Made by a program: the position numbers and the translations under genes | Virus record (IMG/VR): IMGVR_UViG_3300027747_002427 | Origin: a virus | Taxonomy: Duplodnaviria > Caudoviricetes | Length of the DNA stretch: 64,000 nucleotides | Reading direction: 5' to 3' (one strand) | The notes under the pieces: generated by a model | What the model saw: the letters and a program-made list of their open reading frames with translations, nothing else | Databases searched by the model: none | What the model was told of the DNA's origin: nothing | In this document: piece after piece, positions 1 to 64,000 of the stretch | Layout: each line of letters begins with the position of its first letter | How positions within the stretch are numbered: position 1 is the first letter of the stretch

Positions 1-233
1 AGATCTTTAGCTAATTGTATAAATTGTTGCTTTACACTATCTTTTACAATTTTTTTGTCTTGAAGTTGTTTCTTATACCAGCTTTGGACATATTCTAAAT
101 AAGCTTCTTGAGCATTTTCTGGTATTAATGCATCTTGATACTCTATCCAGTCTTTGTAAGGTAGAGGGGCTTGTGTATTTAAAGATACACTAGATGTCAT
201 GGCCATAAGTTAAAATACTTATAATAAACGCCT

Positions 234-1613
234 TTATATTCCGAAAACAACTAATGAAATATTTGTTGAATCCACATAACCAGAAGTCACTGCATTCTTA
301 GCTGGTGGTGATACTCTAGTAGCTGTTATAGTAACATCTGTATTTGCTTGAGAATTTACACTTAAAATGGCTGTATCCGGTGTTGTAGAAGGATCATTAC
401 AATTACCAACAGCTGCATATAAATTATCTGATCTATCATGTCTGAATGATACCTTCCATTGTCCGGTGCCAAGTTTTGATATACCATCCACGTTAAAACA
501 AGAACGTATACCAAAGCTATTAAATGTATAAGCATTACCTGTTAACACTCTTGAATCTGCTGCATTACCGTTTAATAATGTAAATTGTGCGGTATTAGTT
601 GCCGTGTCAATACTAGTTATTCTTATAGGTTCTTGATTATAAATGCCTGGTGCTGAGATGTAAAAGGTTACACCAACATCTGTTGCAGCCCATTTAATAG
701 TACCAATACTAGCTTGCCATTGACCATTTGGTGACCCAGCTGTTAAACTAATTTGATCTCCAGAAACACCATTAGCTTGAGCACCTACAGCCTTTTTAAC
801 TGTCACATTACCCGATGAGGTACCGTAAACTTTTCTAGGAACTTTGACTCGAAAGACATTATTATTTATTTTTGTTGCTATGTAATTACCAGCTACAAAA
901 ACCTGACTATTATTAAATGTTTGATATTGTTGTACGTATACTCTATTTTGTAATATTTTATTAGTAGGTACCGTAACAACAGCACCAGCAAAATATTGTA
1001 TATTAGAAAGATTAACTGTATTGCCAGTAGCTATCCCGTGATTAGGACAATTTATTTCTATTGTTTGATCACCAGCATTACCAGCAACATCTGTAAATCC
1101 AGCTGTTCGCACCTCTGGAGCATATCCAGTTCCGGATGTTACTCTTGCTCCGTTAAAATTAACCCAAGCATCTGCTATTCTATCCTGAACAGCTTCTGTT
1201 GAATCTCCGTTTTTTAATTCAGAATAACCAATACTATTCGGTTGAATAATATCGGCTGAAATAAGACCAGGAGCACATAAACTTGCGTCAATAGTACCCG
1301 GAGCAATCATGTTTCGAGTTATGAATGCTCCAGCTTGTAATTGTATAGTTAAAGTGTTAGTGCCTTGTATAAGGTCTATTCCAAACCCTTCTAATATAGT
1401 ATTAAAGATAAGTTTTGTTCTATCAGGGGATAAAGAACTGAATATAGGTATTCCATCACCAAGACTAGCAGCATCGGTGATACCTGAAAATTGTTTTACA
1501 AATGTATCACCATTTACTTTGTAGGTGGTGTCTCCATTTACTTTTATAAAAGTATCTGCATTTGAAATTTTTGAATTATCTAATGGTAGATCTGTGATTC
1601 TTACTCCGGGCAT
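234..1613 (-). CDS. Tail fibre/adhesin-like structural protein
   Basis: N-terminal GVRITDLP attachment-type motif; Gly/Thr/Asn-rich beta content; AWVNFNG and IRSCFNVDGISKLGTGQWKVSF segments typical of phage fibre C-terminal domains. Confidence 0.55.
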   Translation of the reverse strand: MPGVRITDLPLDNSKISNADTFIKVNGDTTYKVNGDTFVKQFSGITDAASLGDGIPIFSSLSPDRTKLIFNTILEGFGIDLIQGTNTLTIQLQAGAFITRNMIAPGTIDASLCAPGLISADIIQPNSIGYSELKNGDSTEAVQDRIADAWVNFNGARVTSGTGYAPEVRTAGFTDVAGNAGDQTIEINCPNHGIATGNTVNLSNIQYFAGAVVTVPTNKILQNRVYVQQYQTFNNSQVFVAGNYIATKINNNVFRVKVPRKVYGTSSGNVTVKKAVGAQANGVSGDQISLTAGSPNGQWQASIGTIKWAATDVGVTFYISAPGIYNQEPIRITSIDTATNTAQFTLLNGNAADSRVLTGNAYTFNSFGIRSCFNVDGISKLGTGQWKVSFRHDRSDNLYAAVGNCNDPSTTPDTAILSVNSQANTDVTITATRVSPPAKNAVTSGYVDSTNISLVVFGI

Positions 1614-1635
1614 AATTTTATTTTATATATTTACA

Positions 1636-1941
1636 CTATATGAGCAAATTGTAAGTGTAAATCTCCTCATACGCATCCGGTCTAATTGTCCTGCTGTTAA
1701 TATCAATTAATAATCCTATATCTGTAAATGGATCATATAAAGGAGAATCTCCTGGAAATTCTTGTATAAGAAAGAATTGATCGGCTACCTCGTCTAATGC
1801 TAATAAATCCAAAGCAGTTTCTACAGCTACATTCTTTTTAGCTATACATCCAGCAGCTATATTATTATACACTGGAAAACTTCCTAAGATGGTATTAAGC
1901 GACTTACGATAAGAATTATAAATGGTAATATTAGGATCCAT
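1636..1941 (-). CDS. Hypothetical protein
   Basis: 101-aa ORF preceded by a TAAATA late-type motif. Confidence 0.45.
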   Translation of the reverse strand: MDPNITIYNSYRKSLNTILGSFPVYNNIAAGCIAKKNVAVETALDLLALDEVADQFFLIQEFPGDSPLYDPFTDIGLLIDINSRTIRPDAYEEIYTYNLLI

Positions 1942-1988
1942 CTTAAAATATTTATTGAAAAGGTCTTAATTTATGTTAAATTAAATAT

Positions 1989-2750
1989 ATGTTCAATAAA
2001 AAGGTCTTAATTAAATTTATAGCTGAAACCAAAGAATTTTTAGAAATAGCACCTAAACCAGAACCCAGCTCTCGCAATACCCCAGTTTGGTTTAAGAATA
2101 CTCCCTCTTATATAGACGATAAAAAAGGTATAGACTCTTATAGCGACCCTAATAGCACTATTAAGAAATGTATGCCAGTAGTAGATGCTATGACTTCTGG
2201 GTATCATATATTATTACCCTGTGATGTTTGGGTGTATAATGAAGGACAAGATAAGATAAAATTCCAATGGGCATGGGAAGATTTAGAAATAATATCTGGA
2301 ACTAGAAAGGAACAACACAATTTATATCCTACTCCAGATGGTTTTTATTCTACAGTATTTAAATGGATTAATCATTGGATAACCAAAACCCCAAAGGGAT
2401 GGTCTTGTTTGTTTACTCATCCTTTACATTATGATGATCTACCGTTTAAATGTTTAACCTCTATGGTTGACACAGACAAGTATCCTTCTCCAGTCCATTT
2501 CCCTTTCTTTCTCAGAAAGGATTTCAGCGGTTTGATTCCTAAAGGAACTCCTATTATGCAAGTGATACCTTTTAAGAGAGAACACTTTAAGTCTCAATTC
2601 TCTTATGATAGAGGACAATTCAAAAGACTTTGGGACAAGGCTCATACAGAATTCTTTGATAGATATTTAAAGAATTTTAGAACTCCTAAAAACTTTGAAC
2701 AAGGAGAAGTTGCTAAATGTCCATTTGCTTTTATGCATAAGGACAAGTAA
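1989..2750 (+). CDS. Conserved phage hypothetical protein (TIKKCMP...KTPKGWSCLF...IPKGTPIMQVIPFKRE type)
   Basis: 253-aa ORF; motif pattern familiar from aquatic phage proteins; function unknown. Confidence 0.6.
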   Translation: MFNKKVLIKFIAETKEFLEIAPKPEPSSRNTPVWFKNTPSYIDDKKGIDSYSDPNSTIKKCMPVVDAMTSGYHILLPCDVWVYNEGQDKIKFQWAWEDLEIISGTRKEQHNLYPTPDGFYSTVFKWINHWITKTPKGWSCLFTHPLHYDDLPFKCLTSMVDTDKYPSPVHFPFFLRKDFSGLIPKGTPIMQVIPFKREHFKSQFSYDRGQFKRLWDKAHTEFFDRYLKNFRTPKNFEQGEVAKCPFAFMHKDK

Positions 2751-3183
2751 GTATCTTAAATGGACTCTTACACAAGTAATCCTATATCACCGGTTCAAAC
2801 CGGCTTTGAAGCTAATGTAAATAAAAGTATAGCTGGTAATGTAACTGTAGAATTACCCACACCTAGTGTACCCCTCCATAAGAAAAAAGTTTCGGAGATT
2901 GCTGATTGTATAGAAAGAATAGTAAATCTTTTAACGAAAATCAAGAATTAAATTTAATGCAAAAACAAACCATAATAATACCAATACCAAGAAAGCCTAG
3001 CTTTGCTCAAAGAGAAGCATATATCAATGTAGAGATTGATAAGATTCAAAGAGATTTAATTTCAAAAGGCTTTAAACCTATTTCTTTTGAAGTTAATAGC
3101 AAGACGGATCAAAGAGCTAGTGTTACCTTTTATTTTCAAAAGTAGTTGACTTTGGTATACATTGACCTATTATTATAGGTCTT

Positions 3184-3624
3184 ATGAAATACACAAATGC
3201 AACATCAATTTGGTTTGGAAGTTTATCTTATACAAGTAATCTTCTTTCAAAGGTTATTCTTTGTAGCAAAACTCTAGTAGACTTTAGTCGCTGGTGTGAT
3301 ATCAATGCTAACCTAGCAGAAGATGAAGATTCTTTAATCTCAGCAGACTATTGGAATGGTTCAGAGAATGACATTATTAATATCTTTAGAGAGATAAATC
3401 ATCTTTCAGAAGAAGGACACGGATATCATGGCAAGTATCTATTAAAGCGTTTAAGCTTCTTAGCTAAAGAAGGTTTGAACCTTGCAGAAGGAATAGACTT
3501 CCTAAAATACCGTAAGCTTAGTGAAGATGAAGTAAATTCGGTTATCCTTTCTTCTAAGAAGTTTCGTAAGCCTCGCGTCTCTAAGAGAGATGCAAAGGGT
3601 AAATTTACATCTAAAAAGAAATAA
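3184..3624 (+). CDS. Hypothetical protein with basic C-terminal RDAKGKF motif
   Basis: 146-aa ORF. Confidence 0.5.
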   Translation: MKYTNATSIWFGSLSYTSNLLSKVILCSKTLVDFSRWCDINANLAEDEDSLISADYWNGSENDIINIFREINHLSEEGHGYHGKYLLKRLSFLAKEGLNLAEGIDFLKYRKLSEDEVNSVILSSKKFRKPRVSKRDAKGKFTSKKK

Positions 3625-3638
3625 TTTTCCCAATTGGC

Positions 3639-3667
3639 TTGAGTTTTCCCAATAATGGGGATATTAT
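3639..3667 (+). promoter_or_regulatory. Outlying copy of the early promoter repeat
   Basis: TTGAGT-tttcccaataatgggga(17)-TATTAT. Confidence 0.65.
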
Positions 3668-3713
3668 TAAGAGGAAGAATAACAACAACACAAACACCTA
3701 ATAAAAAAATAAT

Positions 3714-4523
3714 ATGGACACATACACACTAAACCAAGCAATTCAGATGGCGCCAGCAATCGCCGCAACGGAGCCTTCACCGATCGTTTCAGATCGCTAC
3801 AGCTTCATCAACACCGGAGAGTTCCTCGAGAAGGCAATCGACTCTGGATGGACAATCCGCAACGTTCGTCAGGGCAAGAGCCGTTACGGAATGCATAAGG
3901 TAGACCTCATCCAGACCCAACACAAAGACAGCAGTCTTGTTGGTGAGGGTATGCCTCAGATCAGCATCATCAATAGCCACGACCGCTCCAAGAGGTTCCA
4001 GGTTATGATGGGCTTCTTCCGTTTGGTTTGTTCTAACGGTCTTGTGGTTGCCACAGGAGCTAACCTTAATATCCGAGCAATGCATCGCTTCGGTGATGAT
4101 AAGCTCTCCACGCTCATGAGCACTATGGAGCAGGGCATCAAGCAGTTCAGCGTCATCGGACAGAAGGTTGAGCAGTTCCGAGATCGTATCCTCTCTCAGG
4201 AAGAGAAGAACGCTCTTGCGCGCTTCGCTCACTACATCAGGTTCCGCTATCGCCAGAACCTTCCTACCTCCATCAAGCCAGATGCACTCCTCGGAGTTCG
4301 TCGGGATGTTGATCAGGGTAATGATCTCTGGAGGGTTTACAATACCATTCAGGAGAACATGACTCACGGTGGTCATAACCTCGGACGAGGTCTCACCCGT
4401 CTCGAAGACGACACTCGGTTCAATAGTGAGTTCTGGGTCGGTGCAGAGTCCGCTCTCACAACTCGCGGAGCAGATTTCGAAAGGACCCTCAAGACCCTCT
4501 TCCCTAAGAAGGAGAGGGCTTAA
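3714..4523 (+). CDS. DUF932/DUF945 family phage/plasmid protein
   Basis: SDRYSFINT, IINSHDRS and GFFRLVCSNGL motifs, plus DLWRVYNTIQEN. Confidence 0.75.
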   Translation: MDTYTLNQAIQMAPAIAATEPSPIVSDRYSFINTGEFLEKAIDSGWTIRNVRQGKSRYGMHKVDLIQTQHKDSSLVGEGMPQISIINSHDRSKRFQVMMGFFRLVCSNGLVVATGANLNIRAMHRFGDDKLSTLMSTMEQGIKQFSVIGQKVEQFRDRILSQEEKNALARFAHYIRFRYRQNLPTSIKPDALLGVRRDVDQGNDLWRVYNTIQENMTHGGHNLGRGLTRLEDDTRFNSEFWVGAESALTTRGADFERTLKTLFPKKERA

Positions 4524-4664
4524 TCATATGGCAGGCAAAGGATCAAGAGAAAGAACATCAAACCGCAAAGCTTATAACAACAACTTCGACCTTATCAAAA
4601 AAGGTAAGGTCGAAGGGTTCGTTATGGTTAAAGGCGGAAAGCAAATTAAGAAATATTAATAATT

Positions 4665-4778
4665 TGACTAGGGTGCGAGTTCTGAAAGCTAAAGAACTTC
4701 CGCAACAGGTGATAGCGAAGCATAGTATACGATGAACGTGTAGCCTGTCCGAAGTACCACCAAAGTATTTCCTAGTCA
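4665..4778 (+). ncRNA. Candidate ~114-nt structured RNA
   Basis: Terminal stem TGACTAGG/CCTAGTCA enclosing AGTTCT/AGAACT, ACAGG/CCTGT and TATACG/CGTGTA helices in an intergenic gap; strand not certain. Confidence 0.35.
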
Positions 4779-4793
4779 TCAATTTTTAAAAAA

Positions 4794-5189
4794 ATGAACA
4801 TCAAAGTAAGAATCAACAATGTAGAGTTTAGAAATAACTGTAACATTAATCCATCTATTGATAACGGAGAGTTTATTGTGTGGTCACCTAATGAAAGATA
4901 TGGTAAGATTCAAGAATATCTTGATAAAGGATATATCAATGAAGGTGATCATCTTCGTAGTCCTAATGGAGCTTATATTTCTTTAAGTCTCTTTGAGCAC
5001 AAGGAAATATGTTGTGTTATTGCTTGGTTAAAATATGATAAGAAGGAAGGATGTTGTACTCTGGAATCAGTTGGTCCTAGACTTTTAGATTTGAATGAAG
5101 AGCAAAAAAAAGATTTTAAAGATTTCTTTGAAGTATATGCAATTGCTGAAAAGAAGATGATTGAAGTAAACAACCCTAAAGAAGACTAA
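4794..5189 (+). CDS. Hypothetical protein
   Basis: 131-aa ORF in the co-oriented gene run. Confidence 0.5.
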   Translation: MNIKVRINNVEFRNNCNINPSIDNGEFIVWSPNERYGKIQEYLDKGYINEGDHLRSPNGAYISLSLFEHKEICCVIAWLKYDKKEGCCTLESVGPRLLDLNEEQKKDFKDFFEVYAIAEKKMIEVNNPKED

Positions 5190-5451
5190 TATGTACAAAA
5201 AAGATTATAAGATAGGCTCATTTAAGTTTCTTAAAGAAGGTAGTTCATTTAACTATGCTCAAGTCTCTAATAAGAAAGGAGAAGTTATTTATATCTTTCT
5301 TGACCCTAGAGATGATACTTGGTACTTTCTTCATAATGAAAACACATTTTTTAATGTAGTAAATTTGAATAAGTTTGTTGAAGGGCCTTACTATCAATAC
5401 AAGAAGGATCAAGTGGCAAAAGAAGCTTTAGAAGAGTTTTAATTTAAGATT

Positions 5452-5652
5452 ATGGAGACTAGAACTGTATCATTACTCAAAGCTATCTCTTATAGAATCC
5501 TTGGCTCTATAACTACCTTCCTCGCTTGTTTCTTCTTTACTGGTAAGCCTTTTATTTCATTAGGAGTATCTGTATTTGACTTCTTTGCAAAAACTATTCT
5601 ATACTATGTACACGAAAGAGCTTGGGAGCATATAAAGAAAAAATATAGTTGA
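5452..5652 (+). CDS. DUF2061 small membrane protein
   Basis: SLLKAISYRILGS...KTILYYVHERAW pattern. Confidence 0.75.
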   Translation: METRTVSLLKAISYRILGSITTFLACFFFTGKPFISLGVSVFDFFAKTILYYVHERAWEHIKKKYS

Positions 5653-5686
5653 GTATCCACATTTAAATCTATAATATATTTAAATC

Positions 5687-6397
5687 ATGAAGAACATATA
5701 CAAATTAATCTTATTCGTAGCAATTATTAGCCTTTCAGCTTGTGCTTATTATCCGGGTCCTATAGACGCAGGGTATGGAGTAGTGGGTGGAGGAGGATAT
5801 CCTGTGTATGCTGGTGGATATCAAGGTTATAGTGGAGGTTATTATCCAGTTTACAATGGTATGGGATGGGGAGGTTATAACTATGGTGGAGGCTCGGGAA
5901 GCGGTTCAGGTAATAGCCTATTTGGTTGGAATAATGGTAATAACGGAAATGTTACAGTTAATAACACTTATACCGGAGGAAGTTATACAGGTCCTAGCAA
6001 TAATGGTAATACTACCTATAACAGAACAACGACAGCTACAGGTGGTACCACAACGGCTACAGCCGCGACAGTGAATCCTAGCGCATCTTATCAAGGTCGT
6101 GGTATGAATGGTGCCGGGTCATATCAAAGCAGAGCAATGAATGGTGGAGGGGGCATGGGTGGATCTTATCAAGGAAGAAGTATGAATGGTGGAGGGGGCA
6201 TGGGTGCATCATATCAAGGTCGTGGTATGGGCGGAGGAGGCATGGGTGGATCTTATCAAGGAAGAAGTATGGGTGGTATGGGCGGAGGAGGCATGGGCGG
6301 ATCTTATCAAGGAAGAAGTATGGGTGGTATGGGCGGAGGTGGAATGCGAGGCGGTATGGGTGGTGGAGGGGGAATGCATGGAGGCAGAGGAATGTAA
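5687..6397 (+). CDS. Gly-rich low-complexity lipoprotein with SYQGR repeats
   Basis: Signal peptide with lipobox LSA-C; six SYQ[G/S]R[G/S/A]M repeats separated by Gly/Met runs. Confidence 0.7.
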   Translation: MKNIYKLILFVAIISLSACAYYPGPIDAGYGVVGGGGYPVYAGGYQGYSGGYYPVYNGMGWGGYNYGGGSGSGSGNSLFGWNNGNNGNVTVNNTYTGGSYTGPSNNGNTTYNRTTTATGGTTTATAATVNPSASYQGRGMNGAGSYQSRAMNGGGGMGGSYQGRSMNGGGGMGASYQGRGMGGGGMGGSYQGRSMGGMGGGGMGGSYQGRSMGGMGGGGMRGGMGGGGGMHGGRGM

Positions 6398-6520
6398 TGT
6401 TTGAAAAATTAAAATATTACTTTTGGTTGACTTATTATTTTATTAAAAACGGTCCAGAGATCATTTATCTTTTGATTTATAAAGAGTATCTTTATATTCG
6501 ATTAATGATTATGAATTTAT

Positions 6521-7513
6521 TTGATCTGTGATAAATATATAGTGACTCAAAGGTTTAATATTATAACAGATAAGCTTCTTAATGAAGCAAGAGCTTTAGA
6601 ACTCACTCCAGAAGAGAATGCTCAAGTGTTAAAAGCTTTAGATGAGTATAAAGAAGCAACAGCATGGATGGATGAAATAGGAATAAATCCTAAAAAGATT
6701 ACTAAGTCTCAAATAAAAGAATTGTCCCAATATAGAATAAACAATAAACCCATAGTATTTAAAGAAGTTAAAGTAGGTCCGGACAAATATCACGGAGTAC
6801 AACTTAGTAATATTAAATTTAAAGATCGTAAGAAGAAAGAAGGATATCAAAATACTAATGCTTTAGTATTCGTCAATTATGACAATCCTTTAGAAGACCT
6901 TTCAGCAATTATATACGAAGTAGATAGAGGAGCTGGAGTCAATCAACCAGTAATCGTTATTAATAATGATTATGTAGGTGGTAAGATGAAAGACCTTTAT
7001 GCTTTAATATCTCACGAGTTACTTCACGGAGTCCAAAAGTATAAGGAAAAGACCAAAGAATATGAACAAGCTATAGAAGATATTCGTAATAATTTAGAAT
7101 GGGATCGAGTAGATTATTATACAGACCCAGGAGAATTAGAAGTTCAAATAGGTGAAGTGGTTGGTAACGTTCGCCATTTCATGGAGAATGAATATCGCAA
7201 GTATCAACAAATAAACAAGACAGAAGGTTATCCAGAAAAGGGTTGGGCTGCTAGACGTAATCTTATTTTAGATGAACTTAAAGCATTCTTTAGTTCTCCT
7301 CCAGAAAATTATTTTGAATATAAAAATCTTAAGATACCTCAGTATCTTAAACGTAGCCAAGAGTTCTTAGAGACAATAGTTGGTCTCTATGGTGCTTCCA
7401 AAGAGACAGAAAAAGGTTTTGAGAAGAAGGAATGGGAAGGCCCTTGGAGAAGATTACAAAGGGCTCTCCATAGTGTATACGAGGAGTTGCAACAAAAGTA
7501 TCCAGTTAAATAG
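6521..7513 (+). CDS. Putative zinc metallopeptidase-like protein
   Basis: ISHELLHGVQ (HExxH) with a downstream ELE; LLNEA near the N-terminus. Confidence 0.45.
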   Translation: MICDKYIVTQRFNIITDKLLNEARALELTPEENAQVLKALDEYKEATAWMDEIGINPKKITKSQIKELSQYRINNKPIVFKEVKVGPDKYHGVQLSNIKFKDRKKKEGYQNTNALVFVNYDNPLEDLSAIIYEVDRGAGVNQPVIVINNDYVGGKMKDLYALISHELLHGVQKYKEKTKEYEQAIEDIRNNLEWDRVDYYTDPGELEVQIGEVVGNVRHFMENEYRKYQQINKTEGYPEKGWAARRNLILDELKAFFSSPPENYFEYKNLKIPQYLKRSQEFLETIVGLYGASKETEKGFEKKEWEGPWRRLQRALHSVYEELQQKYPVK

Positions 7514-8370
7514 TATTTTTTATTATCCTTATACTTCATAAGTATAAGTGTGAAGGCTTCAAAGTCTAAAGAATACATTCAGGAAAAGGTTTTAAAAGAT
7601 TTCCAGAATGCTGCTAAAAAGTTTTATGAAGAAACTGAAAAAGAATATTTGGATGACCTTCGTAATAAAATGCGAGATGGTACAATAGATATTATTAATA
7701 GAAGTGTTAGTGAAATATCTATTGAATATGCAGAACAGTATCAAGATTATATAAAGAATTCCAAAAAGCTAGAAACCTTTATTAAAAATTACGTTAATGA
7801 TACTTTTGATTTGATATGTGATAGTCTTAGTGAAGACTTAATAGAACAGGAAGAAGCAGAAGAAGCTTTCTTAACTCTTAAACATATATTGACCGCCGGA
7901 AAGATTCATATAGACGAAGAGACTAAGATAAAAACAAAAAGACCTTCTAGAAAAAGAGATTGATTTATTATTATAATATAATATTATATTAATAATGAAA
8001 CACATAACTTATATTGTATATTGCATTTGCATGTATAGTTTGACTTTTCTACCTTTCTTTTACGTTATTTTTTGGAGAAATGCCAATCCGTGGTGGTTCC
8101 TATTAGCAGCGTTTATGGCTAATATGGTTTCTTCACCATCAGCTTGGGGTCTTACAGAACAATCCAAACAAGAAAAATTAATAATAACAGAAGATGACCC
8201 AAAATAACTTTGGATCGTTTGGACAAGAATCTAGCTTTAGTAATGAAGATTCTAAGGCACTTGATAGATGGTATCAAGAATATAGAAGAAAGGTTTTAAA
8301 TCTCCCTAAAGAATATAAACCTAAACGTAAAAAGAGATCGGGCAATTCCAAATATTAATCTTTAATATAT

Positions 8371-8631
8371 TTGGATATGAATTGCAGAACCTGTTGTAAC
8401 CCAATTGAAACGGAGCGTCTCATGATTCTCCCTAATACCGTTGTTTGTGCTGCTTGTGCGCAGAAACATAATTTTGTTAAACCTCGATTAGGTAGAATGG
8501 TATTCGGCCATAAAACCGGAGCAGAGATACAAATTATGTCTCAACAATCTTTTAAAGAAACTAAGATGTATTATGAGCCTATTGGTTCAAGGTCTGCTGT
8601 AAAGAATTTCTCTAAGAACATTTGTGCATGA
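8371..8631 (+). CDS. TraR/DksA-type C4 zinc finger protein
   Basis: CxxC-NPIETERLMILPNTVV-CxxC spacing and the ERL..LP motif. Confidence 0.7.
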   Translation: MDMNCRTCCNPIETERLMILPNTVVCAACAQKHNFVKPRLGRMVFGHKTGAEIQIMSQQSFKETKMYYEPIGSRSAVKNFSKNICA

Positions 8632-9108
8632 GCCGATACGTTGTACAACGATGGTCAGGAGCTGCTTGGTATGATTCTATGTGCTCTCCTTATGATACCA
8701 TGGGAGAAGTTAAAAAACATTTAAAAGATTATTCTTGGCATTATACCGAAGAAAATCCTTGTAGAATTAAAGATTATAAACCTAAAAAAGTTCAAAAGTA
8801 TTCTCCCAAATATAATTGGAATACCGACGAAGGAATAGTTATACAAAATCATTAAATTTGCGACCGTAAAAGGGAGTAAGTATATAGTGCACTCTGTTGA
8901 TCAACTTACGGTTAAATGGATGGGATTTTATAAAACTCCCGACGAAGCTCAAAGTGTGCTAGAAGATAAAACTAAAAGAGTAAGTGAAGGGTTTAATATA
9001 GTTTCTTCTTCAAAGCAATTAATAGATAACAATTCATTGTCTAAAAAGGATCTTTTACTTTTTAAATTTACAATAGTTAAAGCAGTCAAAGAGGGTAAGT
9101 AATAGATA

Positions 9109-9483
9109 ATGAACGAGAAAGATATCAATTTAATTGCCGAAGCTTACAGTAAAGTAGGCATAGTACAAGAATCATTTAACTATATGGATCTTGCTAAGGA
9201 AGTTCTCCATGCAGCTGAAGAGCACATCAATGATGGTGTTAGACATACATTTGCCGAGATTTGGTCTGGAAGCAAAGAATATGATATGGTTTTAGATCGT
9301 TATGTAGAAGACTTAAGGGAATTGGTTGATGTGGCAGAAAACCTTAAGAAAGGTGATATGGAAAAGGTTAAGAGACTTTATAAAGGTTTGGATATGACTG
9401 TTAAAGATCATCTTCCAAAGTCTTTTATTTCATTAGCTGATAATCTTTCATTGTCAGAAGTTCCAGAAAAATCCGAGGAGTAA
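9109..9483 (+). CDS. Hypothetical protein with DxxLIxEAY N-terminal motif
   Basis: MNEKDINLIAEAYSKV. Confidence 0.55.
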   Translation: MNEKDINLIAEAYSKVGIVQESFNYMDLAKEVLHAAEEHINDGVRHTFAEIWSGSKEYDMVLDRYVEDLRELVDVAENLKKGDMEKVKRLYKGLDMTVKDHLPKSFISLADNLSLSEVPEKSEE

Positions 9484-9767
9484 TCATGGCTCGCATAGTC
9501 CATTGGGGTGGCCAGGATTATAAAGTCTTAGATGGTCAAAAGTCTTATGGACCATTTGATAAACAAGAAGCTCAAGACTTTCTAAAAGAATTAGAAGATC
9601 TAAATGCTCCAGCCTCTTACGAAGATTTTAAAAAACTATTTGGACCCGTTCAAGCTCAACTTAGAAAAGATGTAGCAGAAAGAGAAGCTGCTAGAGCTGA
9701 AGAAGAAAAGAAAAGAAAAGCAGCTGGCGAAGCTGAATTAAAAAGTCTTTCATTCAAGAGACATTTC

Positions 9768-10886
9768 TCAGACTCTCAACGTCTTTCCTAAGCTAGTAAC
9801 TGTAGCTTTGTTTCCGTGAACCACAATAGGTTCTACACCAATTACATCATCTGTGTAATTGATAATTGAGAATCCGTTTTGCCAATTACAATTAGGAGCA
9901 TAGTCTGGATCCATCTTACAAGCACAAGCATTCTCATAGTTAGTATTATAAATGTCTCCGCGAAGACCAGCTGCTGGAATTCTTTGACAAGTCATTCCCA
10001 TTCTATGAGTATGATTAGTCATAGTAGAAGTCATCTTCTTCTCCCACTCTCCACGAGCAGACATAGCTCCAATCTTTCTAACAACTGTTCCGTGATAGAC
10101 AATAAAGTTTGTTGGAAGAATAACCTCATCAACTAACTTGATTCTACTCCAGGACTCCTTAGGAAAGAAAAGATTCTGATATGAAAGTTCATCTTTAGCA
10201 ATCTCTGCTAACTCTCCAAGCTGAGCACTAAGATATCTCCAAAGCCTTCCTTCAACGGAATTACCGGAATGATTAGCATTAGTCTCTAAAATCTCTGAAC
10301 CAAATGGTTCTGTAACATCATGAAGAAGCTTTAAGAATTTATGATATGCTTCTCTCTCCTTAATAAGACTTTGCTTGTAACGAGCGTCCTTTGGATACTT
10401 GCTTACTGCAAACATATCCATAGTATCTCCATTGAGAATAACCTTCTCTGGTTTAGTCTCTGCAACGGTTTGTAAGAAAAGGTCTAAAGTATTCCAATCC
10501 TCACAACCAAAATGTGTATCTCCAATAACACAAGCAATCTTATTAGCTTCTTGTCTTACCTTTGTTCTCTCTGGTGCTGGATAAACAATAGGTGCTAACT
10601 CTTGAATAAACTGTTTAGCATCCCTATCTTGAGCAGATTGTGATAGAATAGAAGCAATGGGATCAGCTGGAACATAAACATCTTCACCATCTAATTCTCC
10701 ATCCTCTGTATAGTATTCATCTACAATAGTAGTAACTGTATGATGCTTACGACCTGATACCCAATCAAATATAGTTGATCTAGGTACTCCTAGAAGATTA
10801 GATATTTCAGTCTTAGACTTACCTTGTTGAAAGAGTTCCTGTGCTAAGGATTTCTTCTGATCGCGTGTTAGAATGTTATTAGACAT
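9768..10886 (-). CDS. Calcineurin-like metallophosphoesterase with N-terminal HTH
   Basis: GDTH, NGDTMD, NANH, HGT and HTHR motifs; KTEISNLLGVPRSTIFDW HTH. Confidence 0.75.
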   Translation of the reverse strand: MSNNILTRDQKKSLAQELFQQGKSKTEISNLLGVPRSTIFDWVSGRKHHTVTTIVDEYYTEDGELDGEDVYVPADPIASILSQSAQDRDAKQFIQELAPIVYPAPERTKVRQEANKIACVIGDTHFGCEDWNTLDLFLQTVAETKPEKVILNGDTMDMFAVSKYPKDARYKQSLIKEREAYHKFLKLLHDVTEPFGSEILETNANHSGNSVEGRLWRYLSAQLGELAEIAKDELSYQNLFFPKESWSRIKLVDEVILPTNFIVYHGTVVRKIGAMSARGEWEKKMTSTMTNHTHRMGMTCQRIPAAGLRGDIYNTNYENACACKMDPDYAPNCNWQNGFSIINYTDDVIGVEPIVVHGNKATVTSLGKTLRV

Positions 10887-10983
10887 TGTTTCTATATTAA
10901 TAAAGCTTTACGATATATCAAGTATTAATTTTAAAGGATTCTTTTGGGTTGATCTTTCCCTAATTATTACATATTATATATAC

Positions 10984-11610
10984 ATGAAGAATAACAACAA
11001 CCTAACAGAAGCATACACCGCAGTTTATATGGAGAACATCACCACCGAGACTGGTGCAGAGCACACCCAGGAACTCATCACCCAGCTCCTTGATTATCTT
11101 AGCAAGGGGCAGACTATTGCATCCTTCTTGTACAAGTCCAAAGGGCTTGGTGAAACCGCTCTTTACAATGTTCATTTGAATGTTGACTATAAGAAGGCTA
11201 AGGAAGAAGACTATAAGAAGCTCGAGGCTTATGAGCCAGAGACAGAATTGGAAGGTCAAGCCAAGGAGCACCTCCTTAATCTCTATCGTAATCCTAAGGC
11301 TCGCACACAGAAGCAAATGGATACCTACACCAATTATGGCAAAGGTATCAGGGTTAATAATAACAACGGCTTGTTGCATCTCTTTGGTTATAAGATCAAC
11401 AAGAGCACAGTTGCCGATGGTGTCGAGAAGAAAGACACTCGTAAGGAGCTTACAAAGGCTTGCGACGACCTCAAAGCCAAGCTTAACTTCCTTCACCAGA
11501 AGATTCGTGATTTTATTCTTGATCCTCAACACATTGCAGGTCTCAAAGCTAAGGGTAATGTGATTGAATTCCAACAGGATGACAATGGTGATAGCACCGG
11601 AGGAGTGTAA
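10984..11610 (+). CDS. Hypothetical protein (start reassigned to MKNNNNLTEAY)
   Basis: TTGATC(10949)-17-TATTAT-6 nt-ATG(10984); GC-richer codon usage than its neighbours. Confidence 0.6.
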   Translation: MKNNNNLTEAYTAVYMENITTETGAEHTQELITQLLDYLSKGQTIASFLYKSKGLGETALYNVHLNVDYKKAKEEDYKKLEAYEPETELEGQAKEHLLNLYRNPKARTQKQMDTYTNYGKGIRVNNNNGLLHLFGYKINKSTVADGVEKKDTRKELTKACDDLKAKLNFLHQKIRDFILDPQHIAGLKAKGNVIEFQQDDNGDSTGGV

Positions 11611-11618
11611 ATAGTTTA

Positions 11619-12590
11619 GTGAATTTTAAAGAATTCTTTAAAGAAGCTAAATACCATCCTTCTAGAGCAGCAGGTCGCATATACAAAGCACCTAAAACCT
11701 GGAAGGATGTATTCTTTATCGAAAAGGATACAGCAAAGGAACCAGTTGAGAATTATAAGTTTACAGAAAATAAAACAGATAATACTATAGCTCGACTCTT
11801 TGGTTCTTTAAAGAAAGGTAATGTTCATGCCGCTAGTGTCTATGATTCACTTGTAAACACGACATCAGATTTAAAGTTATTCCTTTTCCATTTATCTAAA
11901 TCAAGAAGAGACTCTGATAAAAAATCAGAAGATCCAGTTACATTAAGATTAAGAAAAGAATATTACGATTCGGTTGTAGATAATACAGCTGCTATAGTTA
12001 ATAATTTATTAATTGAAAAACCTGATTCAACAGTTTTGTATATTCATTCAAGATCTCCTTTTAACGAAGCAGTTAAAGATAAAGTAGGAGCAACCGATAA
12101 ACAATTAGTACCTAAGAATACTTTAGGTGATCTAGTAGAAAGATATAGAAAAGATCCTTATTGTATTGATAAATTAGTTTCTGCTAAGAACACATCAGTT
12201 GCTAGAAAAGATATAGCCAAAGATGCTTTGATAAAACTTTTAAATATATCTAAAGACGATGAAGAATTAAAAAATGAACCCCTTTCTGTAGAAAAAATAT
12301 CAAAACTTATTATAGATAAAGATCTTATAGATTTAAATAAAGTAGCTTCTGGTGATATACAATTTGCTTCAAGATCAAATTATCTTCAAGCAGCATTTCT
12401 TCCGGAAGGTTTCTTTAATTTTGAAAATGTAAAATTAGAAAACAAATCTGTAATAGTTATAGACGATAATATTAATACCAAAGCAACCTATGATGAGATC
12501 AATCAAAAGATCAAAGAGAAGTATGGATACAAAAATATTGATTGGGTCGTTGGAGTTATTCCTAACGATGTATTACAAACTATAAAATAA
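11619..12590 (+). CDS. PRTase-like protein with capsid-targeting-like N-terminus
   Basis: VIVIDDNINTKAT resembles the PRPP-binding loop; starts MNFKEFFKEA (GTG start). Confidence 0.5.
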   Translation: MNFKEFFKEAKYHPSRAAGRIYKAPKTWKDVFFIEKDTAKEPVENYKFTENKTDNTIARLFGSLKKGNVHAASVYDSLVNTTSDLKLFLFHLSKSRRDSDKKSEDPVTLRLRKEYYDSVVDNTAAIVNNLLIEKPDSTVLYIHSRSPFNEAVKDKVGATDKQLVPKNTLGDLVERYRKDPYCIDKLVSAKNTSVARKDIAKDALIKLLNISKDDEELKNEPLSVEKISKLIIDKDLIDLNKVASGDIQFASRSNYLQAAFLPEGFFNFENVKLENKSVIVIDDNINTKATYDEINQKIKEKYGYKNIDWVVGVIPNDVLQTIK

Positions 12591-12591
12591 T

Positions 12592-13191
12592 ATGCAATTT
12601 AAAGAATTTATTAAAGAAGAAAGGAATGTAACGCCCGACATTAGAGATCACAATCTAGTTATTCTTTATGGTATGCCGGCTTCAGGTAAGTCAGCGGTTC
12701 TTAAATATGGTTTGATTAATCTTCCTAACATTCAAGTATTAACATCAGACAAGTGGACAGAGCTATTGGCTCGCAAAGAAAAGAAAGACTTGTCCAATCC
12801 GGAGAACACTAATGAATTGCATCATAGAGTATCTCCAAAGTTTGATAAACATCGTTACAATGCTACACACGTACGCAATAGGTCTAATATAGTTATAGAA
12901 AAGATTGGTAGTAGCTATCAAAAGCTTTTGGAACTTATAAATCAATCACAAGCAGATGGCTTTAGAATTGTATTAGTTTGGGTTAAAGTAGATTTAAAAA
13001 CATCTATAGAATCCAATCAAAGAAGAAATAGAAATGTTCCGGAAGAAAGAATTATGAATTCATATAAAAATACAGAATTACATTTCAATCAATTAGTTGA
13101 TAAAGTTGAAGAAGCATGGATCATAGATAATGACACGCATCCAAATTTCAATGACTTTAGAACTTCAAAATATATTAAAAGAATAAAATGA
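12592..13191 (+). CDS. P-loop kinase (AAA_33/zeta-toxin-like) with capsid-targeting-like N-terminus
   Basis: GMPASGKS Walker A; SIESNQRRNRNVPEE lid; starts MQFKEFIKEE. Confidence 0.7.
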   Translation: MQFKEFIKEERNVTPDIRDHNLVILYGMPASGKSAVLKYGLINLPNIQVLTSDKWTELLARKEKKDLSNPENTNELHHRVSPKFDKHRYNATHVRNRSNIVIEKIGSSYQKLLELINQSQADGFRIVLVWVKVDLKTSIESNQRRNRNVPEERIMNSYKNTELHFNQLVDKVEEAWIIDNDTHPNFNDFRTSKYIKRIK

Positions 13192-13674
13192 GAGAACAAA
13201 TAACAGAAAGTGATATGCCATTGATTTTAAAGGAGTTACAAGCATACAAAGGATCTCCTTGCGAATTATTAAAAGACGATAACGCAAGTGCATTAGCAAA
13301 GAATTGGGTTAATGCTTGGGGACCATTCTGTGAGTATTCTCAAAACCTAGAAGAGTATTACCCATTGCCTTTAAACAATTTATGACATTAGAAGAAGAAA
13401 AAAACTACTGGAAAGAACTAGTCGAACAAATGGCTGGTAGCATGGACAAGACAGCTATGGAATTATATAAATGGCAAGAGATTGCAGCACGTCTTGTGGA
13501 ACATATTAATCCTTATTTGGATTGGCCAGAAGATCCAAAGATGTTAGCAACCTATGCAACTCTTAAAGATTATTATTATTTAAAAAATAATGTAAAAAGA
13601 AGTTGCAATGACCAGCAATTGGAGTTAATATAAATAAATAAGAATAGATCTTTGATAATACATTTTAAAAATTG

Positions 13675-13910
13675 CCAGTGTGGAAACACCGAGTAGATGA
13701 TTAAGTGGCTGCTTAATCTCTACAAGCTCTCAGCCAAAGAGGCTGGCTTATAATATAAAAAGTCTTTCATACCAATAATTTCTTTAGTAATGCTACTGGA
13801 GTAACCCCTCCAACCGTCTCAAGTCGGAGCAAAATGCAGAGAGATAAAGAAAATAAGTAGACTCGTTGATCCCGTCGATACCTACTAGTGGTGAGGGATA
13901 ACGTATAAAA
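13675..13910 (+). ncRNA. Candidate ~240-nt structured RNA
   Basis: ORF-free; GTGT-GGAA-ACAC, GTAGA-GATTAAG/CTTAATC-TCTAC, CAGCC/GGCTG, TTTCTTTA/TAAAGAAA and AGTAG/CTACT helices; followed by a terminator. Confidence 0.45.
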
Positions 13911-13911
13911 G

Positions 13912-13958
13912 AAAAATAGGAGCTAAGGTTTTAGTCAAGCCAAGGCTCCTATTTTTTT
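13912..13958 (+). terminator. Intrinsic terminator
   Basis: AAAAATAGGAGC...GCTCCTATTTTTTT. Confidence 0.75.
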
Positions 13959-13996
13959 ATCTTGACCTTCCTCTAATAATTTAATATTATATATAG

Positions 13997-14395
13997 ATGA
14001 TCAGCACCACAATACCTTATCAATACAATGACGGTGGCTTCAAAGATTCTGGTATCCAGGATACTAATAATTGTACTATCGTAGCGTTCGCTATCATTAC
14101 AGGGCTAGATTATACTATTGCAGATCGCATTGGAGTTAAGACCAAAAGAGTTCGTCGCCGTGGACATTGGCCAGAGAAGATGGTAAACTATTCTAAAAGA
14201 GTTCATGGACTTAAATTTCGAAAGTTTAAATTCGCTTCTATTACCTTACAGAAGTTTCTCAAGAGGTTTCCGACCGGTAGATACTATGTTGCTAATAGAA
14301 GTCATTGCTTCGCTATTATTGATGGAGTTATCCATGATCATGGCATGTTGGTCAAACCCTTTCAAATTATTAAAGAAGCCTGGCAAGTACTATGA
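13997..14395 (+). CDS. Conserved phage hypothetical protein
   Basis: NNCTIVAFA...SHCFAIIDGVIHD (Cys/His/Asp); early promoter copy TTGACC(13962)-17-TATTAT-6 nt-ATG. Confidence 0.6.
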   Translation: MISTTIPYQYNDGGFKDSGIQDTNNCTIVAFAIITGLDYTIADRIGVKTKRVRRRGHWPEKMVNYSKRVHGLKFRKFKFASITLQKFLKRFPTGRYYVANRSHCFAIIDGVIHDHGMLVKPFQIIKEAWQVL

Positions 14396-14742
14396 GAAAC
14401 CTAAAATTATATTTCGCAAGATTCATACCTAAGAGAGGTGGAGCCGGAGAGTTCTATAAGTTTGGACACACTCATCATTATGATTTCATGAAGAGATTTA
14501 AAGAGGACAAATATAAAGACTGGTATGTAAGTCCTATGACTTCTGCATACGGACCAGAGGACGAAGTGTTAAAAGCTGAACAAGAGCTATTAGCAAAGTA
14601 TCCTAAGAACATTTATATCGAGGAGAAGATAGTAGGAGTCACAGAGATCTTTGTTCCTAAGGACCAGAGAGAGATACAAGAGATATTTAAATACTTTGAA
14701 ACAAAGCGTTCGCTATGGTATAATTTAAGAAGCTTGAAATGA
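14392..14742 (+). CDS. Possible GIY-YIG/T5orf172-like protein
   Basis: FYKFGHT...KRF...AEQELL...GVTEIF pattern. Confidence 0.35.
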   Translation: MRNLKLYFARFIPKRGGAGEFYKFGHTHHYDFMKRFKEDKYKDWYVSPMTSAYGPEDEVLKAEQELLAKYPKNIYIEEKIVGVTEIFVPKDQREIQEIFKYFETKRSLWYNLRSLK

Positions 14743-14966
14743 AAACAGATGAACAACTACACATTAAGTTTAAGGGTCAAGATTACAATGTCTTCTATAA
14801 TGCTGAAGATAATCAATTGGTTATTGGAATAAAGAAGTTCCAAGGCCAGGACATTAATGTAGATGAAGATATGGAAAGGGTATTTGCTTTGAATGAATAC
14901 CTAAGGCTAGAAGGATTCTTTCCACAATATTTTGAAATGTTGGACTAATTATTATAAGTAATAAAG

Positions 14967-15440
14967 ATGAAAGACCATGATCAAATTATATTAGAACAAG
15001 CTTATACTAATAAGATTGTTAAGCCTCGTAAGATTCTCTTAGAAGACTTAGCTGACAATGAGTATGAAGCAGAAGTAGAATTAGATTTATTCCATTCCAG
15101 AGAGCCTAATGGATATTCTTTAGATGATTATGGCATTAAGGTTAGAGTTCGTTATACCTTAGAGCTTGATATAAGAAGCTATGGTATCAAAGATGTTTCT
15201 GTATATGGTTTAAAGATAGATCCTTTTACAGTAGATTGGTATGAGGGAGAAGAAGGTGAGAAGCCAGCTCCTATTGAGGTCAATGTAGAAGATGCTAGTG
15301 GCATTAAGATAGATACCGGAAGTGATCGTAGTATTACATTACCATTCTATCCGGTGACCTTAGAGCTTCATTTGGATGATAATTTCAAAGTAATACCTGA
15401 GCAGTCTTCTTTAATATTCAATCAGAGTAACGGGTTGTAA
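14967..15440 (+). CDS. Hypothetical protein with DQIILEQAY N-terminal motif
   Basis: TAAGTA 6 nt upstream of the ATG. Confidence 0.55.
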   Translation: MKDHDQIILEQAYTNKIVKPRKILLEDLADNEYEAEVELDLFHSREPNGYSLDDYGIKVRVRYTLELDIRSYGIKDVSVYGLKIDPFTVDWYEGEEGEKPAPIEVNVEDASGIKIDTGSDRSITLPFYPVTLELHLDDNFKVIPEQSSLIFNQSNGL

Positions 15441-15629
15441 TTGGTTTAAAACCTATTATAATAGTATTATGAAATGTGCAATATTCATAGCTATTGGTTT
15501 TCTTATTTGTTTATATATAAAGACAGAAGACTTTAAGAAGATTAAACTACCGATTGACTTACCTAATTTTAGGTATCACGTTGATCTTATCAAGAAGTAA
15601 TACCCCATTCCATATGGATAAGTATCTAT

Positions 15630-15812
15630 ATGGAATCTCCAAGCCCAGAAGTTCTTGTTGAGCTTCTATTAAAGAACAAGAAGTCACCAGAATACATTAT
15701 AGAGATATTAGTTAATATACTCAAGCAACAGATGATGTATGGAGGTTCTGTGAGTGATAAGCTAGACTATGAAATTCATAGAGCTAAGCAAGACTCTTAT
15801 TTCCTAACGTAG
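15630..15812 (+). CDS. Small protein of the local KSP[DE]YII paralog family
   Basis: Aligns by eye with ORF 19352 and an internal segment of ORF 32795. Confidence 0.5.
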   Translation: MESPSPEVLVELLLKNKKSPEYIIEILVNILKQQMMYGGSVSDKLDYEIHRAKQDSYFLT

Positions 15813-16429
15813 ATATAGTAACGATCTTGGTTTGTATCTATAGTACCGAAGTCCCAGGAGAGCTGTTTAGAGAAATAAGGAGACATACGATCATAGAGTC
15901 TGACTCTTGAGGGTTCTGCCTTAGAAGCTGAGAGTACAACTACGTTAATGTCGGGAATGTTTATACGTTTGAGATCCCCTTTGTCTTCCAGTGGCTTTAA
16001 AGTATCAAGACTTAGAGACTTTGGCCAGAGAACATCTTTCTTAGTTCTCTTAAATAGGATAGCCTTTTTGTAAACAAAGTCCTTGAGAGAAGACATAACC
16101 GTGCCGAATACTTGAGGAGATGACCCGGAACCCGTTAAGGCATGAGGATCCTTTTCGTCGTCTTCATAACCTTCTTCATTAAAGGATAGTATATAGGGAG
16201 CATTATTCTCTAAGGCTTTCTTGATATTAGGAGATAGCGTATCAACTTCCGTAGTAGAAAAGGTATCATAGATATAGGTTCTCAATAGATTAATAGCATA
16301 GTTAACATTAGATGGAGAAGTAAAGGAGCTTCTGTACATCTCATCACTTAAGAGTTCTATCCAACAAGAAGATGATGGACTATCGAATAGCTCTAATAAT
16401 AGAGAATGGACTTGTTTATCAAATTTCAT
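15797..16429 (-). CDS. Hypothetical protein with MKFD...LLLE N-terminal motif
   Basis: 210-aa ORF. Confidence 0.55.
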   Translation of the reverse strand: MKFDKQVHSLLLELFDSPSSSCWIELLSDEMYRSSFTSPSNVNYAINLLRTYIYDTFSTTEVDTLSPNIKKALENNAPYILSFNEEGYEDDEKDPHALTGSGSSPQVFGTVMSSLKDFVYKKAILFKRTKKDVLWPKSLSLDTLKPLEDKGDLKRINIPDINVVVLSASKAEPSRVRLYDRMSPYFSKQLSWDFGTIDTNQDRYYIYVRK

Positions 16430-16683
16430 TTCTTTTTCCAGGAGATACGTTTAGATCCCTTCTTGAGCTTCTTTCTATTATTACACATGGCCATAGTAGG
16501 TCGACAAGCTGGATAACCTTTACGCTTCTCTCCTGCTTGACGACCACAGGACTTACCAGTCTTGCAATCCACCCAGCCCTTGTGACCATCGGCTCCTCGG
16601 CGAGAGAACCAGCCATGAAGACCCTGTTCTTTTTCTTTCTCAAAGCCTTCTAAGATAGTAGTAACTAAAGAATCAAATCTCAT
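16426..16683 (-). CDS. Small basic Cys-containing protein (start reassigned to MRFDSLVTTILE)
   Basis: WVDCKTGKSCGR...YPACRP motif; ATG overlaps the stop of the upstream ORF. Confidence 0.6.
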   Translation of the reverse strand: MRFDSLVTTILEGFEKEKEQGLHGWFSRRGADGHKGWVDCKTGKSCGRQAGEKRKGYPACRPTMAMCNNRKKLKKGSKRISWKKK

Positions 16684-16841
16684 TTCTTTTTCCAGATCTC
16701 TCCTCGGCGACATCTTACAACGGCACCCGACTTATAGGCCGAGGTCTTCTTTCCATAGACTGCATCGGCTTTTCTAAGACAACGATCTCGTTTGACCTTC
16801 TTTTCTTCTAGGATATTAGCTACTAAGGTATCAAACTTCAT
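16680..16841 (-). CDS. 53-aa basic protein missing from the ORF track
   Basis: MKFDTLVANILEEKKVKRDRCLRKADAVYGKKTSAYKSGAVVRCRRGEIWKKK; TAAATA upstream. Confidence 0.6.
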   Translation of the reverse strand: MKFDTLVANILEEKKVKRDRCLRKADAVYGKKTSAYKSGAVVRCRRGEIWKKK

Positions 16842-16909
16842 ATAGTATTATTTATAGTATTGTCGGGAGTTTTCTCCAATAATATAATATAGTAGAATAA
16901 ATAATAATA

Positions 16910-17359
16910 ATGAAATTCGATAGACTATTTAAACAATATAGTGAAGGTTATAGAAGACCCTCATATCTTCCTCATTATACTAAGACCTGGCATGATTATA
17001 GAGATCAACAAAACGATCGCAATCATGGACTCGAAAGAGAAGAAGAACCATTAATACCTGCTGGGTATTATAAAAGTAACCCGGAAACCGATCTTAAAAC
17101 CCAAGTATTAAGAAACAAACGTACCGGAAAATATATGATGGCCAGAGAAGATAAAACCAAAATTGCTACCTTTAAGTCTATTAGTCACGCAAAGAATGTC
17201 TTGAGTAAATTTAAATTCGGTGCCAATGATATGGAGATAGTCGCCGCGGATAGTTTATCAGAACCCGACAAGGAAAAAATATATCAAGCACCAAGACAAC
17301 CAGATAAATTTAAAACTATCTGGGGAGTACCTAATGTCCCAGGCGGAGATATAGATTAA
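16910..17359 (+). CDS. Hypothetical protein with MKFD N-terminal motif
   Basis: 149-aa ORF preceded by TAAATA. Confidence 0.55.
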   Translation: MKFDRLFKQYSEGYRRPSYLPHYTKTWHDYRDQQNDRNHGLEREEEPLIPAGYYKSNPETDLKTQVLRNKRTGKYMMAREDKTKIATFKSISHAKNVLSKFKFGANDMEIVAADSLSEPDKEKIYQAPRQPDKFKTIWGVPNVPGGDID

Positions 17360-17918
17360 TACAACCCTATAAAATAATAGAACATTAGATTCTATTAAAG
17401 TATTATATAGAATAGTATATAGTATAGAATTGATATAACCGATTTAATAGCACTCTATGATTTAATACAACATGATGTTCTATTAACGCATTTTTACTAT
17501 CATAACCAAGAAAAAATACCCCCTTTCAATAAAGAAAAGTTGTTAAAAATAAGGGAAAAGTTGTTAAAAATAAAGAAAAAGTATTCTTTTCCCGGGAATT
17601 ATATTCTAGTAATAATACCCCTTATAAGAAGAAACCTATTATGTTATAGTATAAAATAAAGCTAATAACACCTTTTCCTCCTATATAAACAACTCTATAT
17701 ACTTTCTCAATTAGCTATTAATAGCACTTTAAGCAAGTCAAATCAAGTATACGTTCCACAAAATCCCTTATAGCTCATATAAAGACTATTAAGTTACATA
17801 AGAATCTATATAAAGACTTTAAACCCCCAAAATATTTCCTCGGTTCTTTCCCGGGAAAACATAAAGAGAAAAAGTGTATAAACCTTCCGCCCCCCAAATT
17901 TTTCCCCAGACCAATTTA

Positions 17919-17947
17919 ATTTTATAGGAATTTTAGGGAAAAGTCAA
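17919..17947 (-). promoter_or_regulatory. ORF-less copy of the early promoter repeat
   Basis: TTGACT-tttccctaaaattccta(17)-TAAAAT on the minus strand. Confidence 0.6.
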
Positions 17948-17996
17948 GGAAAAAGGAGGATATTAGGAAACCCCACCCAGATAGAGGGGTATTTGA

Positions 17997-18080
17997 TAAC
18001 GACCGGTTGTTAACTTTTTTAACGACCGGTCGTTGAGATTTATAACGTCCGGTCGTTAATTTCTTAATGACCGGTCGCTA
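17997..18080. repeat. Four tandem 16-bp palindromes, consensus TAACGACCGGTCGTTA
   Basis: Copies at 17997, 18020, 18043 and 18065 (period 23/23/22). Confidence 0.9.
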
Positions 18081-18143
18081 GAGATTTTGGATTTAGGTAT
18101 TCTAAAGTGGGGGAAAGGGAAACTCACGTCAAAAATTCTAGGC

Positions 18144-18172
18144 TTGACCTTTCCAGAGAATTCCTATATAAT
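18144..18172 (+). promoter_or_regulatory. ORF-less promoter copy (convergent pair, left)
   Basis: TTGACC-17-TATAAT. Confidence 0.75.
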
Positions 18173-18207
18173 ACCCTAGGTGCAGCCGGCATTTGGGGTC
18201 CAGTTCA

Positions 18208-18236
18208 ATTATATAGGATAATAGGGGAAAGGTCAA
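18208..18236 (-). promoter_or_regulatory. ORF-less promoter copy (convergent pair, right)
   Basis: TTGACC-17-TATAAT on the minus strand. Confidence 0.75.
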
Positions 18237-18350
18237 GCTTCGAATGCGCTAGGAATTTGAGCAGCCTCCAGTACCCTACCCTCGGATTGTCACACCCTGT
18301 TCGCCCTGTTATTTCGGATCGAGGCTCTTCCGTGTTCTGATTATGTATAT

Positions 18351-18379
18351 ATTCTATAGCAATATGGGGGAAACCTCAA
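18351..18379 (-). promoter_or_regulatory. ORF-less promoter copy
   Basis: TTGAGG-tttcccccatattgcta(17)-TAGAAT-ATATAC followed by ATA instead of ATG. Confidence 0.65.
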
Positions 18380-18437
18380 GCCTATAATTTCTCAGAATCT
18401 TCTTTTCTTTTCCTACAATCCCTATTATAATAAGGGC

Positions 18438-18617
18438 ATGAAAAATAACAACACCACAGTAGACGAGTATTACGAGAACGTGATGAAGGCCGCTAAGACC
18501 CTGGAGGAGTACTATGAGAAGATGGCTAACTTCACTCCAGTTCCCGAGAACAAGAAGACCTATCAGATGTTTAGGAGGGAGATGAGGGATCTTTGGAAGA
18601 CCCACGCTGCCTATTAA
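18438..18617 (+). CDS. Cassette gene, 59 aa (MKNNNT...), missing from the ORF track
   Basis: TATAAT-6 nt-ATG; GC3-rich codons. Confidence 0.7.
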   Translation: MKNNNTTVDEYYENVMKAAKTLEEYYEKMANFTPVPENKKTYQMFRREMRDLWKTHAAY

Positions 18618-18656
18618 GATCTTGAGTTTTCCCACAATAACCTATATACTAAGAGT

Positions 18657-18896
18657 ATGAAAAATAAAAACAAGTACCCCATCAACGGATCGATCATGGA
18701 AGGCGTTAGTGTTCGCACAGGCGTCCATCAATATGATGATAAGAATAGAACGGTAGTAGAATTGACCTTCCAGGGCTATAATAGCTCCTATGTCCAGGTC
18801 ATAGATATTAACACCGCGGCGAGCCTTATTAAACAGCTTAGGGAGCAAGGTATTGCCCAGGCTGAGTATATTACAGCCGCCGAGGTATTCGCTTGA
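18657..18896 (+). CDS. Cassette gene (MKNK)
   Basis: Promoter repeat upstream; stop lies in the next -35 box. Confidence 0.75.
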   Translation: MKNKNKYPINGSIMEGVSVRTGVHQYDDKNRTVVELTFQGYNSSYVQVIDINTAASLIKQLREQGIAQAEYITAAEVFA

Positions 18897-18927
18897 TCTT
18901 TCCCCCTAAAACCTATATACTAATAGT

Positions 18928-19176
18928 ATGAAAAATAAAGAATACACCATCAATACAGATCCCAAGGGCCTCGACTACATCATTGGTAACTACCATATGT
19001 ATCGAAGCGATGTCTACGATGCCTTGGAGAAGCTTCAGCAATACCTAGATGATTCTCACGTTAAAGCCGTTCTAGAGAGCGAGGATCCTGAGATTCAAGA
19101 GCGTTTGAGTGAGGAGTGCCTCCATCTTGACTTCACTACCTTTCTAGAGGATCTCAAAGGAGCCATGGGATACTAA
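18928..19176 (+). CDS. Cassette gene (MKNK)
   Basis: Promoter repeat upstream. Confidence 0.75.
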   Translation: MKNKEYTINTDPKGLDYIIGNYHMYRSDVYDALEKLQQYLDDSHVKAVLESEDPEIQERLSEECLHLDFTTFLEDLKGAMGY

Positions 19177-19351
19177 ATAGATATATGATCGAAGATACTA
19201 CCAAGCATCCGACTGGTGAGTTACCCCCTACTCCGGAGCCTCCTAAGTTCCCAGAGCCTGTGATAGCTCCCCCAGTACCTGCACCTACAAACGAATAACC
19301 CTATCACATTTGGTTCTTGAGTTTTCCCACTAAACCCTTTATACTTAAAGT

Positions 19352-19537
19352 ATGAAAAATAAGAACACCGTAAAGGATATCGTCACCCACCTGGAGTCCA
19401 CGGGCAAGTCCCCGGACTACATCATCGGAACCCTGATGGCCATGCTCGATGGTCTCACCTATGAGTATAGTGGGACCGCGCAGCAGACCATCGATAGTTA
19501 CATCAACCACCACCTCAACCCCAATACCAACGCCTAA
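19352..19537 (+). CDS. Cassette gene (MKNK), KSPDYII paralog family
   Basis: Promoter repeat upstream; similar to ORFs 15630 and 32795. Confidence 0.75.
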   Translation: MKNKNTVKDIVTHLESTGKSPDYIIGTLMAMLDGLTYEYSGTAQQTIDSYINHHLNPNTNA

Positions 19538-19538
19538 T

Positions 19539-19877
19539 ATGGGAGCCTACATCTACCGCCTCAAGGGCAGCAAGGCCTTCACTCTGATGAAGATTGATGG
19601 CCAGATCCAGCGAGTCTATGACTACGTCTATTGGTACAAGCCTTACTATACCGGCATGTTCGAGAGTGAGCCTAAGTGGATGAAGCCTGTTCGAATGCTT
19701 GATACTCGCCTCCGTAACGCGTTTGCAAAGGTTGAGCCTGTTAAGTGGGTTCGCCACGTCAATGATATGGGAGAGAAAGATGACTACATTATGGAGTGGC
19801 CTGGCGGTATTAGCATTAGCGATTACAACGAGCGCTATCAGAATGCTCGTAGGATCCCAGTAAGCGATTTGGCTTGA
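19539..19877 (+). CDS. Hypothetical protein coupled via TAATATG
   Basis: Start MGAYIYRL directly after the upstream TAA; stop in the next -35 box. Confidence 0.65.
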   Translation: MGAYIYRLKGSKAFTLMKIDGQIQRVYDYVYWYKPYYTGMFESEPKWMKPVRMLDTRLRNAFAKVEPVKWVRHVNDMGEKDDYIMEWPGGISISDYNERYQNARRIPVSDLA

Positions 19878-19908
19878 GATTTCCCCCTAAACCCATTATA
19901 CTAATAGT

Positions 19909-20109
19909 ATGAAAAATAAAGACCACGACGAGATCATCACCACCCACAACCACCGCCTCATCCGCCTTGACGCCCAGAAGAAGTTCGTCGAGCAGATGAT
20001 TAAGGACCTTCAGGTGCAATATACTACCCTCAGCGATGACTGGGACGAGACCTGGAGGAGCCGGCAGTATTACATTAACAGAGAAGAAGAGAGTGCCGTT
20101 ACCACCTAA
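19909..20109 (+). CDS. Cassette gene (MKNK)
   Basis: Promoter repeat upstream. Confidence 0.75.
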   Translation: MKNKDHDEIITTHNHRLIRLDAQKKFVEQMIKDLQVQYTTLSDDWDETWRSRQYYINREEESAVTT

Positions 20110-20128
20110 ACCCTAGATAATAATATAT

Positions 20129-20572
20129 ATGAATAAGAAAGCCACCTCACCGCTCCTAGAGCTCACCGCCACCTCCTCCTATAATAGCCTCCAGAAGGCC
20201 GTAGAAGGCCGTTGTAAAGACCGTAGTCGCGAAGGCAATGTAGGTCTTACCTTCTCTATCTTTGAGACAAATAAGACCTTGGATAAGGGTCTGGATAGTG
20301 GAGACTGGATTGTCAATCACCCAGATATCTTTGATGAGGGCGCCGTATTCGAAGGTAAGTGCGTCTTCTATAGCGATTACTGGAGGATCTCTGATAAAGA
20401 GGTCTACAGCGAAGTAATGGAACACCCAAGCTGGAGGGAGATCATTAGCGAATGTAATCGCCAGTTGATTGATCAAGAGGATGGTAGCACCGCTTGCCTC
20501 TTCCTCGAGGGCTTTACCGAGATGGAACCTAAAGACGGAGTCCGAGTCTTCGAGATCGATTGGGGTTCTTAG
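20129..20572 (+). CDS. Hypothetical protein
   Basis: Partial promoter repeat upstream; HVFLEGF-like CLFLEGF motif. Confidence 0.6.
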   Translation: MNKKATSPLLELTATSSYNSLQKAVEGRCKDRSREGNVGLTFSIFETNKTLDKGLDSGDWIVNHPDIFDEGAVFEGKCVFYSDYWRISDKEVYSEVMEHPSWREIISECNRQLIDQEDGSTACLFLEGFTEMEPKDGVRVFEIDWGS

Positions 20573-20610
20573 AGGTTGACCTTTCCCCCTAAATCCTTTA
20601 TACTAAGAGT

Positions 20611-20850
20611 ATGAAAAATAAAGCATATCAGTTCTCCATCATGTCGGAAGAAGAACGCTCTATACATCTCTTTTATACCATTGAAGGTATGGTAGAGACC
20701 TTAGAGCTGATTGGTAAGCAGCTTGATACAGAAGCTCTTAATGGAGCCTCTCGCCTCGCTAAGCTTGCAGATATTAACGAAGAGATCGAATTACTCTTCT
20801 TGAGAGTTCACAAAGACTACCACGCAAACAAAACCAAGGAAGCCATCTAA
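20611..20850 (+). CDS. Cassette gene (MKNK)
   Basis: Promoter repeat upstream. Confidence 0.75.
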   Translation: MKNKAYQFSIMSEEERSIHLFYTIEGMVETLELIGKQLDTEALNGASRLAKLADINEEIELLFLRVHKDYHANKTKEAI

Positions 20851-21085
20851 TATGACCTATAGGAAACTAATCGCCCATCTCCAAGAGAAATACGCAGAGC
20901 ATCTGGATGATCCTGTAAAGCTCGAGTCTATGCACGATAACGCGATTTATCACGTGTTTAGCGCGCGTACAGCGCATAAAGATGTGCCTTATGACGACAT
21001 CAAAGAGGATGATCTCATTCTACTAATCGAATATCCACACTAATTGGGGGTTGACTTTTCCCCGGTAATCCGTTATACTAATAGT

Positions 21086-21757
21086 ATGAAAAATAAGAAC
21101 AAGCAAAAGAAGATTTCCAGGAAACAAGCCATCGCTGATTCCCGGGTACCAGTAAAGGTTTCCCGGAAACGTATTCCCAAGAACGAGCGTATCAACAAGG
21201 CAGACCAGTTTGAATACCTAGGAATTGATACCTGGGTAAAGACTTTCCAGGGAACTAAGAAGTTCCCACATAATAAGATTACCTGTTCTGAATGCCGGCA
21301 TAATACGGTTTCCATGTTTGGTAACCAGCTAGCGAATTACCTGGCAAAGTATAACGGGGATACCCGGAAACTCCTTACCGAGTTCAAGTGTCGCGTATGT
21401 CGTTCCCTGGACAAAGAGGCTATCAAGTTGAAGGAGCCTAAAGAGCCTAAGGTAAAGGTAGAAAAGGAAAAGGTATTCCTTTCCCCGGAAGAGTGGGAAG
21501 CTCGTAAGGAGGAGGTTCGTAAGACCCTTCCTAAGATGGATCCTAACTACCAAACCCAGGAAATCGATTTGGTTAAGGACAAGGAGACGTGTTCCCAGGT
21601 AACAGCCATGGCATGCTGGCGCCCAGACATCTTCCTCAATCTCGGATGCGCCGAGTGTGTTCTACAGAAGAATTGTGCTTGTCCAATTAAGGATATCAAT
21701 CGTATTCCAGACAATCGCCCAAGGAAATTCAAGAGGGCAGTAACGAAAGCCGCTTGA
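21086..21757 (+). CDS. Cassette gene (MKNK), Cys-rich putative zinc-binding protein
   Basis: CSEC...CRVC and a C-terminal C..C...CAEC...CAC cluster. Confidence 0.7.
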   Translation: MKNKNKQKKISRKQAIADSRVPVKVSRKRIPKNERINKADQFEYLGIDTWVKTFQGTKKFPHNKITCSECRHNTVSMFGNQLANYLAKYNGDTRKLLTEFKCRVCRSLDKEAIKLKEPKEPKVKVEKEKVFLSPEEWEARKEEVRKTLPKMDPNYQTQEIDLVKDKETCSQVTAMACWRPDIFLNLGCAECVLQKNCACPIKDINRIPDNRPRKFKRAVTKAA

Positions 21758-22001
21758 TAAACGTTTAACCTATAGTATTATTTTAATATGCACGTATGGC
21801 AATCAAAGAGAGTTTTAAAGACAGGACCTATCTACCAAGTACCTACTTGGGTAAAGAACCGACCGAAGGCAATAGCTACAGCGGACTGGGAGCAGATGGT
21901 AAAGGACTTCAAGTTCAACAAGCTTATTGTACTAGATAAGGTTCCTAAGACTAGTAAGAAAAAGAATTTCGCAACAAACGAAAGAAAGGAAAACAACAAC
22001 A

Positions 22002-22238
22002 ATGACAAAAACAATCGCTAATACGATCGTTCGCAATATCAGTGATCTCACTGGCCGCACTGTCTCCAGCCGTACAGGCAAGGCAGCAAAGCTTGAGCTG
22101 ATCTCTGAGAGCATCAATGAGAGTCGCTATGAGATTCTCGGTCTCGTTGGACGCAGTAATAACGTCATGCTTCGCCCACGTTTTCACAACGTGCGTAACA
22201 AGCAGGGCCGCTTCACTGCTCGCCGCCGCAGCCGCTAA
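22002..22238 (+). CDS. Small basic protein with RNKQGRF motif
   Basis: 78-aa ORF with GC3-rich codons. Confidence 0.6.
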   Translation: MTKTIANTIVRNISDLTGRTVSSRTGKAAKLELISESINESRYEILGLVGRSNNVMLRPRFHNVRNKQGRFTARRRSR

Positions 22239-22243
22239 AGATT

Positions 22244-22322
22244 AAGGGTCTAGTGAATAGATTGCAGGGAGAGCCTGCTCGGGAAGTTTTTATTCCTCAT
22301 TGAACACACTAGACCTTTTTCT
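22244..22322 (+). terminator. Branched terminator-like RNA
   Basis: 12-bp closing stem (22244-22255/22307-22318) with two internal hairpins, then a T run. Confidence 0.5.
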
Positions 22323-22628
22323 TTCTTTTTAGATTGACATTTCCCCCTTAATCCTTTATTATATATACATGATTGATTCAAACCTGTATCGCAAAATTGA
22401 AATGGCCGGCGAAGCACTTCTCGCTGATTACAAGCTAACCTATCCTGATATGAGTGATAGTCAGATCCGTACAGATCTTCTTCTTAATCACGGATCGAAG
22501 GTTATACACATGAGTGTAGATAATGATCTCCTAGAAGGAATCATTGATAGCGATCGTCAAGACGATCCAGAGTACAAGGCTCTCCTTCTTATAGCTGGAG
22601 TATACTTCGTAACCCTCTAACCCTTTAT

Positions 22629-22704
22629 GCCTGTGTAGTCCAACGGCAGAGACAAGCGACTTAAAATCGCTCCAGTATCGGTTCGAATCCGATCACAGGT
22701 ACCA
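22629..22704 (+). tRNA. tRNA-Leu(UAA), short variable loop
   Basis: GCCTGTG/CACAGGT acceptor stem, AGCGA-CTTAAAA-TCGCT anticodon arm, GTTCGAATC, encoded CCA. Confidence 0.85.
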
Positions 22705-23293
22705 CTTTAAGATTGACCTTTCCCACCAATTGCTATAATATATAAACAATGAAACACCTCCTACACCTCTTAGGGTTTACTCAACGTAAGCCTTCACTCC
22801 TCCTCATGCATATGTGTGACGTCACTCACGGCACCTGGCTTCAGGATCTTTATCGTACCAATCGTCTTAGCGACTACAACGTAAAGAAGTAACATGATCT
22901 GGCCTAAAGACCCTCCAGTGACTCGTTCCGAATTCCGCCGAGCTTTGAATCTTCATTGTCATAATAAGCTTGGAGTCAGCTTCAGTGACCTTCCAGACAT
23001 TATCAATATCGATGACGTATGGTGGGAGGGACAGACCATTGGAGAAGCTCTCACTATGATTAACAGTTGTATTGAAGACTTTAAAGAAGAAATGGGTGTT
23101 GCACTTTCCCACTAACAGGAGTATAATAATAATAATATGATCATCGAATTCTCACCTGGCAAGTTACCAAAGAGTAAAGAAGCTTTGAAGGATATTATCC
23201 TCGAAGCAGTCAAGAAGTCTTCAACGAACCCTGATGCCGTTAATGCCGGCCGACAGCCTCAGGACAATAATACAAAGGCCGGCGTTACTCAAT

Positions 23294-23512
23294 ATGCAAA
23301 CTAAAGTCACACTCACGGATCTAATTCGTAATATCTTGACCGCAGAGCAGGAGTTGTCCGTAAAGGATATCCTTACTAAAGTACAAGAGACTATTGCAGG
23401 CGAGCAGCTGACCATCAAGGCCGATTACCGTAAGGTTTATCGTCACCTTCGTACGTGCGCCACTAAGACGGCACGCGGTCAGTTCTCCCTCACCGAGACC
23501 TCTGCCTCCTAA
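23294..23512 (+). CDS. Small winged-helix-like protein
   Basis: LIRNIL...LSVKDIL...KVYRHLR...RGQFSL pattern. Confidence 0.45.
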   Translation: MQTKVTLTDLIRNILTAEQELSVKDILTKVQETIAGEQLTIKADYRKVYRHLRTCATKTARGQFSLTETSAS

Positions 23513-23536
23513 AGGTAAGTCTCGGCAACCATCAAC

Positions 23537-23627
23537 ACTGGGTTAATGTAATTGGAAGCATCGCACAGCTTATATCTGTGAATCCCTAGATGAGGGACGA
23601 GCATCGGTTCGATTCCGATACCCAGTA
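23537..23627 (+). tRNA. Atypical tRNA, anticodon UAU, long variable arm
   Basis: ACTGGGT/ACCCAGT; ATGT/GCAT D stem; CACAG-CTTATAT-CTGTG; TCCCT/AGGGA variable stem; ATCGG-TTCGATT-CCGAT. Confidence 0.75.
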
Positions 23628-23816
23628 CTTTTTATGACAGACACCAACACAACATCGAAAGAAGCAAAAGTATTCGCACTCTGCCAGGACCTGGAAGATA
23701 TGCGAGATCGTAAGAAGGCATCTAGCAAAGCCTTTAGCGATGAGATCAAGCGTATTCAAGCGGAGATCAAGGATCTTATAGATCCTTCCGAGCCTGAAGA
23801 AGCTCCATAGTATTAC

Positions 23817-23889
23817 GCCCTTGTAGCTCAATGGTCAGAGCAGTCGGCTCATAACTGATTGGTTGGGGGTTCGAATCCCTCCGGGGGCA
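23817..23889 (+). tRNA. tRNA with CAU anticodon (Met or Ile2)
   Basis: Cloverleaf with a CTCATAA loop. Confidence 0.85.
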
Positions 23890-23895
23890 CTCTAT

Positions 23896-23971
23896 GCATC
23901 GGTAGCTCAGTGGATAGAGCAGGGGTTTTCTAAACCCTTGGTCGCAGGTTCGATCCCTGCCCGATGTACCA
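23896..23971 (+). tRNA. tRNA-Arg(UCU)
   Basis: Cloverleaf with a TTTCTAA loop and encoded CCA. Confidence 0.9.
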
Positions 23972-23974
23972 TTT

Positions 23975-24046
23975 GGAATCGTAGCTCAATGGTAGAGCAG
24001 TAGACTTTTAATCTATTGGTTATGGGTTCGAGTCCCATCGATTCCA
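23975..24046 (+). tRNA. tRNA-Lys(UUU)
   Basis: Cloverleaf with a CTTTTAA loop. Confidence 0.9.
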
Positions 24047-24127
24047 CTTTAATACAACAGCATGATATAATAGCGCCGGCCTCTCTATTATCGTGAATTT
24101 TCCCACTAAATGATTGATACTAATAGT

Positions 24128-24298
24128 ATGAAAAATAACAACAGTGCAGTTGCAGCAGAGATCGAAGCGCTCCACCAGGAGATCGCTACCCTCAAGGCCC
24201 AGATCAAAGATCTGGTTAACGTCACCAACAACAACAAAGAGGTCCTCTTCGATCTTCTCGAAGTCCTCAAGAACCCAGCCTCAGCATACCTCGTCTAA
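24128..24298 (+). CDS. Cassette gene (MKNN), coiled-coil
   Basis: Promoter repeat upstream. Confidence 0.7.
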   Translation: MKNNNSAVAAEIEALHQEIATLKAQIKDLVNVTNNNKEVLFDLLEVLKNPASAYLV

Positions 24299-24302
24299 TA
24301 AT

Positions 24303-24671
24303 ATGGCAACACGTTCCCAAGTTAAGTTCTCCGATCGCGGAGTAGTCGCAGCTAATATCTATGTCCACTATGATGGATACCCAGAAGGTGAAGCTGGTCG
24401 TCTCAATCAGCTTCAGCGCTTCTTTAAGTGTGTGAAGGAGAATTGCAGAGACACTCGCTTTCATGATGCAGAGTATCTTGCAGCCAAGTACATCGTTTGG
24501 TATGCTACAGAGTATTGTAAGGATGAGGAGAATCCCAAGCATGCTCTAGACTTCTCAGGCATTGGAATCTGTCTCGAGGACCATGGTGACATTGAGTACA
24601 CCTACCTGGTTGATTGTGACCATCACGATCCAGAGACTGGGTTCCCTACCGTCGATGTTAGGAAGCGGTAA
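24303..24671 (+). CDS. Conserved phage protein (MATRS...IYVHYDGYPEG type)
   Basis: Recognisable IYxHxDGYP motif. Confidence 0.7.
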   Translation: MATRSQVKFSDRGVVAANIYVHYDGYPEGEAGRLNQLQRFFKCVKENCRDTRFHDAEYLAAKYIVWYATEYCKDEENPKHALDFSGIGICLEDHGDIEYTYLVDCDHHDPETGFPTVDVRKR

Positions 24672-24738
24672 CATTTGAGGTGGTAAGGGGGGAAAGATTG
24701 TGGTGGTCTTTCCCCCCAAATCTCTTTATACTAAGAGT

Positions 24739-24891
24739 ATGAAAAATAAGAACACCGTCAAAGCCACCACAGTCATCAAGAACATCCGCCGCATGATCAG
24801 CCAGCCGGCCATGCAGGGACCGAAGCACCAGGCCTGGAGGGAGTCCTGGTTGCACGTCATCAAAGGTCTTGAGAGGGGCGAATCGATTTGA
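24739..24891 (+). CDS. Cassette gene (MKNK)
   Basis: Promoter repeat upstream; stop in the next -35 box. Confidence 0.7.
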   Translation: MKNKNTVKATTVIKNIRRMISQPAMQGPKHQAWRESWLHVIKGLERGESI

Positions 24892-24922
24892 TTTTCCCCC
24901 ATAAATCCTAGATAATAAATGT

Positions 24923-25147
24923 ATGAAAAATAAGAACACATTCGAAGAGATCATGAACGAGTACAAGGCCCTGGACCAGATGTTCAAGCAGATGGTCCGC
25001 AACACCGCGGTGATGGAGCTCAAGGAGTGGGGCGTCGAGGAGATCGGAAGCTCGGACGTGAACTGCCAGATCGTCGACCTCTACAACAGCTACGGCGGAT
25101 TCGACGAGATTGTCCGACATGGGTTGGACCTTGTCCGTAGCCGATAA
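24923..25147 (+). CDS. Cassette gene (MKNK)
   Basis: Promoter repeat upstream. Confidence 0.75.
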   Translation: MKNKNTFEEIMNEYKALDQMFKQMVRNTAVMELKEWGVEEIGSSDVNCQIVDLYNSYGGFDEIVRHGLDLVRSR

Positions 25148-25185
25148 GGATTGAAATTCCCACCTAAACCTCATATAATAATAGT

Positions 25186-25506
25186 ATGAAAATTAAGAAT
25201 GCACGTATGCAGTGGAGCAATGAAAAGCGTACCACGAAGTCCGTCCTCTACTTCTTCCCGGTTGGAGAGACCATCATAGACAACCTCGCTATGCGCCGTA
25301 AACGCCCTATAAAAGAGTTTCGCGCACTTATACCTGAAGTATGCGCAGCAGTAGGTCTCAATATGGCAGACCATAAGTTCAGCTGGAGCCAGAAGGCAGG
25401 TTGCTCTTGCGGTTGCTCGCCTGGCTTCGTAGTAAAGCATCTCTATAGTAAGCAGATCTTCTGCGATGTTACCATGGACAATGACTTCGAGGGTCTTGGC
25501 CTTTAA
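25186..25506 (+). CDS. Cassette gene (MKIK) with AGCSCGCSPGF motif
   Basis: Promoter repeat upstream; CxCxC metal-binding motif seen in other phage proteins. Confidence 0.75.
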   Translation: MKIKNARMQWSNEKRTTKSVLYFFPVGETIIDNLAMRRKRPIKEFRALIPEVCAAVGLNMADHKFSWSQKAGCSCGCSPGFVVKHLYSKQIFCDVTMDNDFEGLGL

Positions 25507-25543
25507 GATTGTCTTTCCCACCTAAACCCAATATAATAATAGT

Positions 25544-25816
25544 ATGAAAATTAAACAATACGTTATAGACCTCCTCACGTTCGGCTTCGTTGCTCTGGCC
25601 TTCAGTGCAGCAAGCGCCGGCCTCACCGCTGCCTACTATCAGCACCTCGCCGTGGTTCACAATGCCGCAACGTACGAGGCAAGCAGCTGGGGTAATGTAA
25701 GCTTCCACTGGAACGATGTTAGCTACGCGCAAGCACCCTTCCAAGACCCAGCGGAGACCCAGAAGAAAATGGATGACGCCTTCGCTAAAGAACTCAAAGC
25801 CAAAGGCATCAAGTAA
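25544..25816 (+). CDS. Cassette gene (MKIK), membrane protein
   Basis: Promoter repeat upstream; N-terminal hydrophobic helix. Confidence 0.75.
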   Translation: MKIKQYVIDLLTFGFVALAFSAASAGLTAAYYQHLAVVHNAATYEASSWGNVSFHWNDVSYAQAPFQDPAETQKKMDDAFAKELKAKGIK

Positions 25817-26078
25817 CACCTAACACCTACCTAATATGAAAATCACAGCTTCCACTAAAGAGAAACTTAAGCACGTGTCCTATGTAGTCGAGGACGTACC
25901 TAACTTCGGAACAGCCATTTACACTGATGTGTACAACGAGAATGATAGGATAGTCGATAGCTTCATTCGTACCGAAGACGGATACGCAATCGAAGCACCG
26001 GCTCTCTTCGAGACCATTCAGGACTTTGTATGCAGCAATAGTGTTGAGGTTTCTCCCTAAATGCTTTATACTAAGAGT

Positions 26079-26399
26079 ATGAAAAATAAGAACACCACAC
26101 TGACCGAGCTCGAAACCCAAATCCTCACCCTCCTGTTCAAGGACGCCGAGGGCAACGGCCACGACTTCGGCATCATCGAGAACCTCAGCGACTACGAAGG
26201 CGTCGACATGAAGGTCGCGCGCGGAGTCCTCAGCTCCCTGGTCCAGAAAGACATCATCACCATCCACGAGTATCGCTTCGAGATGGGAATGGAACAGGGC
26301 TGCACCCAGTTCACCTGGAACCACGTTCCCGCCGATATCTACCCAGAGAGCATCACCCACGTACTCCCAGAGAATGTAACCCTGGGAGTTGCAGCTTGA
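26079..26399 (+). CDS. Cassette gene (MKNK), possible winged helix
   Basis: Promoter repeat upstream; ARGVLSSLVQKDII resembles a wHTH; stop in the next -35 box. Confidence 0.7.
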   Translation: MKNKNTTLTELETQILTLLFKDAEGNGHDFGIIENLSDYEGVDMKVARGVLSSLVQKDIITIHEYRFEMGMEQGCTQFTWNHVPADIYPESITHVLPENVTLGVAA

Positions 26400-26430
26400 G
26401 ATTCCCACCTAAACATAATATAATAATAGT

Positions 26431-26673
26431 ATGAAAAATAAGAACATCCACCAACAGTATCAGGAAATCATCGACTCCATCAAGGCCCTCGGCACGGTCC
26501 GCATCCAGGAGGCTCTGGCGAACCTCGAGAAGGACTTCCAACTAACCTCCAACGTCTATGCTCGTATGGGACTCCTCGGAAGGATCCAGATGCATGAGAG
26601 GGCTCTCAAGGAGCTTACCAACACCGAGAAGAGCCTGGAGATCCTCGACGAAGCCTTTGCCACCCACGCCTAA
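26431..26673 (+). CDS. Cassette gene (MKNK)
   Basis: Promoter repeat upstream. Confidence 0.75.
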   Translation: MKNKNIHQQYQEIIDSIKALGTVRIQEALANLEKDFQLTSNVYARMGLLGRIQMHERALKELTNTEKSLEILDEAFATHA

Positions 26674-27094
26674 TATGGAACAACCTCCTAAAGATTATCA
26701 ACTGAAGTTAGTCATCGAGAAGCTGGAGAAGAGTTTAGACAAGCTCTCTGTCCTCGAATACGAAATCAAAGACGCCCTAATGTTAGCAGCAGACCTCTAC
26801 GAGAGAATCACCAACAACAACGACTAATATGAAGATCGAAACCAAAGCCTACGAAGTCCTAGAAGAGCTGATGGACGGAACCAACAAGCTAGAGAAGCTC
26901 TATAGAGCAGCAACTCATCGCCCAGACTCACCTTGGATTGAGAAGCCAGGACGCTTCGCAGACTGGGTAGGAGGCCAAATGCTAGAGGCCATGGAAGAAG
27001 AGCTTAGGCACCTAGAGCAGAGGTTCATTACAGATGAAGCTCTCCTAGCCATGGTAGATAAGAGCTAATATCATTTTCATACCCGCGGTGGGGT

Positions 27095-27130
27095 AAGGGA
27101 GGAGGTCTGTGGTGGGCCTCCTCCCTTTTT
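27095..27130 (+). terminator. Intrinsic terminator
   Basis: AGGGAGGAGG...CCTCCTCCCT-TTTT. Confidence 0.8.
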
Positions 27131-27168
27131 GTATTGTCTTTCCCCCATAAAGAGATTATAATAATAGT

Positions 27169-27534
27169 ATGAAAATTGAGAACACCACACCCACCGAAGC
27201 CCAAATCGAACTCGCCGGATACCTCCTCACGCGCGAGGTAACCTTCACCGAGGAGTGCGAGGCCAACCCCAAGATCCAGTGGTTCGCCGTGGCCAGCTAC
27301 ACCCTCGAGGACATCATGGGCCTCACCCCCTACCGCAGCGGCTACGCGGACATCGCCGAGTACGAGCACCAGGAGGACCTCATCGAGGCCAAGGAGGCTC
27401 GTAAGAACTCCTACTATGACTACGACGACGAGCAGCGCGCCTGGTTCGAGAAGGAAGAAGAGGCTCATCGAAACGCTCTCAAGGAGCTGGTGAGTTCCGA
27501 GTACAAGCCACTGGGGGTAGGACTCCCCCTTTAA
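27169..27534 (+). CDS. Cassette gene (MKIE), acidic
   Basis: Promoter repeat upstream; almost all codons end in C/G. Confidence 0.75.
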   Translation: MKIENTTPTEAQIELAGYLLTREVTFTEECEANPKIQWFAVASYTLEDIMGLTPYRSGYADIAEYEHQEDLIEAKEARKNSYYDYDDEQRAWFEKEEEAHRNALKELVSSEYKPLGVGLPL

Positions 27535-27572
27535 GGCTTGGCTTTCCCCCTTACTTGATAGATAATAATAGT

Positions 27573-27803
27573 ATGAACAATAAGATCACCATTGGAGAGT
27601 TAAAGAAAGGTCAGCGATTCAAGTACGGCAACAGCGGCATCTATGAGTGCGCCAACCCGTACTGGCCTCAGGCCCGGAACCCAGCCTACCGCTCAGCTAA
27701 GATCATCGTGGTAGTTCCATCAATCAACCCGGAGGCTACCTACCCAACAGTACCAGGCCAGTGTGTCACCTTCAATCACAGGACCAAAGTGGAGCTCCTT
27801 TAG
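27573..27803 (+). CDS. Cassette gene (MNNK)
   Basis: Promoter repeat upstream. Confidence 0.7.
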   Translation: MNNKITIGELKKGQRFKYGNSGIYECANPYWPQARNPAYRSAKIIVVVPSINPEATYPTVPGQCVTFNHRTKVELL

Positions 27804-27840
27804 ACTTTCTTTTCCCCCATAACCATTATATAATAATAGT

Positions 27841-28062
27841 ATGAAAAATAAGAACATCGAAGTAGGTTCCATCGTCACCCTCAACTCCAACACCGATCGT
27901 GTCCACCGCGTCACCAAGGTCGATGAGTTCGGCATCTGCACAACGCCAGCGGGAGGCCAGCCAGAGTACCAGTCCAGGTACGGCTCCTTCCCTCTCGCTT
28001 CCTGGGAGGTTGTTACCCTCGCTACAGAGGAGCAGCTCAAGCTAGTAGGCACCTGGCGCTAA
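27841..28062 (+). CDS. Cassette gene (MKNK), SH3/KOW-like
   Basis: IEVGSIVTL...HRVTKV pattern; promoter repeat upstream. Confidence 0.7.
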   Translation: MKNKNIEVGSIVTLNSNTDRVHRVTKVDEFGICTTPAGGQPEYQSRYGSFPLASWEVVTLATEEQLKLVGTWR

Positions 28063-28101
28063 GGGGTTGACCTTTCCCCCATTATAGGTTATACTTATAG
28101 T

Positions 28102-28404
28102 ATGAAAAATAAGAAGACCCAATACACCGCCACAGCCCCTAACGGAGACGTCCTCAGCGTCACCTCCACGCGCCCGCTGGTCGAGTGCCACGTCGCCATC
28201 AACAAGGAGACCAACGCCACGGGAGCCTACCGCTGGACCATCAAGCGCCAGGGCAAGGCCTCCGCCTCCTCCTGCGGCTACAGCTTCGGCTACGTGGGTA
28301 GCTGGTGCACGGACGCTGCCAAGTACAATGCCGAGGCCGACAAAGAGAAGGCCTTGCGCAACGCCAAGTACACCTTCCACATCGTCCCAGTGGTCGCCGC
28401 CTAA
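28102..28404 (+). CDS. Cassette gene (MKNK)
   Basis: Promoter repeat upstream. Confidence 0.75.
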   Translation: MKNKKTQYTATAPNGDVLSVTSTRPLVECHVAINKETNATGAYRWTIKRQGKASASSCGYSFGYVGSWCTDAAKYNAEADKEKALRNAKYTFHIVPVVAA

Positions 28405-28624
28405 GCTTAACGACCGCGGTCGGATACCTACCGGTCTTAATAGCGACCAGGGGTAATACTACCGACCGCGGTATGCTAGGACCCCGGACGTTCAAATTTG
28501 TTAATAGGGGAATAGCAAGCAGAAACGGCCGGGGGGCAATCCCGCGTATATAGGGGGGTACCCTGGTATTAAATCGCCAAAGTATTAAATTGCTATTCCC
28601 TTATATAAGTAATAATATATTTTA

Positions 28625-28993
28625 TATGAAAAATAAAGATCAAATCATGTTAGAGTCTCTGTATACTAATAGTATGAAAAATAAGAACACCAAGCCCGCC
28701 CTCAAAGCTCTCTTCCCTGGCCAGGAGGTCTCTGTAATGGGCTTCAGGGAGTATGGTAAAGTTATCGAGCGTCAAAAGGAGAAGGTTATGGGCAATACTG
28801 TCTATAGGGTCAAGTGTGAGGGTAAGGAGTTTAATGTATCTCGCCGTCAACTTGGCGTTCGAGTTAACAATATCTTTAAGTTCGGTCCTTACAATACAAC
28901 CGATCTTCCTGCTTGAAGTTCTAATCAAATTCCCTTATACTAATAGTATGAAAAATAAAGATCAAATCATGTTAGAGTCTCTGTATACTAATA
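28625..28993 (+). repeat. 47-bp exact direct repeat (28625-28671 and 28947-28993)
   Basis: TATGAAAAATAAAGATCAAATCATGTTAGAGTCTCTGTATACTAATA occurs twice, 322 bp apart. Confidence 0.95.
28674..28916 (+). CDS. Cassette gene (MKNK), SH3/KOW-like, between the 47-bp repeats
   Basis: FPGQEVSV...GKVI...VYRVKC pattern; stop in the next -35 box. Confidence 0.7.
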   Translation: MKNKNTKPALKALFPGQEVSVMGFREYGKVIERQKEKVMGNTVYRVKCEGKEFNVSRRQLGVRVNNIFKFGPYNTTDLPA

Positions 28994-29358
28994 AGGTATT
29001 GAAAGAGGACGAAGAGAATGGAGATAATGTATTAAAGAAGTATACCTATGAGATTCTTTATAGAACTGATTACAAATATGATCCTAAGACAAAGAAGGCT
29101 ATAAGTTGGTCTTATGGTTCTCATTCTAGAGGTTGGCCGGATCTCCGACATGAATTTGCTTATTCTGATGATGATTTTTGGTCTAAGATAGATGATTCTG
29201 GATATAGTGGTGGTAAGGATGAATTAAGAAAATCCATAGTTATTAAAAATGTTGAACCTGCTGATTTGAGAGAGGTTGAGCATGAGAAGAGAAAAAATAA
29301 GGCTATATCAGATTATTATAGTAATGCGAGTAAGACGGGTTCTTATTCGGGTGATTAG
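28948..29358 (+). CDS. Hypothetical protein with DQIMLESLY N-terminal motif
   Basis: Start reassigned to the promoter-linked ATG. Confidence 0.65.
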   Translation: MKNKDQIMLESLYTNKVLKEDEENGDNVLKKYTYEILYRTDYKYDPKTKKAISWSYGSHSRGWPDLRHEFAYSDDDFWSKIDDSGYSGGKDELRKSIVIKNVEPADLREVEHEKRKNKAISDYYSNASKTGSYSGD

Positions 29359-29380
29359 AGGAGGTTTCAGTTTAATAAAG

Positions 29381-29408
29381 AAAAAGGACTCTTCGGAGTC
29401 CTTTTTTT
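29381..29408. terminator. Bidirectional UUCG terminator
   Basis: AAAAAGGACTC-TTCG-GAGTCCTTTTTTT. Confidence 0.9.
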
Positions 29409-30830
29409 ATTGTTTTTCTTTTATGATCTCTTATAATAGAGACTATGAAAATTACTCGTTATGAACCAATATTAGCTGATTGGGGAGAACCGGATATGGT
29501 AGAGGATGATTATGGTTTTTATGTTACTCATTATGAATATACTAAGCTTTTAGAGAAGTATAAGCAATTAAAGAAAGAGAATAGAGAGCTTAAAAAGGCT
29601 TTTGAAGATGAGTATGATTGATTCTAAGAAGATAGCAGTTAAGTTAGGTCATCTCTCTATTGGTAGAGGTATCTATGATAGAGATGGAAAGAAGTATGTA
29701 AATCCTCATACCTTTGGAGATGATGTATATTTGGAAGATCCTACTAACTATCATTATATAAAGTATGAGAATGGTAAATTTGTAGATAGTGATGGATTTG
29801 TTATCTATATCAATTTTTAAGGGTTGAGGTTTCCCTTATAATTTACTATTATATATACATGCTTAAAAGAGATAATTGGACCATAGAAGAAGCAGAAGAT
29901 ATTCTATTAGGGAATACTATTGCCTATACTAAGAGAAACGGAGTCGCTATTGATGATCCGGAGTTCTATAGGAACATGGATCGTAATAAGGGTATCTATA
30001 AGGTTATTAATGATGTTAAGACTTCTCAGAAGTCTATTTGGACTAATAATGAGCTTATAGACCATATTGATAATAATCAGTTTAAGATGGATGATTCCTG
30101 GACCAAAGAGGAATGGGACTCTAAGGGACAATGGAATCAAGGTTTAGAACAATGTGCTATTCAATTTGGAGACTTTAAAGAAGATCCTGAAGAGTCCTAT
30201 AGTGCAATGGCCTATGATACTGAAACAAAGCGAATTTATGTTATTTCCCAACCACTACCACAATGAGAACATTTAATACAAAGAACAAAGAAGGACACCC
30301 TATTACGTTTAAAGGAATCAAGTATCTATTCCTTATTGATGATCAGGGAGTAGGCATTAGGAGAGCAGATAATAAAGTTCCTTTGCCAGAGGACATTGTC
30401 TCTCTTACAGACTATCTCTTTCAAGAAGGATTTGCTAACCCAGAGGATTTTGAAACAGAACAATAATATGAATACGGCTCAACACATTGCAAGTAGGAGG
30501 GTACAAGAATATAAGGTCCAGCTTCGAGGAGCCTATCAGGGGAACTATAGAGTTCTTTGTATGCGTAAAGAAGGTCTAGAGAATGAGACTCTTATTTTTA
30601 CGGATACAGAGAGACCACTTCAAATTTATAATAAGGATATTGAAGAATTGGTTATAGATGCTATATTAACCAAATAATATGCTCGTTTTATTACTCCTTT
30701 TTATTATAGCTTTGTATTATAGAGAGCACGGACCACTCTGAAATTGTACCCCCTTGATAAAAAAATTTTTTTGGCTCGGCGGGTTAATATACTCATTCCG
30801 GCGCGCGCTCTTGGTAAGTAAATAATAACC

Positions 30831-31415
30831 ATGAAAAACAGAGACACAATAATGTTAGAAGAAGCCTATAATTTAATCTTAGAAGCTAAGAAGAAAAAAC
30901 TTACTCCTAAGGAAAAGAAGATTGCAGGTGCAGCAGAGCCTTATGACAAGATCACAAGAGCAGACATTATTACTTTAGCTAAGAACAAGAACAAGAAGAC
31001 AAATAATGAGTCTACTGGACTTGAACAAGCTTATAATCAGCAAGACGAAGTTGCTGCAAAGAAGATCGCTGAGAAATTAAAAGGAACACCTAATTTAAAC
31101 ATTGCAACAATTAAGATGTACGTTGCAAAGTATCTACCCATGATTGGCAAGGGAGAAAGTGATGTAGATCACTTAACAGCATTAGTTCATGATAATCTTT
31201 CTGAATTAGGCTTAGTAGAAGCCTCTGCTGGAATCGAAGATCAAGAAGAGTATCATTGTGATTATGCCGCAGACGGATGCGACTGTGATGGTTGTGAAGA
31301 GTGCAAAGCTAACCAAAAGAAAGAAGTTCAGGAAAATGAGATGAAGTGTGAATACGCTAAGAAGGGTTGTGATTGTGATGGTTGTGAAGAGTGCAAAGCT
31401 AACCAAAAATCCTAA
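30831..31415 (+). CDS. Protein with DTIMLEEAY N-terminus and duplicated Cys-rich C-terminal motif
   Basis: Two CxYxxxGCDCDGCEECKANQK units; 35-bp exact DNA repeat at 31284 and 31374. Confidence 0.65.
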   Translation: MKNRDTIMLEEAYNLILEAKKKKLTPKEKKIAGAAEPYDKITRADIITLAKNKNKKTNNESTGLEQAYNQQDEVAAKKIAEKLKGTPNLNIATIKMYVAKYLPMIGKGESDVDHLTALVHDNLSELGLVEASAGIEDQEEYHCDYAADGCDCDGCEECKANQKKEVQENEMKCEYAKKGCDCDGCEECKANQKS

Positions 31416-31498
31416 ATAAAGATAGCAAACCCCCGGCGCCTCTTGACAATGCGTAATTCCGGGGGTATTTTTTGGAGTAAAACAATCTAAGTATTCTT

Positions 31499-31939
31499 AT
31501 GGAATATCTAGACTTTAGTTGCAGAAGAATAGCTAAAAGAGATCTTTCTTTTTGGATAGATGTTTATAAGGATTCTACAACATTGGACAACATGAATAGT
31601 ATTCCTGACTTTAAGGATACTAATGATCTCTGGCATCATTTAAATAAGATAGACAGATACGTTGTTTTTTCAGCGGAGGACGGAATGGAAAAAGAAGTTA
31701 TAGGAGGTTTTTCCTTTTATAATAGAAAAGACGAAGAAGCAACTTTTGGATTAGTTACTCATCCAAAATTTCGTGGGCTGGGATTTGGTTATGTTATTAT
31801 AGACTGGTTAACTGATATGGCCAAAGACCTTGGTATTAAAACTTTAAAGGCTGATGTCTATTCTGACAACGAAGCTTGTTTGAATGTACTTCGTAAAAAA
31901 GGTTTTAGAGAGCTGGTTTATCTTGAGAAGCACCTCTAA
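31499..31939 (+). CDS. GNAT acetyltransferase
   Basis: VTHPKFRGLGFG motif A; VYSDNEAC...KKGF motif B. Confidence 0.85.
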   Translation: MEYLDFSCRRIAKRDLSFWIDVYKDSTTLDNMNSIPDFKDTNDLWHHLNKIDRYVVFSAEDGMEKEVIGGFSFYNRKDEEATFGLVTHPKFRGLGFGYVIIDWLTDMAKDLGIKTLKADVYSDNEACLNVLRKKGFRELVYLEKHL

Positions 31940-32285
31940 GCTTTAGCATATACTTGATCTCTTCTACAATAGTAATATCTTCTTTGGTATAGATCTTAAT
32001 ATTCCCTTTACTAACATCATTTTCATCAATATTAGTAATAACATAGATATAGAAATCTGGATTATTTTGAAGTTGATTGTGACTAGCTTTCTCTAACCAT
32101 CTACCTTCTAGTCTCTTCTTAGTGGTTGCTTTGACTTCAATATAACGGGTCTCCTTTGGGTTACCGGTACAAAGATCCCACCCACAACCTTTGCTCTTGG
32201 GTCTAAAAATTAATCTCCCCTGTTCCTTTTCATAGGCAATAACTAAATCCGTGCCAATCTTTTCAATATCTAAGTTTTTAATCAT
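31905..32285 (-). CDS. Stand-alone DUF3883/NO VEIN C-terminal-like PD-(D/E)XK nuclease
   Basis: VIAYEKEQGR...GWDL...YIEVKAT...FYIYVI pattern. Confidence 0.7.
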   Translation of the reverse strand: MIKNLDIEKIGTDLVIAYEKEQGRLIFRPKSKGCGWDLCTGNPKETRYIEVKATTKKRLEGRWLEKASHNQLQNNPDFYIYVITNIDENDVSKGNIKIYTKEDITIVEEIKYMLKLRGASQDKPAL

Positions 32286-32334
32286 ATAATATTATACTAT
32301 AGAATATTAGGCATTACCAGCCTAAATATAGCAT

Positions 32335-32766
32335 ATGTTATCATTTAAGGAGTATTTTGAAGAGGCGGAATTAACTCAAAGAACGGGTCATAAAGGGTTT
32401 ACTGGAAGAGTGTTTGTTTACTTTAATATCAATCTTTCGGACAAATTAAAGACCCCCTATTTTTCTGTTAAGAATATGAGTACTGGAAGAGTCATTGGTC
32501 ATGAGACTTCCTTTATGGTAAGAGATGCAACCTTTAAAGTTAGTGCAGCTGGTAATGAAAGAGTAAATCGAGAAGGTAAAAAGAATGTTCATGCTGGGGT
32601 AGTGGGTTATTTGGTTCATGAAGAACCGCGTGCTCTTGACACCCCAGTTACCTATAATCCTTACAAATATAAAACTTTCGTTAAAGTGGCGGATGAAACT
32701 CCAGTACATTCAGCGGATTTAGTTTCTTTTGCAAATAGAAGGCTTACAGCTGAAAATGTAAAATAG
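32335..32766 (+). CDS. Conserved phage protein with capsid-targeting-like N-terminus
   Basis: MLSFKEYFEEA; VFVYFN...FKVSAAGNERVNREGKKNVHA. Confidence 0.65.
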   Translation: MLSFKEYFEEAELTQRTGHKGFTGRVFVYFNINLSDKLKTPYFSVKNMSTGRVIGHETSFMVRDATFKVSAAGNERVNREGKKNVHAGVVGYLVHEEPRALDTPVTYNPYKYKTFVKVADETPVHSADLVSFANRRLTAENVK

Positions 32767-32794
32767 TGCACATTACAGACTAATTATTATACAA

Positions 32795-33622
32795 ATGAAT
32801 AAAGATCAAATTAACTTACAAGAAGTTTATAGTAGAATCTACCTTAAGGAAGATGAAAATTTTAGTGATCAAATAAATCCTTCAGCTCAAGAGAGAGCAG
32901 AATCTGTTTATGGCGAAGAGATTCCACCTGTAGAAGGTGAGAGTGAAGAACTAGGAGAAGATTCTAATAATTCTGTCAAAATGCCCAACAGAGTAGCTCA
33001 TATGGTCAAGGTAATGAAGAGTAAGGGAGAATCTTCAGACTACGTTACGGGTTATCTTATGAGTATGATTCAGAATACTATTGATGTTCCTAATATGCCT
33101 AGCCTTCAAGATCAGATTGATTGGGCAATAAATCATTACGAAAAAAAGACTCTTCCTGAGGAAGATGAAACCCAAGAAAAGATGAACGAGGATTCTAAAT
33201 CAGGTTCTTACACTCTTTATTATAAAGATTCTGAAGCAAAGAAGACAAGTGCTTGGTATACATCTGAGACTTTAGAAGATTTAGTCAATCAAGTCAACAA
33301 AGGTAATAAAGGAATGGATTATGATTTGCCAGTTGTTGATGAAGACCGAGTATTTAAAAACAAGGAAGAGCTTTTAGATTTTTGTTCTCATAGTGACTTC
33401 TTTATCAAAGGACCGGATGGTAATTTAGTATCAGGTTATCCAGTTAAGCCAGGAGATTGGGAAAATGATATTAACGAGAAGAAGGAAAAATTTACAATTA
33501 ATACACCAACTCAAGGTCAATTGATTTCTAAGACTAGAGCACCAGTTCACAAGCCTACAATGCAAATCAAACCCAAGAAGGGAATATATAATCGCCAACA
33601 ATTCAAAAAGGATTATGAGTAA
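32795..33622 (+). CDS. Modular acidic protein with DQINLQEVY N-terminus
   Basis: Several xxE-type junctions; internal segment of the KSPDY paralog family. Confidence 0.55.
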   Translation: MNKDQINLQEVYSRIYLKEDENFSDQINPSAQERAESVYGEEIPPVEGESEELGEDSNNSVKMPNRVAHMVKVMKSKGESSDYVTGYLMSMIQNTIDVPNMPSLQDQIDWAINHYEKKTLPEEDETQEKMNEDSKSGSYTLYYKDSEAKKTSAWYTSETLEDLVNQVNKGNKGMDYDLPVVDEDRVFKNKEELLDFCSHSDFFIKGPDGNLVSGYPVKPGDWENDINEKKEKFTINTPTQGQLISKTRAPVHKPTMQIKPKKGIYNRQQFKKDYE

Positions 33623-35235
33623 ATTCCAAAATCTCTATGAGTCACTTCTCTTAGAGATGCCACATATTTCTTTTGAAAAGAATGGCAAACATTTTGATTT
33701 TGATTTAGAATTAGAAAAACATCAGAAGGACTGGTATGGATTAGTGCGTTTAATGCATAATATTCTAGGGTCCAATTCAGTTAAAGACAAGTATGGTAAT
33801 GTTTTAAGTCTACAAACTTCAGATGAAAAGGAAGCATTTGTAGAAGAGTTAAGAAACAATCCTATGTTTACTACTTTCATTAAAAGGTTTTATAATAAAG
33901 ATTTTAATGATCTTTTAGATTTAAGTCATTATACTCCTAAAATAAACGTAGCACATAAGAACAATACAACACCACAAGGGACAACCAATTATGGCAAAGG
34001 TGTTTCTGCCAATTTAAAATCTTCTATGGGAGATCAATTACCAACGGGCAATAGTGCCGCTATGTAAGTAAATATAACAATGCGTACCTTTGACACAATT
34101 ATTTTAGGAGAAGCTTATTCTAAAGTTCGTACTATAGAAGAAGCTAAGTTTCGTGATATAGCTGCCGCAGCGGCTTTAGGTCTTTCTGGTCTTACAGGTG
34201 CTCATGCTACTACAGCCGACGATCAAGCAGATACTCATGGACTTAATCCTCCGATTGTACAACAAGCAACAAAGGAAGAGCCAACTGAAACCAATTATCA
34301 TAAGGCTAAAGTAGCTTATGATAAGGCAGTCAAAGAAAAAAAGGCAGATATAGAGACTTTAAAAAATATATCCTTAGATACAGACTATGCAAAAAGATAT
34401 GCAGGTCATTTAGTTTTAATGGGCCATGATGTTCCTGATATCATCAGAGATGCAGCAAAGGGTTCAGCAGAAGAAACTGAAAAGGCTTTACAAAGCCAAG
34501 ATTTGAATTAATTTTTAATTCGAGGTTTACGTTTTTTGGGACGAGTTTTTTCTTGATAATCTCTATTTAAATCTTGTTGTTCTTGTAACACAGAACCATC
34601 GATAAAGGCTCTCCAAGCAATTACGCCTTGTAATATAACATTTAAAAATATTATAGTAGCTCTTACTTCATTTATACCGTGAAACCCACCGTCTGCGGAA
34701 TCTGTGTGATGAGAAAGATCGGATATTAAAGATGTTATCATAGCAACACTAGCATAGAGACAAAGTTTGACTTTAACGCTACTAATAGAAACCACCGATC
34801 TAACTGGTTCTTTTCTTTTTATTGCCATATCAATACTTAGACTTTAATTTGGGACCAATTACGCGTAAATAATAGCAAATAAGTTATGACACTTAAAGAT
34901 ATTCAAGATTTAATAGATTCAACAAACCTAGCGTTGCTAGAAGATTTTCGCATAGTACATCATCGCGATCCGAAAGATAAAGAGCTTTTATTACATTTAA
35001 AACACGTCCTTAAAGAAGGATATCAAGAAGACGTATTAGCTGAAGTTTTATCAGATGATGTAAATTGTCCACAAGACTATTACAAGCTCTTATTATTAGT
35101 TGCGGCTACCCAATAAATTTTATTTCTCAATACTATTCAGAAATAAAGCCGTTAAAATAAGGCCTCCAAATACAAGTTTAAAGAAGAAATAAAGCTCTGG
35201 ACTCATACTAATACTTAGGGGGTAAAAGGAGAGTA

Positions 35236-35943
35236 TTAGATGGATATTTCTGTTTCAAAAAACTTTTTAAAGGTTTCTAAGGATAATTCTTTATCAAATA
35301 AAGATTTGCGATAATCAGCTATTTTTTGTAAATGACCACTGTAGCGTAAAGTCTTGAAAACTAAGTTACCTATAGAATATTCTCCTCCCTCTGCTAAACT
35401 CGTAGTTCTCAATTGTTTTAATTCGTCTCTTAAAGCTTTAAACTCTTTTAAAGGAGCTTTTTGAACAACCATGTCATCTATTCTATTTTGAAATTCATGA
35501 GCTAGAGTTAAAACCTCTGGGTCATTTAAAGAGTTTGTAGGTTCTTGTGGTACTACTAACCACACATCTTTAATTAAATCATAGATTCCTTTACCTTGAT
35601 ATTCAGCTTCTAAATCTTTTAAATTTACTTCTACCTTATATCCTTTTATTGTTATATCATGTGAATCATTAAAATCCTTACTCTTTACTCTGAAATAATC
35701 TAAAACAGTTTCTTTACAGGTATCTTCTTTTGGGTCTGCAATAATATGAAGATCCCAATCACTTTCGGGTCTCCATTGATAGGTGCAAAGTGAACCAGTG
35801 AGAATAATGTGCTTTATAGTTATAGGAGCAACCACATCATCTAAGAATTCTTTTGATATGGATAACAAAGCTTTTTTAATGTCTGGATGTAGTTTTCTTT
35901 CACTATCCCAAACTCTTGGATTTAATTCTGAAGGCATTATCAA
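35236..35943 (-). CDS. DNA polymerase beta-superfamily nucleotidyltransferase
   Basis: ILTGS...SDWDLHII catalytic motif; TAAGTA upstream. Confidence 0.8.
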   Translation of the reverse strand: MIMPSELNPRVWDSERKLHPDIKKALLSISKEFLDDVVAPITIKHIILTGSLCTYQWRPESDWDLHIIADPKEDTCKETVLDYFRVKSKDFNDSHDITIKGYKVEVNLKDLEAEYQGKGIYDLIKDVWLVVPQEPTNSLNDPEVLTLAHEFQNRIDDMVVQKAPLKEFKALRDELKQLRTTSLAEGGEYSIGNLVFKTLRYSGHLQKIADYRKSLFDKELSLETFKKFFETEISI

Positions 35944-36460
35944 ATTACTTATTGCATTCCCTCCAAAAATCTTTTATTTTAATTAAAGATGATTTTATCA
36001 AATACACCCTTTCAGTGGTAAATAGTAAAAATGATTATTAAGGCAAAATATATCACAGCCCTAATTTTAATTGTTTTATTTTCCAGTGCTTTAATTTATG
36101 AAGTAACTGAAGGATCCAATAGTTTTGCTTTCATATTACTTGGTATATCATTAGGATCAGTTTTGGGTGTTACTTCTTATTGTGCATCAGTTCATTGGGG
36201 TTCAAGATTGTTATCTAAAATTTTTAAAGATTTTTAATCATGTTTAAAGTGGATGATTATGTCACCAAAGAAGGTGATAGGTTTTATGTAGATACCGAGG
36301 AATGGAAAAAGGGTCCAGAGACGGGTATAGAAGAAGGGGATATTATTAAATTTAATTTTGATGGTAAAAGATATATTGCCAAGGTTGTAAAATTTGGTAA
36401 TGAACCTGGACTTTTTGAGTTGATAAATGTTAAAGAAGTAGTTAAGATTTAATCTTAATT

Positions 36461-37402
36461 ATGAAAGACATATCTTTGTATTACGACGATATATATCTCG
36501 TTCCTCAATATTCTGAATTAAAAAGTAGAAGTGGAGCTGATACATCATTAACGTTTGGAAATCACAAATTCAAGCTTCCTATTGTTCCTTCTAATATGAA
36601 GGCAGTGATTAATGAAGAATGGTCAAAGTGGCTTTCTGAAAATGAATACTTTTATGTTATGCATCGTTTCAATAGTGCTACAGTGCCTTTTGTAAGAAAT
36701 GCTAATACAGAGAATTGGAAGACTATTAGTATTTCTACTGGAGTTAATGAAGAGAGTTTAGCCGAATTAGAAATTTTAAAAAATGATGGATGTAGAATTG
36801 ATTTTATAACAATTGATGTAGCTCATGGACATCATATTAAAGTGGCAGAACGTATTGAAGATGTTAAAACTTTATTCCCAAATACTTTTATTATTGCTGG
36901 TAATACATCATCTCCCGAAGCAACAGAAGAGTTAGAGCAATGGGGAGCAGATGCTACTAAATGTTTAATTGGTACTGGAAGTGCTTGTTCGACAAAATAT
37001 CAAACCGGATTTCATGTACCTTCATTTTCTTGTATTCAAGAATGTGCATCAGTAGCAAAGAAACCTATTGTTGCAGACGGCGGAGCCAAGTATTATGGGG
37101 ATATAGCTAAATCTTTAGTTGCCGGTGCTACTATGGTTATGAGTGGTGGAATGTTTGCCGCTTGTTCCGATTCACCAGCACCAGAGATTAATGGTAAGAA
37201 AAGATATTTTGGAAATGCTTCCGCTGTAGCAAAGGGTAAGAATCTTCATGTAGAAGGTTTTGATTTGCAAATTGAAGATGCGGGAATAAGTTTAGAAGAA
37301 AGATTAAACGAAATTCATCAAGCTTTACAAAGTTCTATTAGCTATGCTGGTGGATGGGATTTAAGATGTTTTCAACACGTAAAATATGTCAGACTCAAAT
37401 AA
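36461..37402 (+). CDS. guaC: GMP reductase
   Basis: FKLPIVPSNM, YFYVMHRF, TIDVAHGH, IIAGN, IGTGSAC, ADGG and LQSSISYAGG match the Bacillus-type GuaC pattern. Confidence 0.85.
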   Translation: MKDISLYYDDIYLVPQYSELKSRSGADTSLTFGNHKFKLPIVPSNMKAVINEEWSKWLSENEYFYVMHRFNSATVPFVRNANTENWKTISISTGVNEESLAELEILKNDGCRIDFITIDVAHGHHIKVAERIEDVKTLFPNTFIIAGNTSSPEATEELEQWGADATKCLIGTGSACSTKYQTGFHVPSFSCIQECASVAKKPIVADGGAKYYGDIAKSLVAGATMVMSGGMFAACSDSPAPEINGKKRYFGNASAVAKGKNLHVEGFDLQIEDAGISLEERLNEIHQALQSSISYAGGWDLRCFQHVKYVRLK

Positions 37403-38420
37403 TAATCCAGAATTAAAAGAAGAATATCTTTATCTAGTTACTGGTAAAGATAAAGATGATTTTGGCAATTCTCACAACGAAGTAGCACAATATCGCAAAG
37501 GTAAATTTTGGTTTTTTGGTTGGGAGATACCAGAACCTATAGAAAAATTTGCTTCTTGGAAAGAGTTAGTAGTAGCTCTTAAAAATGAATAAAAGAGAAA
37601 AGTTACAATTGAGTAATGAAGTTATTGGTTGGTTGAGTAAAGAAGTAACAGAGATTAGACACATTATAAAAAGAATAAAAGCAACCTCTCATATTGAAGG
37701 TTATATGGTTGGAGAATATGATAAAGATGATTTGGATTATCTAGAAGAAAAAATAAAAGAATTAGAGTGCCGTTCCGCGTTTGAATCGCGTAATATTAAA
37801 AAAATAAGATATGAAGACTGAATTAAAAAATCTAACAGATCGTATTCACCAATTAGCTCAAAAGGTTAAAGCTACTAATATCCAAGAAGTAGTTGATGAC
37901 CCGGAATGGCAAGAACTTCGCCTTTGGCTTAAAGGTAAGTGGGCAGCTCATGGACCGGAGTGTGTTCGTCGCTTGAGAGAATATTTTGAAAAGGATAAGA
38001 CAAATCCTTGGAGGGTTCGTCGTGTATTAAATTATGTTACTTGTTCAGGATTTAGAACTGGTGCTATCAAAGAACCTTCTGTTGATGCTCTTAGAGAAGA
38101 TGTTCGTAACACCTGGCAGCAGCTTTTAGGTGATAAAGCTACGCATAAATCGGGCGGTAAGTTGTAAGTAGATTTGATGTCTAAACTTACAGATAGAAGT
38201 ACAGCACCTAAAAAGTTATCTAAAACAGATAAAAAAAACTTTTGGAGAGCTAAGAAAAAAATAGCTTATCAAGATCTTAAACAAGCCAAAAAAACTAATA
38301 ACATTGGTTGGGTTAAGATGCTTCATAAGCGTATTAACAAGTATAATAGTCATATAGGAGAGTCTTTTGATAGCAAGGTTAAAACCATATTAGAATCCCT
38401 TTAAGAGTAAATATAGTTAG

Positions 38421-39068
38421 ATGTCTAATTCTAACTATATCTTTACTAATCAAGTATCCTCTGTTCCTGTAAACCCTAATGTAGGGTATAACAATTCTTG
38501 GGTCAAAGTTGATAGCAATGCTCGAAGAGAACTTTATGCACAGGCCTCTTACATTACTAATCTAGACGGATTAAGTGTTTCTTTGACTGCTGGTAACGTA
38601 AACATTGGTGATGTTCATATTGCAGATCCCGGTGGATTACATGCTAACGTGGCAGATGTAGGTGCAGGATTAGGGGCTTTGAGAGTTTTAACCCAAGACT
38701 TCGATTCGATACACGATAGTGTTTCCATAGGAGATAAGAAAGGTATTAACTTTGCTTCAATCCAACCTTCAACAAGTGCATTAAGAACTTATGATATTGG
38801 TAGTAGAGTTACAAATTGGGATGTATTGAGTGCTGCTGTTAATGGTTCCACATATACAACATTCCCATCAAATCCTGCTAATGAGATAACAATTTTAAAT
38901 AATACAGGTGGTATTATTTATATTAAAAATGCAGCTAAATCAATAGGCTTACCAATTGATAATAATACATCCGTTGATCTTAGATTAGTTGGTGATACTA
39001 ATGAAGTAGCAGTTCTAGCTAGTAGTAATAATAAAACAGTTTTTGGTACATTTATAGCTTATAACTAA
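38421..39068 (+). CDS. Putative virion structural protein
   Basis: Ser/Thr/Asn-rich beta protein; N-terminus PxNPNVGYNNSWV is shared with ORF 51649. Confidence 0.45.
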   Translation: MSNSNYIFTNQVSSVPVNPNVGYNNSWVKVDSNARRELYAQASYITNLDGLSVSLTAGNVNIGDVHIADPGGLHANVADVGAGLGALRVLTQDFDSIHDSVSIGDKKGINFASIQPSTSALRTYDIGSRVTNWDVLSAAVNGSTYTTFPSNPANEITILNNTGGIIYIKNAAKSIGLPIDNNTSVDLRLVGDTNEVAVLASSNNKTVFGTFIAYN

Positions 39069-39069
39069 T

Positions 39070-39286
39070 ATGGGAAGAATATCTTTACTTGGAACTGGTA
39101 ATGTAGCTTTTAGTGGCTGATGTTAATGTAACAACAAGTTCTAAAGTCTTTGTTCAATCAATTGATGTGACAGATGATAAGAAAATACCATCAATTAGTG
39201 TTGTTACATCTACAGGAAGTCTTACTGCTTATAGTAGTATTAATAATATCACATCTAAGATCAATTACTTCTTTATAAATCCGTAA
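39070..39286 (+). pseudogene. Frameshifted small beta-rich ORF
   Basis: An extra T in TTTT (39108-39111) splits an otherwise continuous ~71-aa frame. Confidence 0.45.
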
Positions 39287-39302
39287 AAGATAAGTATTCT
39301 AT

Positions 39303-40133
39303 ATGTTTACAGCGTTAGTTGGTATAGTAGCTTTAATAGTAGCAGGATGTGCTGCATTCTTTTCGGTTCAAGGATTAGCAACATTATATGCTGCTCGTTT
39401 TGTGGCAGTTTGTGTCATGGCAGGAAGTTTGGAAATTGGAAAGTTGGTTGCAGCTTCGTTTCTGCATAGATATTGGCACACTTGCGGAATACTCTTAAAA
39501 TTTTATTTAACTATAGCGGTTGTTGTTTTAATGGGTATAACATCATTAGGTATTTTTGGTTTCTTAACAGGAGCATATCAACAGAGCCATACCAAGGTAG
39601 AACTTACAGATGTTAAACAAGAATCTTTAAATTCTAAGAAAGAATTTTTAACTCTAGAAATAAGTCAATTAAATGATAGAATTAAAACATTAAATGAAGC
39701 AAGAAAAGCTCAAGAAAAACGATTACCAGATTTATCAAGTAGAGCAGCTAAACCAATTTACGAAGATATTAAAAAATCATCAGAAGAAATATCTGCAACG
39801 AGGAAAAGAGTTGATGAACTTACTACGCAACTCTTTGAAACAAGTCAAGATTCAATCAATCAAAAGATTGAAGGTTCCAAAGAAGTAGATATTGGAACAC
39901 TTAAGTATGTAGCAAAAACCTTTGGAGTAGATATGGACACTGTTGTAAAGTGGTTTACGCTAGCTATTGTATTGGTGTTTGACCCTCTTGCCGTAGCATT
40001 GGTTTTAGCTTATAATAGTCTTATAGAAACTATACCACCTAAAAAAGTAGAGCATATAGAATATGAAGAAGAGCCGGTTACAAGAAAGATAATTAAAAAA
40101 ATAACTGGGGCTCATTACAGAGATCAATTATGA
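39303..40133 (+). CDS. Multi-pass membrane protein with coiled coil
   Basis: Three N-terminal TM helices, a long coiled coil, and a C-terminal TM (VFDPLAV). Confidence 0.65.
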   Translation: MFTALVGIVALIVAGCAAFFSVQGLATLYAARFVAVCVMAGSLEIGKLVAASFLHRYWHTCGILLKFYLTIAVVVLMGITSLGIFGFLTGAYQQSHTKVELTDVKQESLNSKKEFLTLEISQLNDRIKTLNEARKAQEKRLPDLSSRAAKPIYEDIKKSSEEISATRKRVDELTTQLFETSQDSINQKIEGSKEVDIGTLKYVAKTFGVDMDTVVKWFTLAIVLVFDPLAVALVLAYNSLIETIPPKKVEHIEYEEEPVTRKIIKKITGAHYRDQL

Positions 40134-40309
40134 AAGATATAAAATATACACATAAAAGAACTTATAGAGATTTTGGAGAAGAAGGTATTCCTCTTAAAAG
40201 ACCACTTATATTAAGAAAGAAAAAAAATATCTTTCAAAAAATAAAAGAAAAGGTTGTATCTTTGTTTAAAAGATAGTATATTAATAATAGATCTTTGATA
40301 AATAATTTT

Positions 40310-40744
40310 GGGGGCGTACTGGTTTCGACTCATACTCGAAGTTTGTATTGCACGCAGTAGTTGATCTGTGGCTACTTTAAAACGGATTAAAAACTAAATG
40401 CAAAGGCAATAACCAATGCAGTTGTGTCAGTCAAGTCATTCGTGACAAATATGGCAGAGAGCCTCTTCAGTAATGAAGATGAGCTTTGCCTTATGGCTGC
40501 TTAACAATAAGAGAGGATCCTATTAAATCTTTTATTATAATAATAGGTATAGAAGTACTTGCGATTCTTATAAAATAAGTGCAAGGGGTGGTATGTGGTC
40601 CTTAATCACACATATAGGCAGACTCTAAAAGATAGGTCGGTAAACCATAGGAGCCTTTAGTCAATCAAATCCTAAATTTACCTAAGCGTGTAGAAGTATA
40701 AATAGAATAGTATGAACACAGGGGTTCGACTCCCCTCGCTTCCA
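40310..40744 (+). ncRNA. ssrA: tmRNA
   Basis: 5' GGGGGCGTACTGGTTTCGAC; 3' GGGGTTCGACTCCCCTCGCTTCCA with a G3-U70 pair; tag ORF 40400-40504 ending LMAA*. Confidence 0.92.
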
Positions 40745-40763
40745 TTCCCTCGCCTCTACCATT

Positions 40764-40997
40764 TTATTTTTCCGGTTTTAATTGCCCACCACGTCTTAAA
40801 GCTCCTCTATAATTAGAAGCTTGAAGTTTAGCTCTTTTAGAATTATGCTTTTTAACAACCCAATTACTTAATTTTTGTAATTTAGTAGAAGTTGATAACC
40901 CTTTTAAAGATACTCTAAATTTTTGCCAATCATCAGATGATACAGCTTTATCTATTTGCTGATGTGTTGCTTCATAAAAGAAGGTTTTGAAATTCAT
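40764..40997 (-). CDS. Small basic protein with capsid-targeting-like N-terminus
   Basis: MNFKTFFYEA; TAAATA upstream. Confidence 0.6.
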   Translation of the reverse strand: MNFKTFFYEATHQQIDKAVSSDDWQKFRVSLKGLSTSTKLQKLSNWVVKKHNSKRAKLQASNYRGALRRGGQLKPEK

Positions 40998-41897
40998 TAT
41001 ATATTATTTACAGTTGATATTACCAGCATAACAATATAATATATAAACAAATGGGAATGTTTGATACTATATATTGCGAAAGAAAACTACCTCTTACTAA
41101 AGAGATTAAGAAGGCCTTTCCAGACACTAATTGGTCTAAAGCAGACTTTCAAACTAAAGATTTGGATAATACAATGACTACCTATTCTATCAAAAAGAAT
41201 GGTACTCTTAATATTTTAAAGGTTGAAGGAGAAACTGTTCGAGTAATAACAGAAGAAGAAGAAAAGAAGATTCGCAAGCAAAAGAAATTTTGTTGGCCTT
41301 ATGAGTTTGTTGAGAAAAGTAGAACATACGAAAAGTATGAGTATACAGGTACAGTTAATTTTTATTATTATCGAGAAGACAATGACAATAATACATGGGA
41401 TCTAGAATTTACAGCAACATTTGTCAAAGGTAAGCTTACTGATCTTGTCCTTGATAGTGCTGAGATTATTCATACAGCTGAACAAAATGCAGCTAATGAA
41501 AAGGCTTGGAAGGATAGCTTAGCAGCTCATGAAAGACATCCTTGGACAAAGACGAAGAAATTTTTAAATAGTGTTACTTTTGGTTATTGGTCTATATTTT
41601 GGGGTAATAGAGTTTCCAGATCTCTTTATTGGATATCTCAAAATATACAAAAACTTCAACTCTGGATTGTTCGTAACCTTGCTTAATATGAAAGATCCTT
41701 TTGTACCAGCTCTTATTAGTTTAATGACTGTAGTCGCCTTTATTTGGTGGTTGACTATCAAGGGATATATTCTTATAATTTATCCATAATATGAAATCAC
41801 TAGAAACAAAATTAGTCTGGTTAGGAGCAATTGTAATTTGTGCTACTTTCTGGTATGGCATATTCAAGATTATTAAATATTTTATTAATGAATATTT

Positions 41898-42755
41898 TTG
41901 AACATGAATAAGATTTTAGTTATAGGTGATATTCATAACCATTGGGTTAGAGCTGAAGCCATTGCATCAAAATACGATGATCATACTATTGTGTTTATCG
42001 GAGACTATTTTGATGACTTCGGTGATACTGCTATTGACGCTGATCAAACAGCTAGATGGCTTAAAGAGTCATTGACTAAGCCTAATCGAATCCATCTGAT
42101 GGGTAACCATGACATTAACTATTCCTACCTAAACTATAGGAAGGATAGTAAGGGTAATCTTCAGAACCTTTATCATTGCTCTGGGTACACTCTTCAGAAG
42201 GATGATGCTATTAATCGAGTTATGACCAATGAAGATTGGGATAAGATTAAGATGTATCATTACGAGAATGGCTGGTTCTTTACCCATGCTGGGCTTTCCC
42301 ATTATTGGTTTGAACACCCTGTTCTCGATACAACTCCTGAGATTATTACCAAGAAGCTTGATGAGGCTGTAGAGATGTATAAGAATCGGGAGTATACAGA
42401 TATTCTTGGAGCTGCTGGAAGGTGTAGAGGTGGTACTCACAAAGTAGGTGGCATTCTCTGGCATGATCACTTCAGAGAGTCTACTCCTCTTCCTTTTATT
42501 AAGCAGGTCTATGGTCATACTCCTAATACTACAACAGTAGGTCCTCTTATTGATATTGAAAAGGATGATGAATACTCAATCAATGTAAATGTTGATTGTG
42601 GTCTTCAAGAGGTCTTTAGAATTCATGAGGATGGTTCTGCAGGTCCCTTAAAAACAGATCTGCAGAACTTTTACTACGAAGCTAAAAAGAAAGACTTTGA
42701 TGCTATGATGAAGACTATTGACTCTCAGGCTTGGGGAGATTATAATAAGATATGA
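41898..42755 (+). CDS. Calcineurin-like metallophosphoesterase
   Basis: GDIH, GDYFD, GNHD, THAG and GHTP motifs. Confidence 0.9.
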   Translation: MNMNKILVIGDIHNHWVRAEAIASKYDDHTIVFIGDYFDDFGDTAIDADQTARWLKESLTKPNRIHLMGNHDINYSYLNYRKDSKGNLQNLYHCSGYTLQKDDAINRVMTNEDWDKIKMYHYENGWFFTHAGLSHYWFEHPVLDTTPEIITKKLDEAVEMYKNREYTDILGAAGRCRGGTHKVGGILWHDHFRESTPLPFIKQVYGHTPNTTTVGPLIDIEKDDEYSINVNVDCGLQEVFRIHEDGSAGPLKTDLQNFYYEAKKKDFDAMMKTIDSQAWGDYNKI

Positions 42756-43628
42756 AGAAGATCCTAAAACCCAAACAGCACGAAGAAGCAAATTATTTTT
42801 CTGACTTTACTGGTCAACCTTTTGATAACTATTATGGTCCAGCAGTAGAATTAAAAGTTAATTTTAACTATGGGTCAAAGTATGATTGTTCTGAATTTAC
42901 TTTACATTTATCGGATAAAGATATTGAGCCAATTCTAGATCTCATTCAATCCAAGCTCAATTCAGACTTTAAAAAGGGGTTACATGATTTCTATTTAGGT
43001 GATGAGGAGCAATTACAGAATGCAATAGAAGCAAGAGATCATATGGAGTGTGAGTATAGGATATCCAACATGCGACTTATTAATAGACTTTTAGGGAATG
43101 AAGAATAAAAGTATGACAAACCATGAGAAAATTATAGCTCTGAATACAATCTGGTATGACCTGATTGGAGGAGAATATCATAAAGATCGAGATTGTCATT
43201 TTAGGATTTCTACTCATTATATGTATGGGGATAGAGTTGAATGGGAAGTTGAGCATCATGGATATATTCTACATGATAAAGAGGCTGAATTTAACACTTT
43301 AGAAGATGCTGAAACGTATCTTATTAATGATGTTCTTAAAAAAGGAATTTTAGAGGAAGTTGAATTTTATCTTGAACATTATGGAGACTCTAACTGGGAT
43401 CAGCATAACAGATACAATAAAGAGGGTTTACAAGAGATCATTACAAGAGTAATGTTAATAACAAAAGATTAAGTAATATTATGAACCCATCATTGTTTAT
43501 ATTTCATATAGCAATGGTATTCTTGTTAATAGGTTTTGGTATATTTGGTTGGATGGTATATAAACCATTTAAGAAAGTTTATAAGAGAGGTAGGAAGGCT
43601 AAGAGAAGACTTAAAAAGTTTAATGAGT

Positions 43629-44303
43629 CTAAATCTCCTTCAAAGTAACCTTACCTTCTTTGTCAATTATTAGATAGTGACAAGGTTCATCACAGAAAGA
43701 GCCTGAATTGTGATACTCTTTACCTGATTCTTCACACTTAAAGCTTTCGGCAAAATGGATATGCCCTCCAATAATGGCATCATAGTCTTTGTCCTTAATA
43801 TAGTCTAAGGCTTTATTCCTAATCTTTACCTTTACATTTAGGAATACTTTTGATGTTCTTTTTAACCATCTGGAGAACTTCTTTGATCTATCAATACTCT
43901 GGAAAAAATAATAAATGCTTTCAGCAATATGAGTTACAATAGGATATTTTTTAAGGAAAGAATCAAATTGATGAAAATGAATAAACAAGAACTTCTTATT
44001 ATTAATTGTTAATTCATACTTGTCAATAAACTCTAGTCCTAGAACCTTTATTAGGAATGTTGAATTAATGTCATGATTACCTTTAATGAGGGTAACTTCT
44101 TTCTTCTTGGCTATCTTTCTAATAAGAGCTAAAACTTTCCAGTGATGTTTCTTGTATCTTTCTATATGCTGATTATCAAATAGATCACCATTCACTATTA
44201 AATGATTATATTTTTCATTCTTTAGAACATTAACTACAGTTTTAACTTTAGAGACTGGGCTTCCTAAATGAATATCTGATATAACAAGAACATTGTCTTT
44301 CAT
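43629..44303 (-). CDS. LpxH-like (UDP-2,3-diacylglucosamine hydrolase family) metallophosphoesterase
   Basis: SDIHLG, NGDLFD, GNHD, IHFHQFD, GHIH and NSGSF motifs. Confidence 0.8.
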   Translation of the reverse strand: MKDNVLVISDIHLGSPVSKVKTVVNVLKNEKYNHLIVNGDLFDNQHIERYKKHHWKVLALIRKIAKKKEVTLIKGNHDINSTFLIKVLGLEFIDKYELTINNKKFLFIHFHQFDSFLKKYPIVTHIAESIYYFFQSIDRSKKFSRWLKRTSKVFLNVKVKIRNKALDYIKDKDYDAIIGGHIHFAESFKCEESGKEYHNSGSFCDEPCHYLIIDKEGKVTLKEI

Positions 44304-45607
44304 TACATCTATTTATTTGACTTTCCATCCATTTGAGCTAATATTATATTAAAGTATGAAACTACCTTTAGCATCAGTCTGGGTTGGAGATAAATGGATC
44401 TCTTTAAAGAATGTTGAGATTATCCAATACTATAAAGTAAGTGAAAAGACAGCTCTGCAGTTTAGATATGAAGGACAGGTCATGGAAAGTTATGTAGAAT
44501 TTCATGAGTTTGGAGTTGACACCTCCTCCTAAAGCTATATAATAAGAAAATGTTTAATTTATTCCCACAGAAGAAGTCAGTTGATGAGATACTAGAAGAC
44601 TCAAAGCCTAAGATTAATATAACTGCAGAATGGAATGAGCTTTTAAAGGAAGTTTTGCAGTTAAGACATTTGAAAGAAGAGAATGTTCAATTGATGGAGA
44701 GAATTAATGAGATTGATAGTGATGTAAATAGAGATTTACAAGATCAGCTTTTTACTCTTAAGAATGATTATGCTCTTCTTAGAGCTAAGAACAATACACT
44801 ACAAGAATTTATTGATACAAAAATAAAGGTAGACTGGAAGTCAGCAAGAATTGATATTCTTGAAAGAGATTTACAGAAATGTGCTGAACAAAGAGATGAA
44901 TATAAACATCAGCTCAATGCAGCTAATAAGGAGAATGAAAAGCTAAAGAAGGATATTGTAGACTATGTCTTTGACAAGGATGAAGAGATTGAAAAACTCA
45001 AAGCTCAAAAACATCCTATGTACCCTCTTTATTGGAGTGGACTTGATCCATTAATCCATGAACAAGTAAAGGATCTTACTATTGAAGAGACTATAGATAA
45101 GGTTAAAAAGAAAACACCTTGGGTTGAAGAGCCTGTTGATTGGAAAGGAGACACAACAGAAAAGTCTTGGAAGTGTCCTTGTAATAAATGCAAAGAGATT
45201 AAGAAAGGGACTTCTTGGGAAGAAGCAGCATCTGATTTGGCTTTGAGAGCTGTAAAGCTTGAAAAGCAAATAAAAGAGCTTACACTTATTAAACTATGCC
45301 AGAAGCCATCTTAAAGTTCAATCTTCCTGAGGAGCAAAGTGAATTTGATATAGCAAATAATGCTGGAAAATATTATTCTGTTCTTTGGGATTTAGATCAG
45401 TATCTTAGAAACTGTGTCAAGTATCCAACAGAAGGTGCTCCAAAGCTTCTTACAAATACTATGGATCAGGTAAGAGCTGAATTGCACAGCTTAATGAAAT
45501 CTTATCATATTGATTTTAATATATGAAATTTTATATAACAGAGTTTAAAGCAACGCCCGATTCCTATTGGATTATGGATATAGGGGGTAGAAAGGTTAGA
45601 AGGTTTA

Positions 45608-46168
45608 TTGAATGGCTTTGGTTTAGAATTGAATATTAATATGAAGCCTACAGTTGTATGGATTACTGGATTATCGGGTGCTGGTAAGACAACTGTAGCC
45701 GAACTTTTAGAACAGTATTGTTTCTATAAAGGTCGTAAGGTAGGTTTATTAGATGGGGATGTTATTCGAGCAACATATGAAAAGCCAAAAGGCTTTGATA
45801 TGAAGAGTAGGGAGAGGATGGTTAATGAAATGGTCTATAGAGTTAGAAATATGGTGGAGTTTCAAAAAGTTGATGTCACTATTGTTGCTATGATATCACC
45901 TCTTCAGTCTATGAGAGATAACGCTCGTAAGCTCTTGACATCTTACTCTGGTGCTAAGTTTGTAGAGGTTTATTTAGATACACCATTAGAGATTTGTGAG
46001 CAAAGAGATCCAAAAGGTCTTTATAAAAAAGCTCGAGCTGGTGAGATCAAAAACTTTACAGGTATTGATTCAATCTATGAGCCAGCAACACACGCTGAAG
46101 TTATAATTCCCTTTAATTATACAGTTGAACAATCTATAGAACTAATATATAATTCAATAATAATATGA
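45608..46168 (+). CDS. cysC: Adenylyl-sulfate kinase
   Basis: WITGLSGAGKTT, LDGDVIR, ISP, CEQRDPKGLYKKARAGEIKNFTGIDSIYE. Confidence 0.93.
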   Translation: MNGFGLELNINMKPTVVWITGLSGAGKTTVAELLEQYCFYKGRKVGLLDGDVIRATYEKPKGFDMKSRERMVNEMVYRVRNMVEFQKVDVTIVAMISPLQSMRDNARKLLTSYSGAKFVEVYLDTPLEICEQRDPKGLYKKARAGEIKNFTGIDSIYEPATHAEVIIPFNYTVEQSIELIYNSIII

Positions 46169-46669
46169 CAACAAAAAAAGTATTACAACCAACTAATGAT
46201 GTTTATATTCAGTTTACTGAAGAAGAGTTAAGCTCTATTGGAGCAGGGCCCGGAACTAAATTTGAAACTAAACTTCATGATGACGGTTCTATTGAGCTTC
46301 GTCCTTATGTTGGTATTGAGCTTGATATAGCAGATTGGCCAAGAGAAGTTCTTGAAATGATTATTAAGGATTCTTGCGAGCAAGATATTTCAGTTAACGA
46401 TGTTATTAATAATTTATTAAAAGAATCTTTGGACAAATATCCAACTGATAAAGATCTAAAACAAGCCAAAGAAGAACTTCTTCTAGAAAGAGCTGTTATT
46501 GATCCAGATGTTATAAATAAAGATACTAGCATATGTGGTAATAATGAGATTGAAAAGGATATTCTTTATAAAGCACCAGAAAATCCTAATTGGTATAATA
46601 TAAAAGACTCGAGCAATCGCTCAAAAGAGTGGAATAGAGATTATTTAAACGAGATAGATAATTAATGAT

Positions 46670-47251
46670 ATGAATAAAATATTATTACTATCTGCATTGC
46701 TTGTTGTGGGATGCACTTATTATACAGAAAAACAGTCTGAGGCTCTTAGTCAAAATGTTTATGCTACAAATGATTCTCTTAATAAAGCAAGAGTTGACTT
46801 AGCTTATTATTATTCAGACCAAACAACAAGACTTGTTAAACCTCCAAAGAAAAAGATTGATATTCAACCTATTTATCAAGCAGGAGAGGTAGTAAAAGAT
46901 GCTAAAGCCGGTGAAAAGACAAGAGTGGTTATTGTTCCTAGCCAATATAAAGGTGATAAAGTTGTAGTGGTTGATTCTGTTGAGTATCAAGATTTATTAA
47001 AGGTTAAGGCTATTGCCGAGCAATTAAAGAAAGATAACGCAAACCTTGCAAATGCCAAGGAGAATACAGATAAGGAATTAGCAAAGCAAGCAGAATACAC
47101 AAATAAGATGATTAAGGATTTAAATCATCTTCAAGCTGAGGTCTATAAGAAGGATTTAGCTATCTTATGGAGAAACATTATTATTGGAGTTTTATTGGCT
47201 TCAATTGGTGGTTATATCTACTTGAGAATGAACAGTTTCTTAATGTTTTAG
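46670..47251 (+). CDS. Lipoprotein with C-terminal TM helix (u-spanin-like)
   Basis: Lipobox VVG-C; coiled coil; C-terminal TM; sits upstream of the holin and endolysin. Confidence 0.55.
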   Translation: MNKILLLSALLVVGCTYYTEKQSEALSQNVYATNDSLNKARVDLAYYYSDQTTRLVKPPKKKIDIQPIYQAGEVVKDAKAGEKTRVVIVPSQYKGDKVVVVDSVEYQDLLKVKAIAEQLKKDNANLANAKENTDKELAKQAEYTNKMIKDLNHLQAEVYKKDLAILWRNIIIGVLLASIGGYIYLRMNSFLMF

Positions 47252-47539
47252 TTGAAAATCCAGGTTTTATCCATAAATATTAATATGGATAAATTCATTA
47301 AAACAATTTCATCTGTAGTTAATTCAGTCATAGACTGGATTACTCGTAACCCAAAAACATCTCTAGCCATTCTTATTTTTGTAATTGGCTTCATTATCGG
47401 TACTCTTTTCTAAGAGCTAATAATATGTGTGAATATCATACCCCATACTATCGCTATGCCTTAATGTATACGTATTGTCTTTGTTTAGGATTTGGTTTGG
47501 CTCGTTCTTTAATTTATCATCTAGGGTAAATACCTATAG

Positions 47540-47968
47540 ATGTGGCAAAACATAGTTAATATAGTTCAATCTGCTGGTGCTTTTCTTAGTAATGACAAAG
47601 CACCCCCAAATACCCCTGCTCGTTTAGAACAACAATTAGAGGATACAAATCATTTAGCATCTAAAAAATTCTTTGTTATTTTTAGTGCTGCAATTGCTCT
47701 TATAACAATTTACTTTGCCAGTGTTGGTATTCTATTTTTTATACCCAGGACTCCTGAATTAATAGTATCATATACTACAATCTTCAGTAAGATGATGGAA
47801 ATATTTGCGGTTATTGTAGCAACATATCTCGGTGCTCAAGGTATAGTTGATTTAAAATATAATAGTTCATCCAATGTATCATTAGAAGGAGAGGTAGAAG
47901 TGTATGAGGAAATTTTAACTAATAATACAAAAGAAGATGACTATCACATATCGGAGGTTGAAGTATGA
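47540..47968 (+). CDS. Putative holin
   Basis: Two TM helices; overlaps the endolysin start. Confidence 0.55.
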   Translation: MWQNIVNIVQSAGAFLSNDKAPPNTPARLEQQLEDTNHLASKKFFVIFSAAIALITIYFASVGILFFIPRTPELIVSYTTIFSKMMEIFAVIVATYLGAQGIVDLKYNSSSNVSLEGEVEVYEEILTNNTKEDDYHISEVEV

Positions 47969-48576
47969 AAAATCCATCTACAAAAGCTTTAGCATTAATT
48001 TTAGAATATGAAGTAGGAGGTGGTAAATCTTATTATGATAAATATTTGTCTAAACCTACATGGCCAGGAGGAGCTAGTGGATTTACTTTAGGTATAGGTG
48101 TAGATTGTGGATATTATACACCTACAGAGCTAGAAAAGCTTTTTATTTTTTTACCGAAGAATCAATTAGAGATAGTCAAAGGAGCTTCTGGCAAGACTGG
48201 TCAAGCAGGAAAAGAATACACTCAGAAGTATAAAAATAGTGGTATAGTTGTGTCTTGGGATCAGGCTCTTAAAATATTCAATGAACTTATTTGGGGAAAA
48301 TTTGCTAGACTTGCAGAAAAGGCTTTTCCTGGATTAGATCAATTATGTGATGATGCCTATGGTGCTATTGTTTCTTTGGTGTTCAATAGAGGTTCTTCAT
48401 TATCTGGTGATAGTAGACTTGAAATGCGTAATATTCGTGATTTAGTTCCTAAAAAAGATTATAAAGGTATTGCAAATGAATTAAGAAAAATGAAGCGTAT
48501 ATGGCAGGGTAAAGGATTAGACGGATTAATTACTAGAAGAGAAGCTGAAGCCAAATTGGTAGAAACCTGCATATGA
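47965..48576 (+). CDS. Endolysin, lysozyme (pesticin/GH24-like) fold
   Basis: LEYEVGG, WPGGASGFTLGIGVDCG, SLVFNRG, GLITRREAEA. Confidence 0.85.
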   Translation: MKNPSTKALALILEYEVGGGKSYYDKYLSKPTWPGGASGFTLGIGVDCGYYTPTELEKLFIFLPKNQLEIVKGASGKTGQAGKEYTQKYKNSGIVVSWDQALKIFNELIWGKFARLAEKAFPGLDQLCDDAYGAIVSLVFNRGSSLSGDSRLEMRNIRDLVPKKDYKGIANELRKMKRIWQGKGLDGLITRREAEAKLVETCI

Positions 48577-50432
48577 GTTTATCCCAAATATATACAACTC
48601 ACGTAAAACACAATCCTATTAATAATTTTATTTCTTCTATTGGAGGTATGCCTCAAATAGAAAAAGATCCTACAATTACTAAATTAGAAAGAGATGTTAT
48701 GCTTCAAATGCAGCATTTAATGCCTAAAGAAGAGATAATCCAGCAACCTCAAACATCGGTTAAAACATTATCCCCGGAAGAAGCTTTAAAAGAGTTGATT
48801 AACCTATCAAAATCTTAGAGAATATTTGAGTGAATTATTTTGATATAAATGAAAAATTAAAAGAAGAATTGGTTTTAAATTATCAAGCCATTTTTGCCAA
48901 AACAATTTTTTTATCAGCTGGTAATCTTTTATTACCAGAACCATTTTACGAAACCGCTGTATTATGGGAAAAAAATACAGATATAGAAATTTTACAAAAA
49001 GCTTATAAGCTAATAGTAAAACATCAAAAAAAATTAGGAGAACAAATGACAGATCCTATTTTTGAATATAGTTTACAAAAACCTTCAATGGTTTGGGCAA
49101 CATTCACACAACCCTTAAGTGATGCGAAATACATAGAAGATTAGGCCACTTTTAATATAAGTAAATATAATTCTCATATGAGTTATCAGCCAGACCCTAC
49201 GAGTGATAAGTTTATAGAAAAGCTAAACGTTTTTGAATCGAGACACAGGCCTTTTATTAATTTAATTATTAAGCCATTGCTTACAATGACTGTATTCTTA
49301 GCTGTGGGGTACTATACTATGTGGATGTCCACTACATATGTTAAGCAGGATAAATTTGTTGATTATATGAAACAACAAATTGAATTAGATAAAAAACAAG
49401 ATGAGATTCTTAAAACCCGTTTTGAAGTAACTCAAGGTAAATTAGAAATTATAATAAATAATCAAGTATCGTTTACAGAACAATTAAAAACCTATAATCA
49501 ATTATTAGGTGGATTCCAAAAACAATTAGACAATATTGATGGTAGAGTAACATATTTAGAAAGGCGTCCCGCTGCTATACCAGCAAATTAAGGTATAAAG
49601 ATAAATAATTTTATGCCTTATAAAATTAAAAAGAAAAATGGCGGTTATAAAGTCTGTAAAGTAAGTGGCAAATGTTTTAGTAAAAAACCACTTACAAAGA
49701 AAAAAGCACAAGCTCAAAGAGCAGCAATTGCTATTAATTCATACGAATCTTTAAAACCTTCTTTAAATCAACTCATAGAAGACGTCTTGAAATTCCAATA
49801 ATACCCCCTAAGTATTATTGTGAAAAATAAGAGATTTTGTTATCGTCAAGGGGTTATATTAACAGAAGCACATCCTATTCTTTTAAAGGGTCAAGTAGTA
49901 GAAATTATAGAAGAAGCTGGGCCTCATTATGTTGTAAGAGTTAATATAAATAGTCCAGTTTTTATTTTAAACAGACAAGATGTTTTAGTAAATTAATCTT
50001 GATTTTACCTAATAACATATCATATATTAATTGTATGATTCATGTAGCATTAGCAAATATAGAAAGCCAAGTAATTAAAGGCATGGTTTTAGAAGCTCCA
50101 GTTAATTCCATTGCATATGATGAGTCGGATAAACCAATTTTAATAGAAAAAGGTGCAATATTCAAGGTGACTCATAATAACCGCATTGGAATCAATAGAT
50201 ATCGCATTAATTTACAGGATATTAAGACAGGTGAGAAGCGATACCAGATGAATTATGGCATTGGTAAGAATAAAAATGGTAATCCGGTTTGGTCTCGCAG
50301 AAAGGATTTAGAAAACCCTGAAGACATTCCTCTTTGCTATTCTTTAAAAACAAAAAACCCTCTTTTCAGAAAAGTTCCTGGAGAAAAAAGATATATCTAT
50401 ACTAAATTAGATACACCAATAAGATTTTAATT

Positions 50433-50506
50433 GCCTGGTTAGTTTAATGGTAAAACGGTTGATTTGTAATCATCAAACAAGAGTTCGATTCTCTTACTAG
50501 GCTCCA
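50433..50506 (+). tRNA. tRNA-Thr(UGU)
   Basis: Cloverleaf with a TTTGTAA loop and CCA. Confidence 0.85.
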
Positions 50507-50674
50507 CCATCCTTGTAGGGGGTAAGTATTTATGTGCTTACTGTATTTGAAGGCGCTATGACGGGGTTGATGCTTATTCCCTTTGTAATTGGTTATATAA
50601 CTTTTTTAATATTTAAATATACTTGTAAAATTCTTCTTGCAATTATACGTAAACTATCATAGTATATAAACCAT

Positions 50675-50746
50675 GTCCTCATAGTGTAGCGGTTAGCACC
50701 AGCCCCTTTCACGGGCTTAGCAGGGGTTCAAATCCCCTTGAGGATG
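50675..50746 (+). tRNA. tRNA-Glu(UUC)
   Basis: Cloverleaf with a CTTTCAC loop. Confidence 0.85.
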
Positions 50747-50762
50747 TTAAATAATTTTATAT

Positions 50763-50852
50763 GGAAGCTTACTCAAGCGGTTTACGAGAGCGGTTTACTA
50801 AACCGCCGAGCCTTCATCGGCTCCGTGGGTTCGAATCCCACAGCTTCCTCCA
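50763..50852 (+). tRNA. tRNA-Ser with ACU anticodon
   Basis: GCGGT-TTACTAA-ACCGC; long variable arm GAGCC/GGCTC; CCA. Confidence 0.85.
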
Positions 50853-50855
50853 TAT

Positions 50856-50933
50856 GCGTCAATGCCTGAGAAGCCCAAAGGAAAGGTCTGCAAAACCTTA
50901 AAGCCGTAGGTGCAAATCCTACTTGACGCTCCA
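50856..50933 (+). tRNA. tRNA-Cys(GCA), divergent D and T loops
   Basis: AAGGT-CTGCAAA-ACCTT; U73; CCA; T loop TGCAAAT. Confidence 0.75.
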
Positions 50934-50940
50934 TTTTAAC

Positions 50941-51029
50941 GGAAGTGTGTCTGAGTGGTTTAAAGAGTCAGTCTTGAAAACTGAAGAGGTCTAAAGCCTC
51001 CGTGGGTTCGAATCCCACCGCTTCCTCCA
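50941..51029 (+). tRNA. tRNA-Ser(UGA)
   Basis: Class II cloverleaf with a CTTGAAA loop and CCA. Confidence 0.9.
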
Positions 51030-51052
51030 TATAAAAGGGGGTAAGTATTTAT

Positions 51053-51406
51053 ATGTTTACAAGAATTAAAGATACTCTCCAAGGTAAAGCTCCTATAACA
51101 GCTTCTCGCTCTCCTAAATGGAATGGTGTGAGAGATGCACATTTAAAACAACAACCTAATTGTGCAGTTTGCGAAGGTAATGAAAATCTTAATGTTCATC
51201 ATATTAAACCCTTTCATTTACACCCAGATTTAGAATTAGAACCTACTAATCTTATTACTCTTTGTGAATGTGAGAAGCATGGTGTTAATTGTCATTTACT
51301 CATTGGGCATTTAGGTAATTTTAGAAATGTTAATCCACATGTGTTAGAAGATGTTCCACTTTGGAATGCTAGACTAAAAGAAAAAAACAATAATCCAGAC
51401 TTATAG
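51053..51406 (+). CDS. HNH endonuclease
   Basis: CAVC...NVHHIKP...NLITLC...CHLLIGH. Confidence 0.85.
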   Translation: MFTRIKDTLQGKAPITASRSPKWNGVRDAHLKQQPNCAVCEGNENLNVHHIKPFHLHPDLELEPTNLITLCECEKHGVNCHLLIGHLGNFRNVNPHVLEDVPLWNARLKEKNNNPDL

Positions 51407-51454
51407 TTATTGCCTTACTGATGAAGATGTATTAATATATACATCATAAGCATC

Positions 51455-51529
51455 CGGGATGTAGCTCAGCTTGGCTAGAGCGCTTGGTTTGGGACCAAGA
51501 TGTCGTAGGTTCGAATCCTATCATCCCGA
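51455..51529 (+). tRNA. tRNA-Pro(UGG)
   Basis: CGGGATG/CATCCCG acceptor stem; TTTGGGA loop. Confidence 0.9.
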
Positions 51530-51536
51530 AATTTAA

Positions 51537-51611
51537 TGTCGAGTAGCTCAGTGGTAGAGCGGAGAGCTGTTAACTCTTTGGTCGTAGGTTCAAATCCTAC
51601 CTCGACAGCCA
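51537..51611 (+). tRNA. tRNA-Asn(GUU)
   Basis: Cloverleaf with a CTGTTAA loop and CCA. Confidence 0.9.
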
Positions 51612-52311
51612 ACTTTTTTTGAAACTCTTAGGGTAAGTAATATCATCTATGACCCTTTCTCCAGTAGTTTCCTCTCTCCCAGCCACTCCAAATATAGGGT
51701 GGAATAATTCTTGGGTTTCCGTACCCAATGACCAAAGTAGATCTTTATTTGCTCAAGCAATGTATAAAGTTAATGAATTAGGTAGTAATGGAATTACAGT
51801 TATTGCTGGGACTAATCAAGTAGATGGTAAATTTGGGGGTCTTCAAACAATAACTTCAACGGTTTTTGCAGGATTGACTTCTTCCGGGACTACAGCAGTA
51901 AGTGCGATATCTATTCCTACATTCCCAGCTGGGTTCGTTTTAAACGGCAATTTTACATCTATAAAATTAACAAGTGGTCAAGTCATTGCTTATAACGCTT
52001 AAATTATAAATATAATATCATGAGTATAAAAATAGTAACAAAACCAGAAGAATCATTAACAATTGAATCCGTAGAAGTAATAGCTGTAAGAGATTTATTT
52101 GACGAAAAAAAGATTATAGCTCGTATAGCAGGTCTCCCTAGAGGCGTTATCCTTTGGGAAGGAGATACAGAATATACAGCAGCCGGTAATTGGACAAATG
52201 AAACAGCAATAGCTAAGGCAAACGAGGTTATTAATTCCGGTTCTATTAAGTGGGCTTAATTTAGCTTAAAAAACTAATTGCATTTATTAATCATTTCTTT
52301 ATAATAAGGGA

Positions 52312-53310
52312 ATGATTAATTTTGTTGATATCATAGTAGGTCTTGCTTGGGGGGATGAAGGCAAAGGTAAAGTCTCAAGCGCTTTAGCCAAAGATTATGA
52401 CATGGTATGTCGTTGGAATGGTGGTCCAAATGCTGGTCATACGGTTTATCTAAATGATAAGAAATATAAAACACATCTGATTCCTTCTGGAGTATTTCAC
52501 GGTAAGCCTTCTATTATAGGTCCTAATTGTGTTATTAATATCAGCAAGTTTTGGGAAGAGATGGAATATCTTAAAGAGAATGGGTTTGATACTTCTTTAG
52601 TAAAAATTCATCCTCATGCTCATGTGATTACTAAAGATCATATTAAATTTGATTTGGATTATCTCAAACCAAAATTAGGAACAACCGGTCAAGGCATTGC
52701 TCCTTGTTATGCGGCAAAAGCAAATAGAGTAGGAGTTCAAATTAAAGATTCTTCGATTGATCCGATATATCATTGGAATGGAAAATTACAAGGTAAAATT
52801 CTTTGCGAAGGAGCACAAAGTATTTGGTTGGATATCAATTACGGGGATTATCCTTATGTAACAAGTTCTGAAACGTTTCCTCATAATGCTTGTTCTCTTG
52901 GATTTTCTCCAAAAAAGATCAGAGACATTATTGGAGTAGCAAAGATCTATGATACAAAAAGTGGTGTAGATCCTTTATTTCCAGAAACACTTTGGGACGA
53001 TCCTATTCTTGATAAAGTCATTGAAATTGGAGGAGAAGTAGGAACGACAACTGGAAGAAAAAGAATTGTAAACTGGCTAAATGTTAGAAAGCTAGTTGAG
53101 GCTATTAATCTTTCAGGAGTAACAAAGCTTATTATTAATAAGTGTGATGTACTAGAAAAGGTTGGCGAATTTAGATATAATTTTGATAATAATGGATTTG
53201 TATCAATTGGTCTTAATCCATTTAAGAAAAGTTTAACAAAAGATATAATAGAAAACACAGAACTTAAAGAAGAAGATATTGTATTTTCCGGTGACACGAC
53301 TAAAATATAA
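52312..53310 (+). CDS. purA: Adenylosuccinate synthetase
   Basis: WGDEGKGK, GGPNAGHT, GTTGQGIAP, EGAQ, YPYVTSS, GTTTGRKR, NKCD. Confidence 0.93.
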   Translation: MINFVDIIVGLAWGDEGKGKVSSALAKDYDMVCRWNGGPNAGHTVYLNDKKYKTHLIPSGVFHGKPSIIGPNCVINISKFWEEMEYLKENGFDTSLVKIHPHAHVITKDHIKFDLDYLKPKLGTTGQGIAPCYAAKANRVGVQIKDSSIDPIYHWNGKLQGKILCEGAQSIWLDINYGDYPYVTSSETFPHNACSLGFSPKKIRDIIGVAKIYDTKSGVDPLFPETLWDDPILDKVIEIGGEVGTTTGRKRIVNWLNVRKLVEAINLSGVTKLIINKCDVLEKVGEFRYNFDNNGFVSIGLNPFKKSLTKDIIENTELKEEDIVFSGDTTKI

Positions 53311-53312
53311 CC

Positions 53313-53627
53313 ATGAGTAATTCCACATCATCAGCCTTCAAAGGCATTCCCACTAAACTTACAAACAATCCAGAGGTTGTTGAAGAAATTCTTCTTACAG
53401 AAGTTCCTGTAATTGATGAGACTTTATTAGAAACACCATCTACTGAAACACCTATAGTTGAAGTACCAATTGCAGAAGGTTCATTATTAGAGAATCCTAT
53501 TATTGATGAAACTTTATTAGAAGAAGGTTCTTTAGAAGAACAACATAAAGATCTTTTGAAGAAAGAGGAAAGTGTTTTGGAAAGAAAGATTGAAGTTTTA
53601 GAAGAACTTAAAACTTTAATTTCTTAA
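53313..53627 (+). CDS. Acidic low-complexity protein with repeated LLE/IxE motifs
   Basis: IDETLLE occurs twice; also SLLE, ILLTE, VLE. Confidence 0.55.
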   Translation: MSNSTSSAFKGIPTKLTNNPEVVEEILLTEVPVIDETLLETPSTETPIVEVPIAEGSLLENPIIDETLLEEGSLEEQHKDLLKKEESVLERKIEVLEELKTLIS

Positions 53628-53635
53628 AAATTTAT

Positions 53636-53706
53636 TTCCTGGTGGTGTAATGGTAGCACAAGAGTTTTTGGCACTCTTTGTCGAGGTTCGAGTCCTTGCC
53701 GGGAAG
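53636..53706 (+). tRNA. tRNA-Gln(UUG)
   Basis: Cloverleaf with a TTTTGGC loop. Confidence 0.85.
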
Positions 53707-54114
53707 CTTTTTAGTTGATATTCCTTTATAAAACATTTAATATATAAACAATGAGCGAAGAAAATACAAAGACAGTAAGACTAATGGAATCCTTTACCAC
53801 ATATGAGTGCCATGGAGACATTAAACTTAATCTTGATATTTTCCCGGAATTGAAAGATAAGACAAATCAAGAAATTCAAACTTGGTTAAATGAAAATTCT
53901 GGTAATCTTTATATTGATTGTTATAGCCAAGAACTTCGCAAAGATCAATATTATATATATTCCCAAGAAGAATTAGATGATATGTTGGTTAATGGAGAAG
54001 ATCCTGAAATAGATGATAGTGTAATAGAACTTTCAGAATATTGGTCAAATACGGAAGTGATTTGGGATAAAATCAAGTGTGAAGAAAAGACTTTGCATGT
54101 ACAATAATTTAAAT

Positions 54115-54199
54115 GGGTAGATCGCATAGCGGCAATTGCCGGAGACTGTAAATCTCCTCTCCTCGGAGTTCGAAGGTTCGAGTCCTTCTCTGCCCACCA
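54115..54199 (+). tRNA. tRNA-Tyr(GUA)
   Basis: Class II cloverleaf with a CTGTAAA loop and CCA. Confidence 0.9.
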
Positions 54200-54868
54200 T
54201 TTTATGAAAATTAAAACTAAACTTACAAAAATTTGTACAGGTGTTTATCTTTGCGAAATTGATAATGCTTATGATTTGGCAATGACTTTTTGTAGGGTTC
54301 AAGAATTTTATGAATCTTCTTTTGAGCAAATAAGAGGCAAAAATTTTAATATGATGGAATTTCAAAGAATTTATTCTTTGAAAAATGGAGGAACTTTTAC
54401 ATATCCTGAAGACTGGTCTGGTTTTAATATTCCTAGTGGTATTTTAGATAAATTTTATAAAGGTTCTTGGGTTCAGACAGATTGGAATATGTATGATTCA
54501 GTATTAAAAAAAGTGATCAATCAAATAAAAGAAAACAAACCTTATTATTTGATAGGGACACAGAAAAAGGATCAAGATACCATCAATCATGAATTATGTC
54601 ATGCGTTTTATAAATTAGATAAAAAATATAAAAAAAGTGTAACCAAACTTATTAATAGTATTCCAAGAAGACTTTTAGATAAAATGAAAAATGTTCTTCG
54701 TAAAACCGGATATTGCGATAATGTATTAAGAGATGAAATACAAGCATATCTTTCCTGTGACCAAGCCTTTTTAGGCGATGCAATAAGATCCGATTGGGAG
54801 AAAATAGAAAAGTGGGGTATTGTTTTTGAAAAACATTTTAATAAACATATTACCCTAAATATAAAGAA

Positions 54869-56008
54869 ATGAACTTTAAAGATTTCTATAACAACGAAGA
54901 AGGACACATGGTTCTTGTTAAAGACGTTGAGATTAGTGAGGCGTTATCATATCACCTGAAACATAAATTAACCTTAAGTGAAAATGCTTTTAGAATATAT
55001 TCAGATCAATACTTTGCTTTAATTCAAGAAGCTAGAGATCTTTATAATCAAGATGCCTTGGCTTTAAATGACGAAGATGTAGAATTAGTTGAATCTTCTT
55101 TAGGTGAAAAAGCAATTTACAACGGAAGAGAAGTTTATTTAGAAGCCCCTCTTTATCTAAGTGAGGATATTATATTAGAAGCAACATTGGAGCCTAATTC
55201 TATTGATACAACAATTTATGTTGATATGGATGGGGTTTTAGCTGATTTAAGAAAAGCAGTTTGTCAATATGTTGGTAAAGATCATGTTGAAGACGAAGAT
55301 TATGACAAATATTTCTTAGATCATAAAGACAATATAAAAGATTGTTTTAGAAATCTTACAAAATTCGATTCAACAGATTATTTAATTAAGCTTGTTTCGG
55401 ATGTTGCAGGGTCTTATAAAATTTGTTCATCGCCTTTAAGAAGTGATAGAGAAAATTCATCCATCGGAAAAAGTGAATGGTTAGAATCCAATTTAGAAAT
55501 TAAACCTTTAGAGAAAATTTTTACAGGCCGCAAAGAGTCCTATGCTACTACAAACGGCAAACCTAATATTTTAATAGATGATAAAGAAAAAAATATTAGA
55601 AGGTGGGAAGATAAAGGCGGAATAGGAATTCTTTATTCGGCAGAACATGATAGTCTAGACACAATTGTTCAAGGTTTAGAAAGAGCTAAAAAAATATTAA
55701 TGGGTGAAAGTACAATTACAGAAGCTATTAAAAATGGTAAAAAAGTAAAACTCGGCCATCCATTTAGAACCCCAGGAGGTCCTAAGAAATTTGCCGTTTA
55801 TGTTAAGACACCCAAAGGTTCTATCAAGAAAGTAACCTTTGGAGATCCTAATATGAAGGTTCGTAATAATAATAAAGCTAGAGCTAAATCATTTAGAGCA
55901 AGACATAAATGTTCTCAAAAGAAAGATAGAACAACGGCTGGTTATTGGAGCTGTAATGTTTCTCGATATCGTAAAGCTTTAGGTTTAAAATCTTCAAGAG
56001 TCTGGTAA
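54869..56008 (+). CDS. Three-module protein: N-terminal domain, HAD 5'(3')-deoxyribonucleotidase-like domain, basic C-terminal domain
   Basis: IYVDMDGVLAD and ILIDD HAD motifs; KVKLGHPFRTPGGPKKFAVYVK...TFGDP C-terminal module. Confidence 0.75.
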   Translation: MNFKDFYNNEEGHMVLVKDVEISEALSYHLKHKLTLSENAFRIYSDQYFALIQEARDLYNQDALALNDEDVELVESSLGEKAIYNGREVYLEAPLYLSEDIILEATLEPNSIDTTIYVDMDGVLADLRKAVCQYVGKDHVEDEDYDKYFLDHKDNIKDCFRNLTKFDSTDYLIKLVSDVAGSYKICSSPLRSDRENSSIGKSEWLESNLEIKPLEKIFTGRKESYATTNGKPNILIDDKEKNIRRWEDKGGIGILYSAEHDSLDTIVQGLERAKKILMGESTITEAIKNGKKVKLGHPFRTPGGPKKFAVYVKTPKGSIKKVTFGDPNMKVRNNNKARAKSFRARHKCSQKKDRTTAGYWSCNVSRYRKALGLKSSRVW

Positions 56009-56307
56009 TGAGCCTTCCGTTTCAGCAAGAAAGGATATCTGATAAAGAAGTTATCAGATCATTTTCAGAATTTATAGATGAAGAAGATTTAAAATGGCAT
56101 TTTGATAAAGAAGACAGAATAGTTGAAGCTTTAGAACCTACGGATTGGTTAATTCAATTTGATAACCAATTACCCCAATTAATAGAAGGCAAAATAGAAA
56201 TCCCTGCTGGAATATATCACAGAGTAATAAAAGGAAAAAAAGATTTTAAAATTAAAATTAAAATGTCTTGATCTTTCTTATCAGGTGTATTAATATAAAC
56301 ATGATAT

Positions 56308-56383
56308 GCACGAGTAGCTCAGTGGTAGTAGCGTTTCGCTTACACCGAAAATGTCGGGGGTTCGAATCCCTCCTCGTGTACCA
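56308..56383 (+). tRNA. tRNA-Val(UAC)
   Basis: Cloverleaf with a CTTACAC loop and CCA. Confidence 0.9.
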
Positions 56384-56384
56384 T

Positions 56385-56457
<73 letters not shown>

Positions 56458-57027
56458 CTCCACTATTATGAATTCTTTAATAACAAATTTTCTAATTTTA
56501 GTAGGGGTTTGTTATATTATAGCTTTTATAGCGTCTATAATTTATAGACTAAGACACCCAAGCAAAAAGAACTTGATAGAAGAAGGTTGTCGTTTGGTTA
56601 TCTATAAAATAGCTACAAAAAGAAAAGGAAAATATTTTACTACCTTTAATACTTTAAAACATGATTTAAGATTAAATGTAATTGGAATAAACAAAGAAAA
56701 TGCTTGCGAAATAACAAGGTGCGTTTTAGAAAAATTGATGGAAAATAAAATAATTGAATTAGATACACATTTGGAAATTGATGTTTATCATGAAATTTAA
56801 AATATTAATATTTTTTTTATACATCACATCAATATTTGCCAAAGATACTAACTCTAATAATGGCTCAATTGATTTAAACAAATTTTTATCAGATATGCAA
56901 GATCAATATTATCTTAAAATTATAGAAAAGAAAAAAATTGATATAATCTTGACAGGTCAAACCTTTTTCGATTATAATATTAATCGTAATTATACCTATA
57001 GTTGTTTTAAAATAAAATTTTAATAAA

Positions 57028-57549
57028 ATGCATAAAGATTTAGAAAATATATTATTCTCAAAAATTTCCCTTTCAGCAAAAATTAAATCTCTTGGAAGAA
57101 CTATTAGTAAAGATTACAAAGAAGAGCCTTTAACTATTATCAGTCTTATGGCTGGTAGTATTTTATTTACAGCTGATTTAATAAGGGAAATCAATATTCC
57201 AATTCAATTATACACTATAACAGTCTCAAGTTATAATGGAGAAAAAATAAGTTCAGGGACGCTCAATATTCAAGGGCATATACCAGATTGTAAAGATAAA
57301 AACGTTTTAATAGTAGATGATATTTTAGATTCCGGTTTAACTCTTTATACGTTAAAAAACCGATTAAATGAATTGAATCCCAAATCAGTTAAAACTTGTG
57401 TTTTATTAAATAAGAAAATTGAAAGACCATATACAATAGATCCTGATTATTATGGATTTGAAATAGGAGAAGAATTTGTTGTAGGTTATGGATTAGATTA
57501 TCAGGGACTATATAGAAATATCCCTTATATTGGTACTCTTAAGAATTAA
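57028..57549 (+). CDS. hpt: Hypoxanthine phosphoribosyltransferase
   Basis: GSILFTADL, SSY, VLIVDDILDSGLTL, FVVGYGLDY..YRNIPYIG. Confidence 0.92.
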   Translation: MHKDLENILFSKISLSAKIKSLGRTISKDYKEEPLTIISLMAGSILFTADLIREINIPIQLYTITVSSYNGEKISSGTLNIQGHIPDCKDKNVLIVDDILDSGLTLYTLKNRLNELNPKSVKTCVLLNKKIERPYTIDPDYYGFEIGEEFVVGYGLDYQGLYRNIPYIGTLKN

Positions 57550-57550
57550 T

Positions 57551-58141
57551 ATGAATTGTGGATATTTAAAAAGAGAAACGGTTTTAGTTTTAAATCGTAA
57601 TTGGCAAGCTATACACGTTAAATCACCGGCTGAAGCATTGGCTGCAATGTTCAGTGATGATGCAACCGGCCTAGATGTTCAAGGAACAGATAATATGATT
57701 CCTTATAGATGGGATCAATGGATTAATTTGCCTTATGATGAAAATGCTTCTTACATTAAAACAGTAAGAGGAGATATAAAAATACCAAAGATTATTATCC
57801 TAGCAGAATTTGATAAAGTTCCACAAAAAAGACCAAAGTTTTCTTCTAAAGCTATTTGGAGAAGAGATGAAAGTATTTGCCAATATACAGGTCAAAAATT
57901 AACTCCTAATGAGGGTAATATTGATCATGTTATTCCAAGATCAAAAGGCGGCAAGACTAGTTGGACTAACTGTGTTTTAGTTCATAAAGAAGTAAATGCT
58001 AGGAAAGCGGATAAAATGCCACATGAAGCAGGTTTAAAATTAATCAGACAACCACAAATTCCTAAAGCATTACCTACTACATTTTACATTAAAAATAAAC
58101 ATAAAATCCAGGAATGGGAAATTTTCTTAAAATATGAATAG
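57551..58141 (+). CDS. HNH endonuclease (McrA-like)
   Basis: VLVLN, RRDESICQYTG, IDHVIPRSKGG..SWTNCV. Confidence 0.85.
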   Translation: MNCGYLKRETVLVLNRNWQAIHVKSPAEALAAMFSDDATGLDVQGTDNMIPYRWDQWINLPYDENASYIKTVRGDIKIPKIIILAEFDKVPQKRPKFSSKAIWRRDESICQYTGQKLTPNEGNIDHVIPRSKGGKTSWTNCVLVHKEVNARKADKMPHEAGLKLIRQPQIPKALPTTFYIKNKHKIQEWEIFLKYE

Positions 58142-58538
58142 AATATCTTGGGAAGAATATGCTTTAAAAATAGCAGAAGTAGCTTCATTAAGAAGTGAGG
58201 ATCCTCGTACTAAAGTAGGTTGCTGTTTACTTCGCACAGATAATACCGTAGCTAGTTTAGGTTATAATGGAGCTCCAGCTGGAGTGGAAATAGAATGGAA
58301 TAACCGTGAAGAAAAACACAAAAGGGTTATTCACGCAGAGATTAATGCTCTTAGAATGGTTAAACCAGGAGAGTGTTATCTAGCAGCAGTAACTCATTCT
58401 TGTTGCAATGATTGTTTAAAATCTTTAGCAGCCTACGGAATCAAAAAAATAATTTATAAAACTCATTACGATACAGGCACCTCATATTCATTTACAGAGA
58501 TAGCCAAAGATTTCGGAATTGAAGTAGTAAATTTATGA
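58134..58538 (+). CDS. dCMP deaminase
   Basis: RSEDP..KVGC, GYNG, IHAEINAL, CCNDC zinc motif. Confidence 0.9.
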   Translation: MNRISWEEYALKIAEVASLRSEDPRTKVGCCLLRTDNTVASLGYNGAPAGVEIEWNNREEKHKRVIHAEINALRMVKPGECYLAAVTHSCCNDCLKSLAAYGIKKIIYKTHYDTGTSYSFTEIAKDFGIEVVNL

Positions 58539-58730
58539 TTTACGGTGGCTTTGTTTCCACCATTTACACCAACCATTTGGTTTAATATCACCAGCTACAG
58601 CTGAACACTTATTAGGCGAACGCCACATAGTACATTCATCACAGCGTTGACCCTTTACAGTGTGATCAACGTAACCTGCTTCTGATTTAGGATGTTTGGC
58701 TTTTTCTTCTATAAATGTTTTGAAATTCAT
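58533..58730 (-). CDS. HiPIP-like [4Fe-4S] protein with capsid-targeting-like N-terminus
   Basis: GY..H..KGQRCDEC..W....KC..VAGDIKPNGWC..W; starts MNFKTFIEE. Confidence 0.75.
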   Translation of the reverse strand: MNFKTFIEEKAKHPKSEAGYVDHTVKGQRCDECTMWRSPNKCSAVAGDIKPNGWCKWWKQSHRKS

Positions 58731-58738
58731 AGAATTAT

Positions 58739-60412
58739 TTATGCCTCACAACTCTTACAAGTCATAATTGAACGAGCAAGTTCTTTTGCTGGGTTAGAAC
58801 TTCTCTGATAATAGAGACTTTTAATTCCATTTTCCCATGCAAAAATGATAAGCTCATTTACTGCTTTAGGCGGTGTTCCTGCTGGAATCATAAGATTCAA
58901 ACTTTGACCCTGATCAATATATTTTTGTCTAGCAGATGCTTGAATAACAATTTCTTTTTGAGAAGTTTCAGCAAAGGTTTTAAATACATCTTTTTCTTCT
59001 TGAGTAAGAAAATTAAGATGTTGAATTGATCCTCCATGAGTTAGAATATCTTTCCAGGTTTCTTCGTCATTCTTATCTTTGGATTTGAGTAATGCTTTAA
59101 GATAAGGATTTTTATAAGTGAATTTGCCCTTTGCTAAATCTTTAACAAAGTAATTTGATTCTAAAGGTTCAATACTTGGAGATACTTGACCAAGAATAAA
59201 TGAACTAGAGGTTGTAGGAGCTACCGCTAAAGTAGTCGTATTTCTACGATTGCAACCTTTTAGTAATTCTGGTTCTCCTATTAATTCGGAAAGATCTTTA
59301 GTTGCTTTGTCTGCTCTTTCTCTTATGGTTTTCCAAATAGTTGAATTAAGAAGCTTTGCTTCCATGGATTCAAATGCAATCATTTTAGATTGTAAAAGTG
59401 AATGCCAACCGAGAATACCAAGACCTAATGCTCTATGCCTTACTGCAAAATTTCTAGGCGCATCCATAAAAGGCATACCTTCGGTTTTATTAATAAATTC
59501 TGACATAACAGCATCCAAGAAATAAATCATCGTTTCTACTGCATCAGTATCTTTCCATTCTTCCCACTTTTCCAAATTCATAGAAGAAAGATCACAAACA
59601 AATGATTCTTCTTCATTATTAGGAAGCATAATTTCTGTACAAAGATTAGAATGATTAATCTTCATCTTTGCATCTTTATAAACTTGCGGAGCTTGATTGT
59701 TTACATTATCGGTAAAGAAAATATAAGGATAACCAGATTCAAAACGCTTCTTAAGAACAAGACCCCAAATTCTACGCTTTTCTTTATCTCCTTCAATCAT
59801 AGATTTCATCCATTCATCGGTAATGGTAACACCGATAGAAAGATTTTGAATACTGTTTCCTTCTGAGCGAATAGCTAAGAATTCTTCTATGTCCTTATGA
59901 TCAATAGGAAGATATGAAGCAAAAGACCCACGACGAACATTCCCTTGAGAAATGACACTCATGAGGCTTTCAAAGAGTTCCATGAAATGAACCGTACCTG
60001 TAGATTCACCACCTGATGAGATAGGTTCTCCTCTGCCTCTTAAGGAGCCGAAATAAGCTGAAGTACCTCCACCTCCTTTTGTCATCATTCCAACTTCTGA
60101 AACCTTTTCTAAGATACCTTCCATGGTATCTGGAATATGAGAACCGAAGCAAGAAATAGGAAGACCTCTTTTACGACCGAAATTAGACCAAATAGGAGAT
60201 GCTAAAGAATAAAATCCTCTATGCATGTAATCTTCAAACTTTTTTGCAAATTTTGTATCGCCTGTAAATTCTACTAAAATCTTTTGAGCAGCTTTTGCTA
60301 TATCATGAATTCTTTGTTCTGGTGTTTCGTCTTCTAAAAGATAACCTCTCTGGAGAAATTTTCTTGAATCCTTGTTTAGCCAATAAATGTTGCTTGTTGC
60401 CTCTGTAGTCAT
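58739..60412 (-). CDS. nrdA: Ribonucleotide reductase class Ia alpha subunit (no ATP cone)
   Basis: ISCF, GGGTS, RRG, SNLCTEI, GLGILG, APTTSSS, YIDQGQSLN, SLYY, CKSC. Confidence 0.95.
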   Translation of the reverse strand: MTTEATSNIYWLNKDSRKFLQRGYLLEDETPEQRIHDIAKAAQKILVEFTGDTKFAKKFEDYMHRGFYSLASPIWSNFGRKRGLPISCFGSHIPDTMEGILEKVSEVGMMTKGGGGTSAYFGSLRGRGEPISSGGESTGTVHFMELFESLMSVISQGNVRRGSFASYLPIDHKDIEEFLAIRSEGNSIQNLSIGVTITDEWMKSMIEGDKEKRRIWGLVLKKRFESGYPYIFFTDNVNNQAPQVYKDAKMKINHSNLCTEIMLPNNEEESFVCDLSSMNLEKWEEWKDTDAVETMIYFLDAVMSEFINKTEGMPFMDAPRNFAVRHRALGLGILGWHSLLQSKMIAFESMEAKLLNSTIWKTIRERADKATKDLSELIGEPELLKGCNRRNTTTLAVAPTTSSSFILGQVSPSIEPLESNYFVKDLAKGKFTYKNPYLKALLKSKDKNDEETWKDILTHGGSIQHLNFLTQEEKDVFKTFAETSQKEIVIQASARQKYIDQGQSLNLMIPAGTPPKAVNELIIFAWENGIKSLYYQRSSNPAKELARSIMTCKSCEA

Positions 60413-60443
60413 AACCTGTTTTATATTTTATCTCTTTTTAAGA

Positions 60444-61415
60444 TTAAAACAAGTCTGATTCGTCAAAAGATTGATTCTTTTTTGAGTACTCAACTGGACG
60501 AGAATGGAAAAAGTCGGTCATGTTATTTCCAAGAAGCTCTTCTTCAAACCATTTAGTTTTGCTTAATAATTCCTTATCAACTTCAAAAACCGGTTTGAAC
60601 TTAATTTGTTTGAGAGAATCATTAATACGATTCTTAATAAATTCTTTAAGAATAGGTGCAGTAAGATTTTCTTCTTTAATACCGTTAACCATCCAATCAA
60701 CAATTTCTGATTCGGATTCAAAAGCTTGCTTTGCTTCATGTGCAATCTTTGCTTCCAATTCTTCATCAAAAAGCTCTGGATACTCTTCTCTAATTGTATT
60801 AATGATTCTAGTACCAACAAGTCCATGAATCTGTTCTTCGTTACGAGTATACTTTACTTGTTGATCAGTATCCTTTAAGACATTCTTAAATCTCGCAAAC
60901 CAATTAATGACATAGAATTGTGAGAATAGAGAAACATTCTCAACGAACAATGTAAATAAGATTAAAGCATAAAGATATTGCTTCTTGGAATCCTTATAGA
61001 AGCGATGTGTATACTTTCTAAGATATTTTACACGACCTTCAATCCAATCTAACTTGAGGTTCTCTTCAAAAATATCTTCCAAGCCAAGAGCTGAAATTAA
61101 TCTTTCATATGCATTGTTATGAATAACTTCCACGTTAGCCATTACATATCCAAGATCAGAAAGTGATGGGTGAGGAAGATTCTCACCAAGTTTTGCCCAA
61201 AAGGTTTTGACTGCTATTTCAATTTGACCGATAGCTGAGAGAGTACGGATAACAATTTCTCTTTCCTGATCATTAAGATTTACTTTAAATTGTTGAATAT
61301 CAGATTTAAAATTGAATTCTTTGTCGGTCCAAAAGCCGTTGTGCATGGCTTCAATAAATTCTTCTGTCCAAGGATAAAGGTTAGGTTTGCGTGAAATTTG
61401 TTCATTGAATATCAT
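60444..61415 (-). CDS. nrdB: Ribonucleotide reductase class Ia beta subunit
   Basis: FWTDKEF, EVIHNNAY, FVENVSLFSQF, NEEQIH, DFF. Confidence 0.95.
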   Translation of the reverse strand: MIFNEQISRKPNLYPWTEEFIEAMHNGFWTDKEFNFKSDIQQFKVNLNDQEREIVIRTLSAIGQIEIAVKTFWAKLGENLPHPSLSDLGYVMANVEVIHNNAYERLISALGLEDIFEENLKLDWIEGRVKYLRKYTHRFYKDSKKQYLYALILFTLFVENVSLFSQFYVINWFARFKNVLKDTDQQVKYTRNEEQIHGLVGTRIINTIREEYPELFDEELEAKIAHEAKQAFESESEIVDWMVNGIKEENLTAPILKEFIKNRINDSLKQIKFKPVFEVDKELLSKTKWFEEELLGNNMTDFFHSRPVEYSKKNQSFDESDLF

Positions 61416-61464
61416 ATATTTGTCTTCTATTTAGTAAATGATTATCTATATTTTCAGATAATAA

Positions 61465-61890
61465 TCACTTAGTTTTTGAAGTATTTTTTTTATTCAATAA
61501 CCTTTTGTTTTTCAAGTATTTACGCTTTCTGTATTTGGATCTTTTTTCTATCTTCTCTAAAAAATTCTTTTGTATTTCAGATTTATAAATTTTAGATGAA
61601 ATGTGTTTCAGGAAAGCCGCGTTTTCTAATTGTGAAACACCATTAATGATTCTCTTTTCTGTATAAAGAACTTGTGTTTCACTCCATTCTGGGAACAAAT
61701 AATGTATACATTCATGGTAGGCTGTAGCTAATAATTCTCCGCTTGGATTAAACACTAAATCAGTCCAATTACATAAGCCATGTGTACCTCTCATCTTTTT
61801 TAATGAAAAGAACTCAGCTGGTTTACGTTTAACCAAACTTAAACACCTTTTATATATAATAGATATTTCATTTTTGGTTATCTTTTTCAT
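61465..61890 (-). CDS. Hypothetical protein with HExxH motif
   Basis: AYHECIHYLFPEWSE. Confidence 0.5.
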   Translation of the reverse strand: MKKITKNEISIIYKRCLSLVKRKPAEFFSLKKMRGTHGLCNWTDLVFNPSGELLATAYHECIHYLFPEWSETQVLYTEKRIINGVSQLENAAFLKHISSKIYKSEIQKNFLEKIEKRSKYRKRKYLKNKRLLNKKNTSKTK

Positions 61891-61938
61891 TTCAATACTT
61901 AGATTATAAAAGCCTTTTAATTCATTTCAAGTTGATAG

Positions 61939-63180
61939 TTGTTTATATTGCTTTATATTAATAGAAGTATGTTCAATTTAAATAGCAAAAATATAATGAA
62001 ATTGTCTAAAGATAATGGTGAAATTTATTATAACCTTGTCAATGACAACGAGTTTCCTATAAGAAGATATATAGAAAACACTTACGGGGTAGCCCCTAGT
62101 TTTTGCTATCCTGATGAAGAATTTACTGGTGAAATATTATCGTTTCTTTTAAAAGGTGGTAAATTAATGAATTTTACTTCCACTGGAAAGATAGAATTAT
62201 TAGAAAAAGACAGTATCAAAGGAGTAAGAGGTGGTACTTTTTGGTTTCTGTATAAAAAGGTTTTTGTAAGATTATCCATTAAAAATCAAACCGATGAAAA
62301 AGAACATCTTTCTATTTCAGCCGGATTTAGCCCTCCATTAGAATGGTCTGAGGTAGAAAAAGATAAACAATATTCACCTTCACAAATTTTTAATTTAGGT
62401 TTCATATTTCCTTCTAATGTTCAAGATATTCCTTTTAAAGATTTTGTAGAATTTATTCATAAACCAGCTAAAGGTAGAGTTCATCTTTTTATTAAGACAC
62501 AATATGGTGAATATGATTTTGAGCCTATTTCAGTGGATATTCCAGATAATGTTGATTTAGCATTAAATTATGGAAAAGACTTCGTAGAAATAGATAAAAC
62601 TATTAAAGAAAGACTTTCAGAAAAATCTAGTGGTCTTTATATGTTCCATGGACCTCCAGGAACAGGTAAGACTACCTATATCAAGTATTTAGCAGGTCAA
62701 ATTGATAGAGATTTTATCTATATTCCTACAAGTATGTTAGAATTCTTTACTTCAGATCCAAATAGCTTATCAGTTCTGTTACAAAAACCTAATTCAATTC
62801 TTATTTTAGAAGACGCAGAAAAGGCTATTATTAAAAGAGAAGATAATGGCATGGCTTCTTCTGTATCATCACTTTTAAATCTGTCTGATGGTATTATGAG
62901 TGATATCTTAAAAACAGCAGTCGTATTAACTTATAATTGCTCTAGACAAGAAGTTGATGAAGCTTTAAAAAGAAAAGGTCGTCTTCGTGTTGATTATGAA
63001 TTTGATCTTCTAAAGATTGAAGATGCTAAAAATTTAGCAAAGTCCTTGAATTATTCTGATAAACTAATAGAATCAGAGATTAAAGAAAAGATGTCTATTG
63101 CTGATATTTATAACTTAAAAGATAAAGTTAATTTCTATGAAGAGAAGGAAGAAGACGTTCCGCGTATTGGATTTAGATAA
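61939..63180 (+). CDS. AAA+ ATPase
   Basis: GPPGTGKT, LILEDAE, LLNLSDG, ALKRKGRL. Confidence 0.9.
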   Translation: MFILLYINRSMFNLNSKNIMKLSKDNGEIYYNLVNDNEFPIRRYIENTYGVAPSFCYPDEEFTGEILSFLLKGGKLMNFTSTGKIELLEKDSIKGVRGGTFWFLYKKVFVRLSIKNQTDEKEHLSISAGFSPPLEWSEVEKDKQYSPSQIFNLGFIFPSNVQDIPFKDFVEFIHKPAKGRVHLFIKTQYGEYDFEPISVDIPDNVDLALNYGKDFVEIDKTIKERLSEKSSGLYMFHGPPGTGKTTYIKYLAGQIDRDFIYIPTSMLEFFTSDPNSLSVLLQKPNSILILEDAEKAIIKREDNGMASSVSSLLNLSDGIMSDILKTAVVLTYNCSRQEVDEALKRKGRLRVDYEFDLLKIEDAKNLAKSLNYSDKLIESEIKEKMSIADIYNLKDKVNFYEEKEEDVPRIGFR

Positions 63181-63965
63181 TGGATAATTTTGCTAAATTA
63201 GAAAAGACCTTTGATAATATTCTATTTGTAGATAAAGATCATAGTTATAGAATTAATGGTAAGATTGCCAAGTATTCTGTAACTAAGATTCTTAAAAAAT
63301 ATGAGAAGCCATTTCCGAGAGATGAGATGGCTAAACACGTTGCTAATAAGAAAGGAGTTCTTATTGAAGATATTCTTCAGGAATGGGATTATAAGAGAGA
63401 CTATTCTTCTCACAAGGGTTCAGAGTTCCATTTGTTTGCTGAAAATTATTTGCAGCGTAGACAAATACCTATTGATAGAAAAGCTATAGAGGTTTTTTTA
63501 AAAGAAAATCATAATATAGGAACTGTAGAAGAATATTATAAAGAACAAGCTCATCTTATTACTAACTTTTTAAATTTTTATAATTGGTGGAAAGAAGATC
63601 ATGTTTTAGTAAAGCCAGAATTTGTAGTAGGAGATGAAGAAGCTAGTGTTTGCGGTACTATAGACAATCTTTCATATAATACAAAGACTAAAAAATTAGT
63701 TATATTTGACTACAAGACTAATAAAGCAATTGAAAAGAAAAATTCTAGAGGAGATACTTTATTAGCTCCTTTCCAATATCTTCCTTCATGTGAATTTGTA
63801 AAATATAGTTTACAACTTTGTCTTTATCAGCACATTATAGAAAAGCATACTGGTATGGAAATTGAAAAGAATTATATAGTGTGGGTAAACGGCAAAGATG
63901 ATTATGAATTAATAGAATGTTTAGACCTAAGTAAAGAGGTAGAGCAAATATTAAAAGATGCTTGA
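63180..63965 (+). CDS. PD-(D/E)XK exonuclease (phage Exo/Cas4-like superfamily)
   Basis: SVT, KGSEFH, PEF, GTIDNL, IFDYKT, YSLQL. Confidence 0.85.
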   Translation: MDNFAKLEKTFDNILFVDKDHSYRINGKIAKYSVTKILKKYEKPFPRDEMAKHVANKKGVLIEDILQEWDYKRDYSSHKGSEFHLFAENYLQRRQIPIDRKAIEVFLKENHNIGTVEEYYKEQAHLITNFLNFYNWWKEDHVLVKPEFVVGDEEASVCGTIDNLSYNTKTKKLVIFDYKTNKAIEKKNSRGDTLLAPFQYLPSCEFVKYSLQLCLYQHIIEKHTGMEIEKNYIVWVNGKDDYELIECLDLSKEVEQILKDA

Positions 63966-64000
63966 AGTAAAATTTTAATTGAAATGGACATCAATTGAGG

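Follow-up and report, generated by a model that had tools for sequence, protein, structure and literature searches.

The window analyzed here, a 64-kb stretch of phage DNA, encodes 17 proteins that carry N-terminal tags. All 17 were verified by translation, and the N-terminal likeness and the three tag styles that an earlier sequence-only reading had described are real. The motifs were MNFKEF..E (class a), KDQIxLEEAY..hxE (class b) and MKFDxL..LLE (class c), and the six class b starts all followed the pattern D/N-x-I-x-L-x(1-2)-E-x-Y. The tagged genes are given below, with a slash after the Glu of each candidate site; G001 is a syntenic relative of the window (70-82% nucleotide identity).

9109-9483, plus strand, class b: 124 aa, acidic; MNEKDINLIAE/AYSKVGIVQE/; TAAGTA 7 nt upstream; tag retained in the G001 ortholog.
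11619-12590, plus strand, class a: 323 aa; GTG start; VNFKEFFKE/A; TAAATA 5 nt upstream; G001 ortholog begins MVNFREFFTE.
12592-13191, plus strand, class a, P-loop kinase (AAA_33/Zeta_toxin): MQFKEFIKE/E; domain from aa 22; follows the 11619 gene directly.
14967-15440, plus strand, class b: 157 aa, acidic; MKDHDQIILE/QAY; TAAGTA 6 nt upstream.
15797-16429, minus strand, class c: 210 aa; MKFDKQVHSLLLE/L; shares an ATGA with the gene upstream; ortholog in L156.
16426-16683, minus strand, class c, basic protein: 85 aa when counted from MRFD; MRFDSLVTTILE/G; shares an ATGA with the gene upstream.
16680-16841, minus strand, class c, small basic protein: 53 aa; MKFDTLVANILE/E; TAAATA 7 nt upstream; lead gene of a tagged three-gene operon; class c tag retained in the L139 ortholog.
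16910-17359, plus strand, class c-like: 149 aa; MKFDRLFKQYSE/G; TAAATA 6 nt upstream.
28948-29358, plus strand, class b: 136 aa; MKNKDQIMLE/SLYTNKVLKE/; starts at a repeated TATACTAATAGT-ATG cassette instead of TAA[AG]TA.
30831-31415, plus strand, class b: 194 aa; MKNRDTIMLEEAYNLILE/A; TAAATA 6 nt upstream; tagged ortholog in G042/L062.
32335-32766, plus strand, class a, Phage_L5_gp82 family: 143 aa; MLSFKEYFEE/A; TAAATA 6 nt upstream.
32795-33622, plus strand, class b: 275 aa, acidic; MNKDQINLQE/VYSRIYLKE/; starts 29 nt after the 32335 gene.
33615-34067, plus strand, class c: 150 aa; MSKFQNLYESLLLE/MPHISF; orthologs in G042 (adjoining gp23) and L154 bear MKFD..LL[LM]E/MPH.
34080-34511, plus strand, class b: 143 aa; MRTFDTIILGE/AYSKVRTIEE/A; TAAATA 5 nt upstream.
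40764-40997, minus strand, class a, small basic protein: 77 aa, net charge +12; MNFKTFFYE/A; TAAATA 7 nt upstream; tag retained in the G001 ortholog.
54869-56008, plus strand, class a, composite protein: 379 aa; MNFKDFYNNEE, without a canonical site; TAAATA 7 nt upstream; helical N-region, NT5C/HAD domain (aa 116-260) between conserved hxE junctions, basic C-domain.
58533-58730, minus strand, class a, HiPIP-like Fe-S protein: 65 aa; MNFKTFIEE/K; TAAATA 5 nt upstream.

Some details of the earlier description were amended. The MRFD start exists, at position 16683 and not at the first ATG (16713). The start at 28948 turned out to lie inside a longer ORF (28753); this internal ATG does, however, sit on a repeated promoter/start cassette, whose promoter looks to be of an early type. 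The later [I/L]LE ascribed to class c was present in most members but not in 16910, where P3 is Tyr rather than L/I; this protein is the weakest member of the tagged set.

The proteins behind the tags had been called unrelated, and this was borne out: from residue 19 onward, the best mutual E-value among the bodies was 0.008 in a database of 17 sequences, which is not significant. The N-terminal 9-mers gave 14 pairs of at least 24 bits, compared to 0 pairs for segments taken from residue 20 or 40. Of the cargo named earlier, Pfam confirmed the kinase, the nucleotidase (as NT5C) and the Fe-S protein (as HiPIP-like), the small basic proteins were also present, and a Phage_L5_gp82-family protein (32335) was added by Pfam. 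The proposed PRTase-like protein was not found, as 11619 had no match in Pfam or PHROG and 32335 belongs to Phage_L5_gp82. Approximately 13% of the genes in the window would count as cargo, far above T4.

The resemblance could in principle reflect chance or the composition of AT-rich gene starts, in which M-K/N-F-K... is built from cheap codons without any common function; the G+C content of the genome is about 33%, and K, N and F abound at many of its starts. When the N-terminal residues were permuted among the 130 called genes, the numbers of class a, b and c tags expected were 0.035, 0.002 and 0.007, compared to 6, 3 and 3 in the automatic gene set, respectively, and 0 of 5000 composition-preserving shuffles reached the observed counts. 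In IMG/VR, TAAATA-N4-8-ATG followed by MNFK[DE]F was found in 39 stretches (27 distinct proteins), compared to 3 and 0 stretches for the same-composition permutations MNKF[DE]F and MNF[DE]KF, respectively, and class b matches were in frame in 61 of 61 cases. The shuffle, permutation and in-frame controls effectively refute this explanation, and its probability is negligible. The recurring classes a, b and c were found on 27, 20 and 22 distinct bodies in IMG/VR, respectively, and their source contigs belonged to T4-like phages of approximately 200 kb.

TAA[A/G]TA was located 5-10 nt before the start in 11 of the 17 tagged genes. Five of the remaining six lie directly 3' of another tagged gene in a motif-headed unit, and 28948 has the cassette promoter. 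The presence of TAA[AG]TA 3-10 nt upstream was enriched among tagged genes both in the window (OR 6.0, p = 0.002) and in G001 (OR 6.7, p = 0.0008). It also preceded the tail tube, portal, tail fibre, sheath stabiliser and adaptor genes. The tagged genes are linked both to this late-type promoter and to the surroundings of head genes.

The shared starts might nevertheless be a by-product of nucleic-acid constraint, with a functionless peptide, either as start-region sequences for translation of leaderless or short-leader late mRNAs or as promoter-plus-start cassettes spread by recombination in the manner of PeSLs. This would agree with start codons lying 5-10 nt past a promoter-like element without a Shine-Dalgarno sequence, and with a neighbouring array in which 19 cassettes (TATACTAA[TG]AGT-ATG-AAA-AAT-AA), conserved at the DNA level, impose MKNK on many genes. 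PeSL-mediated shuffling of mobile cassettes is also documented for T4-type phages (PMC2839356, PMC4122927). In contrast, the tag codons varied synonymously (TTT/TTC, AAT/AAC, AAA/AAG, GAA/GAG), of the 32 genes preceded by the motif, 20 were untagged, virion genes included, and neither the coupling to a downstream hxE nor the conserved EAY can arise at the RNA level; the near absence of class a peptide permutations from IMG/VR also speaks against it. Furthermore, the HiPIP body carries a class a tag in the window and a class c tag in the close relative L013, with 38 of the 40 upstream nucleotides identical and post-tag DNA approximately 90% identical over the aligned stretch, so that the promoter was kept and the leader codons alone were replaced. 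Tag conservation is at the peptide level and not at the DNA level, and nucleic-acid constraint is a highly improbable explanation.

Exchange of tags was seen on other bodies. A ParB-like (DGHHR) body had a class b tag in L060 and a class c tag in L133. The Phage_L5_gp82 body occurred with a class a tag, with a class b tag or, outside the clade, untagged; most of its 820 homologs were untagged and began MKVFVYFN, and the hxE of the tagged ones fell in a single alignment column. The tags are modular add-ons, as had been proposed, with classes exchanged on the same body and the Glu site fixed at the junction.

G001 encodes Peptidase_S77 (3.7e-30), a T4_CASP scaffold with many [LIV]xE sites, and a gp23 whose CLEE/GS site aligns with the T4 LTE/A cleavage region. 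Their presence in G001 supports the assignment of the window phage as T4-related, and its own protease is predicted from such relatives. The gp23 of this clade shares only about 35% identity with its cyanophage counterpart. Of 36 class a contigs and 26 class b contigs, most of them small fragments, 7 and 4, respectively, also encoded Peptidase_S77, and the positive contigs included both large ones estimated to be at least 90% complete. The tags are specific to a clade of T4-like phages of approximately 200 kb encoding gp21, gp22 and gp23. No class a or b match was found in the cultured Kyanoviridae P-SSM2, Syn9, S-PM2, HTVC008M and Melnitz, and the tagged proteins tested had no homolog in cultured phages.

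In L011 the portal gene is followed directly by a tagged gene and, further on, by gp21, scaffold and gp23. In G001, tagged genes lie on either side of the portal gene (102857, 104146) and past gp23 (119315, 121861), and the gp21-gp22 interval holds an 87-aa Lys-rich protein with a class c-like start (..SKFVAQICE/). Two tagged genes lie just beyond gp23 in G042. In the window, 11 of the 17 are located within 14.4-39.3 kb, a region absent from G001.

In the T4 capsid targeting sequence (CTS), MKTYQEFIAE, targeting was mapped to positions 4 and 7, processing was mapped to positions 8 and 10, and the gp21 cleavage site is L/I-x-E (reviewed in PMC9026906). F/Y, F/Y, [FI] and E occurred at the T4 spacing in five of six class a tags, and the T4 N-termini of gp24 (MAKINELLRE), Alt (MELITELFDE) and gp22 (MLKEQLIAE), taken from NC_000866, resemble classes a and b. 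An [ILFVM]xE ending at residues 8-13 was found in 16 of 27 class a proteins compared to 11% of control windows (p = 2e-9); some class a proteins in IMG/VR, such as a NUDIX enzyme, had no Glu site. P3 was strictly L/I in only 12 of the 17 tags and F/Y in four, and 54869 had no such site. A second hxE was present 8-10 residues past LxE-AY in 17 of 20 class b bodies, and because A-Y-x-x-h is conserved beyond the first LxE, that LxE more likely lies in a binding helix than at a cut site. AF2 modelled the tag of 32335 as a low-confidence helix (residues 4-14, pLDDT 49-67), followed by a confidently modelled body. Amphipathicity of the tags was not significantly higher than that of other N-termini (p = 0.08). 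The proposed likeness to the CTS is supported in its architecture, namely the spacing and the hydrophobic-x-Glu at the tag/body junction.

The tags could instead be a shared address or handle with a non-capsid purpose, for example for a common phage or host partner (chaperone, membrane, late assembly factory), as a degradation or turnover signal, or as a protease-controlled activation peptide with a role in the cytoplasm. Modularity and peptide-level selection fit such a handle equally well, the class b A-Y-x-x-h resembles a binding helix, and some of the cargo enzymes would be useful in the cytoplasm. However, a handle of this kind leaves unexplained the hydrophobic-x-Glu at the body junction in every class, the spacing that copies the targeting and processing positions of the CTS, the clustering of tagged genes close to those for portal, protease and capsid, and the confinement of the tags to phages with a gp21-type protease. 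We regard it as rather unlikely.

We lean toward the explanation that the three motifs are local versions of the CTS, serving scaffold-core binding and gp21-type cleavage. The tags would be short leaders of 9-20 aa, probably helical, on otherwise unrelated late proteins. By analogy with T4, the aromatic/hydrophobic i/i+3 pair (F3 and F6 in MNFKEF) would bind the prohead scaffolding core during head assembly, and a gp21-type prohead protease (Peptidase_S77) would then cut the hydrophobic-x-Glu. Counted against packaging were the 28948 promoter, the P3 deviations, 54869 without a site, the cargo share, the amphipathicity result, the first LxE of class b, the Glu-less class a proteins and the lack of cultured matches. 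Metabolic cargo (HiPIP-like Fe-S protein, kinase, nucleotidase) is also unusual for packaged proteins.

A leader-tag system is described in the literature for T-even phages only. In T4 the CTS, removed by gp21, is found on IPI, IPII and IPIII, and Alt, gp24 and gp22 have related N-terminal propeptides. The tags share with it a short N-terminal leader on unrelated proteins, an aromatic/hydrophobic pair followed by hydrophobic-x-Glu at equal spacing, a lineage with Peptidase_S77, T4-type scaffold and gp23, a late-type promoter, and small basic cargo, with Alt as the T4 precedent for an enzyme. They differ from it in consensus (MNFKEF.., KDQILLEEAY..hxE, MKFDxL..LLE), in a P3 that is often F or Y, in having three classes within one genome swapped on the same body, in number (approximately 17 tagged genes in 64 kb compared to four in T4) and in cargo (kinase, nucleotidase, HiPIP-like, NUDIX and ParB-like proteins), and they are known from sequence alone. 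Among the polymorphic internal proteins of T-even phages, at least 10 Ip families have been identified through their signal sequence, and Ip1-3 act as inhibitors of the type IV restriction enzymes GmrSD (PMC12373910, PMC9026906). Like these, the cargo here is fast-changing, mostly ORFan, recognisable by its leader alone and concentrated in a hyperplastic region. Unlike the T-even proteins, which are restricted to Tequatrovirus and have a single leader type and small cargo, the present clade is uncultured and its cargo larger and more varied.

The SPN3US/phiKZ group of giant phages has head-packaged ejection proteins processed by the prohead protease (PMC5694885, PMC7411985, PMC10052503), and the virion of the T4-related jumbo phage Atu_ph07 contains 131 proteins, 78% of them with unknown function (PMC6102473). 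Abstracts and passages of these papers describe no short N-terminal leader shared by the packaged proteins; the likeness lies in many non-structural proteins in the head, propeptides cut by the prohead protease and cargo delivered with the DNA. These cases make dozens of packaged proteins per virion plausible. The approximately 17 tagged proteins of the window phage would probably be loaded into the capsid like the T4 internal proteins, where cleavage would free the mature proteins, which would exit with the DNA at infection.

All 17 tagged N-termini described in the sequence-only reading were recovered by translation, in three classes of leader: class a (MNFKEF..E), class b (KDQIxLEEAY..hxE, hxE being hydrophobic-x-Glu) and class c (MKFDxL..LLE). 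Most starts lay where that reading had placed them; the MRFD gene 16426 was found to begin at 16683, in an ATGA overlap, and the start of 28948 proved to be an internal ATG on a repeated start cassette. The tags are 9-21 aa long. In the automatic gene set the three patterns matched 6, 3 and 3 genes, compared to 0.035, 0.002 and 0.007 expected from composition-preserving shuffles, and these numbers were equalled in none of 5000 shuffles. In addition, N-terminal 9-mers resembled one another far more than internal segments did; set beside these counts, a chance resemblance is extremely improbable. The bodies behind the tags showed no mutual relationship, as had been claimed. Four bodies were named by Pfam (AAA_33/Zeta_toxin kinase, Phage_L5_gp82, NT5C and HiPIP), and every domain begins after the tag. 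The kinase, nucleotidase and Fe-S protein anticipated as cargo are among them; the proposed PRTase-like protein was not found with Pfam or PHROG. No Pfam or PHROG family was found for the remaining tagged bodies of the window, nor for most tagged proteins of G001, a syntenic IMG/VR relative, and of IMG/VR.

Tag codons vary synonymously, indicating that the tags are conserved at the peptide level. The hydrophobic position of the hxE site (P3) was strictly L/I in 12 of the 17 tags and F/Y in four, and the tag of 54869 has no site. Amphipathicity of the tags was not significantly higher than that of other N-termini (p = 0.08). An association of class a with basic cargo and of class b with acidic cargo was true in the window and failed across IMG/VR (p = 0.25). 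In the AF2 model of 32335, the tag formed a low-confidence helix (residues 4-14, pLDDT 49-67) with a confident body behind it. Complex prediction for gp21, the prohead protease of G001, and a 79-aa class a protein gave a median score of 0.02, with one run reaching 0.36, scores that speak neither for nor against binding.

The strongest result of the analysis is the modularity of the leaders. The Phage_L5_gp82 family protein 32335 had 820 homologs, most of them 113-125 aa long with the domain starting from the first residue (MKVFVYFN...), and homologs outside the clade were without a tag. The same body carries a class a tag in the window's close relatives (MLSFKEYFEE/AELTQRTGH, the slash marking the candidate cut after Glu), a class b tag in other phages (e.g. 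MRNRDQILLEEAYGVICE/NELVARTGH) and also a third, longer leader (..DILTE/AELAQKKGH). When these were aligned, the hxE of all three leaders fell in one column directly before the common linker. The HiPIP-like body follows a class a tag in the window (MNFKTFIEE/KAKHPKSEAGY) and a class c tag in the close relative L013 (MKFDSLINFLLE/EDKPKHPKSEAGY). At this locus 38 of the 40 nt upstream are identical and the DNA past the tag is approximately 90% identical over the aligned stretch; the leader codons alone have been exchanged. A third body was found under two leaders in other phages, in both cases with the leader Glu directly preceding the conserved MHGD start:

L060:11024-11443, ParB/sulfiredoxin-like protein (DGHHRLQKA motif) with a class b leader
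L133:1566-1961, ParB/sulfiredoxin-like protein (DGHHRLQKA motif) with a class c leader

GmrSD restriction enzymes, against which T4 Ip1-3 act, also contain ParB-like N-domains, and the protein would therefore be of interest as candidate cargo. Since the same bodies bear different classes with the Glu at the same junction, classes a, b and c are interchangeable versions of one module type, bounded by hxE. The natural a/b, a/c and b/c swaps, together with tagged versus untagged homologs, form the sequence counterpart of leader transferability in T4, where fusions show that the leader works on any passenger protein. For kinase 12592, the homologs retrieved were limited to nine close orthologs, each of them with a tag, and gave no information on tag gain. 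No related loci were found for 11619, the 20 stretches matching a peptide pattern being non-homologs.

As in a T4-type capsid targeting sequence (CTS) or propeptide, the tags are short leaders at the extreme N-terminus of otherwise unrelated bodies. In the T4 CTS, MKTYQEFIAE, targeting depends on the aromatic residues 4 and 7 and processing on residues 8 and 10 (I..E), and gp21 cuts after L/I-x-E to remove propeptides of 10-19 residues from the internal proteins, according to PMC9026906. Class a corresponds to the T4 CTS at F3, F6, [F/I]7 and E9; five of the six tags repeat the T4 spacing (F/Y-x-x-F/Y-[FI]-x-E), and the register of the 32335 tag is exactly that of T4. Class c follows the bipartite layout as F-x-x-[LV]...[IL]-L-E. 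The fit of class b is less literal: its D-x-I-x-L-x-E is followed by another hxE. Compared to the gp21 motif, hxE is enriched across relatives and fixed at the tag/body junction, but P3 is sometimes F/Y. The T4 N-termini (NC_000866) of gp24 (MAKINELLRE), Alt (MELITELFDE), the scaffold gp22 (MLKEQLIAE) and gp67 (MEGLIEAIKS) are similar to classes a and b; no separate gp24 homolog was found for N-terminus comparison. The G001 scaffold is rich in [LIV]-x-E sites, including AIAE/A, and its capsid protein gp23 has CLEE/GS at the place of T4 LTE/A.

Class a (TAAATA-N4-8-ATG, then MNFK[DE]F), searched in IMG/VR with residues 1-6 only fixed, was found in 39 stretches encoding 27 distinct proteins of 81-840 aa; MNKF[DE]F and MNF[DE]KF, permuted peptides of equal composition, were found in 3 and 0 stretches, respectively. 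An hxE ending at residues 8-13 was present in 16 of the 27 proteins versus 11% of control windows (p = 2e-9). Class b had matches in 61 IMG/VR stretches, every one of them in frame, and these represent 20 distinct bodies. Seventeen of the bodies have another [ILV]-x-E at 8-10 residues past L-x-E-A-Y, so that a class b leader spans approximately 19 residues as a module. Class c (MKFDxLxxxLLE) was found on 22 distinct bodies. Nearly all contigs with tags were placed by CheckV as fragments of genomes of approximately 200 kb or more, and an S77 protease was present in 7/36 class a and 4/26 class b contigs, among them the two large contigs with a completeness of at least 90%. The class a and b patterns had no match in the cultured Kyanoviridae P-SSM2, Syn9, S-PM2, HTVC008M and Melnitz, and no cultured phage was hit by tblastn with two tagged proteins encoded on other T4-like contigs.

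The window has approximately 33% G+C, short and tightly packed genes lying mostly on one strand, and 16 tRNA genes in three groups:

Window 22629-24047, tRNA genes
Window 50433-51611, tRNA genes
Window 53636-56458, tRNA genes

The tRNAs include Ile-tat, Leu-taa and Arg-tct, readers of A/U-rich codons. Synteny with G001 (176.8 kb, 82% complete by CheckV) covers the window at 2.8-14.4 kb and 39.3-64 kb, with 70-82% nt identity. G001 encodes a Peptidase_S77 prohead protease (3.7e-30), a T4-type scaffold and a gp23 only approximately 35% identical to cyanophage gp23, and also portal, sheath, tube, adaptor and fibre genes. From this synteny and gene content, the window's phage is a member of a deep, uncultured T4-related lineage. 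A gp21-type protease, T4-type scaffold and gp23 were found in G001, in the relatives G042 and G017 and in others, from which the same three genes are predicted for the window's own phage. Since the G001 contig ends at window positions of approximately 14.4 kb and 39.3 kb, the 25 kb between them is a hyperplastic region, absent from G001 or unassembled there. Of the 17 tagged genes, 11 lie in this stretch (14400-39300), as do the MKNK array and five tRNA genes.

Tagged genes were also found among the head genes of relatives. In the T4-like contig L011 the portal gene is followed by an MNFKEF-tagged gene and, further on, by gp21, scaffold and gp23; the tagged gene lies roughly at the T4 position of gp67/gp68. 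In G042 (195 kb, 92% complete) two tagged genes lie just past gp23. The corresponding genes of G001 are:

G001 102857 and 104146, tagged genes on either side of the portal gene
G001 115486-115749 (L046:15486-15749), Lys-rich protein of 87 aa, without a Pfam family, between gp21 and the scaffold gp22
G001 119315 and 121861, tagged genes after gp23

The start of the 87-aa protein, MSIRSIISKFVAQICE/K, is class c-like (..SKFVAQICE/K), and this protein is a candidate internal or core protein of the lineage. In L011 an intein bearing an HNH endonuclease domain splits the portal gene (Portal_T4, L011:27-2711), and the head module contains an M14 carboxypeptidase gene on the opposite strand.

The motif TAA[AG]TA, which had been noted ahead of many tagged starts, was enriched 3-10 nt upstream of tagged genes both in the window (OR 6.0, p = 0.002) and in G001 (OR 6.7, p = 0.0008). 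In G001 it lies ahead of the tube, portal, fibre, sheath-stabiliser and adaptor genes as well, and from this promoter motif the tagged genes may be expressed at prohead-assembly time. Six tagged genes lack a motif of their own: five directly follow another tagged gene in a motif-headed unit, and the sixth, 28948, has the MKNK cassette as its promoter. The units are:

Window 11619-12592, motif-headed tagged unit
Window 16680-16426-15797, motif-headed tagged unit
Window 32335-32795-33615, motif-headed tagged unit

A tag is not required by this start region, because 20 of the 32 genes behind TAA[AG]TA have none. Most genes begin 5-10 nt past a -10-like element with no Shine-Dalgarno (e.g. window 9085-9111, 16842-16866 and 40998-41020, and throughout G001), implying that the mRNAs may be leaderless or near-leaderless; the element is TAA[AG]TA before virion and tagged genes and TATAAT-like before replication genes. 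The repeated start cassettes form one array:

Window 18426-28958, plus strand, 19 copies of the MKNK start cassette, TATACTAA[TG]AGT-ATG-AAA-AAT-AA

None of these 19 copies was expected from shuffling, and all lie within a stretch of 45-49% G+C. Each puts MKNK on a different small ORF, and the class b gene 28948 begins on one. The array does resemble the PeSL-type cassettes of T4-type phages, and it is conserved as DNA, whereas the tags are not. That the tags are themselves PeSL-type mobile regulatory cassettes, promoter/terminator units kept as DNA on the flanks of shuffled ORFs, was rejected, given their synonymous variation and a HiPIP locus where the promoter was kept and the leader replaced. 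Both observations, together with the permutation controls and the untagged late genes, also count against the tags being a nucleic-acid or cassette by-product, which is quite improbable.

In the composite protein 54869-56008, whose tag lacks a canonical site, conserved hxE junctions flank the NT5C domain. The first is IILE/A in the window and LFNE/G or ILTE/G in relatives; the second ([IF]TE/A) lies before a highly conserved basic C-domain. The C-domain was found as part of the small separate protein gp131 of Pelagibacter phage HTVC008M, after PLEE/A, and also matches roseophage records. From these junctions, 54869 may be a protease-cut polyprotein.

The best-supported reading, and a moderately probable one, is that the tags represent the T4 capsid-targeting/propeptide system in a local and expanded form, in which tagged proteins would bind the core, be cleaved, be packaged and be injected. 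Its weak points are the F/Y at P3 in four tags, the 54869 tag, the conserved residues past the first LxE of class b, the differing promoter at 28948 and the unusual metabolic cargo. The tags could instead be another shared address or handle, which seems unlikely beside the T4-like spacing of class a and the Glu held at the junction. Extending the capsid-targeting reading, it is conceivable, at close to even chances, that the whole clade of uncultured, approximately 200-kb T4-related phages uses a three-class, freely exchangeable capsid-addressing code. Under such a code, grafting any one leader, closed by a head-protease site, would recruit a gene as head cargo, and approximately a tenth of the proteome would be delivered ready-made with the DNA, including a kinase, nucleotidase, NUDIX protein, ParB-like nuclease and Fe-S protein.

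The proteins that T4 injects along with its DNA form its first line of counter-defence; one of them, Alt, reprograms RNA polymerase. To our knowledge, such proteins have been identified in very few phages, since their detection depends on virion proteomics. PMC12373910 and PMC9026906 describe how T4 Ip1-3 block GmrSD restriction enzymes, and PMC9026906, PMC3012670 and PMC12373910 state that T-even internal proteins share the leader only, at least 10 Ip families being recognised by it. For Atu_ph07, 131 virion proteins are reported in PMC6102473. In a full-text literature search MNFKEF was absent, MNFKDF occurred only in two unrelated plant studies, and 'CTS-like' together with 'phage' was confined to the Black review. 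The leader principle is already known for T-even phages; the window adds three coexisting leader classes, their natural exchange on identical bodies and a junction Glu that keeps its position. If the leaders act like the T4 CTS, the proteins injected by a large group of uncultured, aquatic T4-related phages could be listed from sequence, and this cargo would be far broader than that of T4, with many ORFans together with nucleotide-metabolism and Fe-S enzymes. Leader swapping would then be a route by which a phage makes an ordinary gene into packaged cargo, and the leaders would be candidate tags to load foreign proteins into non-coliphage capsids. Should the addressing-code reading be true, the injected arsenal of uncultured phages would be readable from sequence alone.

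Follow-up and report, generated by a model that had tools for sequence, protein, structure and literature searches.

In the hyperplastic regions of T4-type phages, gene shuffling is known to proceed via repeated early-promoter cassettes (PeSLs), which mediate insertions, deletions, replacements and the formation of mini-circles (Arbiol 2010, Comeau 2014). The locus presented here comes from a freshwater phage that is uncultured and has T4-like core genes, and was studied in a window of 64 kb (the whole stretch of DNA that was analysed). Between 18403 and 28958, on the plus strand, 26 promoter-linked gene starts are found in about 10 kb of tiny genes, with a repeat unit of 45–60 nt recurring approximately every 300 nt. 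The initial annotation had put this array forward as an undescribed system, a claim already overtaken by the published PeSLs. We consider the block to be probably a hyperplastic immediate-early region built of about 26 self-contained expression units and representing a leaderless form of the PeSL mechanism, which would presumably be expressed early and serve host takeover.

In its usual form the unit combines a TTGAnn -35 box with a TATA(C/A)T -10 box across a spacer of 17 nt, and the ATG is located 6 nt further on. A search requiring a -35-like hexamer, a spacer of 16–18 nt, a -10 hexamer and an ATG 4–9 nt later yielded 25 promoter-linked starts in the block, all of them on the plus strand, and the start at 27841, whose -35 box is too weak for the scan threshold, brings the total to 26. 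These counts agree with the array of about 25 promoter-per-gene copies described originally, and the same is true of the spacer (17 nt in every unit but one), the gap from the -10 box to the ATG (6 nt in 21–22 copies, otherwise 7 nt, in three copies, or 9 nt, in a single one) and the start peptides (14 MKNK, plus one duplicated 5′ end, two MKNN and three MKI(K/E)). The description of nearly every gene as having its own copy fits these 26 starts and fails for 11 block genes without a promoter of their own, six of which are joined to the upstream stop by TAATATG. The unit also carries stop codons for the preceding ORF, TGA within the -35 box and TAA within the spacer. The 21-nt core TAKAMT-N6-ATGAAMAWT has 17 matches, versus 0.00 expected from 100 dinucleotide-preserving shuffles, and the -35/TTYCC-spacer/-10 pattern has 26, versus 1.45 expected. 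The 20 strong matches (>30 bits) of a 63-nt weight matrix of about 60 bits are the 20 copies from which it was built and are hence circular; over the rest of the window the matrix returned a single further match, which is weak (10984, +).

As had been claimed, conservation extends beyond the needs of sigma-70, covering the spacer (TTTCCCcc..AAAcc), the discriminator (AA(T/G)AGT) and codons 2–6. This conservation of spacer and discriminator would suit a unit read by something beyond the plain host sigma-70 holoenzyme, as would the 13-nt palindrome that the -10 box and discriminator form in TATACT-AATAGT copies. Two options were weighed jointly, a phage regulator binding the near-palindrome ATACTA-A-TAGTAT over the -10 box and start, thereby switching the early promoters off together, and a phage-modified polymerase reading the TTCC spacer. 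However, the canonical -35/17/-10 geometry suffices, the palindrome is broken in TATAAT variants and no candidate regulator was identified, and we judge such a reader highly improbable. Concerning the first codons, 21 aligned cassette starts were compared (the 20 matrix copies and 20129). At codon 2 all 19 lysines are encoded by AAA, against a preference for AAG in block gene bodies (76% of lysines), and at codon 3 all 17 asparagines are encoded by AAT, compared with 42% AAT in the bodies. This fixation at the nucleotide level against the codon bias of the block argues against MKNK(N)(T) being a protein-level tag common to unrelated early proteins (e.g., for targeting, packaging, secretion or controlled degradation). 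Such a tag could account for codon 4, where synonymous variation (11 AAG, 7 AAA) preserves lysine, and for codons 5–6 (Asn, Thr), which follow block-preferred codons. Nevertheless, the MKI, MNN and MNK variants retain the A/T-rich pattern and not the residues, an informal reading of the N-termini gave no common cleavage-like motif after the tag, and the 5′ ends are selected for absence of structure, so that a tag appears quite unlikely.

Specifically, folding energies for the 5′-terminal 30 nt of the predicted mRNAs have a median of 0.0 kcal/mol, versus -3.9 in internal windows (p = 8e-12), and the unpaired probability of the first 9 nt is 0.94 versus 0.52; published determinants of leaderless initiation are accessibility, zero leader length and an AUG. 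Of 36 genes in the block, just 2 have GGAG, GAGG or AGGA upstream, and the figure for other genes of the window is 4 of 80. The -10 box lying about 6 nt before the ATG, initially presented as a mark of the block, does hold there, but together with the absence of Shine-Dalgarno sequences it is a property of the whole window. In the leaderless PeSL-type reading, each unit would be a strong sigma-70-type promoter placed so that transcription would begin with the A of the ATG, a position predicted from the geometry. The product would be a leaderless mRNA without Shine-Dalgarno, whose A-rich unstructured first codons (AUG AAA AAU AAG AAC) would act as both initial transcribed sequence and ribosome entry site, and the promoterless genes would probably be translated via re-initiation at the TAATATG junctions. 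Recognition of the block promoters by the host RNA polymerase is assumed here. There are only two internal terminators in the block, so that many genes must additionally be transcribed by read-through, as part of leadered polycistronic RNAs. RNA presence is biased toward the block in a lake metatranscriptome (run X4), where contig depth is 7–21 across 18.0–28.7 kb and, in the flanks (12.0–18.0 and 29.3–31.3 kb), 0 in most bins and never above about 1.4, these data being assembled contigs that are blind to 5′ ends and strand and whose breaks at repeats stem from assembly; DNA runs cover the flanks evenly.

All promoters, cassettes, units and stem-loops described below are on the plus strand unless otherwise stated. 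A block-type promoter (TTGACC-17-TATAAT, 18144–18172) without an ORF behind it faces a minus-strand copy at 18236–18208, and folding of the 167 nt downstream of it was no better than that of shuffles; further minus-strand copies are located at 17947–17919 and 18379–18351. Cassette 1 (18403–18617) carries a MKNNN gene (59 aa), and cassette 2 (18622–18896) a MKNKNKY gene (79 aa) whose stop, TGA, is part of the next -35 hexamer. Cassette 3 (18893–19298) combines a MKNKEYT gene (82 aa) with a promoterless 37-aa ORF, and cassette 4 (19317–19877) a MKNKNTV gene (61 aa) with the TAATATG-coupled gene 19539–19877 (112 aa). Cassette 5 (19874–20109, MKNKDHD gene, 66 aa) is inserted in the spacer of the next promoter, leaving cassette 6 (20093–20572, MNKKATS gene, 147 aa) with a promoter remnant of spacer and GATAAT, its -35 box displaced. 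Cassette 7 (20576–21043) encodes a MKNKAYQ protein (79 aa) followed by the TAATATG-coupled 20852–21043, and cassette 8 (21051–21757) a Cys- and Lys-rich MKNKNKQ protein (223 aa) that gave no family match and has 85–87% identity in the relatives L010 and L018. Unit 9 (21754–22238), the promoter of which has a 16-nt spacer, bears genes 21788–22021 and 22002–22238. Unit 10 (22334–22704) has TTGACA-17-TATTAT, a MIDSNLY gene (83 aa) and tRNA-Leu(TAA), and unit 11 (22713–23115) a promoter, a MKHLLHL gene (47 aa) and gene 22894–23115, which is missing from L010 and terminates at the TAA in the spacer of the promoter that follows. The promoter of unit 12 (23099–24047) precedes three small genes and tRNA-Ile(TAT), tRNA-Met, tRNA-Arg(TCT) and tRNA-Lys(TTT).

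Cassette 13 (24093–24671) harbors a MKNNNSA gene (56 aa) and the coupled 24303–24671 (122 aa). It is followed by a strong stem-loop of 14 pairs (24687–24717, z -4.6), the 3′ arm of which is the C-rich spacer of cassette 14 (24704–24891, MKNKNTV gene, 50 aa). Cassette 15 (24888–25147, MKNKNTF gene, 74 aa) has homologues in L010, L011, L014 and L018. Next are cassette 16 (25151–25506, MKIKNAR gene, 106 aa) and cassette 17 (25509–26060, MKIKQYV gene, 90 aa, with the coupled 25836–26060). Cassette 18 (26044–26399), missing from L018 and L010, encodes a MKNKNTT protein (106 aa) with a weak DnaD_N-like match below the cut-off of Pfam. Cassette 19 (26396–27068) has a MKNKNIH gene (80 aa), which in L018 has a different promoter, and two TAATATG-coupled genes; an intrinsic-terminator-like stem-loop of 15 pairs with a T run comes next (27095–27127, z -5.9). 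Cassettes 20 (27134–27534, MKIENTT gene, 121 aa), 21 (27538–27803, MNNKITI gene, 76 aa), 22 (27806–28062, MKNKNIE gene, 73 aa, weak -35 box, missing from L018) and 23 (28067–28404, MKNKKTQ gene, 100 aa, G+C 0.62) complete this series. Further on, a promoter (TTGCTA-17-TAATAT) with a 46-nt duplicate of the 5′ end of the MKNKDQI gene (28590–28672) is fused in frame to cassette 25 (28662–28916, MKNKNTK gene, 80 aa), for which the LYTN codons in the duplicated start make up the -10 box. Finally, cassette 26 (28913–29358) carries the AT-rich MKNKDQI gene itself (136 aa, 96% to L007) behind a promoter with the spacer type of the relatives (TTC.AATCAAATTCC), and a terminator-like stem-loop (29379–29408) closes the block.

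Compared with the close relatives L018 and L010 and with strain variants from public lake metagenomes, the block differs by whole cassettes, and promoters and gene bodies reassort independently. Cassette 14 is missing from L018, where about 50 nt identical to the 24739 promoter, stem-loop included, are followed in frame by the body of gene 24923, the switch point lying within the shared TATGAAAAATAAGAA inside the first five codons. In L010 the 18438 promoter of cassette 1 is joined to the homologue of gene 18657, an unrelated gene follows the 24128 promoter of cassette 13, and cassette 3 is missing, with a junction within the repeat; the promoter of cassette 21 drives another gene in L010, and its gene has another promoter in L018. 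Regarding strain variants, a contig of run X8 lacks exactly the cassette 19909–20109, skipping 19886–20104 at 9 nt common to two neighbouring spacers (CCTAAACCC), and the joined form is a full promoter for gene 20129. In the same run 20860–21046 is exchanged for 181 other bases, a variant in run X5 is without 19177–19879, its right breakpoint being the -35/spacer boundary, and two variants (runs X7 and X8) lack 28625–28946, with the cassette at 28674, between 47-nt direct repeats. The alignments run through a repeat common to every cassette, and some breakpoints can be placed only within the unit. The intergenic space is almost wholly repeat, and selection against gene disruption alone would place many breakpoints there. 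In more distant relatives, L012 among them, gene order is shuffled, and dS of the window to L018 varies between 0.15 (cassette 20) and 1.76 in neighbouring cassettes. The units cluster across the lineage, a 199-kb, 91%-complete contig having 15 of its 16 unit copies within one 8-kb block. The cargo consists of small ORFan genes evolving under purifying selection (dN/dS 0.08–0.23).

These data bear out the earlier proposal of a joint promoter, start-codon and recombination module, including its expectation that indel junctions in relatives and metagenomes would fall inside the repeat. They leave it very improbable that the units reflect convergent promoter optimisation only, their similarity playing no part in gene gain, loss and shuffling. 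Convergence would agree with the -10 box, discriminator and first six codons being equally similar between distant genomes and within one (0.7–0.88 identity), as functional constraint predicts, and with the same promoter type driving genes outside the block (3639, 10949 and 29824, plus strand; three minus-strand sites in 17919–18379). It is opposed by the crossovers mapping within units, by the independent reassortment and by the dS mosaic. Because the repeated unit supplies promoter, start and upstream stops, recombination between units moves whole genes in frame, and homologous recombination would be the process that deletes, inserts or swaps them.

The G+C content of the block is 45–51%, versus 30–36% outside, and the block is flanked by palindromic sites. 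Four of them (AACGACCGGTCGTT-like, 22–23 bp spacing) form the left boundary at 17997–18080, sites of the same family form the right one at 28408–28472, and both are conserved in place in L018 and L010. Within the window the motif occurs only there, and the cassette regions retrieved for clade B (L012, L013, L014), whose genes are less G+C-rich, gave no instance of it. These features could indicate a discrete horizontally moving island, bounded by the palindrome arrays and derived from a G+C-richer phage or host, with codon usage reflecting ancestry and not adaptation. We find this origin rather unlikely, as the same promoter architecture stands on AT-rich genes just outside the block (28948, 29445, 29859, 10984), no recombinase or transposase was found in the block, and the shift is restricted to third positions. 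Third-position G+C is 0.37–0.87 in the block (median about 0.56) versus 0.24–0.30 in neighbouring genes, third-position C is 36% versus 9% outside, and positions 1 and 2 are alike. Moreover, the major capsid gene of relatives is likewise G+C-elevated, which suggests expression-linked codon selection. The block is depleted in TTA, ATA, AGA, ACA, GAA, CAA and TCA, its synonymous sites favouring C-ending codons and avoiding those read by the phage's own tRNAs. It is likely that early proteins would be made with the host tRNA pool, while the five tRNA genes inside the block, co-transcribed with it, would let decoders for the AT-rich later genes accumulate. In clade B, third-position G+C of the cassette genes is moderate (0.2–0.57), and the codon shift is thus not obligatory to the system.

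In comparison with the T4-type PeSLs, recombination between promoter cassettes shuffles early genes in both cases. The units of this phage differ in being probably leaderless, without Shine-Dalgarno and with a start on the ATG predicted by geometry, in including the first codons in the repeat and in mostly lacking stem-loops. The raised third-position G+C of the block, its five internal tRNA genes and the flanking palindrome arrays are likewise new with respect to the PeSLs.

Reading the 17.3-29.5 kb region anchored on ATGAA(A/C)A(A/T)T revealed, from 18438 to 28948 and exclusively on the + strand, some 20 near-identical units, and a promoter scan tied to gene starts located 25 units in the block at 18403-28958, or 26 including the one at 27841, which has a weak -35 box. 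Each unit comprises a -35 hexamer (mostly TTGAnn), a spacer of 17 nt in all but one unit and a -10 hexamer of the form TATA(C/A)T or GATAAT, and the ATG follows after 6 nt in 21-22 units, 7 nt in three and 9 nt in one. By sequence match, about 25 units harbor sigma-70-like boxes (TTGAnn-17-TATA(C/A)T). The 21-nt core of the unit presented 17 matches versus 0.00 expected and the -35/spacer/-10 pattern 26 versus 1.45 expected, while a 63-nt weight matrix of the unit carries about 60 bits; the array is real and far exceeds chance. The initial annotation had proposed a dense array with a promoter for nearly every gene, mostly a 17-nt spacer and, in most copies, an ATG 6 nt past the -10 box, and this layout was recovered here, together with its tally of start peptides (14 MKNK, two MKNN and three MKI(K/E)).

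The units are packed edge to edge along the block. The stop codon of the upstream gene is the TGA within the next -35 hexamer in five cases (18896, 19877, 24891, 26399, 28916) and the TAA of the next spacer in three (20109, 23115, 26060); for the other genes 2-5 nt separate the stop from the -35 box, a distance that grows to 10-20 nt at a few of them (19298, 21043). Each unit therefore ends one gene and begins another. A promoter of their own is lacking for eleven genes, six of which start at a TAATATG junction (stop, one base, start). These (C)TAATATG junctions, at 19535-19541, 20848-20854, 24296-24305, 25829-25838, 26671-26677 and 26825-26831, bear no Shine-Dalgarno sequence, which suggests coupling by termination and reinitiation. 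A strong stem-loop was detected in only two of the 25 units (24687-24717 and 27095-27127), the remaining 23 not folding far better than shuffled sequences, and a third, terminator-like hairpin at 29379 closes the block. The loop sequence TGTGGTGG is common to both strong stem-loops (24698-24705 and 27107-27114), with different stems. Outside the block, two further copies of the TTTCCC-spacer promoter are located at 10949-10998 and 3639-3667. The former is placed 6 nt ahead of ATG AAG AAT AAC AAC (MKNNNN) at 10984, within the longer ORF 10873-11610, and owing to this placement 10984 may be the true start of the gene.

Among the 21 aligned cassette starts, the lysines at codon 2 are encoded by AAA in 19 of 19 cases and the asparagines at codon 3 by AAT in 17 of 17, whereas further along these genes 76% of lysine codons are AAG and 58% of asparagine codons are AAC. 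This fixation against the body codon usage places the constraint on bases +4 to +9 at the nucleotide and not at the residue level, and it disfavors the alternative that MKNK is a tag acting at the protein level, although such a role may still apply to codons 4-6. Concerning the start of transcription, the -10 box spans positions -12 to -7 and, given the 6-nt gap, established promoter geometry predicts +1 on the A of the ATG, the seventh base past the box. Leaderless genes of Deinococcus-Thermus are described with this layout of -10 box and ATG (PMC12340547). Over their first 30 nt, the predicted mRNAs present a median folding energy of 0.0 versus -3.9 kcal/mol for internal windows (p = 8e-12), and the unpaired probability of the first 9 nt is 0.94 versus 0.52. 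Leaderless initiation is reported to depend on an accessible start codon, a leader of zero length and the identity of the start codon as AUG (PMC8459731); the block genes combine an AUG start and an accessible 5' end with the lack of a Shine-Dalgarno sequence, a tetramer resembling it being found in two of 36 block genes.

Comparison with related contigs and strain variants from public lake runs located crossovers inside the units. L018, an independent 13-kb lake contig with 82-94% identity across the block, lacks cassettes 24739, 26079, 27841, 28102 and 28674 and differs in gene content at several positions. At position 8120 of this contig, the approximately 50 nt ahead of the ATG match the 24739 promoter of the window without a difference, including the stem-loop, but from +15 on the body is that of the window's 24923 gene; the switch therefore lies inside the shared 15 nt formed by the ATG and the next four codons. 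In the same contig, the 27573 gene is preceded by a promoter similar to that of cassette 28102 in the window. In L010, a 112-kb IMG/VR contig with 60-95% protein identity, the 18438 promoter is joined to the 18657 gene, the unusual GTGAAT promoter of 24128 is kept with an unrelated gene behind it, and the 27573 promoter is kept ahead of another gene. Among the strain variants, a contig of 2.9 kb is missing precisely cassette 19909 (19886-20104), and the two neighboring spacers have 9 nt in common; gene 20129 has no -35 box in the window as a result of the insertion of this cassette, and the joined form of the variant restores its complete promoter. Two runs lack 28625-28946, between 47-nt direct repeats; at this site a cassette inserted into the gene starting with MKNKDQI, at codons 13-16, which happen to spell the -10 box and discriminator. 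One run lacks 19177-19879, with the right breakpoint at the -35/spacer boundary. Since little besides the repeat separates the genes and any alignment continues across a repeat that is shared, several junctions are placed only 'within the unit'. Three cases are free of that limit, namely the in-frame switch among the first codons, the overlap of 9 nt and the direct repeats of 47 nt. Joints that skip or go back with sides of about 30 nt sit on the repeat itself and were counted neither as deletions nor as circles, and the joint 26104/26609, which is out of frame and has no intervening sequence given, was set aside.

Pure convergent optimisation of promoters would explain the likeness of the units, but it is contradicted by the crossovers mapped in them. 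Relatives with identical gene order and breakpoints unrelated to the repeat were looked for as the refuting outcome, and this is not what the relatives show. The earlier view of the repeat as a joint promoter, start and recombination module was right in mechanism, and its assumption that no integrase is involved also holds for what was searched, as the larger ORFs of the window and the cargo proteins of the block gave no match to integrase families in PHROGs or Pfam. More distantly, L012 bears homologues of eight window genes in a different order. Adjacent cassettes of the window and L018 present dS values of 0.15-1.76 with dN/dS of 0.08-0.23; on these alignments, the cassette genes are real and the block is a mosaic. 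Genome-wide unit counts were made on related IMG/VR contigs, five of which have their units in one same-strand cluster (in a contig of 199 kb, 15 of 16 are found within one stretch of 8 kb). When viral contigs were scanned with a looser motif, the matches were mostly single and probably due to chance, and only contigs with multiple matches are meaningful. The spacer type is clade-specific (TTTCCCcc..AAAcc in the window and L010, TTCC....AAATTCC in the more distant L012, L013 and L014), whereas the -10 box, discriminator and first codons are common to both clades. The window's last cassette (28948) has the spacer type of the other clade.

A lake metatranscriptome yielded contigs identical to the window over 18.0-28.7 kb at a depth of 7-21, while the flanking bins at 12.0-18.0 and 29.3-31.3 kb had a depth of mostly 0 and never above about 1.4. 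The flanks were evenly covered in three DNA runs, and carry-over of DNA would not yield such a pattern, so the block is strongly represented as RNA; these data are assembled contigs, from which starts, ends and strand are not readable. The ends of RNA contigs were considered as transcription starts and rejected, because they fall at repeats and reflect an assembly effect. The edges of the RNA coverage fall close to arrays of AACGACCGGTCGTT-like palindromic sites, located in the window at 17997-18080 (four copies with 22-23 bp spacing) and 28408-28472, in L018 at about 1625-1700 and 11165-11260, and in L010 at about 7385-7475 and 16105-16235. The G+C-rich block is thus bracketed on both sides in three genomes, and within the 64-kb window such sites were found nowhere else; they may be operators, boundary elements or recombination sites. 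Around the left array, the 1-kb stretch 17360-18400 contains no ORF and has four block-type promoters, one on the + strand (18144-18172) and three on the - strand (17947-17919, 18236-18208 and 18379-18351). Those at 18144 and 18236 face each other about 30 bp apart, and tandem 21-nt repeats are located at 17534-17575. This stretch could be a regulatory hub or a replication origin; downstream of the 18144 promoter, the untranslated sequence is no more stably folded than its shuffled versions (z +1.39), and no structured RNA is supported there.

Regarding composition, the G+C content is 45-51% in the block versus 29-39% in the rest of the window, and the shift is limited to third codon positions (C3 of 36% in the block versus 9%), positions 1 and 2 being alike. 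Per gene, third-position G+C is 0.37-0.87 (median about 0.56) in the block versus 0.24-0.30 in its neighbors. Block genes avoid TTA, ATA, AGA, AAA, ACA, GAA, CAA and TCA, codons which are common elsewhere in the phage and are read by phage tRNAs. Five phage tRNA genes (Leu-TAA, Ile-TAT, Met, Arg-TCT and Lys-TTT) are located inside the block behind block promoters, and Rfam detected nothing else over 16-31 kb. The tRNA-Ile(TAT) call at 23537-23628 is 92 nt long with the lowest Rfam score of the five (42.5 bits) and may carry an insertion or an unusual arm. The major capsid gene is also G+C-elevated in the gp23 regions of three relatives, L015, L016 and L017 (0.45-0.52 versus 0.33-0.41 around it), which suggests a link in this lineage between codon G+C and the level of expression. 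GC-biased repair in a region hot for recombination could likewise raise third-position G+C. A further alternative is that the block is a horizontally acquired island; this is possible and agrees with the palindromic sites that flank it in three genomes, but the same promoter architecture drives AT-rich genes just outside the block and, together with the G+C-elevated capsid gene of relatives, argues against a simple foreign origin.

The scarcity of Shine-Dalgarno sequences is not special to the block, since only four of 80 window genes outside it have one. Additionally, a T4-late-like TAAATA ends 6-7 nt ahead of the ATG in 10 of 79 outside genes versus 0.2 expected, and TAAGTA ends 5-6 nt ahead of it in seven. 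With so few Shine-Dalgarno sequences and late motifs placed next to the ATG, a leaderless or short-leader style seems to characterize the window as a whole and probably the host as well. Late genes may be leaderless too, which would point to a host in which Shine-Dalgarno-independent initiation is the rule. Not every gene would be leaderless, since the gp23 genes of relatives present no obvious late motif 6-7 nt before the ATG. T4 gp23 is encoded by relatives with the same cassettes, its identity to the gp23 of any isolate being only about 35%, with best matches among cyanomyoviruses; by this marker the phage is T4-like and deep-branching. The source environment is freshwater lakes, psbA is absent from a 91%-complete relative, and the RNR and AAA-ATPase matches gave no indication of the host. 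A nucleotide search of the block and an 8-kb flank against 50,697 phage records retrieved no relative, the largest cargo protein had no match among the same records, and the 59-nt unit as query gave chance-level matches only. The cargo proteins obtained neither a family match nor a function from PHROGs, Pfam and ESM Atlas. Elsewhere in the window, an adenylosuccinate-synthetase homologue, whose best phage family is PurZ-type (the '2-aminooxy adenylosuccinate synthetase' PHROG), and a GMP-reductase/IMPDH-like gene are located at 52312-53310 and 36461-37402, and their co-occurrence is a hint of modified purine (2-aminoadenine) DNA in this phage.

Taken jointly, these data allow a tentative reading, doubtful as a whole, in which portable in-frame adaptor units, a discrete palindrome-flanked island of early genes and a T4-like lineage free of Shine-Dalgarno sequences with split codon use belong together. 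The adaptor unit would end the preceding gene with a stop and provide the following one with a promoter and a leaderless AUG plus four to five codons, and its coding 5' end would double as the crossover site, so that any ORF recombining behind it would be expressed at once. The palindrome arrays at the two ends might serve to regulate the block or to move it, the lineage may have abandoned Shine-Dalgarno initiation altogether, and the genome would be split between early genes in host codons and later genes dependent on phage tRNAs. The turnover of pools of small early "ORFan" genes in virulent phages, including many candidates for host takeover and counter-defence, is only partly understood. 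With promoter, start and first codons as one recombining unit, exchanges stay in frame and new genes would need no ribosome-binding site. The approximately 26 near-identical, predicted leaderless promoter/start modules form a natural set for testing the efficiency of leaderless initiation. Two codon regimes coexist in this phage genome with unusual sharpness, in connection with phage tRNA genes.

Several known systems share part of this organization. The SPO1 host-takeover module and the T5 early regions resemble the array in their dense clustering of small early genes, many of which have a strong promoter of the host type to themselves, but these genes have strong Shine-Dalgarno sequences and are not known to share N-terminal codons or to undergo promoter-mediated cassette shuffling. 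The lambda cI gene is leaderless when transcribed from PRM, with the -10 box adjoining the ORF, and the middle and late genes of Thermus phage phiYS40 are reportedly leaderless too, from promoters without a -35 box. Leaderless expression with a -10 box adjoining the ORF is also found in Deinococcus-Thermus (PMC12340547, PMC4007540). In all three, as in the array, the -10 hexamer is fixed a few bases before the AUG, with no Shine-Dalgarno sequence and an accessible 5' end; however, they concern scattered genes or promoter classes and not tandem recombining near-identical units. Integrons also gain, lose and reorder tandem single-gene cassettes, but they need an integrase and attC sites and their cassettes are promoterless, whereas the array has no integrase match, a promoter in each cassette and exchange by homologous recombination. 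The 'ORFanage' of cyanophage S-PM2 is similarly a dispensable block of about 10 kb that holds small genes of unknown function in a T4-like phage, with relatives in freshwater, but it has few PeSL-like (promoter-early stem-loop) elements and PeSL-mediated exchange was judged unlikely for it (Puxty et al., 2015, PMC4503421).

The closest system is that of the PeSLs themselves. These are sigma-70-like early promoters that occur as repeats, include a stem-loop, have a Shine-Dalgarno sequence and start codon at their end and are concentrated ahead of ORFans in the hyperplastic regions of T4-type phages (PMC2839356, PMC4122927). They mediate indels and replacements between close relatives, and mini-circles are formed (Arbiol et al., 2010, PMC2839356; Comeau et al., 2014, PMC4122927). 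The system had been thought undescribed, but the idea of a recombination module has been published for PeSLs (PMC2839356, PMC4122927); the literature searched gave no description of a leaderless PeSL form. The array shares with PeSLs the repeated sigma-70-like early-promoter cassettes ahead of ORFans in a hyperplastic region of a T4-like genome, the indel and replacement junctions in cassettes between close relatives with no integrase and, in a few copies, a poly-G/poly-C stem overlapping the promoter. It differs in having neither the Shine-Dalgarno sequence at the 3' end, the ATG standing 6 nt past the -10 box, nor the stem-loop terminator as part of the motif, a strong one occurring in two of 25 units. 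Additionally, its first 5-6 codons belong to the repeat, with crossovers inside them, and its cargo is recoded to C-ending codons. Judged from its sequence, the array represents a stem-loop-poor and predicted leaderless variant of PeSLs, carried by a T4-like lineage that is uncultured and lives in freshwater. New with respect to PeSLs are the ATG and first codons within the repeat, used as a crossover site, the supply of upstream stops by the -35 box and spacer, and a cargo in a separate codon regime next to embedded tRNA genes. The PeSL principle is thereby found at work in a deep-branching lineage, in a simpler and tighter form.

Follow-up and report, generated by a model that had tools for sequence, protein, structure and literature searches.

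Repeated early-promoter elements known as PeSL (promoter-early stem-loop) cassettes have been described in the T4-type phages RB49/phi1, PST and nt-1 (Arbiol et al. 2010, PMC2839356; Comeau et al. 2014, PMC4122927). They carry a polyG/polyC stem-loop serving as terminator or attenuator and, on the 3' side, a start codon with its Shine-Dalgarno sequence, and they give rise to mini-circles in infection (PMC2839356; PMC4122927); the idea that modular gene capture is driven by repeated early-promoter cassettes, extending from an upstream stop to a downstream start, has been published for T4-type phages (PMC2839356). Stop codons inside the promoters, and protein tails coded by them, are not described in these reports (PMC2839356, PMC4122927).

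The ATGA and TAATG overlaps of compact phage genomes and bacterial operons draw a stop from the bases of the next functional element, as does the locus reported here; in this locus, however, that element is a promoter hexamer rather than a start codon, and the overlap therefore does not imply translational coupling. Single-gene modules that are expressed in a new context also include integron gene cassettes and phage 'morons', although, unlike 'morons', the unit described below has a shared repeat at its borders and lacks its own terminator; no integrase or attC-like site was noticed. In leaderless mRNAs of the lambda cI (PRM) type, transcription begins at the A of the AUG.

Here we analyse an island of small genes within a 64,000-nucleotide phage sequence (the window). 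The island resembles PeSL systems in its repeated sigma70-like early promoters among the small ORFans of a T4-like phage, in the indels and replacements between close relatives that cross over inside the repeats, and in the role proposed for the cassettes, that of shuffling modules and capturing genes. It differs in having neither a general stem-loop nor a Shine-Dalgarno sequence, in a repeat that reaches 12 nt into the coding region, and in genes that stop at or inside the -35, whereas PeSL stops precede the -35, in AT-rich sequence. The original prediction for this locus, that any fragment captured between two repeats is automatically equipped with promoter, start and stop, favouring gene capture or de novo gene birth, is partly supported by what follows.

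The small-gene island

The block of small genes bearing the cassettes occupies 18403..28962 (+) and comprises ~36 same-strand genes and ~25 promoter cassettes, with a G+C content of 42-53% compared with ~33% in the flanks. A Gp23-type capsid protein (PF07068) is encoded by relatives with the same cassette (G001, G002, G003, G005), and the T4-like assignment is based on these capsid genes of relatives; the relatives, and many homologs of island genes, come from lake metagenomes. No credible Pfam or PHROG family was found for the 10 island proteins searched, and none of those tested matched a cellular protein or known family that could be a source of captured fragments. Purifying selection is indicated by dN/dS values of 0.04-0.22 in 12 of 15 measurable pairs, and protein cores are conserved across homologs; because of these features and the many lake-metagenome homologs, recent de novo birth is unsupported, and indeed contradicted. 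Values of GC3 range from 0.37 to 0.87 across cassettes, which hints at mixed origins. Signs of an alternative code in which TGA is read as a residue were not found: the anticodon TCA occurs in none of 16 tRNAs. Under table 11 nrdA has an open frame, with an alignment spanning 98% of its length.

Anatomy of the repeat

The repeat is a ~50-nt sigma70-type cassette consisting of a -35 hexamer, 17 nt, a -10 hexamer, 6 nt, and then ATG AAA AAT AAG AAC, the final 15 bases thus comprising the ATG plus four conserved codons (MKNKN); its conserved stretch extends from about -7 to +50. Approximately 95 copies in six phages follow the pattern TTGAnn, 17 nt, TATACT or TATAAT, and the sigma70-like sites that carry the -35 hexamers have spacers of 16-17 nt. 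Every copy lies on the coding strand immediately 5' of a gene, and the interval 18.0-29.6 kb contains 40 promoter-like sites compared with 16.9 +/- 3.5 in shuffles, a 2.4-fold excess. We infer from these sequence features that the cassettes act as promoters. No Shine-Dalgarno sequence precedes any cassette ATG; because only 6 nt (AATAGT) separate it from the -10, leaderless mRNAs are predicted for the cassettes. The conserved spacer TTTCCCCCTAAA, whose conservation exceeds what sigma70 recognition needs, holds a TAA at +14 in phase with the next ATG.

That the repeat supplies a start, as originally proposed, and the first codons with it, is borne out by the MKNKN start, its first five codons stamped on unrelated proteins, and by distant homologs of gene 26079 that lack MKNKN and begin MAK or MLK. 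A general stem-loop at the junctions is absent: one of 20 folds significantly better than shuffles, two are marginal, and 17 of 20 give no signal. The sole clearly PeSL-like stem-loop is the fold at 24682-24727 (-23.8 kcal/mol, z -3.9 against shuffles). Three terminator-like hairpins occur within 11.6 kb, terminators being scarce in the island; they include:

24687..24717 (+), strong terminator-like hairpin whose 3' arm doubles as -35 and spacer for promoter 24704
27095..27127 (+), terminator-like hairpin 5' of promoter 27134

Stop codons inside promoters

Nine island genes end inside the next promoter, six at a TGA in the -35 TTGA and three at a TAA in the spacer; all nine positions had been called correctly in the original prediction, as had five GCT-TGA endings. 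The elements concerned are:

18893..18942 (+), cassette TTGATC, 17 nt, TATACT, aatagt, ATGAAAAATAAAGAA; TGA 18894-18896 ends gene 18657..18896 (...EVFA-stop)
19874..19923 (+), cassette (-35 TTGAGA); TGA 19875-19877 ends gene 19539..19877 (...SDLA-stop)
20093..20143 (+), decayed promoter with GTGCCG replacing TTGACC; TAA 20107-20109 ends gene 19909..20109
21754..21790 (+), divergent promoter TTGATA, 16 nt, TATTAT; TGA 21755-21757 ends gene 21086..21757 (...KAA-stop)
22894..23115 (+), gene without its own promoter, with TAAcATG coupling to the preceding gene; last residues VALSH-stop coded by the next -35 and spacer
23099..23139 (+), promoter TTGCAC, 17 nt, TATAAT, 9 nt, ATG; spacer TAA 23113-23115 ends gene 22894..23115
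24888..24937 (+), cassette (-35 TTGATT); TGA 24889-24891 ends gene 24739..24891 (...ESI-stop)
26044..26093 (+), cassette; spacer TAA 26058-26060 ends gene 25836..26060 with a promoter-coded tail, (L)EVSP-stop
26396..26445 (+), cassette (-35 TTGAGA); TGA 26397-26399 ends gene 26079..26399 (...GVAA-stop)
28913..28962 (+), cassette (-35 TTGAAG) with relative-type spacer; TGA 28914-28916 ends gene 28674..28916 (...DLPA-stop)

Each of the six TGA codons coincides with bases 2-4 of the hexamer and follows GCT in five cases and ATT in one, while each TAA lies at +14 from the first -35 base in the spacer motif CC(C/A)C-TAA. No TGA other than these six ends any of the 36 island genes; the depletion in the remainder (0/30, compared with 23/93 ORFs outside; Fisher p about 0.001) has a p of about 0.03 by hand calculation once the outside ATGA overlaps, which make up 13 of the 23 outside TGA stops, are dropped. 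The dinucleotide GC occupies -2/-1 at 5/6 of the TGA-in--35 junctions of the window and at 1/19 elsewhere (p = 0.0006); it may represent an ancestral GCTTGA consensus, as seen in G002-G005, retained where the Ala codon locks it. The restriction of GC to overlapping junctions in the window is explained only partly.

The 24 window junctions comprise nine stops inside the promoter, eight abutting it and seven farther away, and over 69 junctions in six phages stops peak at -5 (18), +1 (15) and -6 (13). The proportion inside promoters (9/24) is indistinguishable from that of stop/start overlaps, mostly ATGA, among same-strand pairs outside the island (21/72; p = 0.46), also when only tight junctions are considered (9/17 versus 21/47; p = 0.58). 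An excess of overlap beyond compaction was therefore not found.

The 5' part of the repeat does close incoming reading frames, as had been proposed, but the automatic closure of any captured fragment does not hold: all three phases are closed by 12 of 19 window repeats, the phase of the next ATG being open in the other seven, and among relatives 25-50% of repeats close all three frames, with the phase of the next ATG open in most. The third-frame stop (ATGA) is used by no window gene of the island.

C-terminal tails across homologs

Homologs gave a divided answer to the expectation that termini would be truncated or replaced exactly at the repeat. This is seen in five of nine gene families (18657, 19909, 22894, 25836, 26079), among which the promoter-coded tails LEVSH, VALSH and SAVTT precede the stop; in the other four (21086, 24739, 28674, 19539) the native C-terminus is kept unchanged in homologs and merely overlapped, the finding that the original prediction had itself named as telling against it.

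Among the altered families, the G001 ortholog of 18657 is 9 residues shorter and ends at its own TAG at -5, and the L028 and L025 proteins stop within a spacer. The tail SAVTT of gene 19909..20109 is coded by a former promoter; the L043 counterpart, whose tail is 15 residues longer, ends at a TAA of its own at -5 and is followed by an intact promoter with TTGACC, and comparison of the two sequences indicates that a deletion caused the window frame to read through the former promoter. Gene 22894..23115 is ~10-20 C-terminal residues shorter than its homologs. G001 has no member of its family, G002, G005 and L028 have full-length ones, and G004 and L027 carry versions truncated independently at a promoter; the G001 promoter orthologous to 23099 contains the same TAA, unused. 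Lacking a promoter of its own, truncated at its 3' end and closed by a promoter TAA, this gene looks captured, and to that extent the capture claim stands. Ends in the 25836 family vary, each being located at the next element, and tails in the 26079 family include AA, VA, LEVSH-stop and LEVSI-stop, the latter two being translated TTGAGG-TTTCC... (DNA of L035 and L038).

Among families with native ends, G001 has the identical GCT-TGA after 21086, within the hexamer TTGACA, and distant 21086 homologs have AA-TAA at their ends, in the case of L021 without a following promoter. The ends of 24739 and 19539 are retained in close relatives. Homologs of 24739 in G004 and L027 end in GSI and stop within a promoter spacer; the 19539 homolog in L043 ends SDLT, with ACT-TGA within its own -35, and that in G002 ends ISIKK-TAA, coupled to the following gene. 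In the 28674 family, DLPA with GCT-TGA occurs before three different downstream promoters.

With the closest homolog as reference, tails vary in 4/6 genes that stop inside a promoter and 9/20 that stop outside (p = 0.64); use of all pairs, which are not independent, gives p = 0.054. Tail variation is thus about as frequent in genes stopping outside the promoter, which counts against the explanation preferred below.

Recombination among relatives

Whole cassettes have been gained, lost and reordered between the lake-metagenome relatives, with crossovers within repeats, again in keeping with the capture claim. Five cassette-size differences distinguish the window from G001; repeats bound four of them, and the direction of insertion or deletion is unpolarised by a tree for most events. 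G001 lacks cassette 24888, and its single repeat there, 8637, is a clean chimera that joins left and right parts of window repeats 24704 and 24888; gene order in G002 is scrambled. An inserted cassette, 28674..28947, is flanked by two 47-nt copies, with an intragenic crossover at a TATACTAATA present by chance:

28626..28672 (+), 47 nt repeated exactly at 28948-28994, the 5' end of gene 28948

Discussion

The explanation we favour, as probable though well short of assured, is that an uncultured T4-like phage of fresh water carries, in this island, a hyperplastic region of early genes, that tight packing and repeat-guided shuffling account for the promoter-embedded stops, and that these constitute a passive backstop in a leaderless, PeSL-type variant without the stem-loop. 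One ~50-nt host-type (sigma70-like) cassette would open nearly every transcription unit and, under tight packing, the upstream frame would stop at the promoter edge (-5 to -7) or enter the promoter. There a stop would await each phase: the TGA in TTGA at a cost of zero or one extra residue, the TAA at +14 adding about 5 promoter-coded residues, or the TGA of ATGA at the next start. Two histories could produce such junctions. In one, the -35 would overlay a native end (..AA, ..PA, ..SI) and the junction would be inherited along with the gene, as at 21086, 28674, 24739 and 19539; in the other, a deletion or crossover at the cassette border would remove the native 3' end and leave the promoter to close the frame with a short promoter-coded tail, as in 19909, 22894 and the 26079, 18657 and 25836 families. 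Relatives would exchange, lose and gain cassettes at the repeats by homologous or microhomology recombination, rearrangements that embedded stops would render harmless. Since such stops would come free with any sigma70 promoter, and since both histories lead to them, they would be a passive backstop rather than a product of selection for gene birth.

A more far-reaching proposal is that the cassette was selected as a platform for capture or gene birth, providing promoter, start and stop for DNA caught between repeats. The start and five codons placed on unrelated proteins and missing from distant homologs, the repeats that close three phases, the fragments 22894 and 19909 closed by promoter stops, and the spread of GC3 all accord with it, but we judge it quite unlikely: the phase of the next ATG is commonly open, the third-frame stop goes unused in the window, the overlap rate equals the genome-wide stop/start rate, the dN/dS values and conserved cores speak against recent de novo origin, and no tested island protein matched a cellular or known family. 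Because TTGA and ATGA inherently contain stops, no selection is needed. It is conceivable, although unlikely, that the repeat is an integrase-free expression adaptor, its 5' edge closing frames in three phases and its 3' edge contributing promoter, leaderless start and a five-codon translation enhancer, in a layout selected because illegitimate capture of gene fragments with neither promoter nor stop (22894..23115, 19909..20109) would become productive. Pure compaction, with the overlaps a promoter-side equivalent of ATGA unlinked to rearrangement, would accommodate the ordinary overlap rate, the piling of stops at the nearest permitted positions (-5 and +1) and the native termini retained in four of nine genes; it too appears unlikely, given five families with promoter-coded residues in tails truncated or replaced at the repeat and cassette-content differences from G001 that map mostly to repeats.

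Translational coupling, in which a stop near the next ATG permits re-initiation on a read-through transcript at a start lacking a Shine-Dalgarno sequence, would suit the missing ribosome-binding sites, the few terminators, the TAAtATG or TAAcATG junctions at promoter-less genes within units, and assembled RNA-library contigs that span several cassettes, in which DNA carry-over is possible. We regard it as very improbable: +1 stops remain 32 nt from the ATG, -5 stops are about equally frequent, and each gene has its own promoter, so that coupling is unnecessary. Finally, the repeats might be recombination sites or RNA-level signals instead of promoters, the TTGA match being incidental. Transcription starts are indeed predicted ones, and the spacer is conserved beyond sigma70 requirements; nevertheless, the canonical -35 and -10 at a fixed 17-nt spacing in about 95 copies from six phages, the excess over shuffles, the uniform placement on the coding strand directly before genes, and the precedent of T4-type early promoters (PMC2839356) render this extremely improbable.

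The finding raises no new gene-birth question. It does urge caution in annotation, since many small phage proteins may end in one to six residues that are promoter-coded and lie outside the protein fold. If the expression-adaptor reading were true, the island would be a gene-capture platform of freshwater T4-like phages. The preferred explanation would extend the PeSL idea to an uncultured lake-phage clade whose cassettes have neither stem-loop nor ribosome-binding site, and it offers a sequence-level view of how tiny early genes may be reshuffled, truncated and re-joined without open or fused frames: a host-type promoter set against the previous gene would end its translation however the junction is redrawn.

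The island and its promoter cassette

The window, a stretch of a large phage with 33% GC overall, carries nrdA/nrdB, purA, a GMP-reductase-like gene and 16 tRNAs. Its island at 18.4-29.0 kb, where GC rises to 42-53%, holds about 36 small genes, all on the + strand, and about 25 of these have one promoter cassette upstream, built as follows:

-35: TTGAnn
Spacer: 17 nt, in the window mostly TTTCCCCCTAAA...
-10: TATACT or TATAAT, then the six bases AATAGT
3' end: ATG AAA AAT AAG AAC

A consensus scan found 40 sigma70-like sites in the island stretch, as against 16.9 +/- 3.5 in shuffles. The -10 is only six bases from the ATG, too few to accommodate a ribosome-binding site, and cassette transcripts are predicted from this arrangement to begin at the ATG, leaderless. 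The N-terminal MKNKN is itself part of the repeat; distant homologs of gene 26079 (genes are named by start coordinate) begin MAK.., MLK.. or have longer extensions. A stem-loop test of 20 junctions revealed no general hairpin. Cassette-type promoters not followed by MKNK starts were also seen outside the island, near 3146, 10949 and 29826. Promoter-less genes within units follow stop, one base, start junctions (TAAtATG or TAAcATG) lacking a Shine-Dalgarno sequence, an arrangement that suggests termination-reinitiation coupling:

19535-19541, + strand
20848-20854, + strand
22890-22896, + strand
26671-26677, + strand
26825-26831, + strand

GC3 is 0.7-0.87 in many cassette genes and 0.37-0.5 in others, and islands of relatives are likewise GC-raised (43-49%). 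Adaptation of early genes to the codon use of the host, ahead of phage tRNAs for AT-rich codons, is one possible source of the raised GC; a mixed origin of the genes is another. In a lake metatranscriptome library (X4), contigs 100% identical to the island and spanning several cassettes were found over 18610-28185; they reveal no transcript ends, and read-through transcription or carried-over DNA could account for them. Two further local features were observed. ARAGORN assigns 92 nt to a tRNA-Ile (anticodon TAT) at 23537-23628, unusually long for one without a long variable arm, which may contain an insertion or be a miscall. Between gene 28102..28404 and the promoter at 28590 lie 190 nt of GC-rich DNA (28405-28590) that encode nothing and in which GACCGCGGT-like words recur; the related metagenome contig G001 has 90 nt of this stretch (28423-28512).

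Gene ends inside the next promoter

The original prediction placed nine gene ends inside the next promoter, and all nine positions are correct.

Stops within promoters (TGA, bases 2-4 of the -35 hexamer, GCT preceding five of the six; TAA, spacer position +14, the first base of the -35 being +1)
18896, + strand, TGA in -35
19877, + strand, TGA in -35
21757, + strand, TGA in -35
24891, + strand, TGA in -35
26399, + strand, TGA in -35
28916, + strand, TGA in -35
20109, + strand, TAA in spacer
23115, + strand, TAA in spacer
26060, + strand, TAA in spacer

Among 24 gene-to-promoter junctions in the island, the stop lies within the promoter in nine and 3-12 nt ahead of the -35 in eight, a terminator, tRNA or non-coding DNA intervening in the remaining seven. 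TGA occurs in the island as the six -35 stops alone, the other 30 genes ending in TAA or TAG, in contrast with 23 TGA ends among 93 ORFs outside (p about 0.001). Recoding of TGA in the window was considered and rejected. Outside the island, two further TGA stops fall within the TTGA of promoter-like sites at 5649-5654 (TTGAGT) and 7960-7965 (TTGATT), each followed by a TATAAT-like box.

Such overlap is no more frequent than compaction would give. Stops overlap the next start in 21 of 72 same-strand neighbours outside the island, mostly as ATGA, an overlap that accounts for 13 of the 23 TGA stops there; the promoter overlap of 9/24 in the island does not differ from this (p = 0.46), nor does a comparison of tight junctions only (9/17 versus 21/47, p = 0.58). 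It follows that a TGA stop in this genome usually comes from the functional element behind it, which in the island is the promoter. Over 69 junctions in six phages, stops concentrate at the closest positions, -5 (18), +1 (15) and -6 (13). Upstream genes are unevenly spread over the three frames (39:20:10, p = 8e-5). This was rejected as a sign of selection for the TGA phase: the two tightest positions are -5 and +1, and they account for the apparent excess of that phase.

It had been proposed that any fragment captured between two repeats automatically receives a stop. Closure is frequent but not automatic: in 19 canonical window repeats the TGA phase and the phase ending at ATGA are always closed, while the phase in line with the next ATG is closed in 12, by the TAA at +14, and only 25-50% of repeats in relatives close all three. 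The ATGA stop is used by no window gene. As TTGA and ATG-A bring these stops with them, selection for the stops themselves is not needed.

The recurrent GCT-TGA cannot be explained fully by GC being a conserved part of the repeat. That holds in the related contigs G002-G005, where TTGA is preceded by G (70%) and then C (91%) irrespective of upstream sequence, but not in the window, where GC precedes TTGA at 5/6 overlapping junctions versus 1/19 others (p = 0.0006), or in G001, which has none. We infer that GCTTGA is an older consensus, persisting in the window lineage where it became fixed as an Ala codon and stop; this explains the pattern only in part, and in genes 21086 and 28674 the terminal Ala is the native last residue.

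C-termini of homologs

The expectation that homologs would be truncated or replaced exactly at the repeat held for five families and failed for four. Gene 18657 ends nine residues sooner in G001, at its own TAG at -5, and in contigs L028 and L025 it is cut shortly past a conserved QL and ends at a spacer stop, CAG-CTT-GAC serving there both as Gln-Leu-Asp and as the -35. The homolog of 19909 in L043 has a tail 15 residues longer that stops at a TAA of its own (-5), and the TTGACC promoter behind it is intact; in the window and L044 this tail is absent, and the frame continues across what was the promoter (GTGCCG now replaces TTGACC) as far as its TAA, so that the protein ends SAVTT*. Gene 22894 is missing from G001, in which the previous gene is followed directly by the promoter that closes 22894 in the window, TAA included; its window tail, VALSH*, is in-frame TTGCAC-TTTCCCAC-TAA, tails in G002, G005 and L028 are 10-20 residues longer, and G004 and L027 show an independent truncation at another promoter (LECSP*). 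The tail of 25836 is different in every homolog, each stopping at the next element. The 19 homologs of 26079 share a core to ..D(L/V)(L/F)P, followed by AA, VA, LEVSH, LEVSI or an immediate end, LEVSH* and LEVSI* being translated TTGAGG-TTTCC... in the DNA of L035 and L038. A distant homolog of this gene was also observed in another phage type (L039, JGI 3300075147 contig, 2430-2900), in which successive genes each stand behind a different repeat of about 40 nt (TTCCCTCCAGAACATAAACCCTTAAAATAGAAAGA.ATAAT) ending at the ATG or 3 nt short of it.

Conserved ends characterize the other four families. KAA-TGA of 21086 recurs in G001, with AA-TAA in distant homologs, including L021, which has no promoter behind; 24739 retains its ..(G/E)SI end, with the stop within the promoter, in G004 and L027; and 19539 ends SDLT with ACT-TGA in L043 and ISIKK-TAA in G002. 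DLPA of 28674 occurs in 6/10 alignment members, and its GCT-TGA precedes three different downstream promoters, so that the junction moves with the upstream gene. Tail variability showed no significant excess in overlapping versus free genes (closest homolog, p = 0.64; all pairs, p = 0.054).

Shuffling of cassettes among relatives

No close relative of the window was found among sequenced phages, and by megablast the island matched none of 50,697 phage records. An IMG/VR search for the cassette returned more than a dozen lake-metagenome contigs, and the metagenome runs containing the window are freshwater and lake. G001, G002, G003 and G005 encode a T4-type major capsid protein. G001 is syntenic with the island at 70-89% DNA identity, several further cassettes being replaced between the two beyond these whole-cassette differences:

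18454-18627
18938-19315
19519-20088
22876-23098
24739-24891

Where repeats flank a difference on both sides, the lone G001 repeat is a hybrid, most clearly at G001 8637, whose left part, as far as the C-run, matches window repeat 24704 and whose right part, beginning at TAAATCC, matches repeat 24888. Shared genes are in scrambled order in G002. An exact 47-nt duplication in the window (28626-28672, 28948-28994), equal to the 5' end of gene 28948, brackets cassette 28674..28947 and ends at a chance TATACTAATA within gene 28948; it is the trace left by a crossover with the -10 part of a repeat. The reading frame runs on from the upstream copy into gene 28674, so that promoter 28590 could yield a form 16 residues longer (MKNKDQIMLESLYTNS-MKNKN...). 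Two insertions, each of about 650 bp, are present in G001 (2658-3323 and 7600-8229) and absent from the window, at sites corresponding to:

Window 18268
Window 23924-23947, between tRNA genes

Contig 'joints' in X4 and DNA runs, available as assembled contigs only, were rejected as evidence of recombination: their sides are 27-45 nt and lie within repeats, and assembly breaks or the presence of relatives are their likeliest source.

Gene birth, compaction and repeat-guided shuffling

The suggestion that the repeats favour de novo gene birth finds no support. Of the 15 pairs that could be measured between the window and G001, 12 have a dN/dS of 0.04-0.22; protein cores are kept across many metagenomic homologs, and GC3 reaches 0.7-0.87 in many cassettes. 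These are established genes, though ten island proteins compared with Pfam and PHROGs have no credible known family; matches to DnaD_N and inteins were weak, under curated cut-offs, and were set aside.

The promoter-early stem-loop (PeSL) cassettes of T4-type phages, which run from an upstream stop through a downstream start with a sigma70-like early promoter inside, are crossover points of ORFan indels (PMC2839356), and the island works in the same way. It differs in that the general stem-loop and Shine-Dalgarno sequence that define PeSL are lacking, and in that its repeat overlaps coding sequence on either side; neither PeSL description (PMC2839356, PMC4122927) mentions promoter-internal stops. 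What stands of the original interpretation is that promoter-embedded stops are real and used repeatedly after rearrangements; they probably arise, in our judgement, as a side effect of compaction and of shuffling guided by the repeats, not as a device for gene birth.

Follow-up and report, generated by a model that had tools for sequence, protein, structure and literature searches.

ARAGORN finds 16 tRNA genes across the window, by which we mean the whole 64-kb stretch of DNA analysed here, and PHROG matches to a tail fibre, a ribonucleotide reductase, a PurZ-like enzyme and a clamp-loader-like ATPase indicate that this DNA derives from a large uncultured phage. A BLAST search of the tRNA described below and its neighbourhood against GenBank phages gave no match, and the window has no near relative in GenBank; an exact 17-mer scan returned a single match, which is due to chance and is not a tRNA. 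The gene of interest, a tRNA with the anticodon UAU, sits within a G+C-richer block (16–30 kb) together with genes for tRNA-Leu(UAA), tRNA(CAU), tRNA-Arg(UCU) and tRNA-Lys(UUU), a cluster that fits the A/U-ending codon use of the phage.

Structure of the tRNA(UAU) gene

Read from the sequence, the tRNA(UAU) gene is 91 nt long. ARAGORN, a check suggested in an earlier note on this DNA, calls it as tRNA(tat) at 23537–23628 (92 nt), and Rfam RF00005, run on the local region, scores it at 42.5 bits (E 6.4e-08, spanning 23537–23627) against a gathering score of 29, so that the gene belongs to the canonical tRNA family by both programs. A default-filter Rfam run on the whole window detected the other 15 tRNAs and a tmRNA and missed this one. 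The cloverleaf read in the earlier note, with its loop CT-TAT-AT, TCCCT/AGGGA stem, discriminator A and extra linker nucleotide, is present in every part. The encoded 3' end lacks CCA. With respect to the sequence features of an AUA-reading tRNA-Ile(UAU), the gene has UAU in a 7-nt anticodon loop, U33, A37 and A73. Compared with the E. coli-type Ile set, the body carries G4-C69 and G12-C23, but C29-G41 is present in the true anticodon arm. Position 38 is U, and A38 occurs in 50 of 60 members of the family described below (among the matches listed).

Table 1. Positions in the window of the tRNA(UAU) gene, its parts and two other tRNA genes of the same block.
Feature	Position	Strand	Basis and remarks
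tRNA(UAU) gene	23537-23627	+	sequence
Acceptor stem ACTGGGT/ACCCAGT	23537-23543 / 23620-23626	+	sequence; A1-U72, C2-G71
D-arm ATGT / loop AATTGGAA / GCAT	23546-23561	+	sequence, Rfam alignment; 4 pairs including U.G
D-stem/anticodon-stem linker CG, 2 nt	23562-23563	+	sequence; usually 1 nt
Anticodon arm CACAG / CUUAUAU / CUGUG	23564-23580	+	ARAGORN, Rfam alignment
Anticodon UAU	23571-23573	+	U33 and A37 both present in loop
Variable region, 22 nt	23581-23602	+	sequence; stem TCCC(T)/(A)GGGA
Second hairpin UCCC-UAGAUGA-GGGA	23583-23597	+	sequence; 7-nt loop at 23587-23593
GAU in second-hairpin loop	23589-23591	+	
Tail CGAGC, 5 nt, second hairpin to T-stem	23598-23602	+	sequence; class I variable-loop length
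T-arm ATCGG / TTCGATT / CCGAT	23603-23619	+	sequence; compensatory changes in orthologues
Discriminator A	23627	+	sequence
tRNA(CAU), not initiator-like	23817-23890	+	ARAGORN; C4-G69, U12-A23, C29-G41, G27.U43
tRNA-Leu(UAA), class I length	22629-22704	+	ARAGORN, sequence; without long arm, G1.U72

The minimum free energy fold of the tRNA includes the second hairpin; pairing of U23587 with A23593 would lengthen its stem to 5 bp and reduce its loop to 5 nt. The earlier note took this hairpin for a class II variable arm, an assignment that its geometry does not bear out: the loop has 7 nt (5 with the U-A pair closed) and the tail 5 nt, whereas among 120 Ser, Leu and Tyr tRNAs from the loci of related genes (see below) the arm loop is 3–4 nt in 102 and the tail is 0–4 nt. 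Since a class I variable loop is as long as this tail, an equally apt description of the molecule is that of a class I tRNA in which two anticodon-type hairpins stand in tandem. The display of GAU in the loop of the supposed variable arm, the main feature of the gene, is absent from the earlier note.

The gene recurs letter for letter, free of indels and joints, both in contigs of an independent DNA run and in contigs of three lake metatranscriptome libraries from three studies, although the RNA-library contigs may contain DNA; all runs containing the gene are lake and freshwater metagenomes. The recurrence of the same letters in independent contigs rules out an assembly artefact, one of the objections raised in the earlier note, and gives no hint that the arm is removed, which speaks against the intron raised there as well. 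Among phage relatives retrieved via the ribonucleotide reductase, two contigs from other metagenomes (G004 and G005) carry orthologues of the tRNA with 89% and 85% identity, and one of the two is a complete 140.5-kb genome with terminal repeats. In these orthologues the acceptor pair C2-G71 is replaced by G2-C71 and the first pair is G1.U72; the T-stem, anticodon stem and extra-arm stem vary yet remain paired, and substitutions compensate one another in the acceptor, T and extra-arm stems. Applied to 24 diverse family members, RNAalifold recovered four helices (acceptor, anticodon, extra and T), and 18 of the 21 pairs show compensatory changes. Since the orthologues preserve every helix through two-sided changes, the gene is under selection. 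Five other related phage contigs, one of them complete, gave no match, and the gene is thus accessory and dispensable.

A second hairpin copying the tRNA-Ile(GAU) anticodon arm

We scanned IMG/VR for a UAU anticodon loop followed by a class II-length gap and a T-loop, leaving the sequence of the arm unconstrained, and obtained at least 118 loci, in which ARAGORN calls at least 72 long (82–95 nt) tRNA(tat) genes, at least 64 of them unique. The members are mutually related, so the counts that follow are not independent events, and all of them refer to the matches listed. GAU stands at positions 3–5 of a 7-nt arm loop in 57 of the 64 unique genes; the arm loops of the 120 Ser, Leu and Tyr tRNAs that these loci also contain are all free of GAU. 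The same 57 share a common layout of the extra region, usually 2 unpaired nucleotides, a 3–5-bp stem, the 7-nt loop and a tail, which is 5–6 nt in 56 of them. The first loop base is C or U; A follows at position 2 in 54 of 57, and U is found at position 6 in 43 and A at position 7 in 45; the most frequent loop is CAGAUUA, and that of the focal gene is UAGAUGA. In the stem, C-G forms the loop-adjacent pair in 52 of 57 and the third pair in 47, and five different types occur at the second pair. The focal gene follows this design in its GAU loop, C-G closing pairs, CGAGC tail and UAU anticodon.

Around this constant arm the tRNA bodies are diverse, some with plain class I D-arms and some with a tiny D-arm (among the matches listed), and A73 is found in 63 of the 64 long-armed genes (same matches). 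The nearest members to the focal gene are the orthologues G004 and G005 and, among those matches, L106, L007 and L030, and all five share its 2-nt linker. The remaining 7 of the 64 (among the matches listed) have Ser/Leu-like bodies and short, GAAA-type arm loops. By inspection, no complement of the GAU loop is conserved in the anticodon loop, T-loop or tail.

The arm closely resembles a known element. Cellular tRNA-Ile(GAU) has the anticodon arm CACGC-CTGATAA-GCGTG in a Bacillota genome and CACCC-CTGATAA-GGGTG in a cyanobacterium and a gammaproteobacterium. The anticodon arm of this major tRNA-Ile and the second arm of the phage tRNAs both place GAU at positions 3–5 of a 7-nt loop and A at position 7. 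Pairs C31-G39 and C29-G41 are constant in these tRNA-Ile(GAU) genes and pair 30-40 is variable, a pattern that the conserved and variable pairs of the phage arm follow; the CCC-loop-GGG form of the focal arm is that of the cyanobacterial and gammaproteobacterial tRNA. The phage arm differs in that A replaces the universal U33 at loop position 2, that position 6, where A37 is expected, is usually U (G in the focal gene), and that, unlike in tRNA-Ile(GAU), it sits beside a separate, canonical UAU anticodon arm. The decoding positions U33 and A37 are thus altered in the second arm and retained in the UAU loop.

The bacterial determinants of Ile identity are A73, C4-G69, U12-A23, D-loop bases, C29-G41 and a modified C34 or G34 (PMC9976931), together with A35, U36, t6A37 and A38 (PMC9976931). 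The second arm supplies equivalents of G34, A35, U36, A38 and C29-G41; in the true anticodon arm, C29-G41 is found in just 13 of 60 family members (among the matches listed).

In a second scan the constraints were the T-loop and the arm motif CAGATWA, and any anticodon was allowed. The 80 tRNAs with the motif in the arm comprise 76 with UAU, 2 Gly(UCC), 1 Leu(UAG) and 1 odd case. These comparisons show both that the second hairpin duplicates the anticodon arm of tRNA-Ile(GAU) and that it is associated with UAU as anticodon. A third scan with the same loop and T-loop pattern, permitting both class I and class II spacing, added 79 new loci, 66 of them with a class I tRNA(tat), and recovered about 41 of the earlier long-arm loci. 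By this pattern the arm is present in roughly one-quarter of phage tRNA(UAU) matches and about three-quarters are ordinary class I tRNAs, which indicates that the arm is not needed for a useful UAU tRNA.

Family members occur in Synechococcus phages S-SRM01 and S-SKS1, where the gene has no annotation, in Sinorhizobium phage Phosso, where it is annotated as tRNA-Ile(tat), and in Acinetobacter phage vB_AbaS_qsb1, so that the family spans phages of cyanobacteria, alpha- and gammaproteobacteria. In bacterial genome contigs, 11 of 119 pattern matches (among those listed) are long tRNA(tat) genes, some of which lie in arrays of 29–34 tRNA genes. The TilS marker PF01171 matches strongly in four of five bacterial genomes with a long-armed tRNA(UAU), a marker that archaeal controls also match and that is therefore of little diagnostic value here. 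Judged by these sequence matches, the two-arm tRNA family is widespread and mostly phage-borne. We also sought a conserved phage protein partner by clustering the ORFs of 103 family loci and found no protein family in more than 10 loci; the lack of a shared phage protein, together with the wide host range of the phages, makes a universal host factor a more likely reader of the arm, if there is one, than a neighbouring phage gene.

Decoding of AUA and the possible role of the second arm

The phage makes heavy use of ATA, which accounts for 22 of every 1000 codons in the long ORFs of the window. For 25 ORFs of the window, alignments with up to 80 related loci gave the codons that the relatives use at each position; the count for ATA covers 1234 aligned codons over these 25 ORFs. 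Where the window has ATA, the relatives have Ile codons in 69% and Leu codons in 3.1%; the corresponding values are 77% and 2.7% for ATT and 86% and 4.1% for ATC, and at TTA they are 6% Ile and 81% Leu. Thus, selection handles ATA as a synonym of ATT and ATC, and AUA in the genes of the window should be translated as isoleucine.

From its sequence features, the neighbouring tRNA(CAU) gene could encode either a second, TilS-dependent reader of AUA or an elongator Met tRNA. The two-arm tRNA is immediately followed on its 3' side by a tRNA(CAU) at 17 of 72 loci (among the matches listed) and in two cyanophages, and the trio of two-arm tRNA, tRNA(CAU) and short tRNA-Leu(UAA) recurs in S-SRM01 and S-SKS1. 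We considered an exchange of identities between the class I-length tRNA(UAA) and the long-armed tRNA(UAU); it is ruled out, as TTA evolves as Leu and ATA as Ile.

Taken singly, the parts of our interpretation are of unequal strength. The focal gene is probably a functional, Ile-accepting decoder of AUA, and we see about an even chance that its second arm is kept for a job tied to isoleucine identity. The earlier note listed a TilS-independent Ile tRNA reading AUA as one of three readings, and it is the one that fits. The best explanation overall, which we hold at a little under even confidence, is an isoleucine-carrying AUA decoder whose second arm, a copy of the tRNA-Ile(GAU) anticodon arm, may serve IleRS. 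In this AT-rich phage, the tRNA would supply AUA reading with an anticodon of the unmodified UAU type while carrying isoleucine. Bacterial IleRS in TilS-type hosts reads the wobble base and tolerates U34 poorly: E. coli IleRS charges tRNA-Ile(UAU) inefficiently owing to Trp905, which is conserved in species with tilS (PMC3575796), the W905R enzyme, with Arg as in Mycoplasma mobile IleRS, charges UAU tRNA efficiently (PMC3575796), and for yeast IleRS a tRNA with unmodified U34 is a weak substrate (PMC11685878). The second arm may offer IleRS its normal G34-A35-U36 and C29-G41 determinants, and the ribosome would decode through the canonical UAU loop. A phage unable to alter the enzyme of its host would in this way add the determinants that IleRS normally reads to the tRNA itself, which could make decoding independent of lysidine and effective in many hosts.

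That the second arm is a specific recognition handle for IleRS is a proposal we make tentatively. A variable arm in the standard L-shape falls short of the anticodon-binding domain of IleRS, and the proposal therefore requires an alternative stacking or binding mode. Both hairpins would be part of one five-way junction in which either could stack on the D-stem, with the 5-nt tail serving as a class I variable loop. The GAU arm might then swap places with the UAU arm on the D-stem to be read by IleRS, and such alternative stacking might be made easier by the additional linker nucleotide seen in the focal subfamily. It is conceivable, though we consider it unlikely, that the two anticodon-type arms split loading (GAU, IleRS) from decoding (UAU, ribosome), an identity by proxy. 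Several observations count against a handle: (i) the arm lacks A37, and t6A37 is a strong determinant for bacterial IleRS; (ii) recognition by IleRS does not account for the near-invariant A at position 2 of the loop; and (iii) the focal loop may shrink to 5 nt by its U-A pair.

A doubtful but reasonable alternative is that the tRNA is an isoleucine-charged AUA decoder in which recruitment of IleRS is not the job of the second arm. The arm could guide the enzymes that modify wobble U, or keep them away, and thereby prevent U34 from becoming an AUG-reading xm5U-type base; it could shield the tRNA from a host nuclease or lend stability to a core that has diverged; or it could survive as a relic from a tRNA-Ile(GAU) that received a UAU hairpin by insertion. 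The evidence for Ile identity and for selection on the arm is compatible with such roles as well. Moreover, the A at loop position 2 and the U at position 6, so frequent among the two-arm members listed (54 and 43 of 57), are not IleRS determinants, and the many class I tRNA(UAU) genes in phages imply that charging is workable without the arm. A need for wobble control also follows from the misreading of AUG by UAU tRNA on E. coli ribosomes (PMC3575796). However, a role unrelated to IleRS leaves unexplained the Ile triplet, its placement as in an anticodon, the C-G pairs of tRNA-Ile(GAU) and the linkage to UAU, and the invariance of the arm across such divergent tRNA bodies is not expected of a relic.

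It is improbable that the gene makes a non-translational RNA, such as bait for an anticodon nuclease acting on tRNA-Ile, a titrator of IleRS or an element for processing or cleavage. There are known phage tRNAs that oppose defences based on tRNA cleavage, and the loop sequence AG/AUU fits the loose RNase E motif RN-WUU; acidobacterial allo-tRNA(UAU) species showed no activity in translation tests, and a non-translational role was suggested for them (PMC5389517). Selection has nevertheless preserved the acceptor, the T-arm, the anticodon loop with U33 and A37, and A73, and the gene lies within the tRNA cluster that matches A/U-ending codon use. Bait for a GAU-specific nuclease would be expected to retain U33 and A37 in the GAU arm, and we found no evidence for the decoy against anticodon nucleases put forward in the earlier note.

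The reading that the note put first, a class II tRNA of the Leu, Ser or Tyr type that acquired a UAU anticodon, is charged with Leu (or Ser or Tyr) and inserts that residue at AUA, has very little probability left. It would account for the long extra arm and discriminator A. Bacterial LeuRS disregards the anticodon, and the focal D-loop sequence AAUUGG is one that we take to resemble tRNA-Leu. The seven long-armed UAU tRNAs with Ser/Leu-like bodies and GAAA-type loops (of 64, among the matches listed) may be viewed in the same light, as may the nematode nev-tRNA(UAU), which is charged solely with Leu (PMC3333845). However, the codon exchange pattern, with ATA at 2.2% of codons, is incompatible with Leu, Ser or Tyr being placed at 2% of positions; in both geometry and sequence the arm departs from that of every one of the 120 canonical class II tRNAs at the family loci; many family members (among the matches listed) have plain class I D-arms; and A73 excludes Ser identity while the UAU anticodon lacks TyrRS determinants. 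A decaying or non-functional gene is the least credible reading, for although several related phage contigs lack the gene, the G004 orthologue has discriminator U, CCA is unencoded and the D/anticodon linker is one nucleotide longer, the four main helices are intact, the orthologues compensate instead of decaying, and the extra linker nucleotide is common to the whole subfamily.

Relation to known AUA-reading and long-armed tRNAs

AUA is, to our knowledge, the sole sense codon that needs either a domain-specific wobble chemistry (lysidine, agmatidine or pseudouridine) or an altered synthetase. If the second arm does act as a handle for IleRS, a tRNA-borne copy of the Ile anticodon arm would represent a solution of a fourth kind, and it would constitute a natural synthetase determinant outside the decoding anticodon, which could be useful in tRNA engineering. 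If identity by proxy holds, phages would need neither lysidine nor a specialised IleRS for decoding AUA, whatever the host. Since the family goes unannotated in at least two GenBank phage genomes, phage tRNA inventories and studies of codon adaptation miss two-arm tRNAs. A search of the full-text literature found no published account of the two-arm architecture, and tRNA-dependent DNA hypermodification (PMC13219725) is unrelated to it.

Among the closest known systems is tRNA-Ile2 of M. mobile (Taniguchi et al. 2013, PMC3575796), which shares with the focal tRNA a canonical UAU loop, U33, A37 and discriminator A. Lysidine-free decoding of AUA as Ile is the presumed common job of M. mobile tRNA-Ile2, the class I phage tRNA(UAU) and the focal tRNA, but the first two are ordinary class I molecules and the focal tRNA adds a GAU-displaying arm. 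In M. mobile, charging is solved by Arg865 of IleRS and misreading of AUG is solved at the ribosome (PMC3575796); unlike M. mobile, the hosts of the focal tRNA are expected to carry the standard, Trp-type IleRS.

Long arms and UAU anticodons have been combined elsewhere. The nematode nev-tRNA-Ile(UAU) (Hamashima et al. 2012, PMC3333845) has both, but it is a eukaryotic tRNA that descends from tRNA-Leu, accepts Leu alone in vitro and is expressed at a low level (PMC3333845); a GAU loop is not described for it (PMC3333845), and in the focal lineage AUA means Ile. The allo-tRNA(UAU) genes of Acidobacteria and others (Mukai et al. 2017, PMC5389517) are, like the focal gene, long-armed, non-canonical and associated with bacteria or phages, and UAU is among the commonest allo-tRNA anticodons (PMC5389517). 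Allo-tRNAs have an 8/4 or 9/3 acceptor/T stack and a long D-stem with a tetraloop (PMC5389517), whereas the focal tRNA has a 7/5 stack; they carry G73 or U73 with Ser-type identity (PMC5389517), and the focal tRNA carries A73 and an extra hairpin resembling an anticodon arm. We therefore reject an assignment to nev-tRNA or allo-tRNA, as the focal gene lacks the defining features of both. The two-arm tRNA is instead a new architectural variant of AUA-reading tRNA-Ile, for which we infer the mechanism outlined above.

Detection and shared features of the two-arm family

The two-arm family, a group of mostly phage-borne tRNA(UAU) genes sharing an extra hairpin with a GAU loop, is under-called by standard pipelines. 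Rfam, run over the whole window at its gathering threshold, did not call the two-arm tRNA listed below; a local Rfam search scored it at 42.5 bits, and the family member is without annotation in two GenBank cyanophage records. In A2, an alignment of 24 diverse members, 13 have G.U as the first acceptor pair (columns 1 and 95). This pair is unusual among elongator tRNAs and is also present in the short tRNA-Leu(UAA) of the window.

In phage tRNA clusters, long arms are also seen on tRNAs whose anticodons are those for Thr, Gly, Trp, Pro, Lys and Gln (loci L086:4494-4577, L255, L300, L024, L058 and others). The loops of these arms are short and GAAA-type and do not copy an anticodon. In two Gly(UCC) genes the variable region includes CAGATAA without forming an evident hairpin.

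Genomic setting in the window

The block at 16000-30000 has a G+C content of 40-49%, against about 32-35% elsewhere, and is dense in small ORFs, with five tRNA genes. Outside it lie a phage-encoded tmRNA, absent from the ARAGORN calls on the window, a tRNA-Ser and an ORF that matches a PurZ-type family. Given this match, the phage DNA may contain diaminopurine in place of adenine.

Window features considered in this part
Feature	Position	Strand	Details
tRNA-Leu(UAA)	22629-22704	+	length of a class I tRNA, 73 nt plus CCA; first acceptor pair G1.U72
Two-arm tRNA(UAU)	23537-23627	+	
tRNA(CAU), called 'Met'	23817-23890	+	G1-C72, C4-G69, U12-A23, C29-G41, G27.U43
tmRNA, phage-encoded	40310-40747	+	Rfam, 92.4 bits, 438 nt, full-length
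tRNA-Ser	50763-50852	+	ACU anticodon (A34)
PurZ-type (2-aminoadenine pathway) adenylosuccinate synthetase family ORF	52312-53310	+	phrog_1211 match, E 2.8e-68

The neighbouring tRNA(CAU) and tRNA-Leu(UAA)

Because it has G1-C72, the tRNA(CAU) is not an initiator. Its stem determinants are those of an E. coli-type Ile tRNA, not Met, and C4-G69 recurs in 16 of 24 tRNA(CAU) neighbours of this kind. On these features it may be a lysidine-dependent tRNA-Ile2, in which case the phage would own two AUA readers.

The tRNA-Leu(UAA) of the window has no long variable arm, and many phage loci with a two-arm tRNA(UAU) also hold short 'Leu' tRNAs, of 73-78 nt and with the same type of D-arm. In G005, a related phage contig carrying an orthologue of the window's two-arm tRNA, the equivalent place is instead occupied by a 91-nt class II Leu(UAA).

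A tRNA trio common to other phages

Within 22629-24047, the two-arm tRNA(UAU), the tRNA(CAU) and the short tRNA-Leu(UAA) are neighbours. An equivalent trio is found in the T4-like cyanophage S-SRM01 and the cyanosiphovirus S-SKS1 (L402:1501-2234 and L403:1496-1877, respectively), and its occurrence in all three phages suggests a mobile tRNA cassette serving the codons AUA, AUG and UUA.
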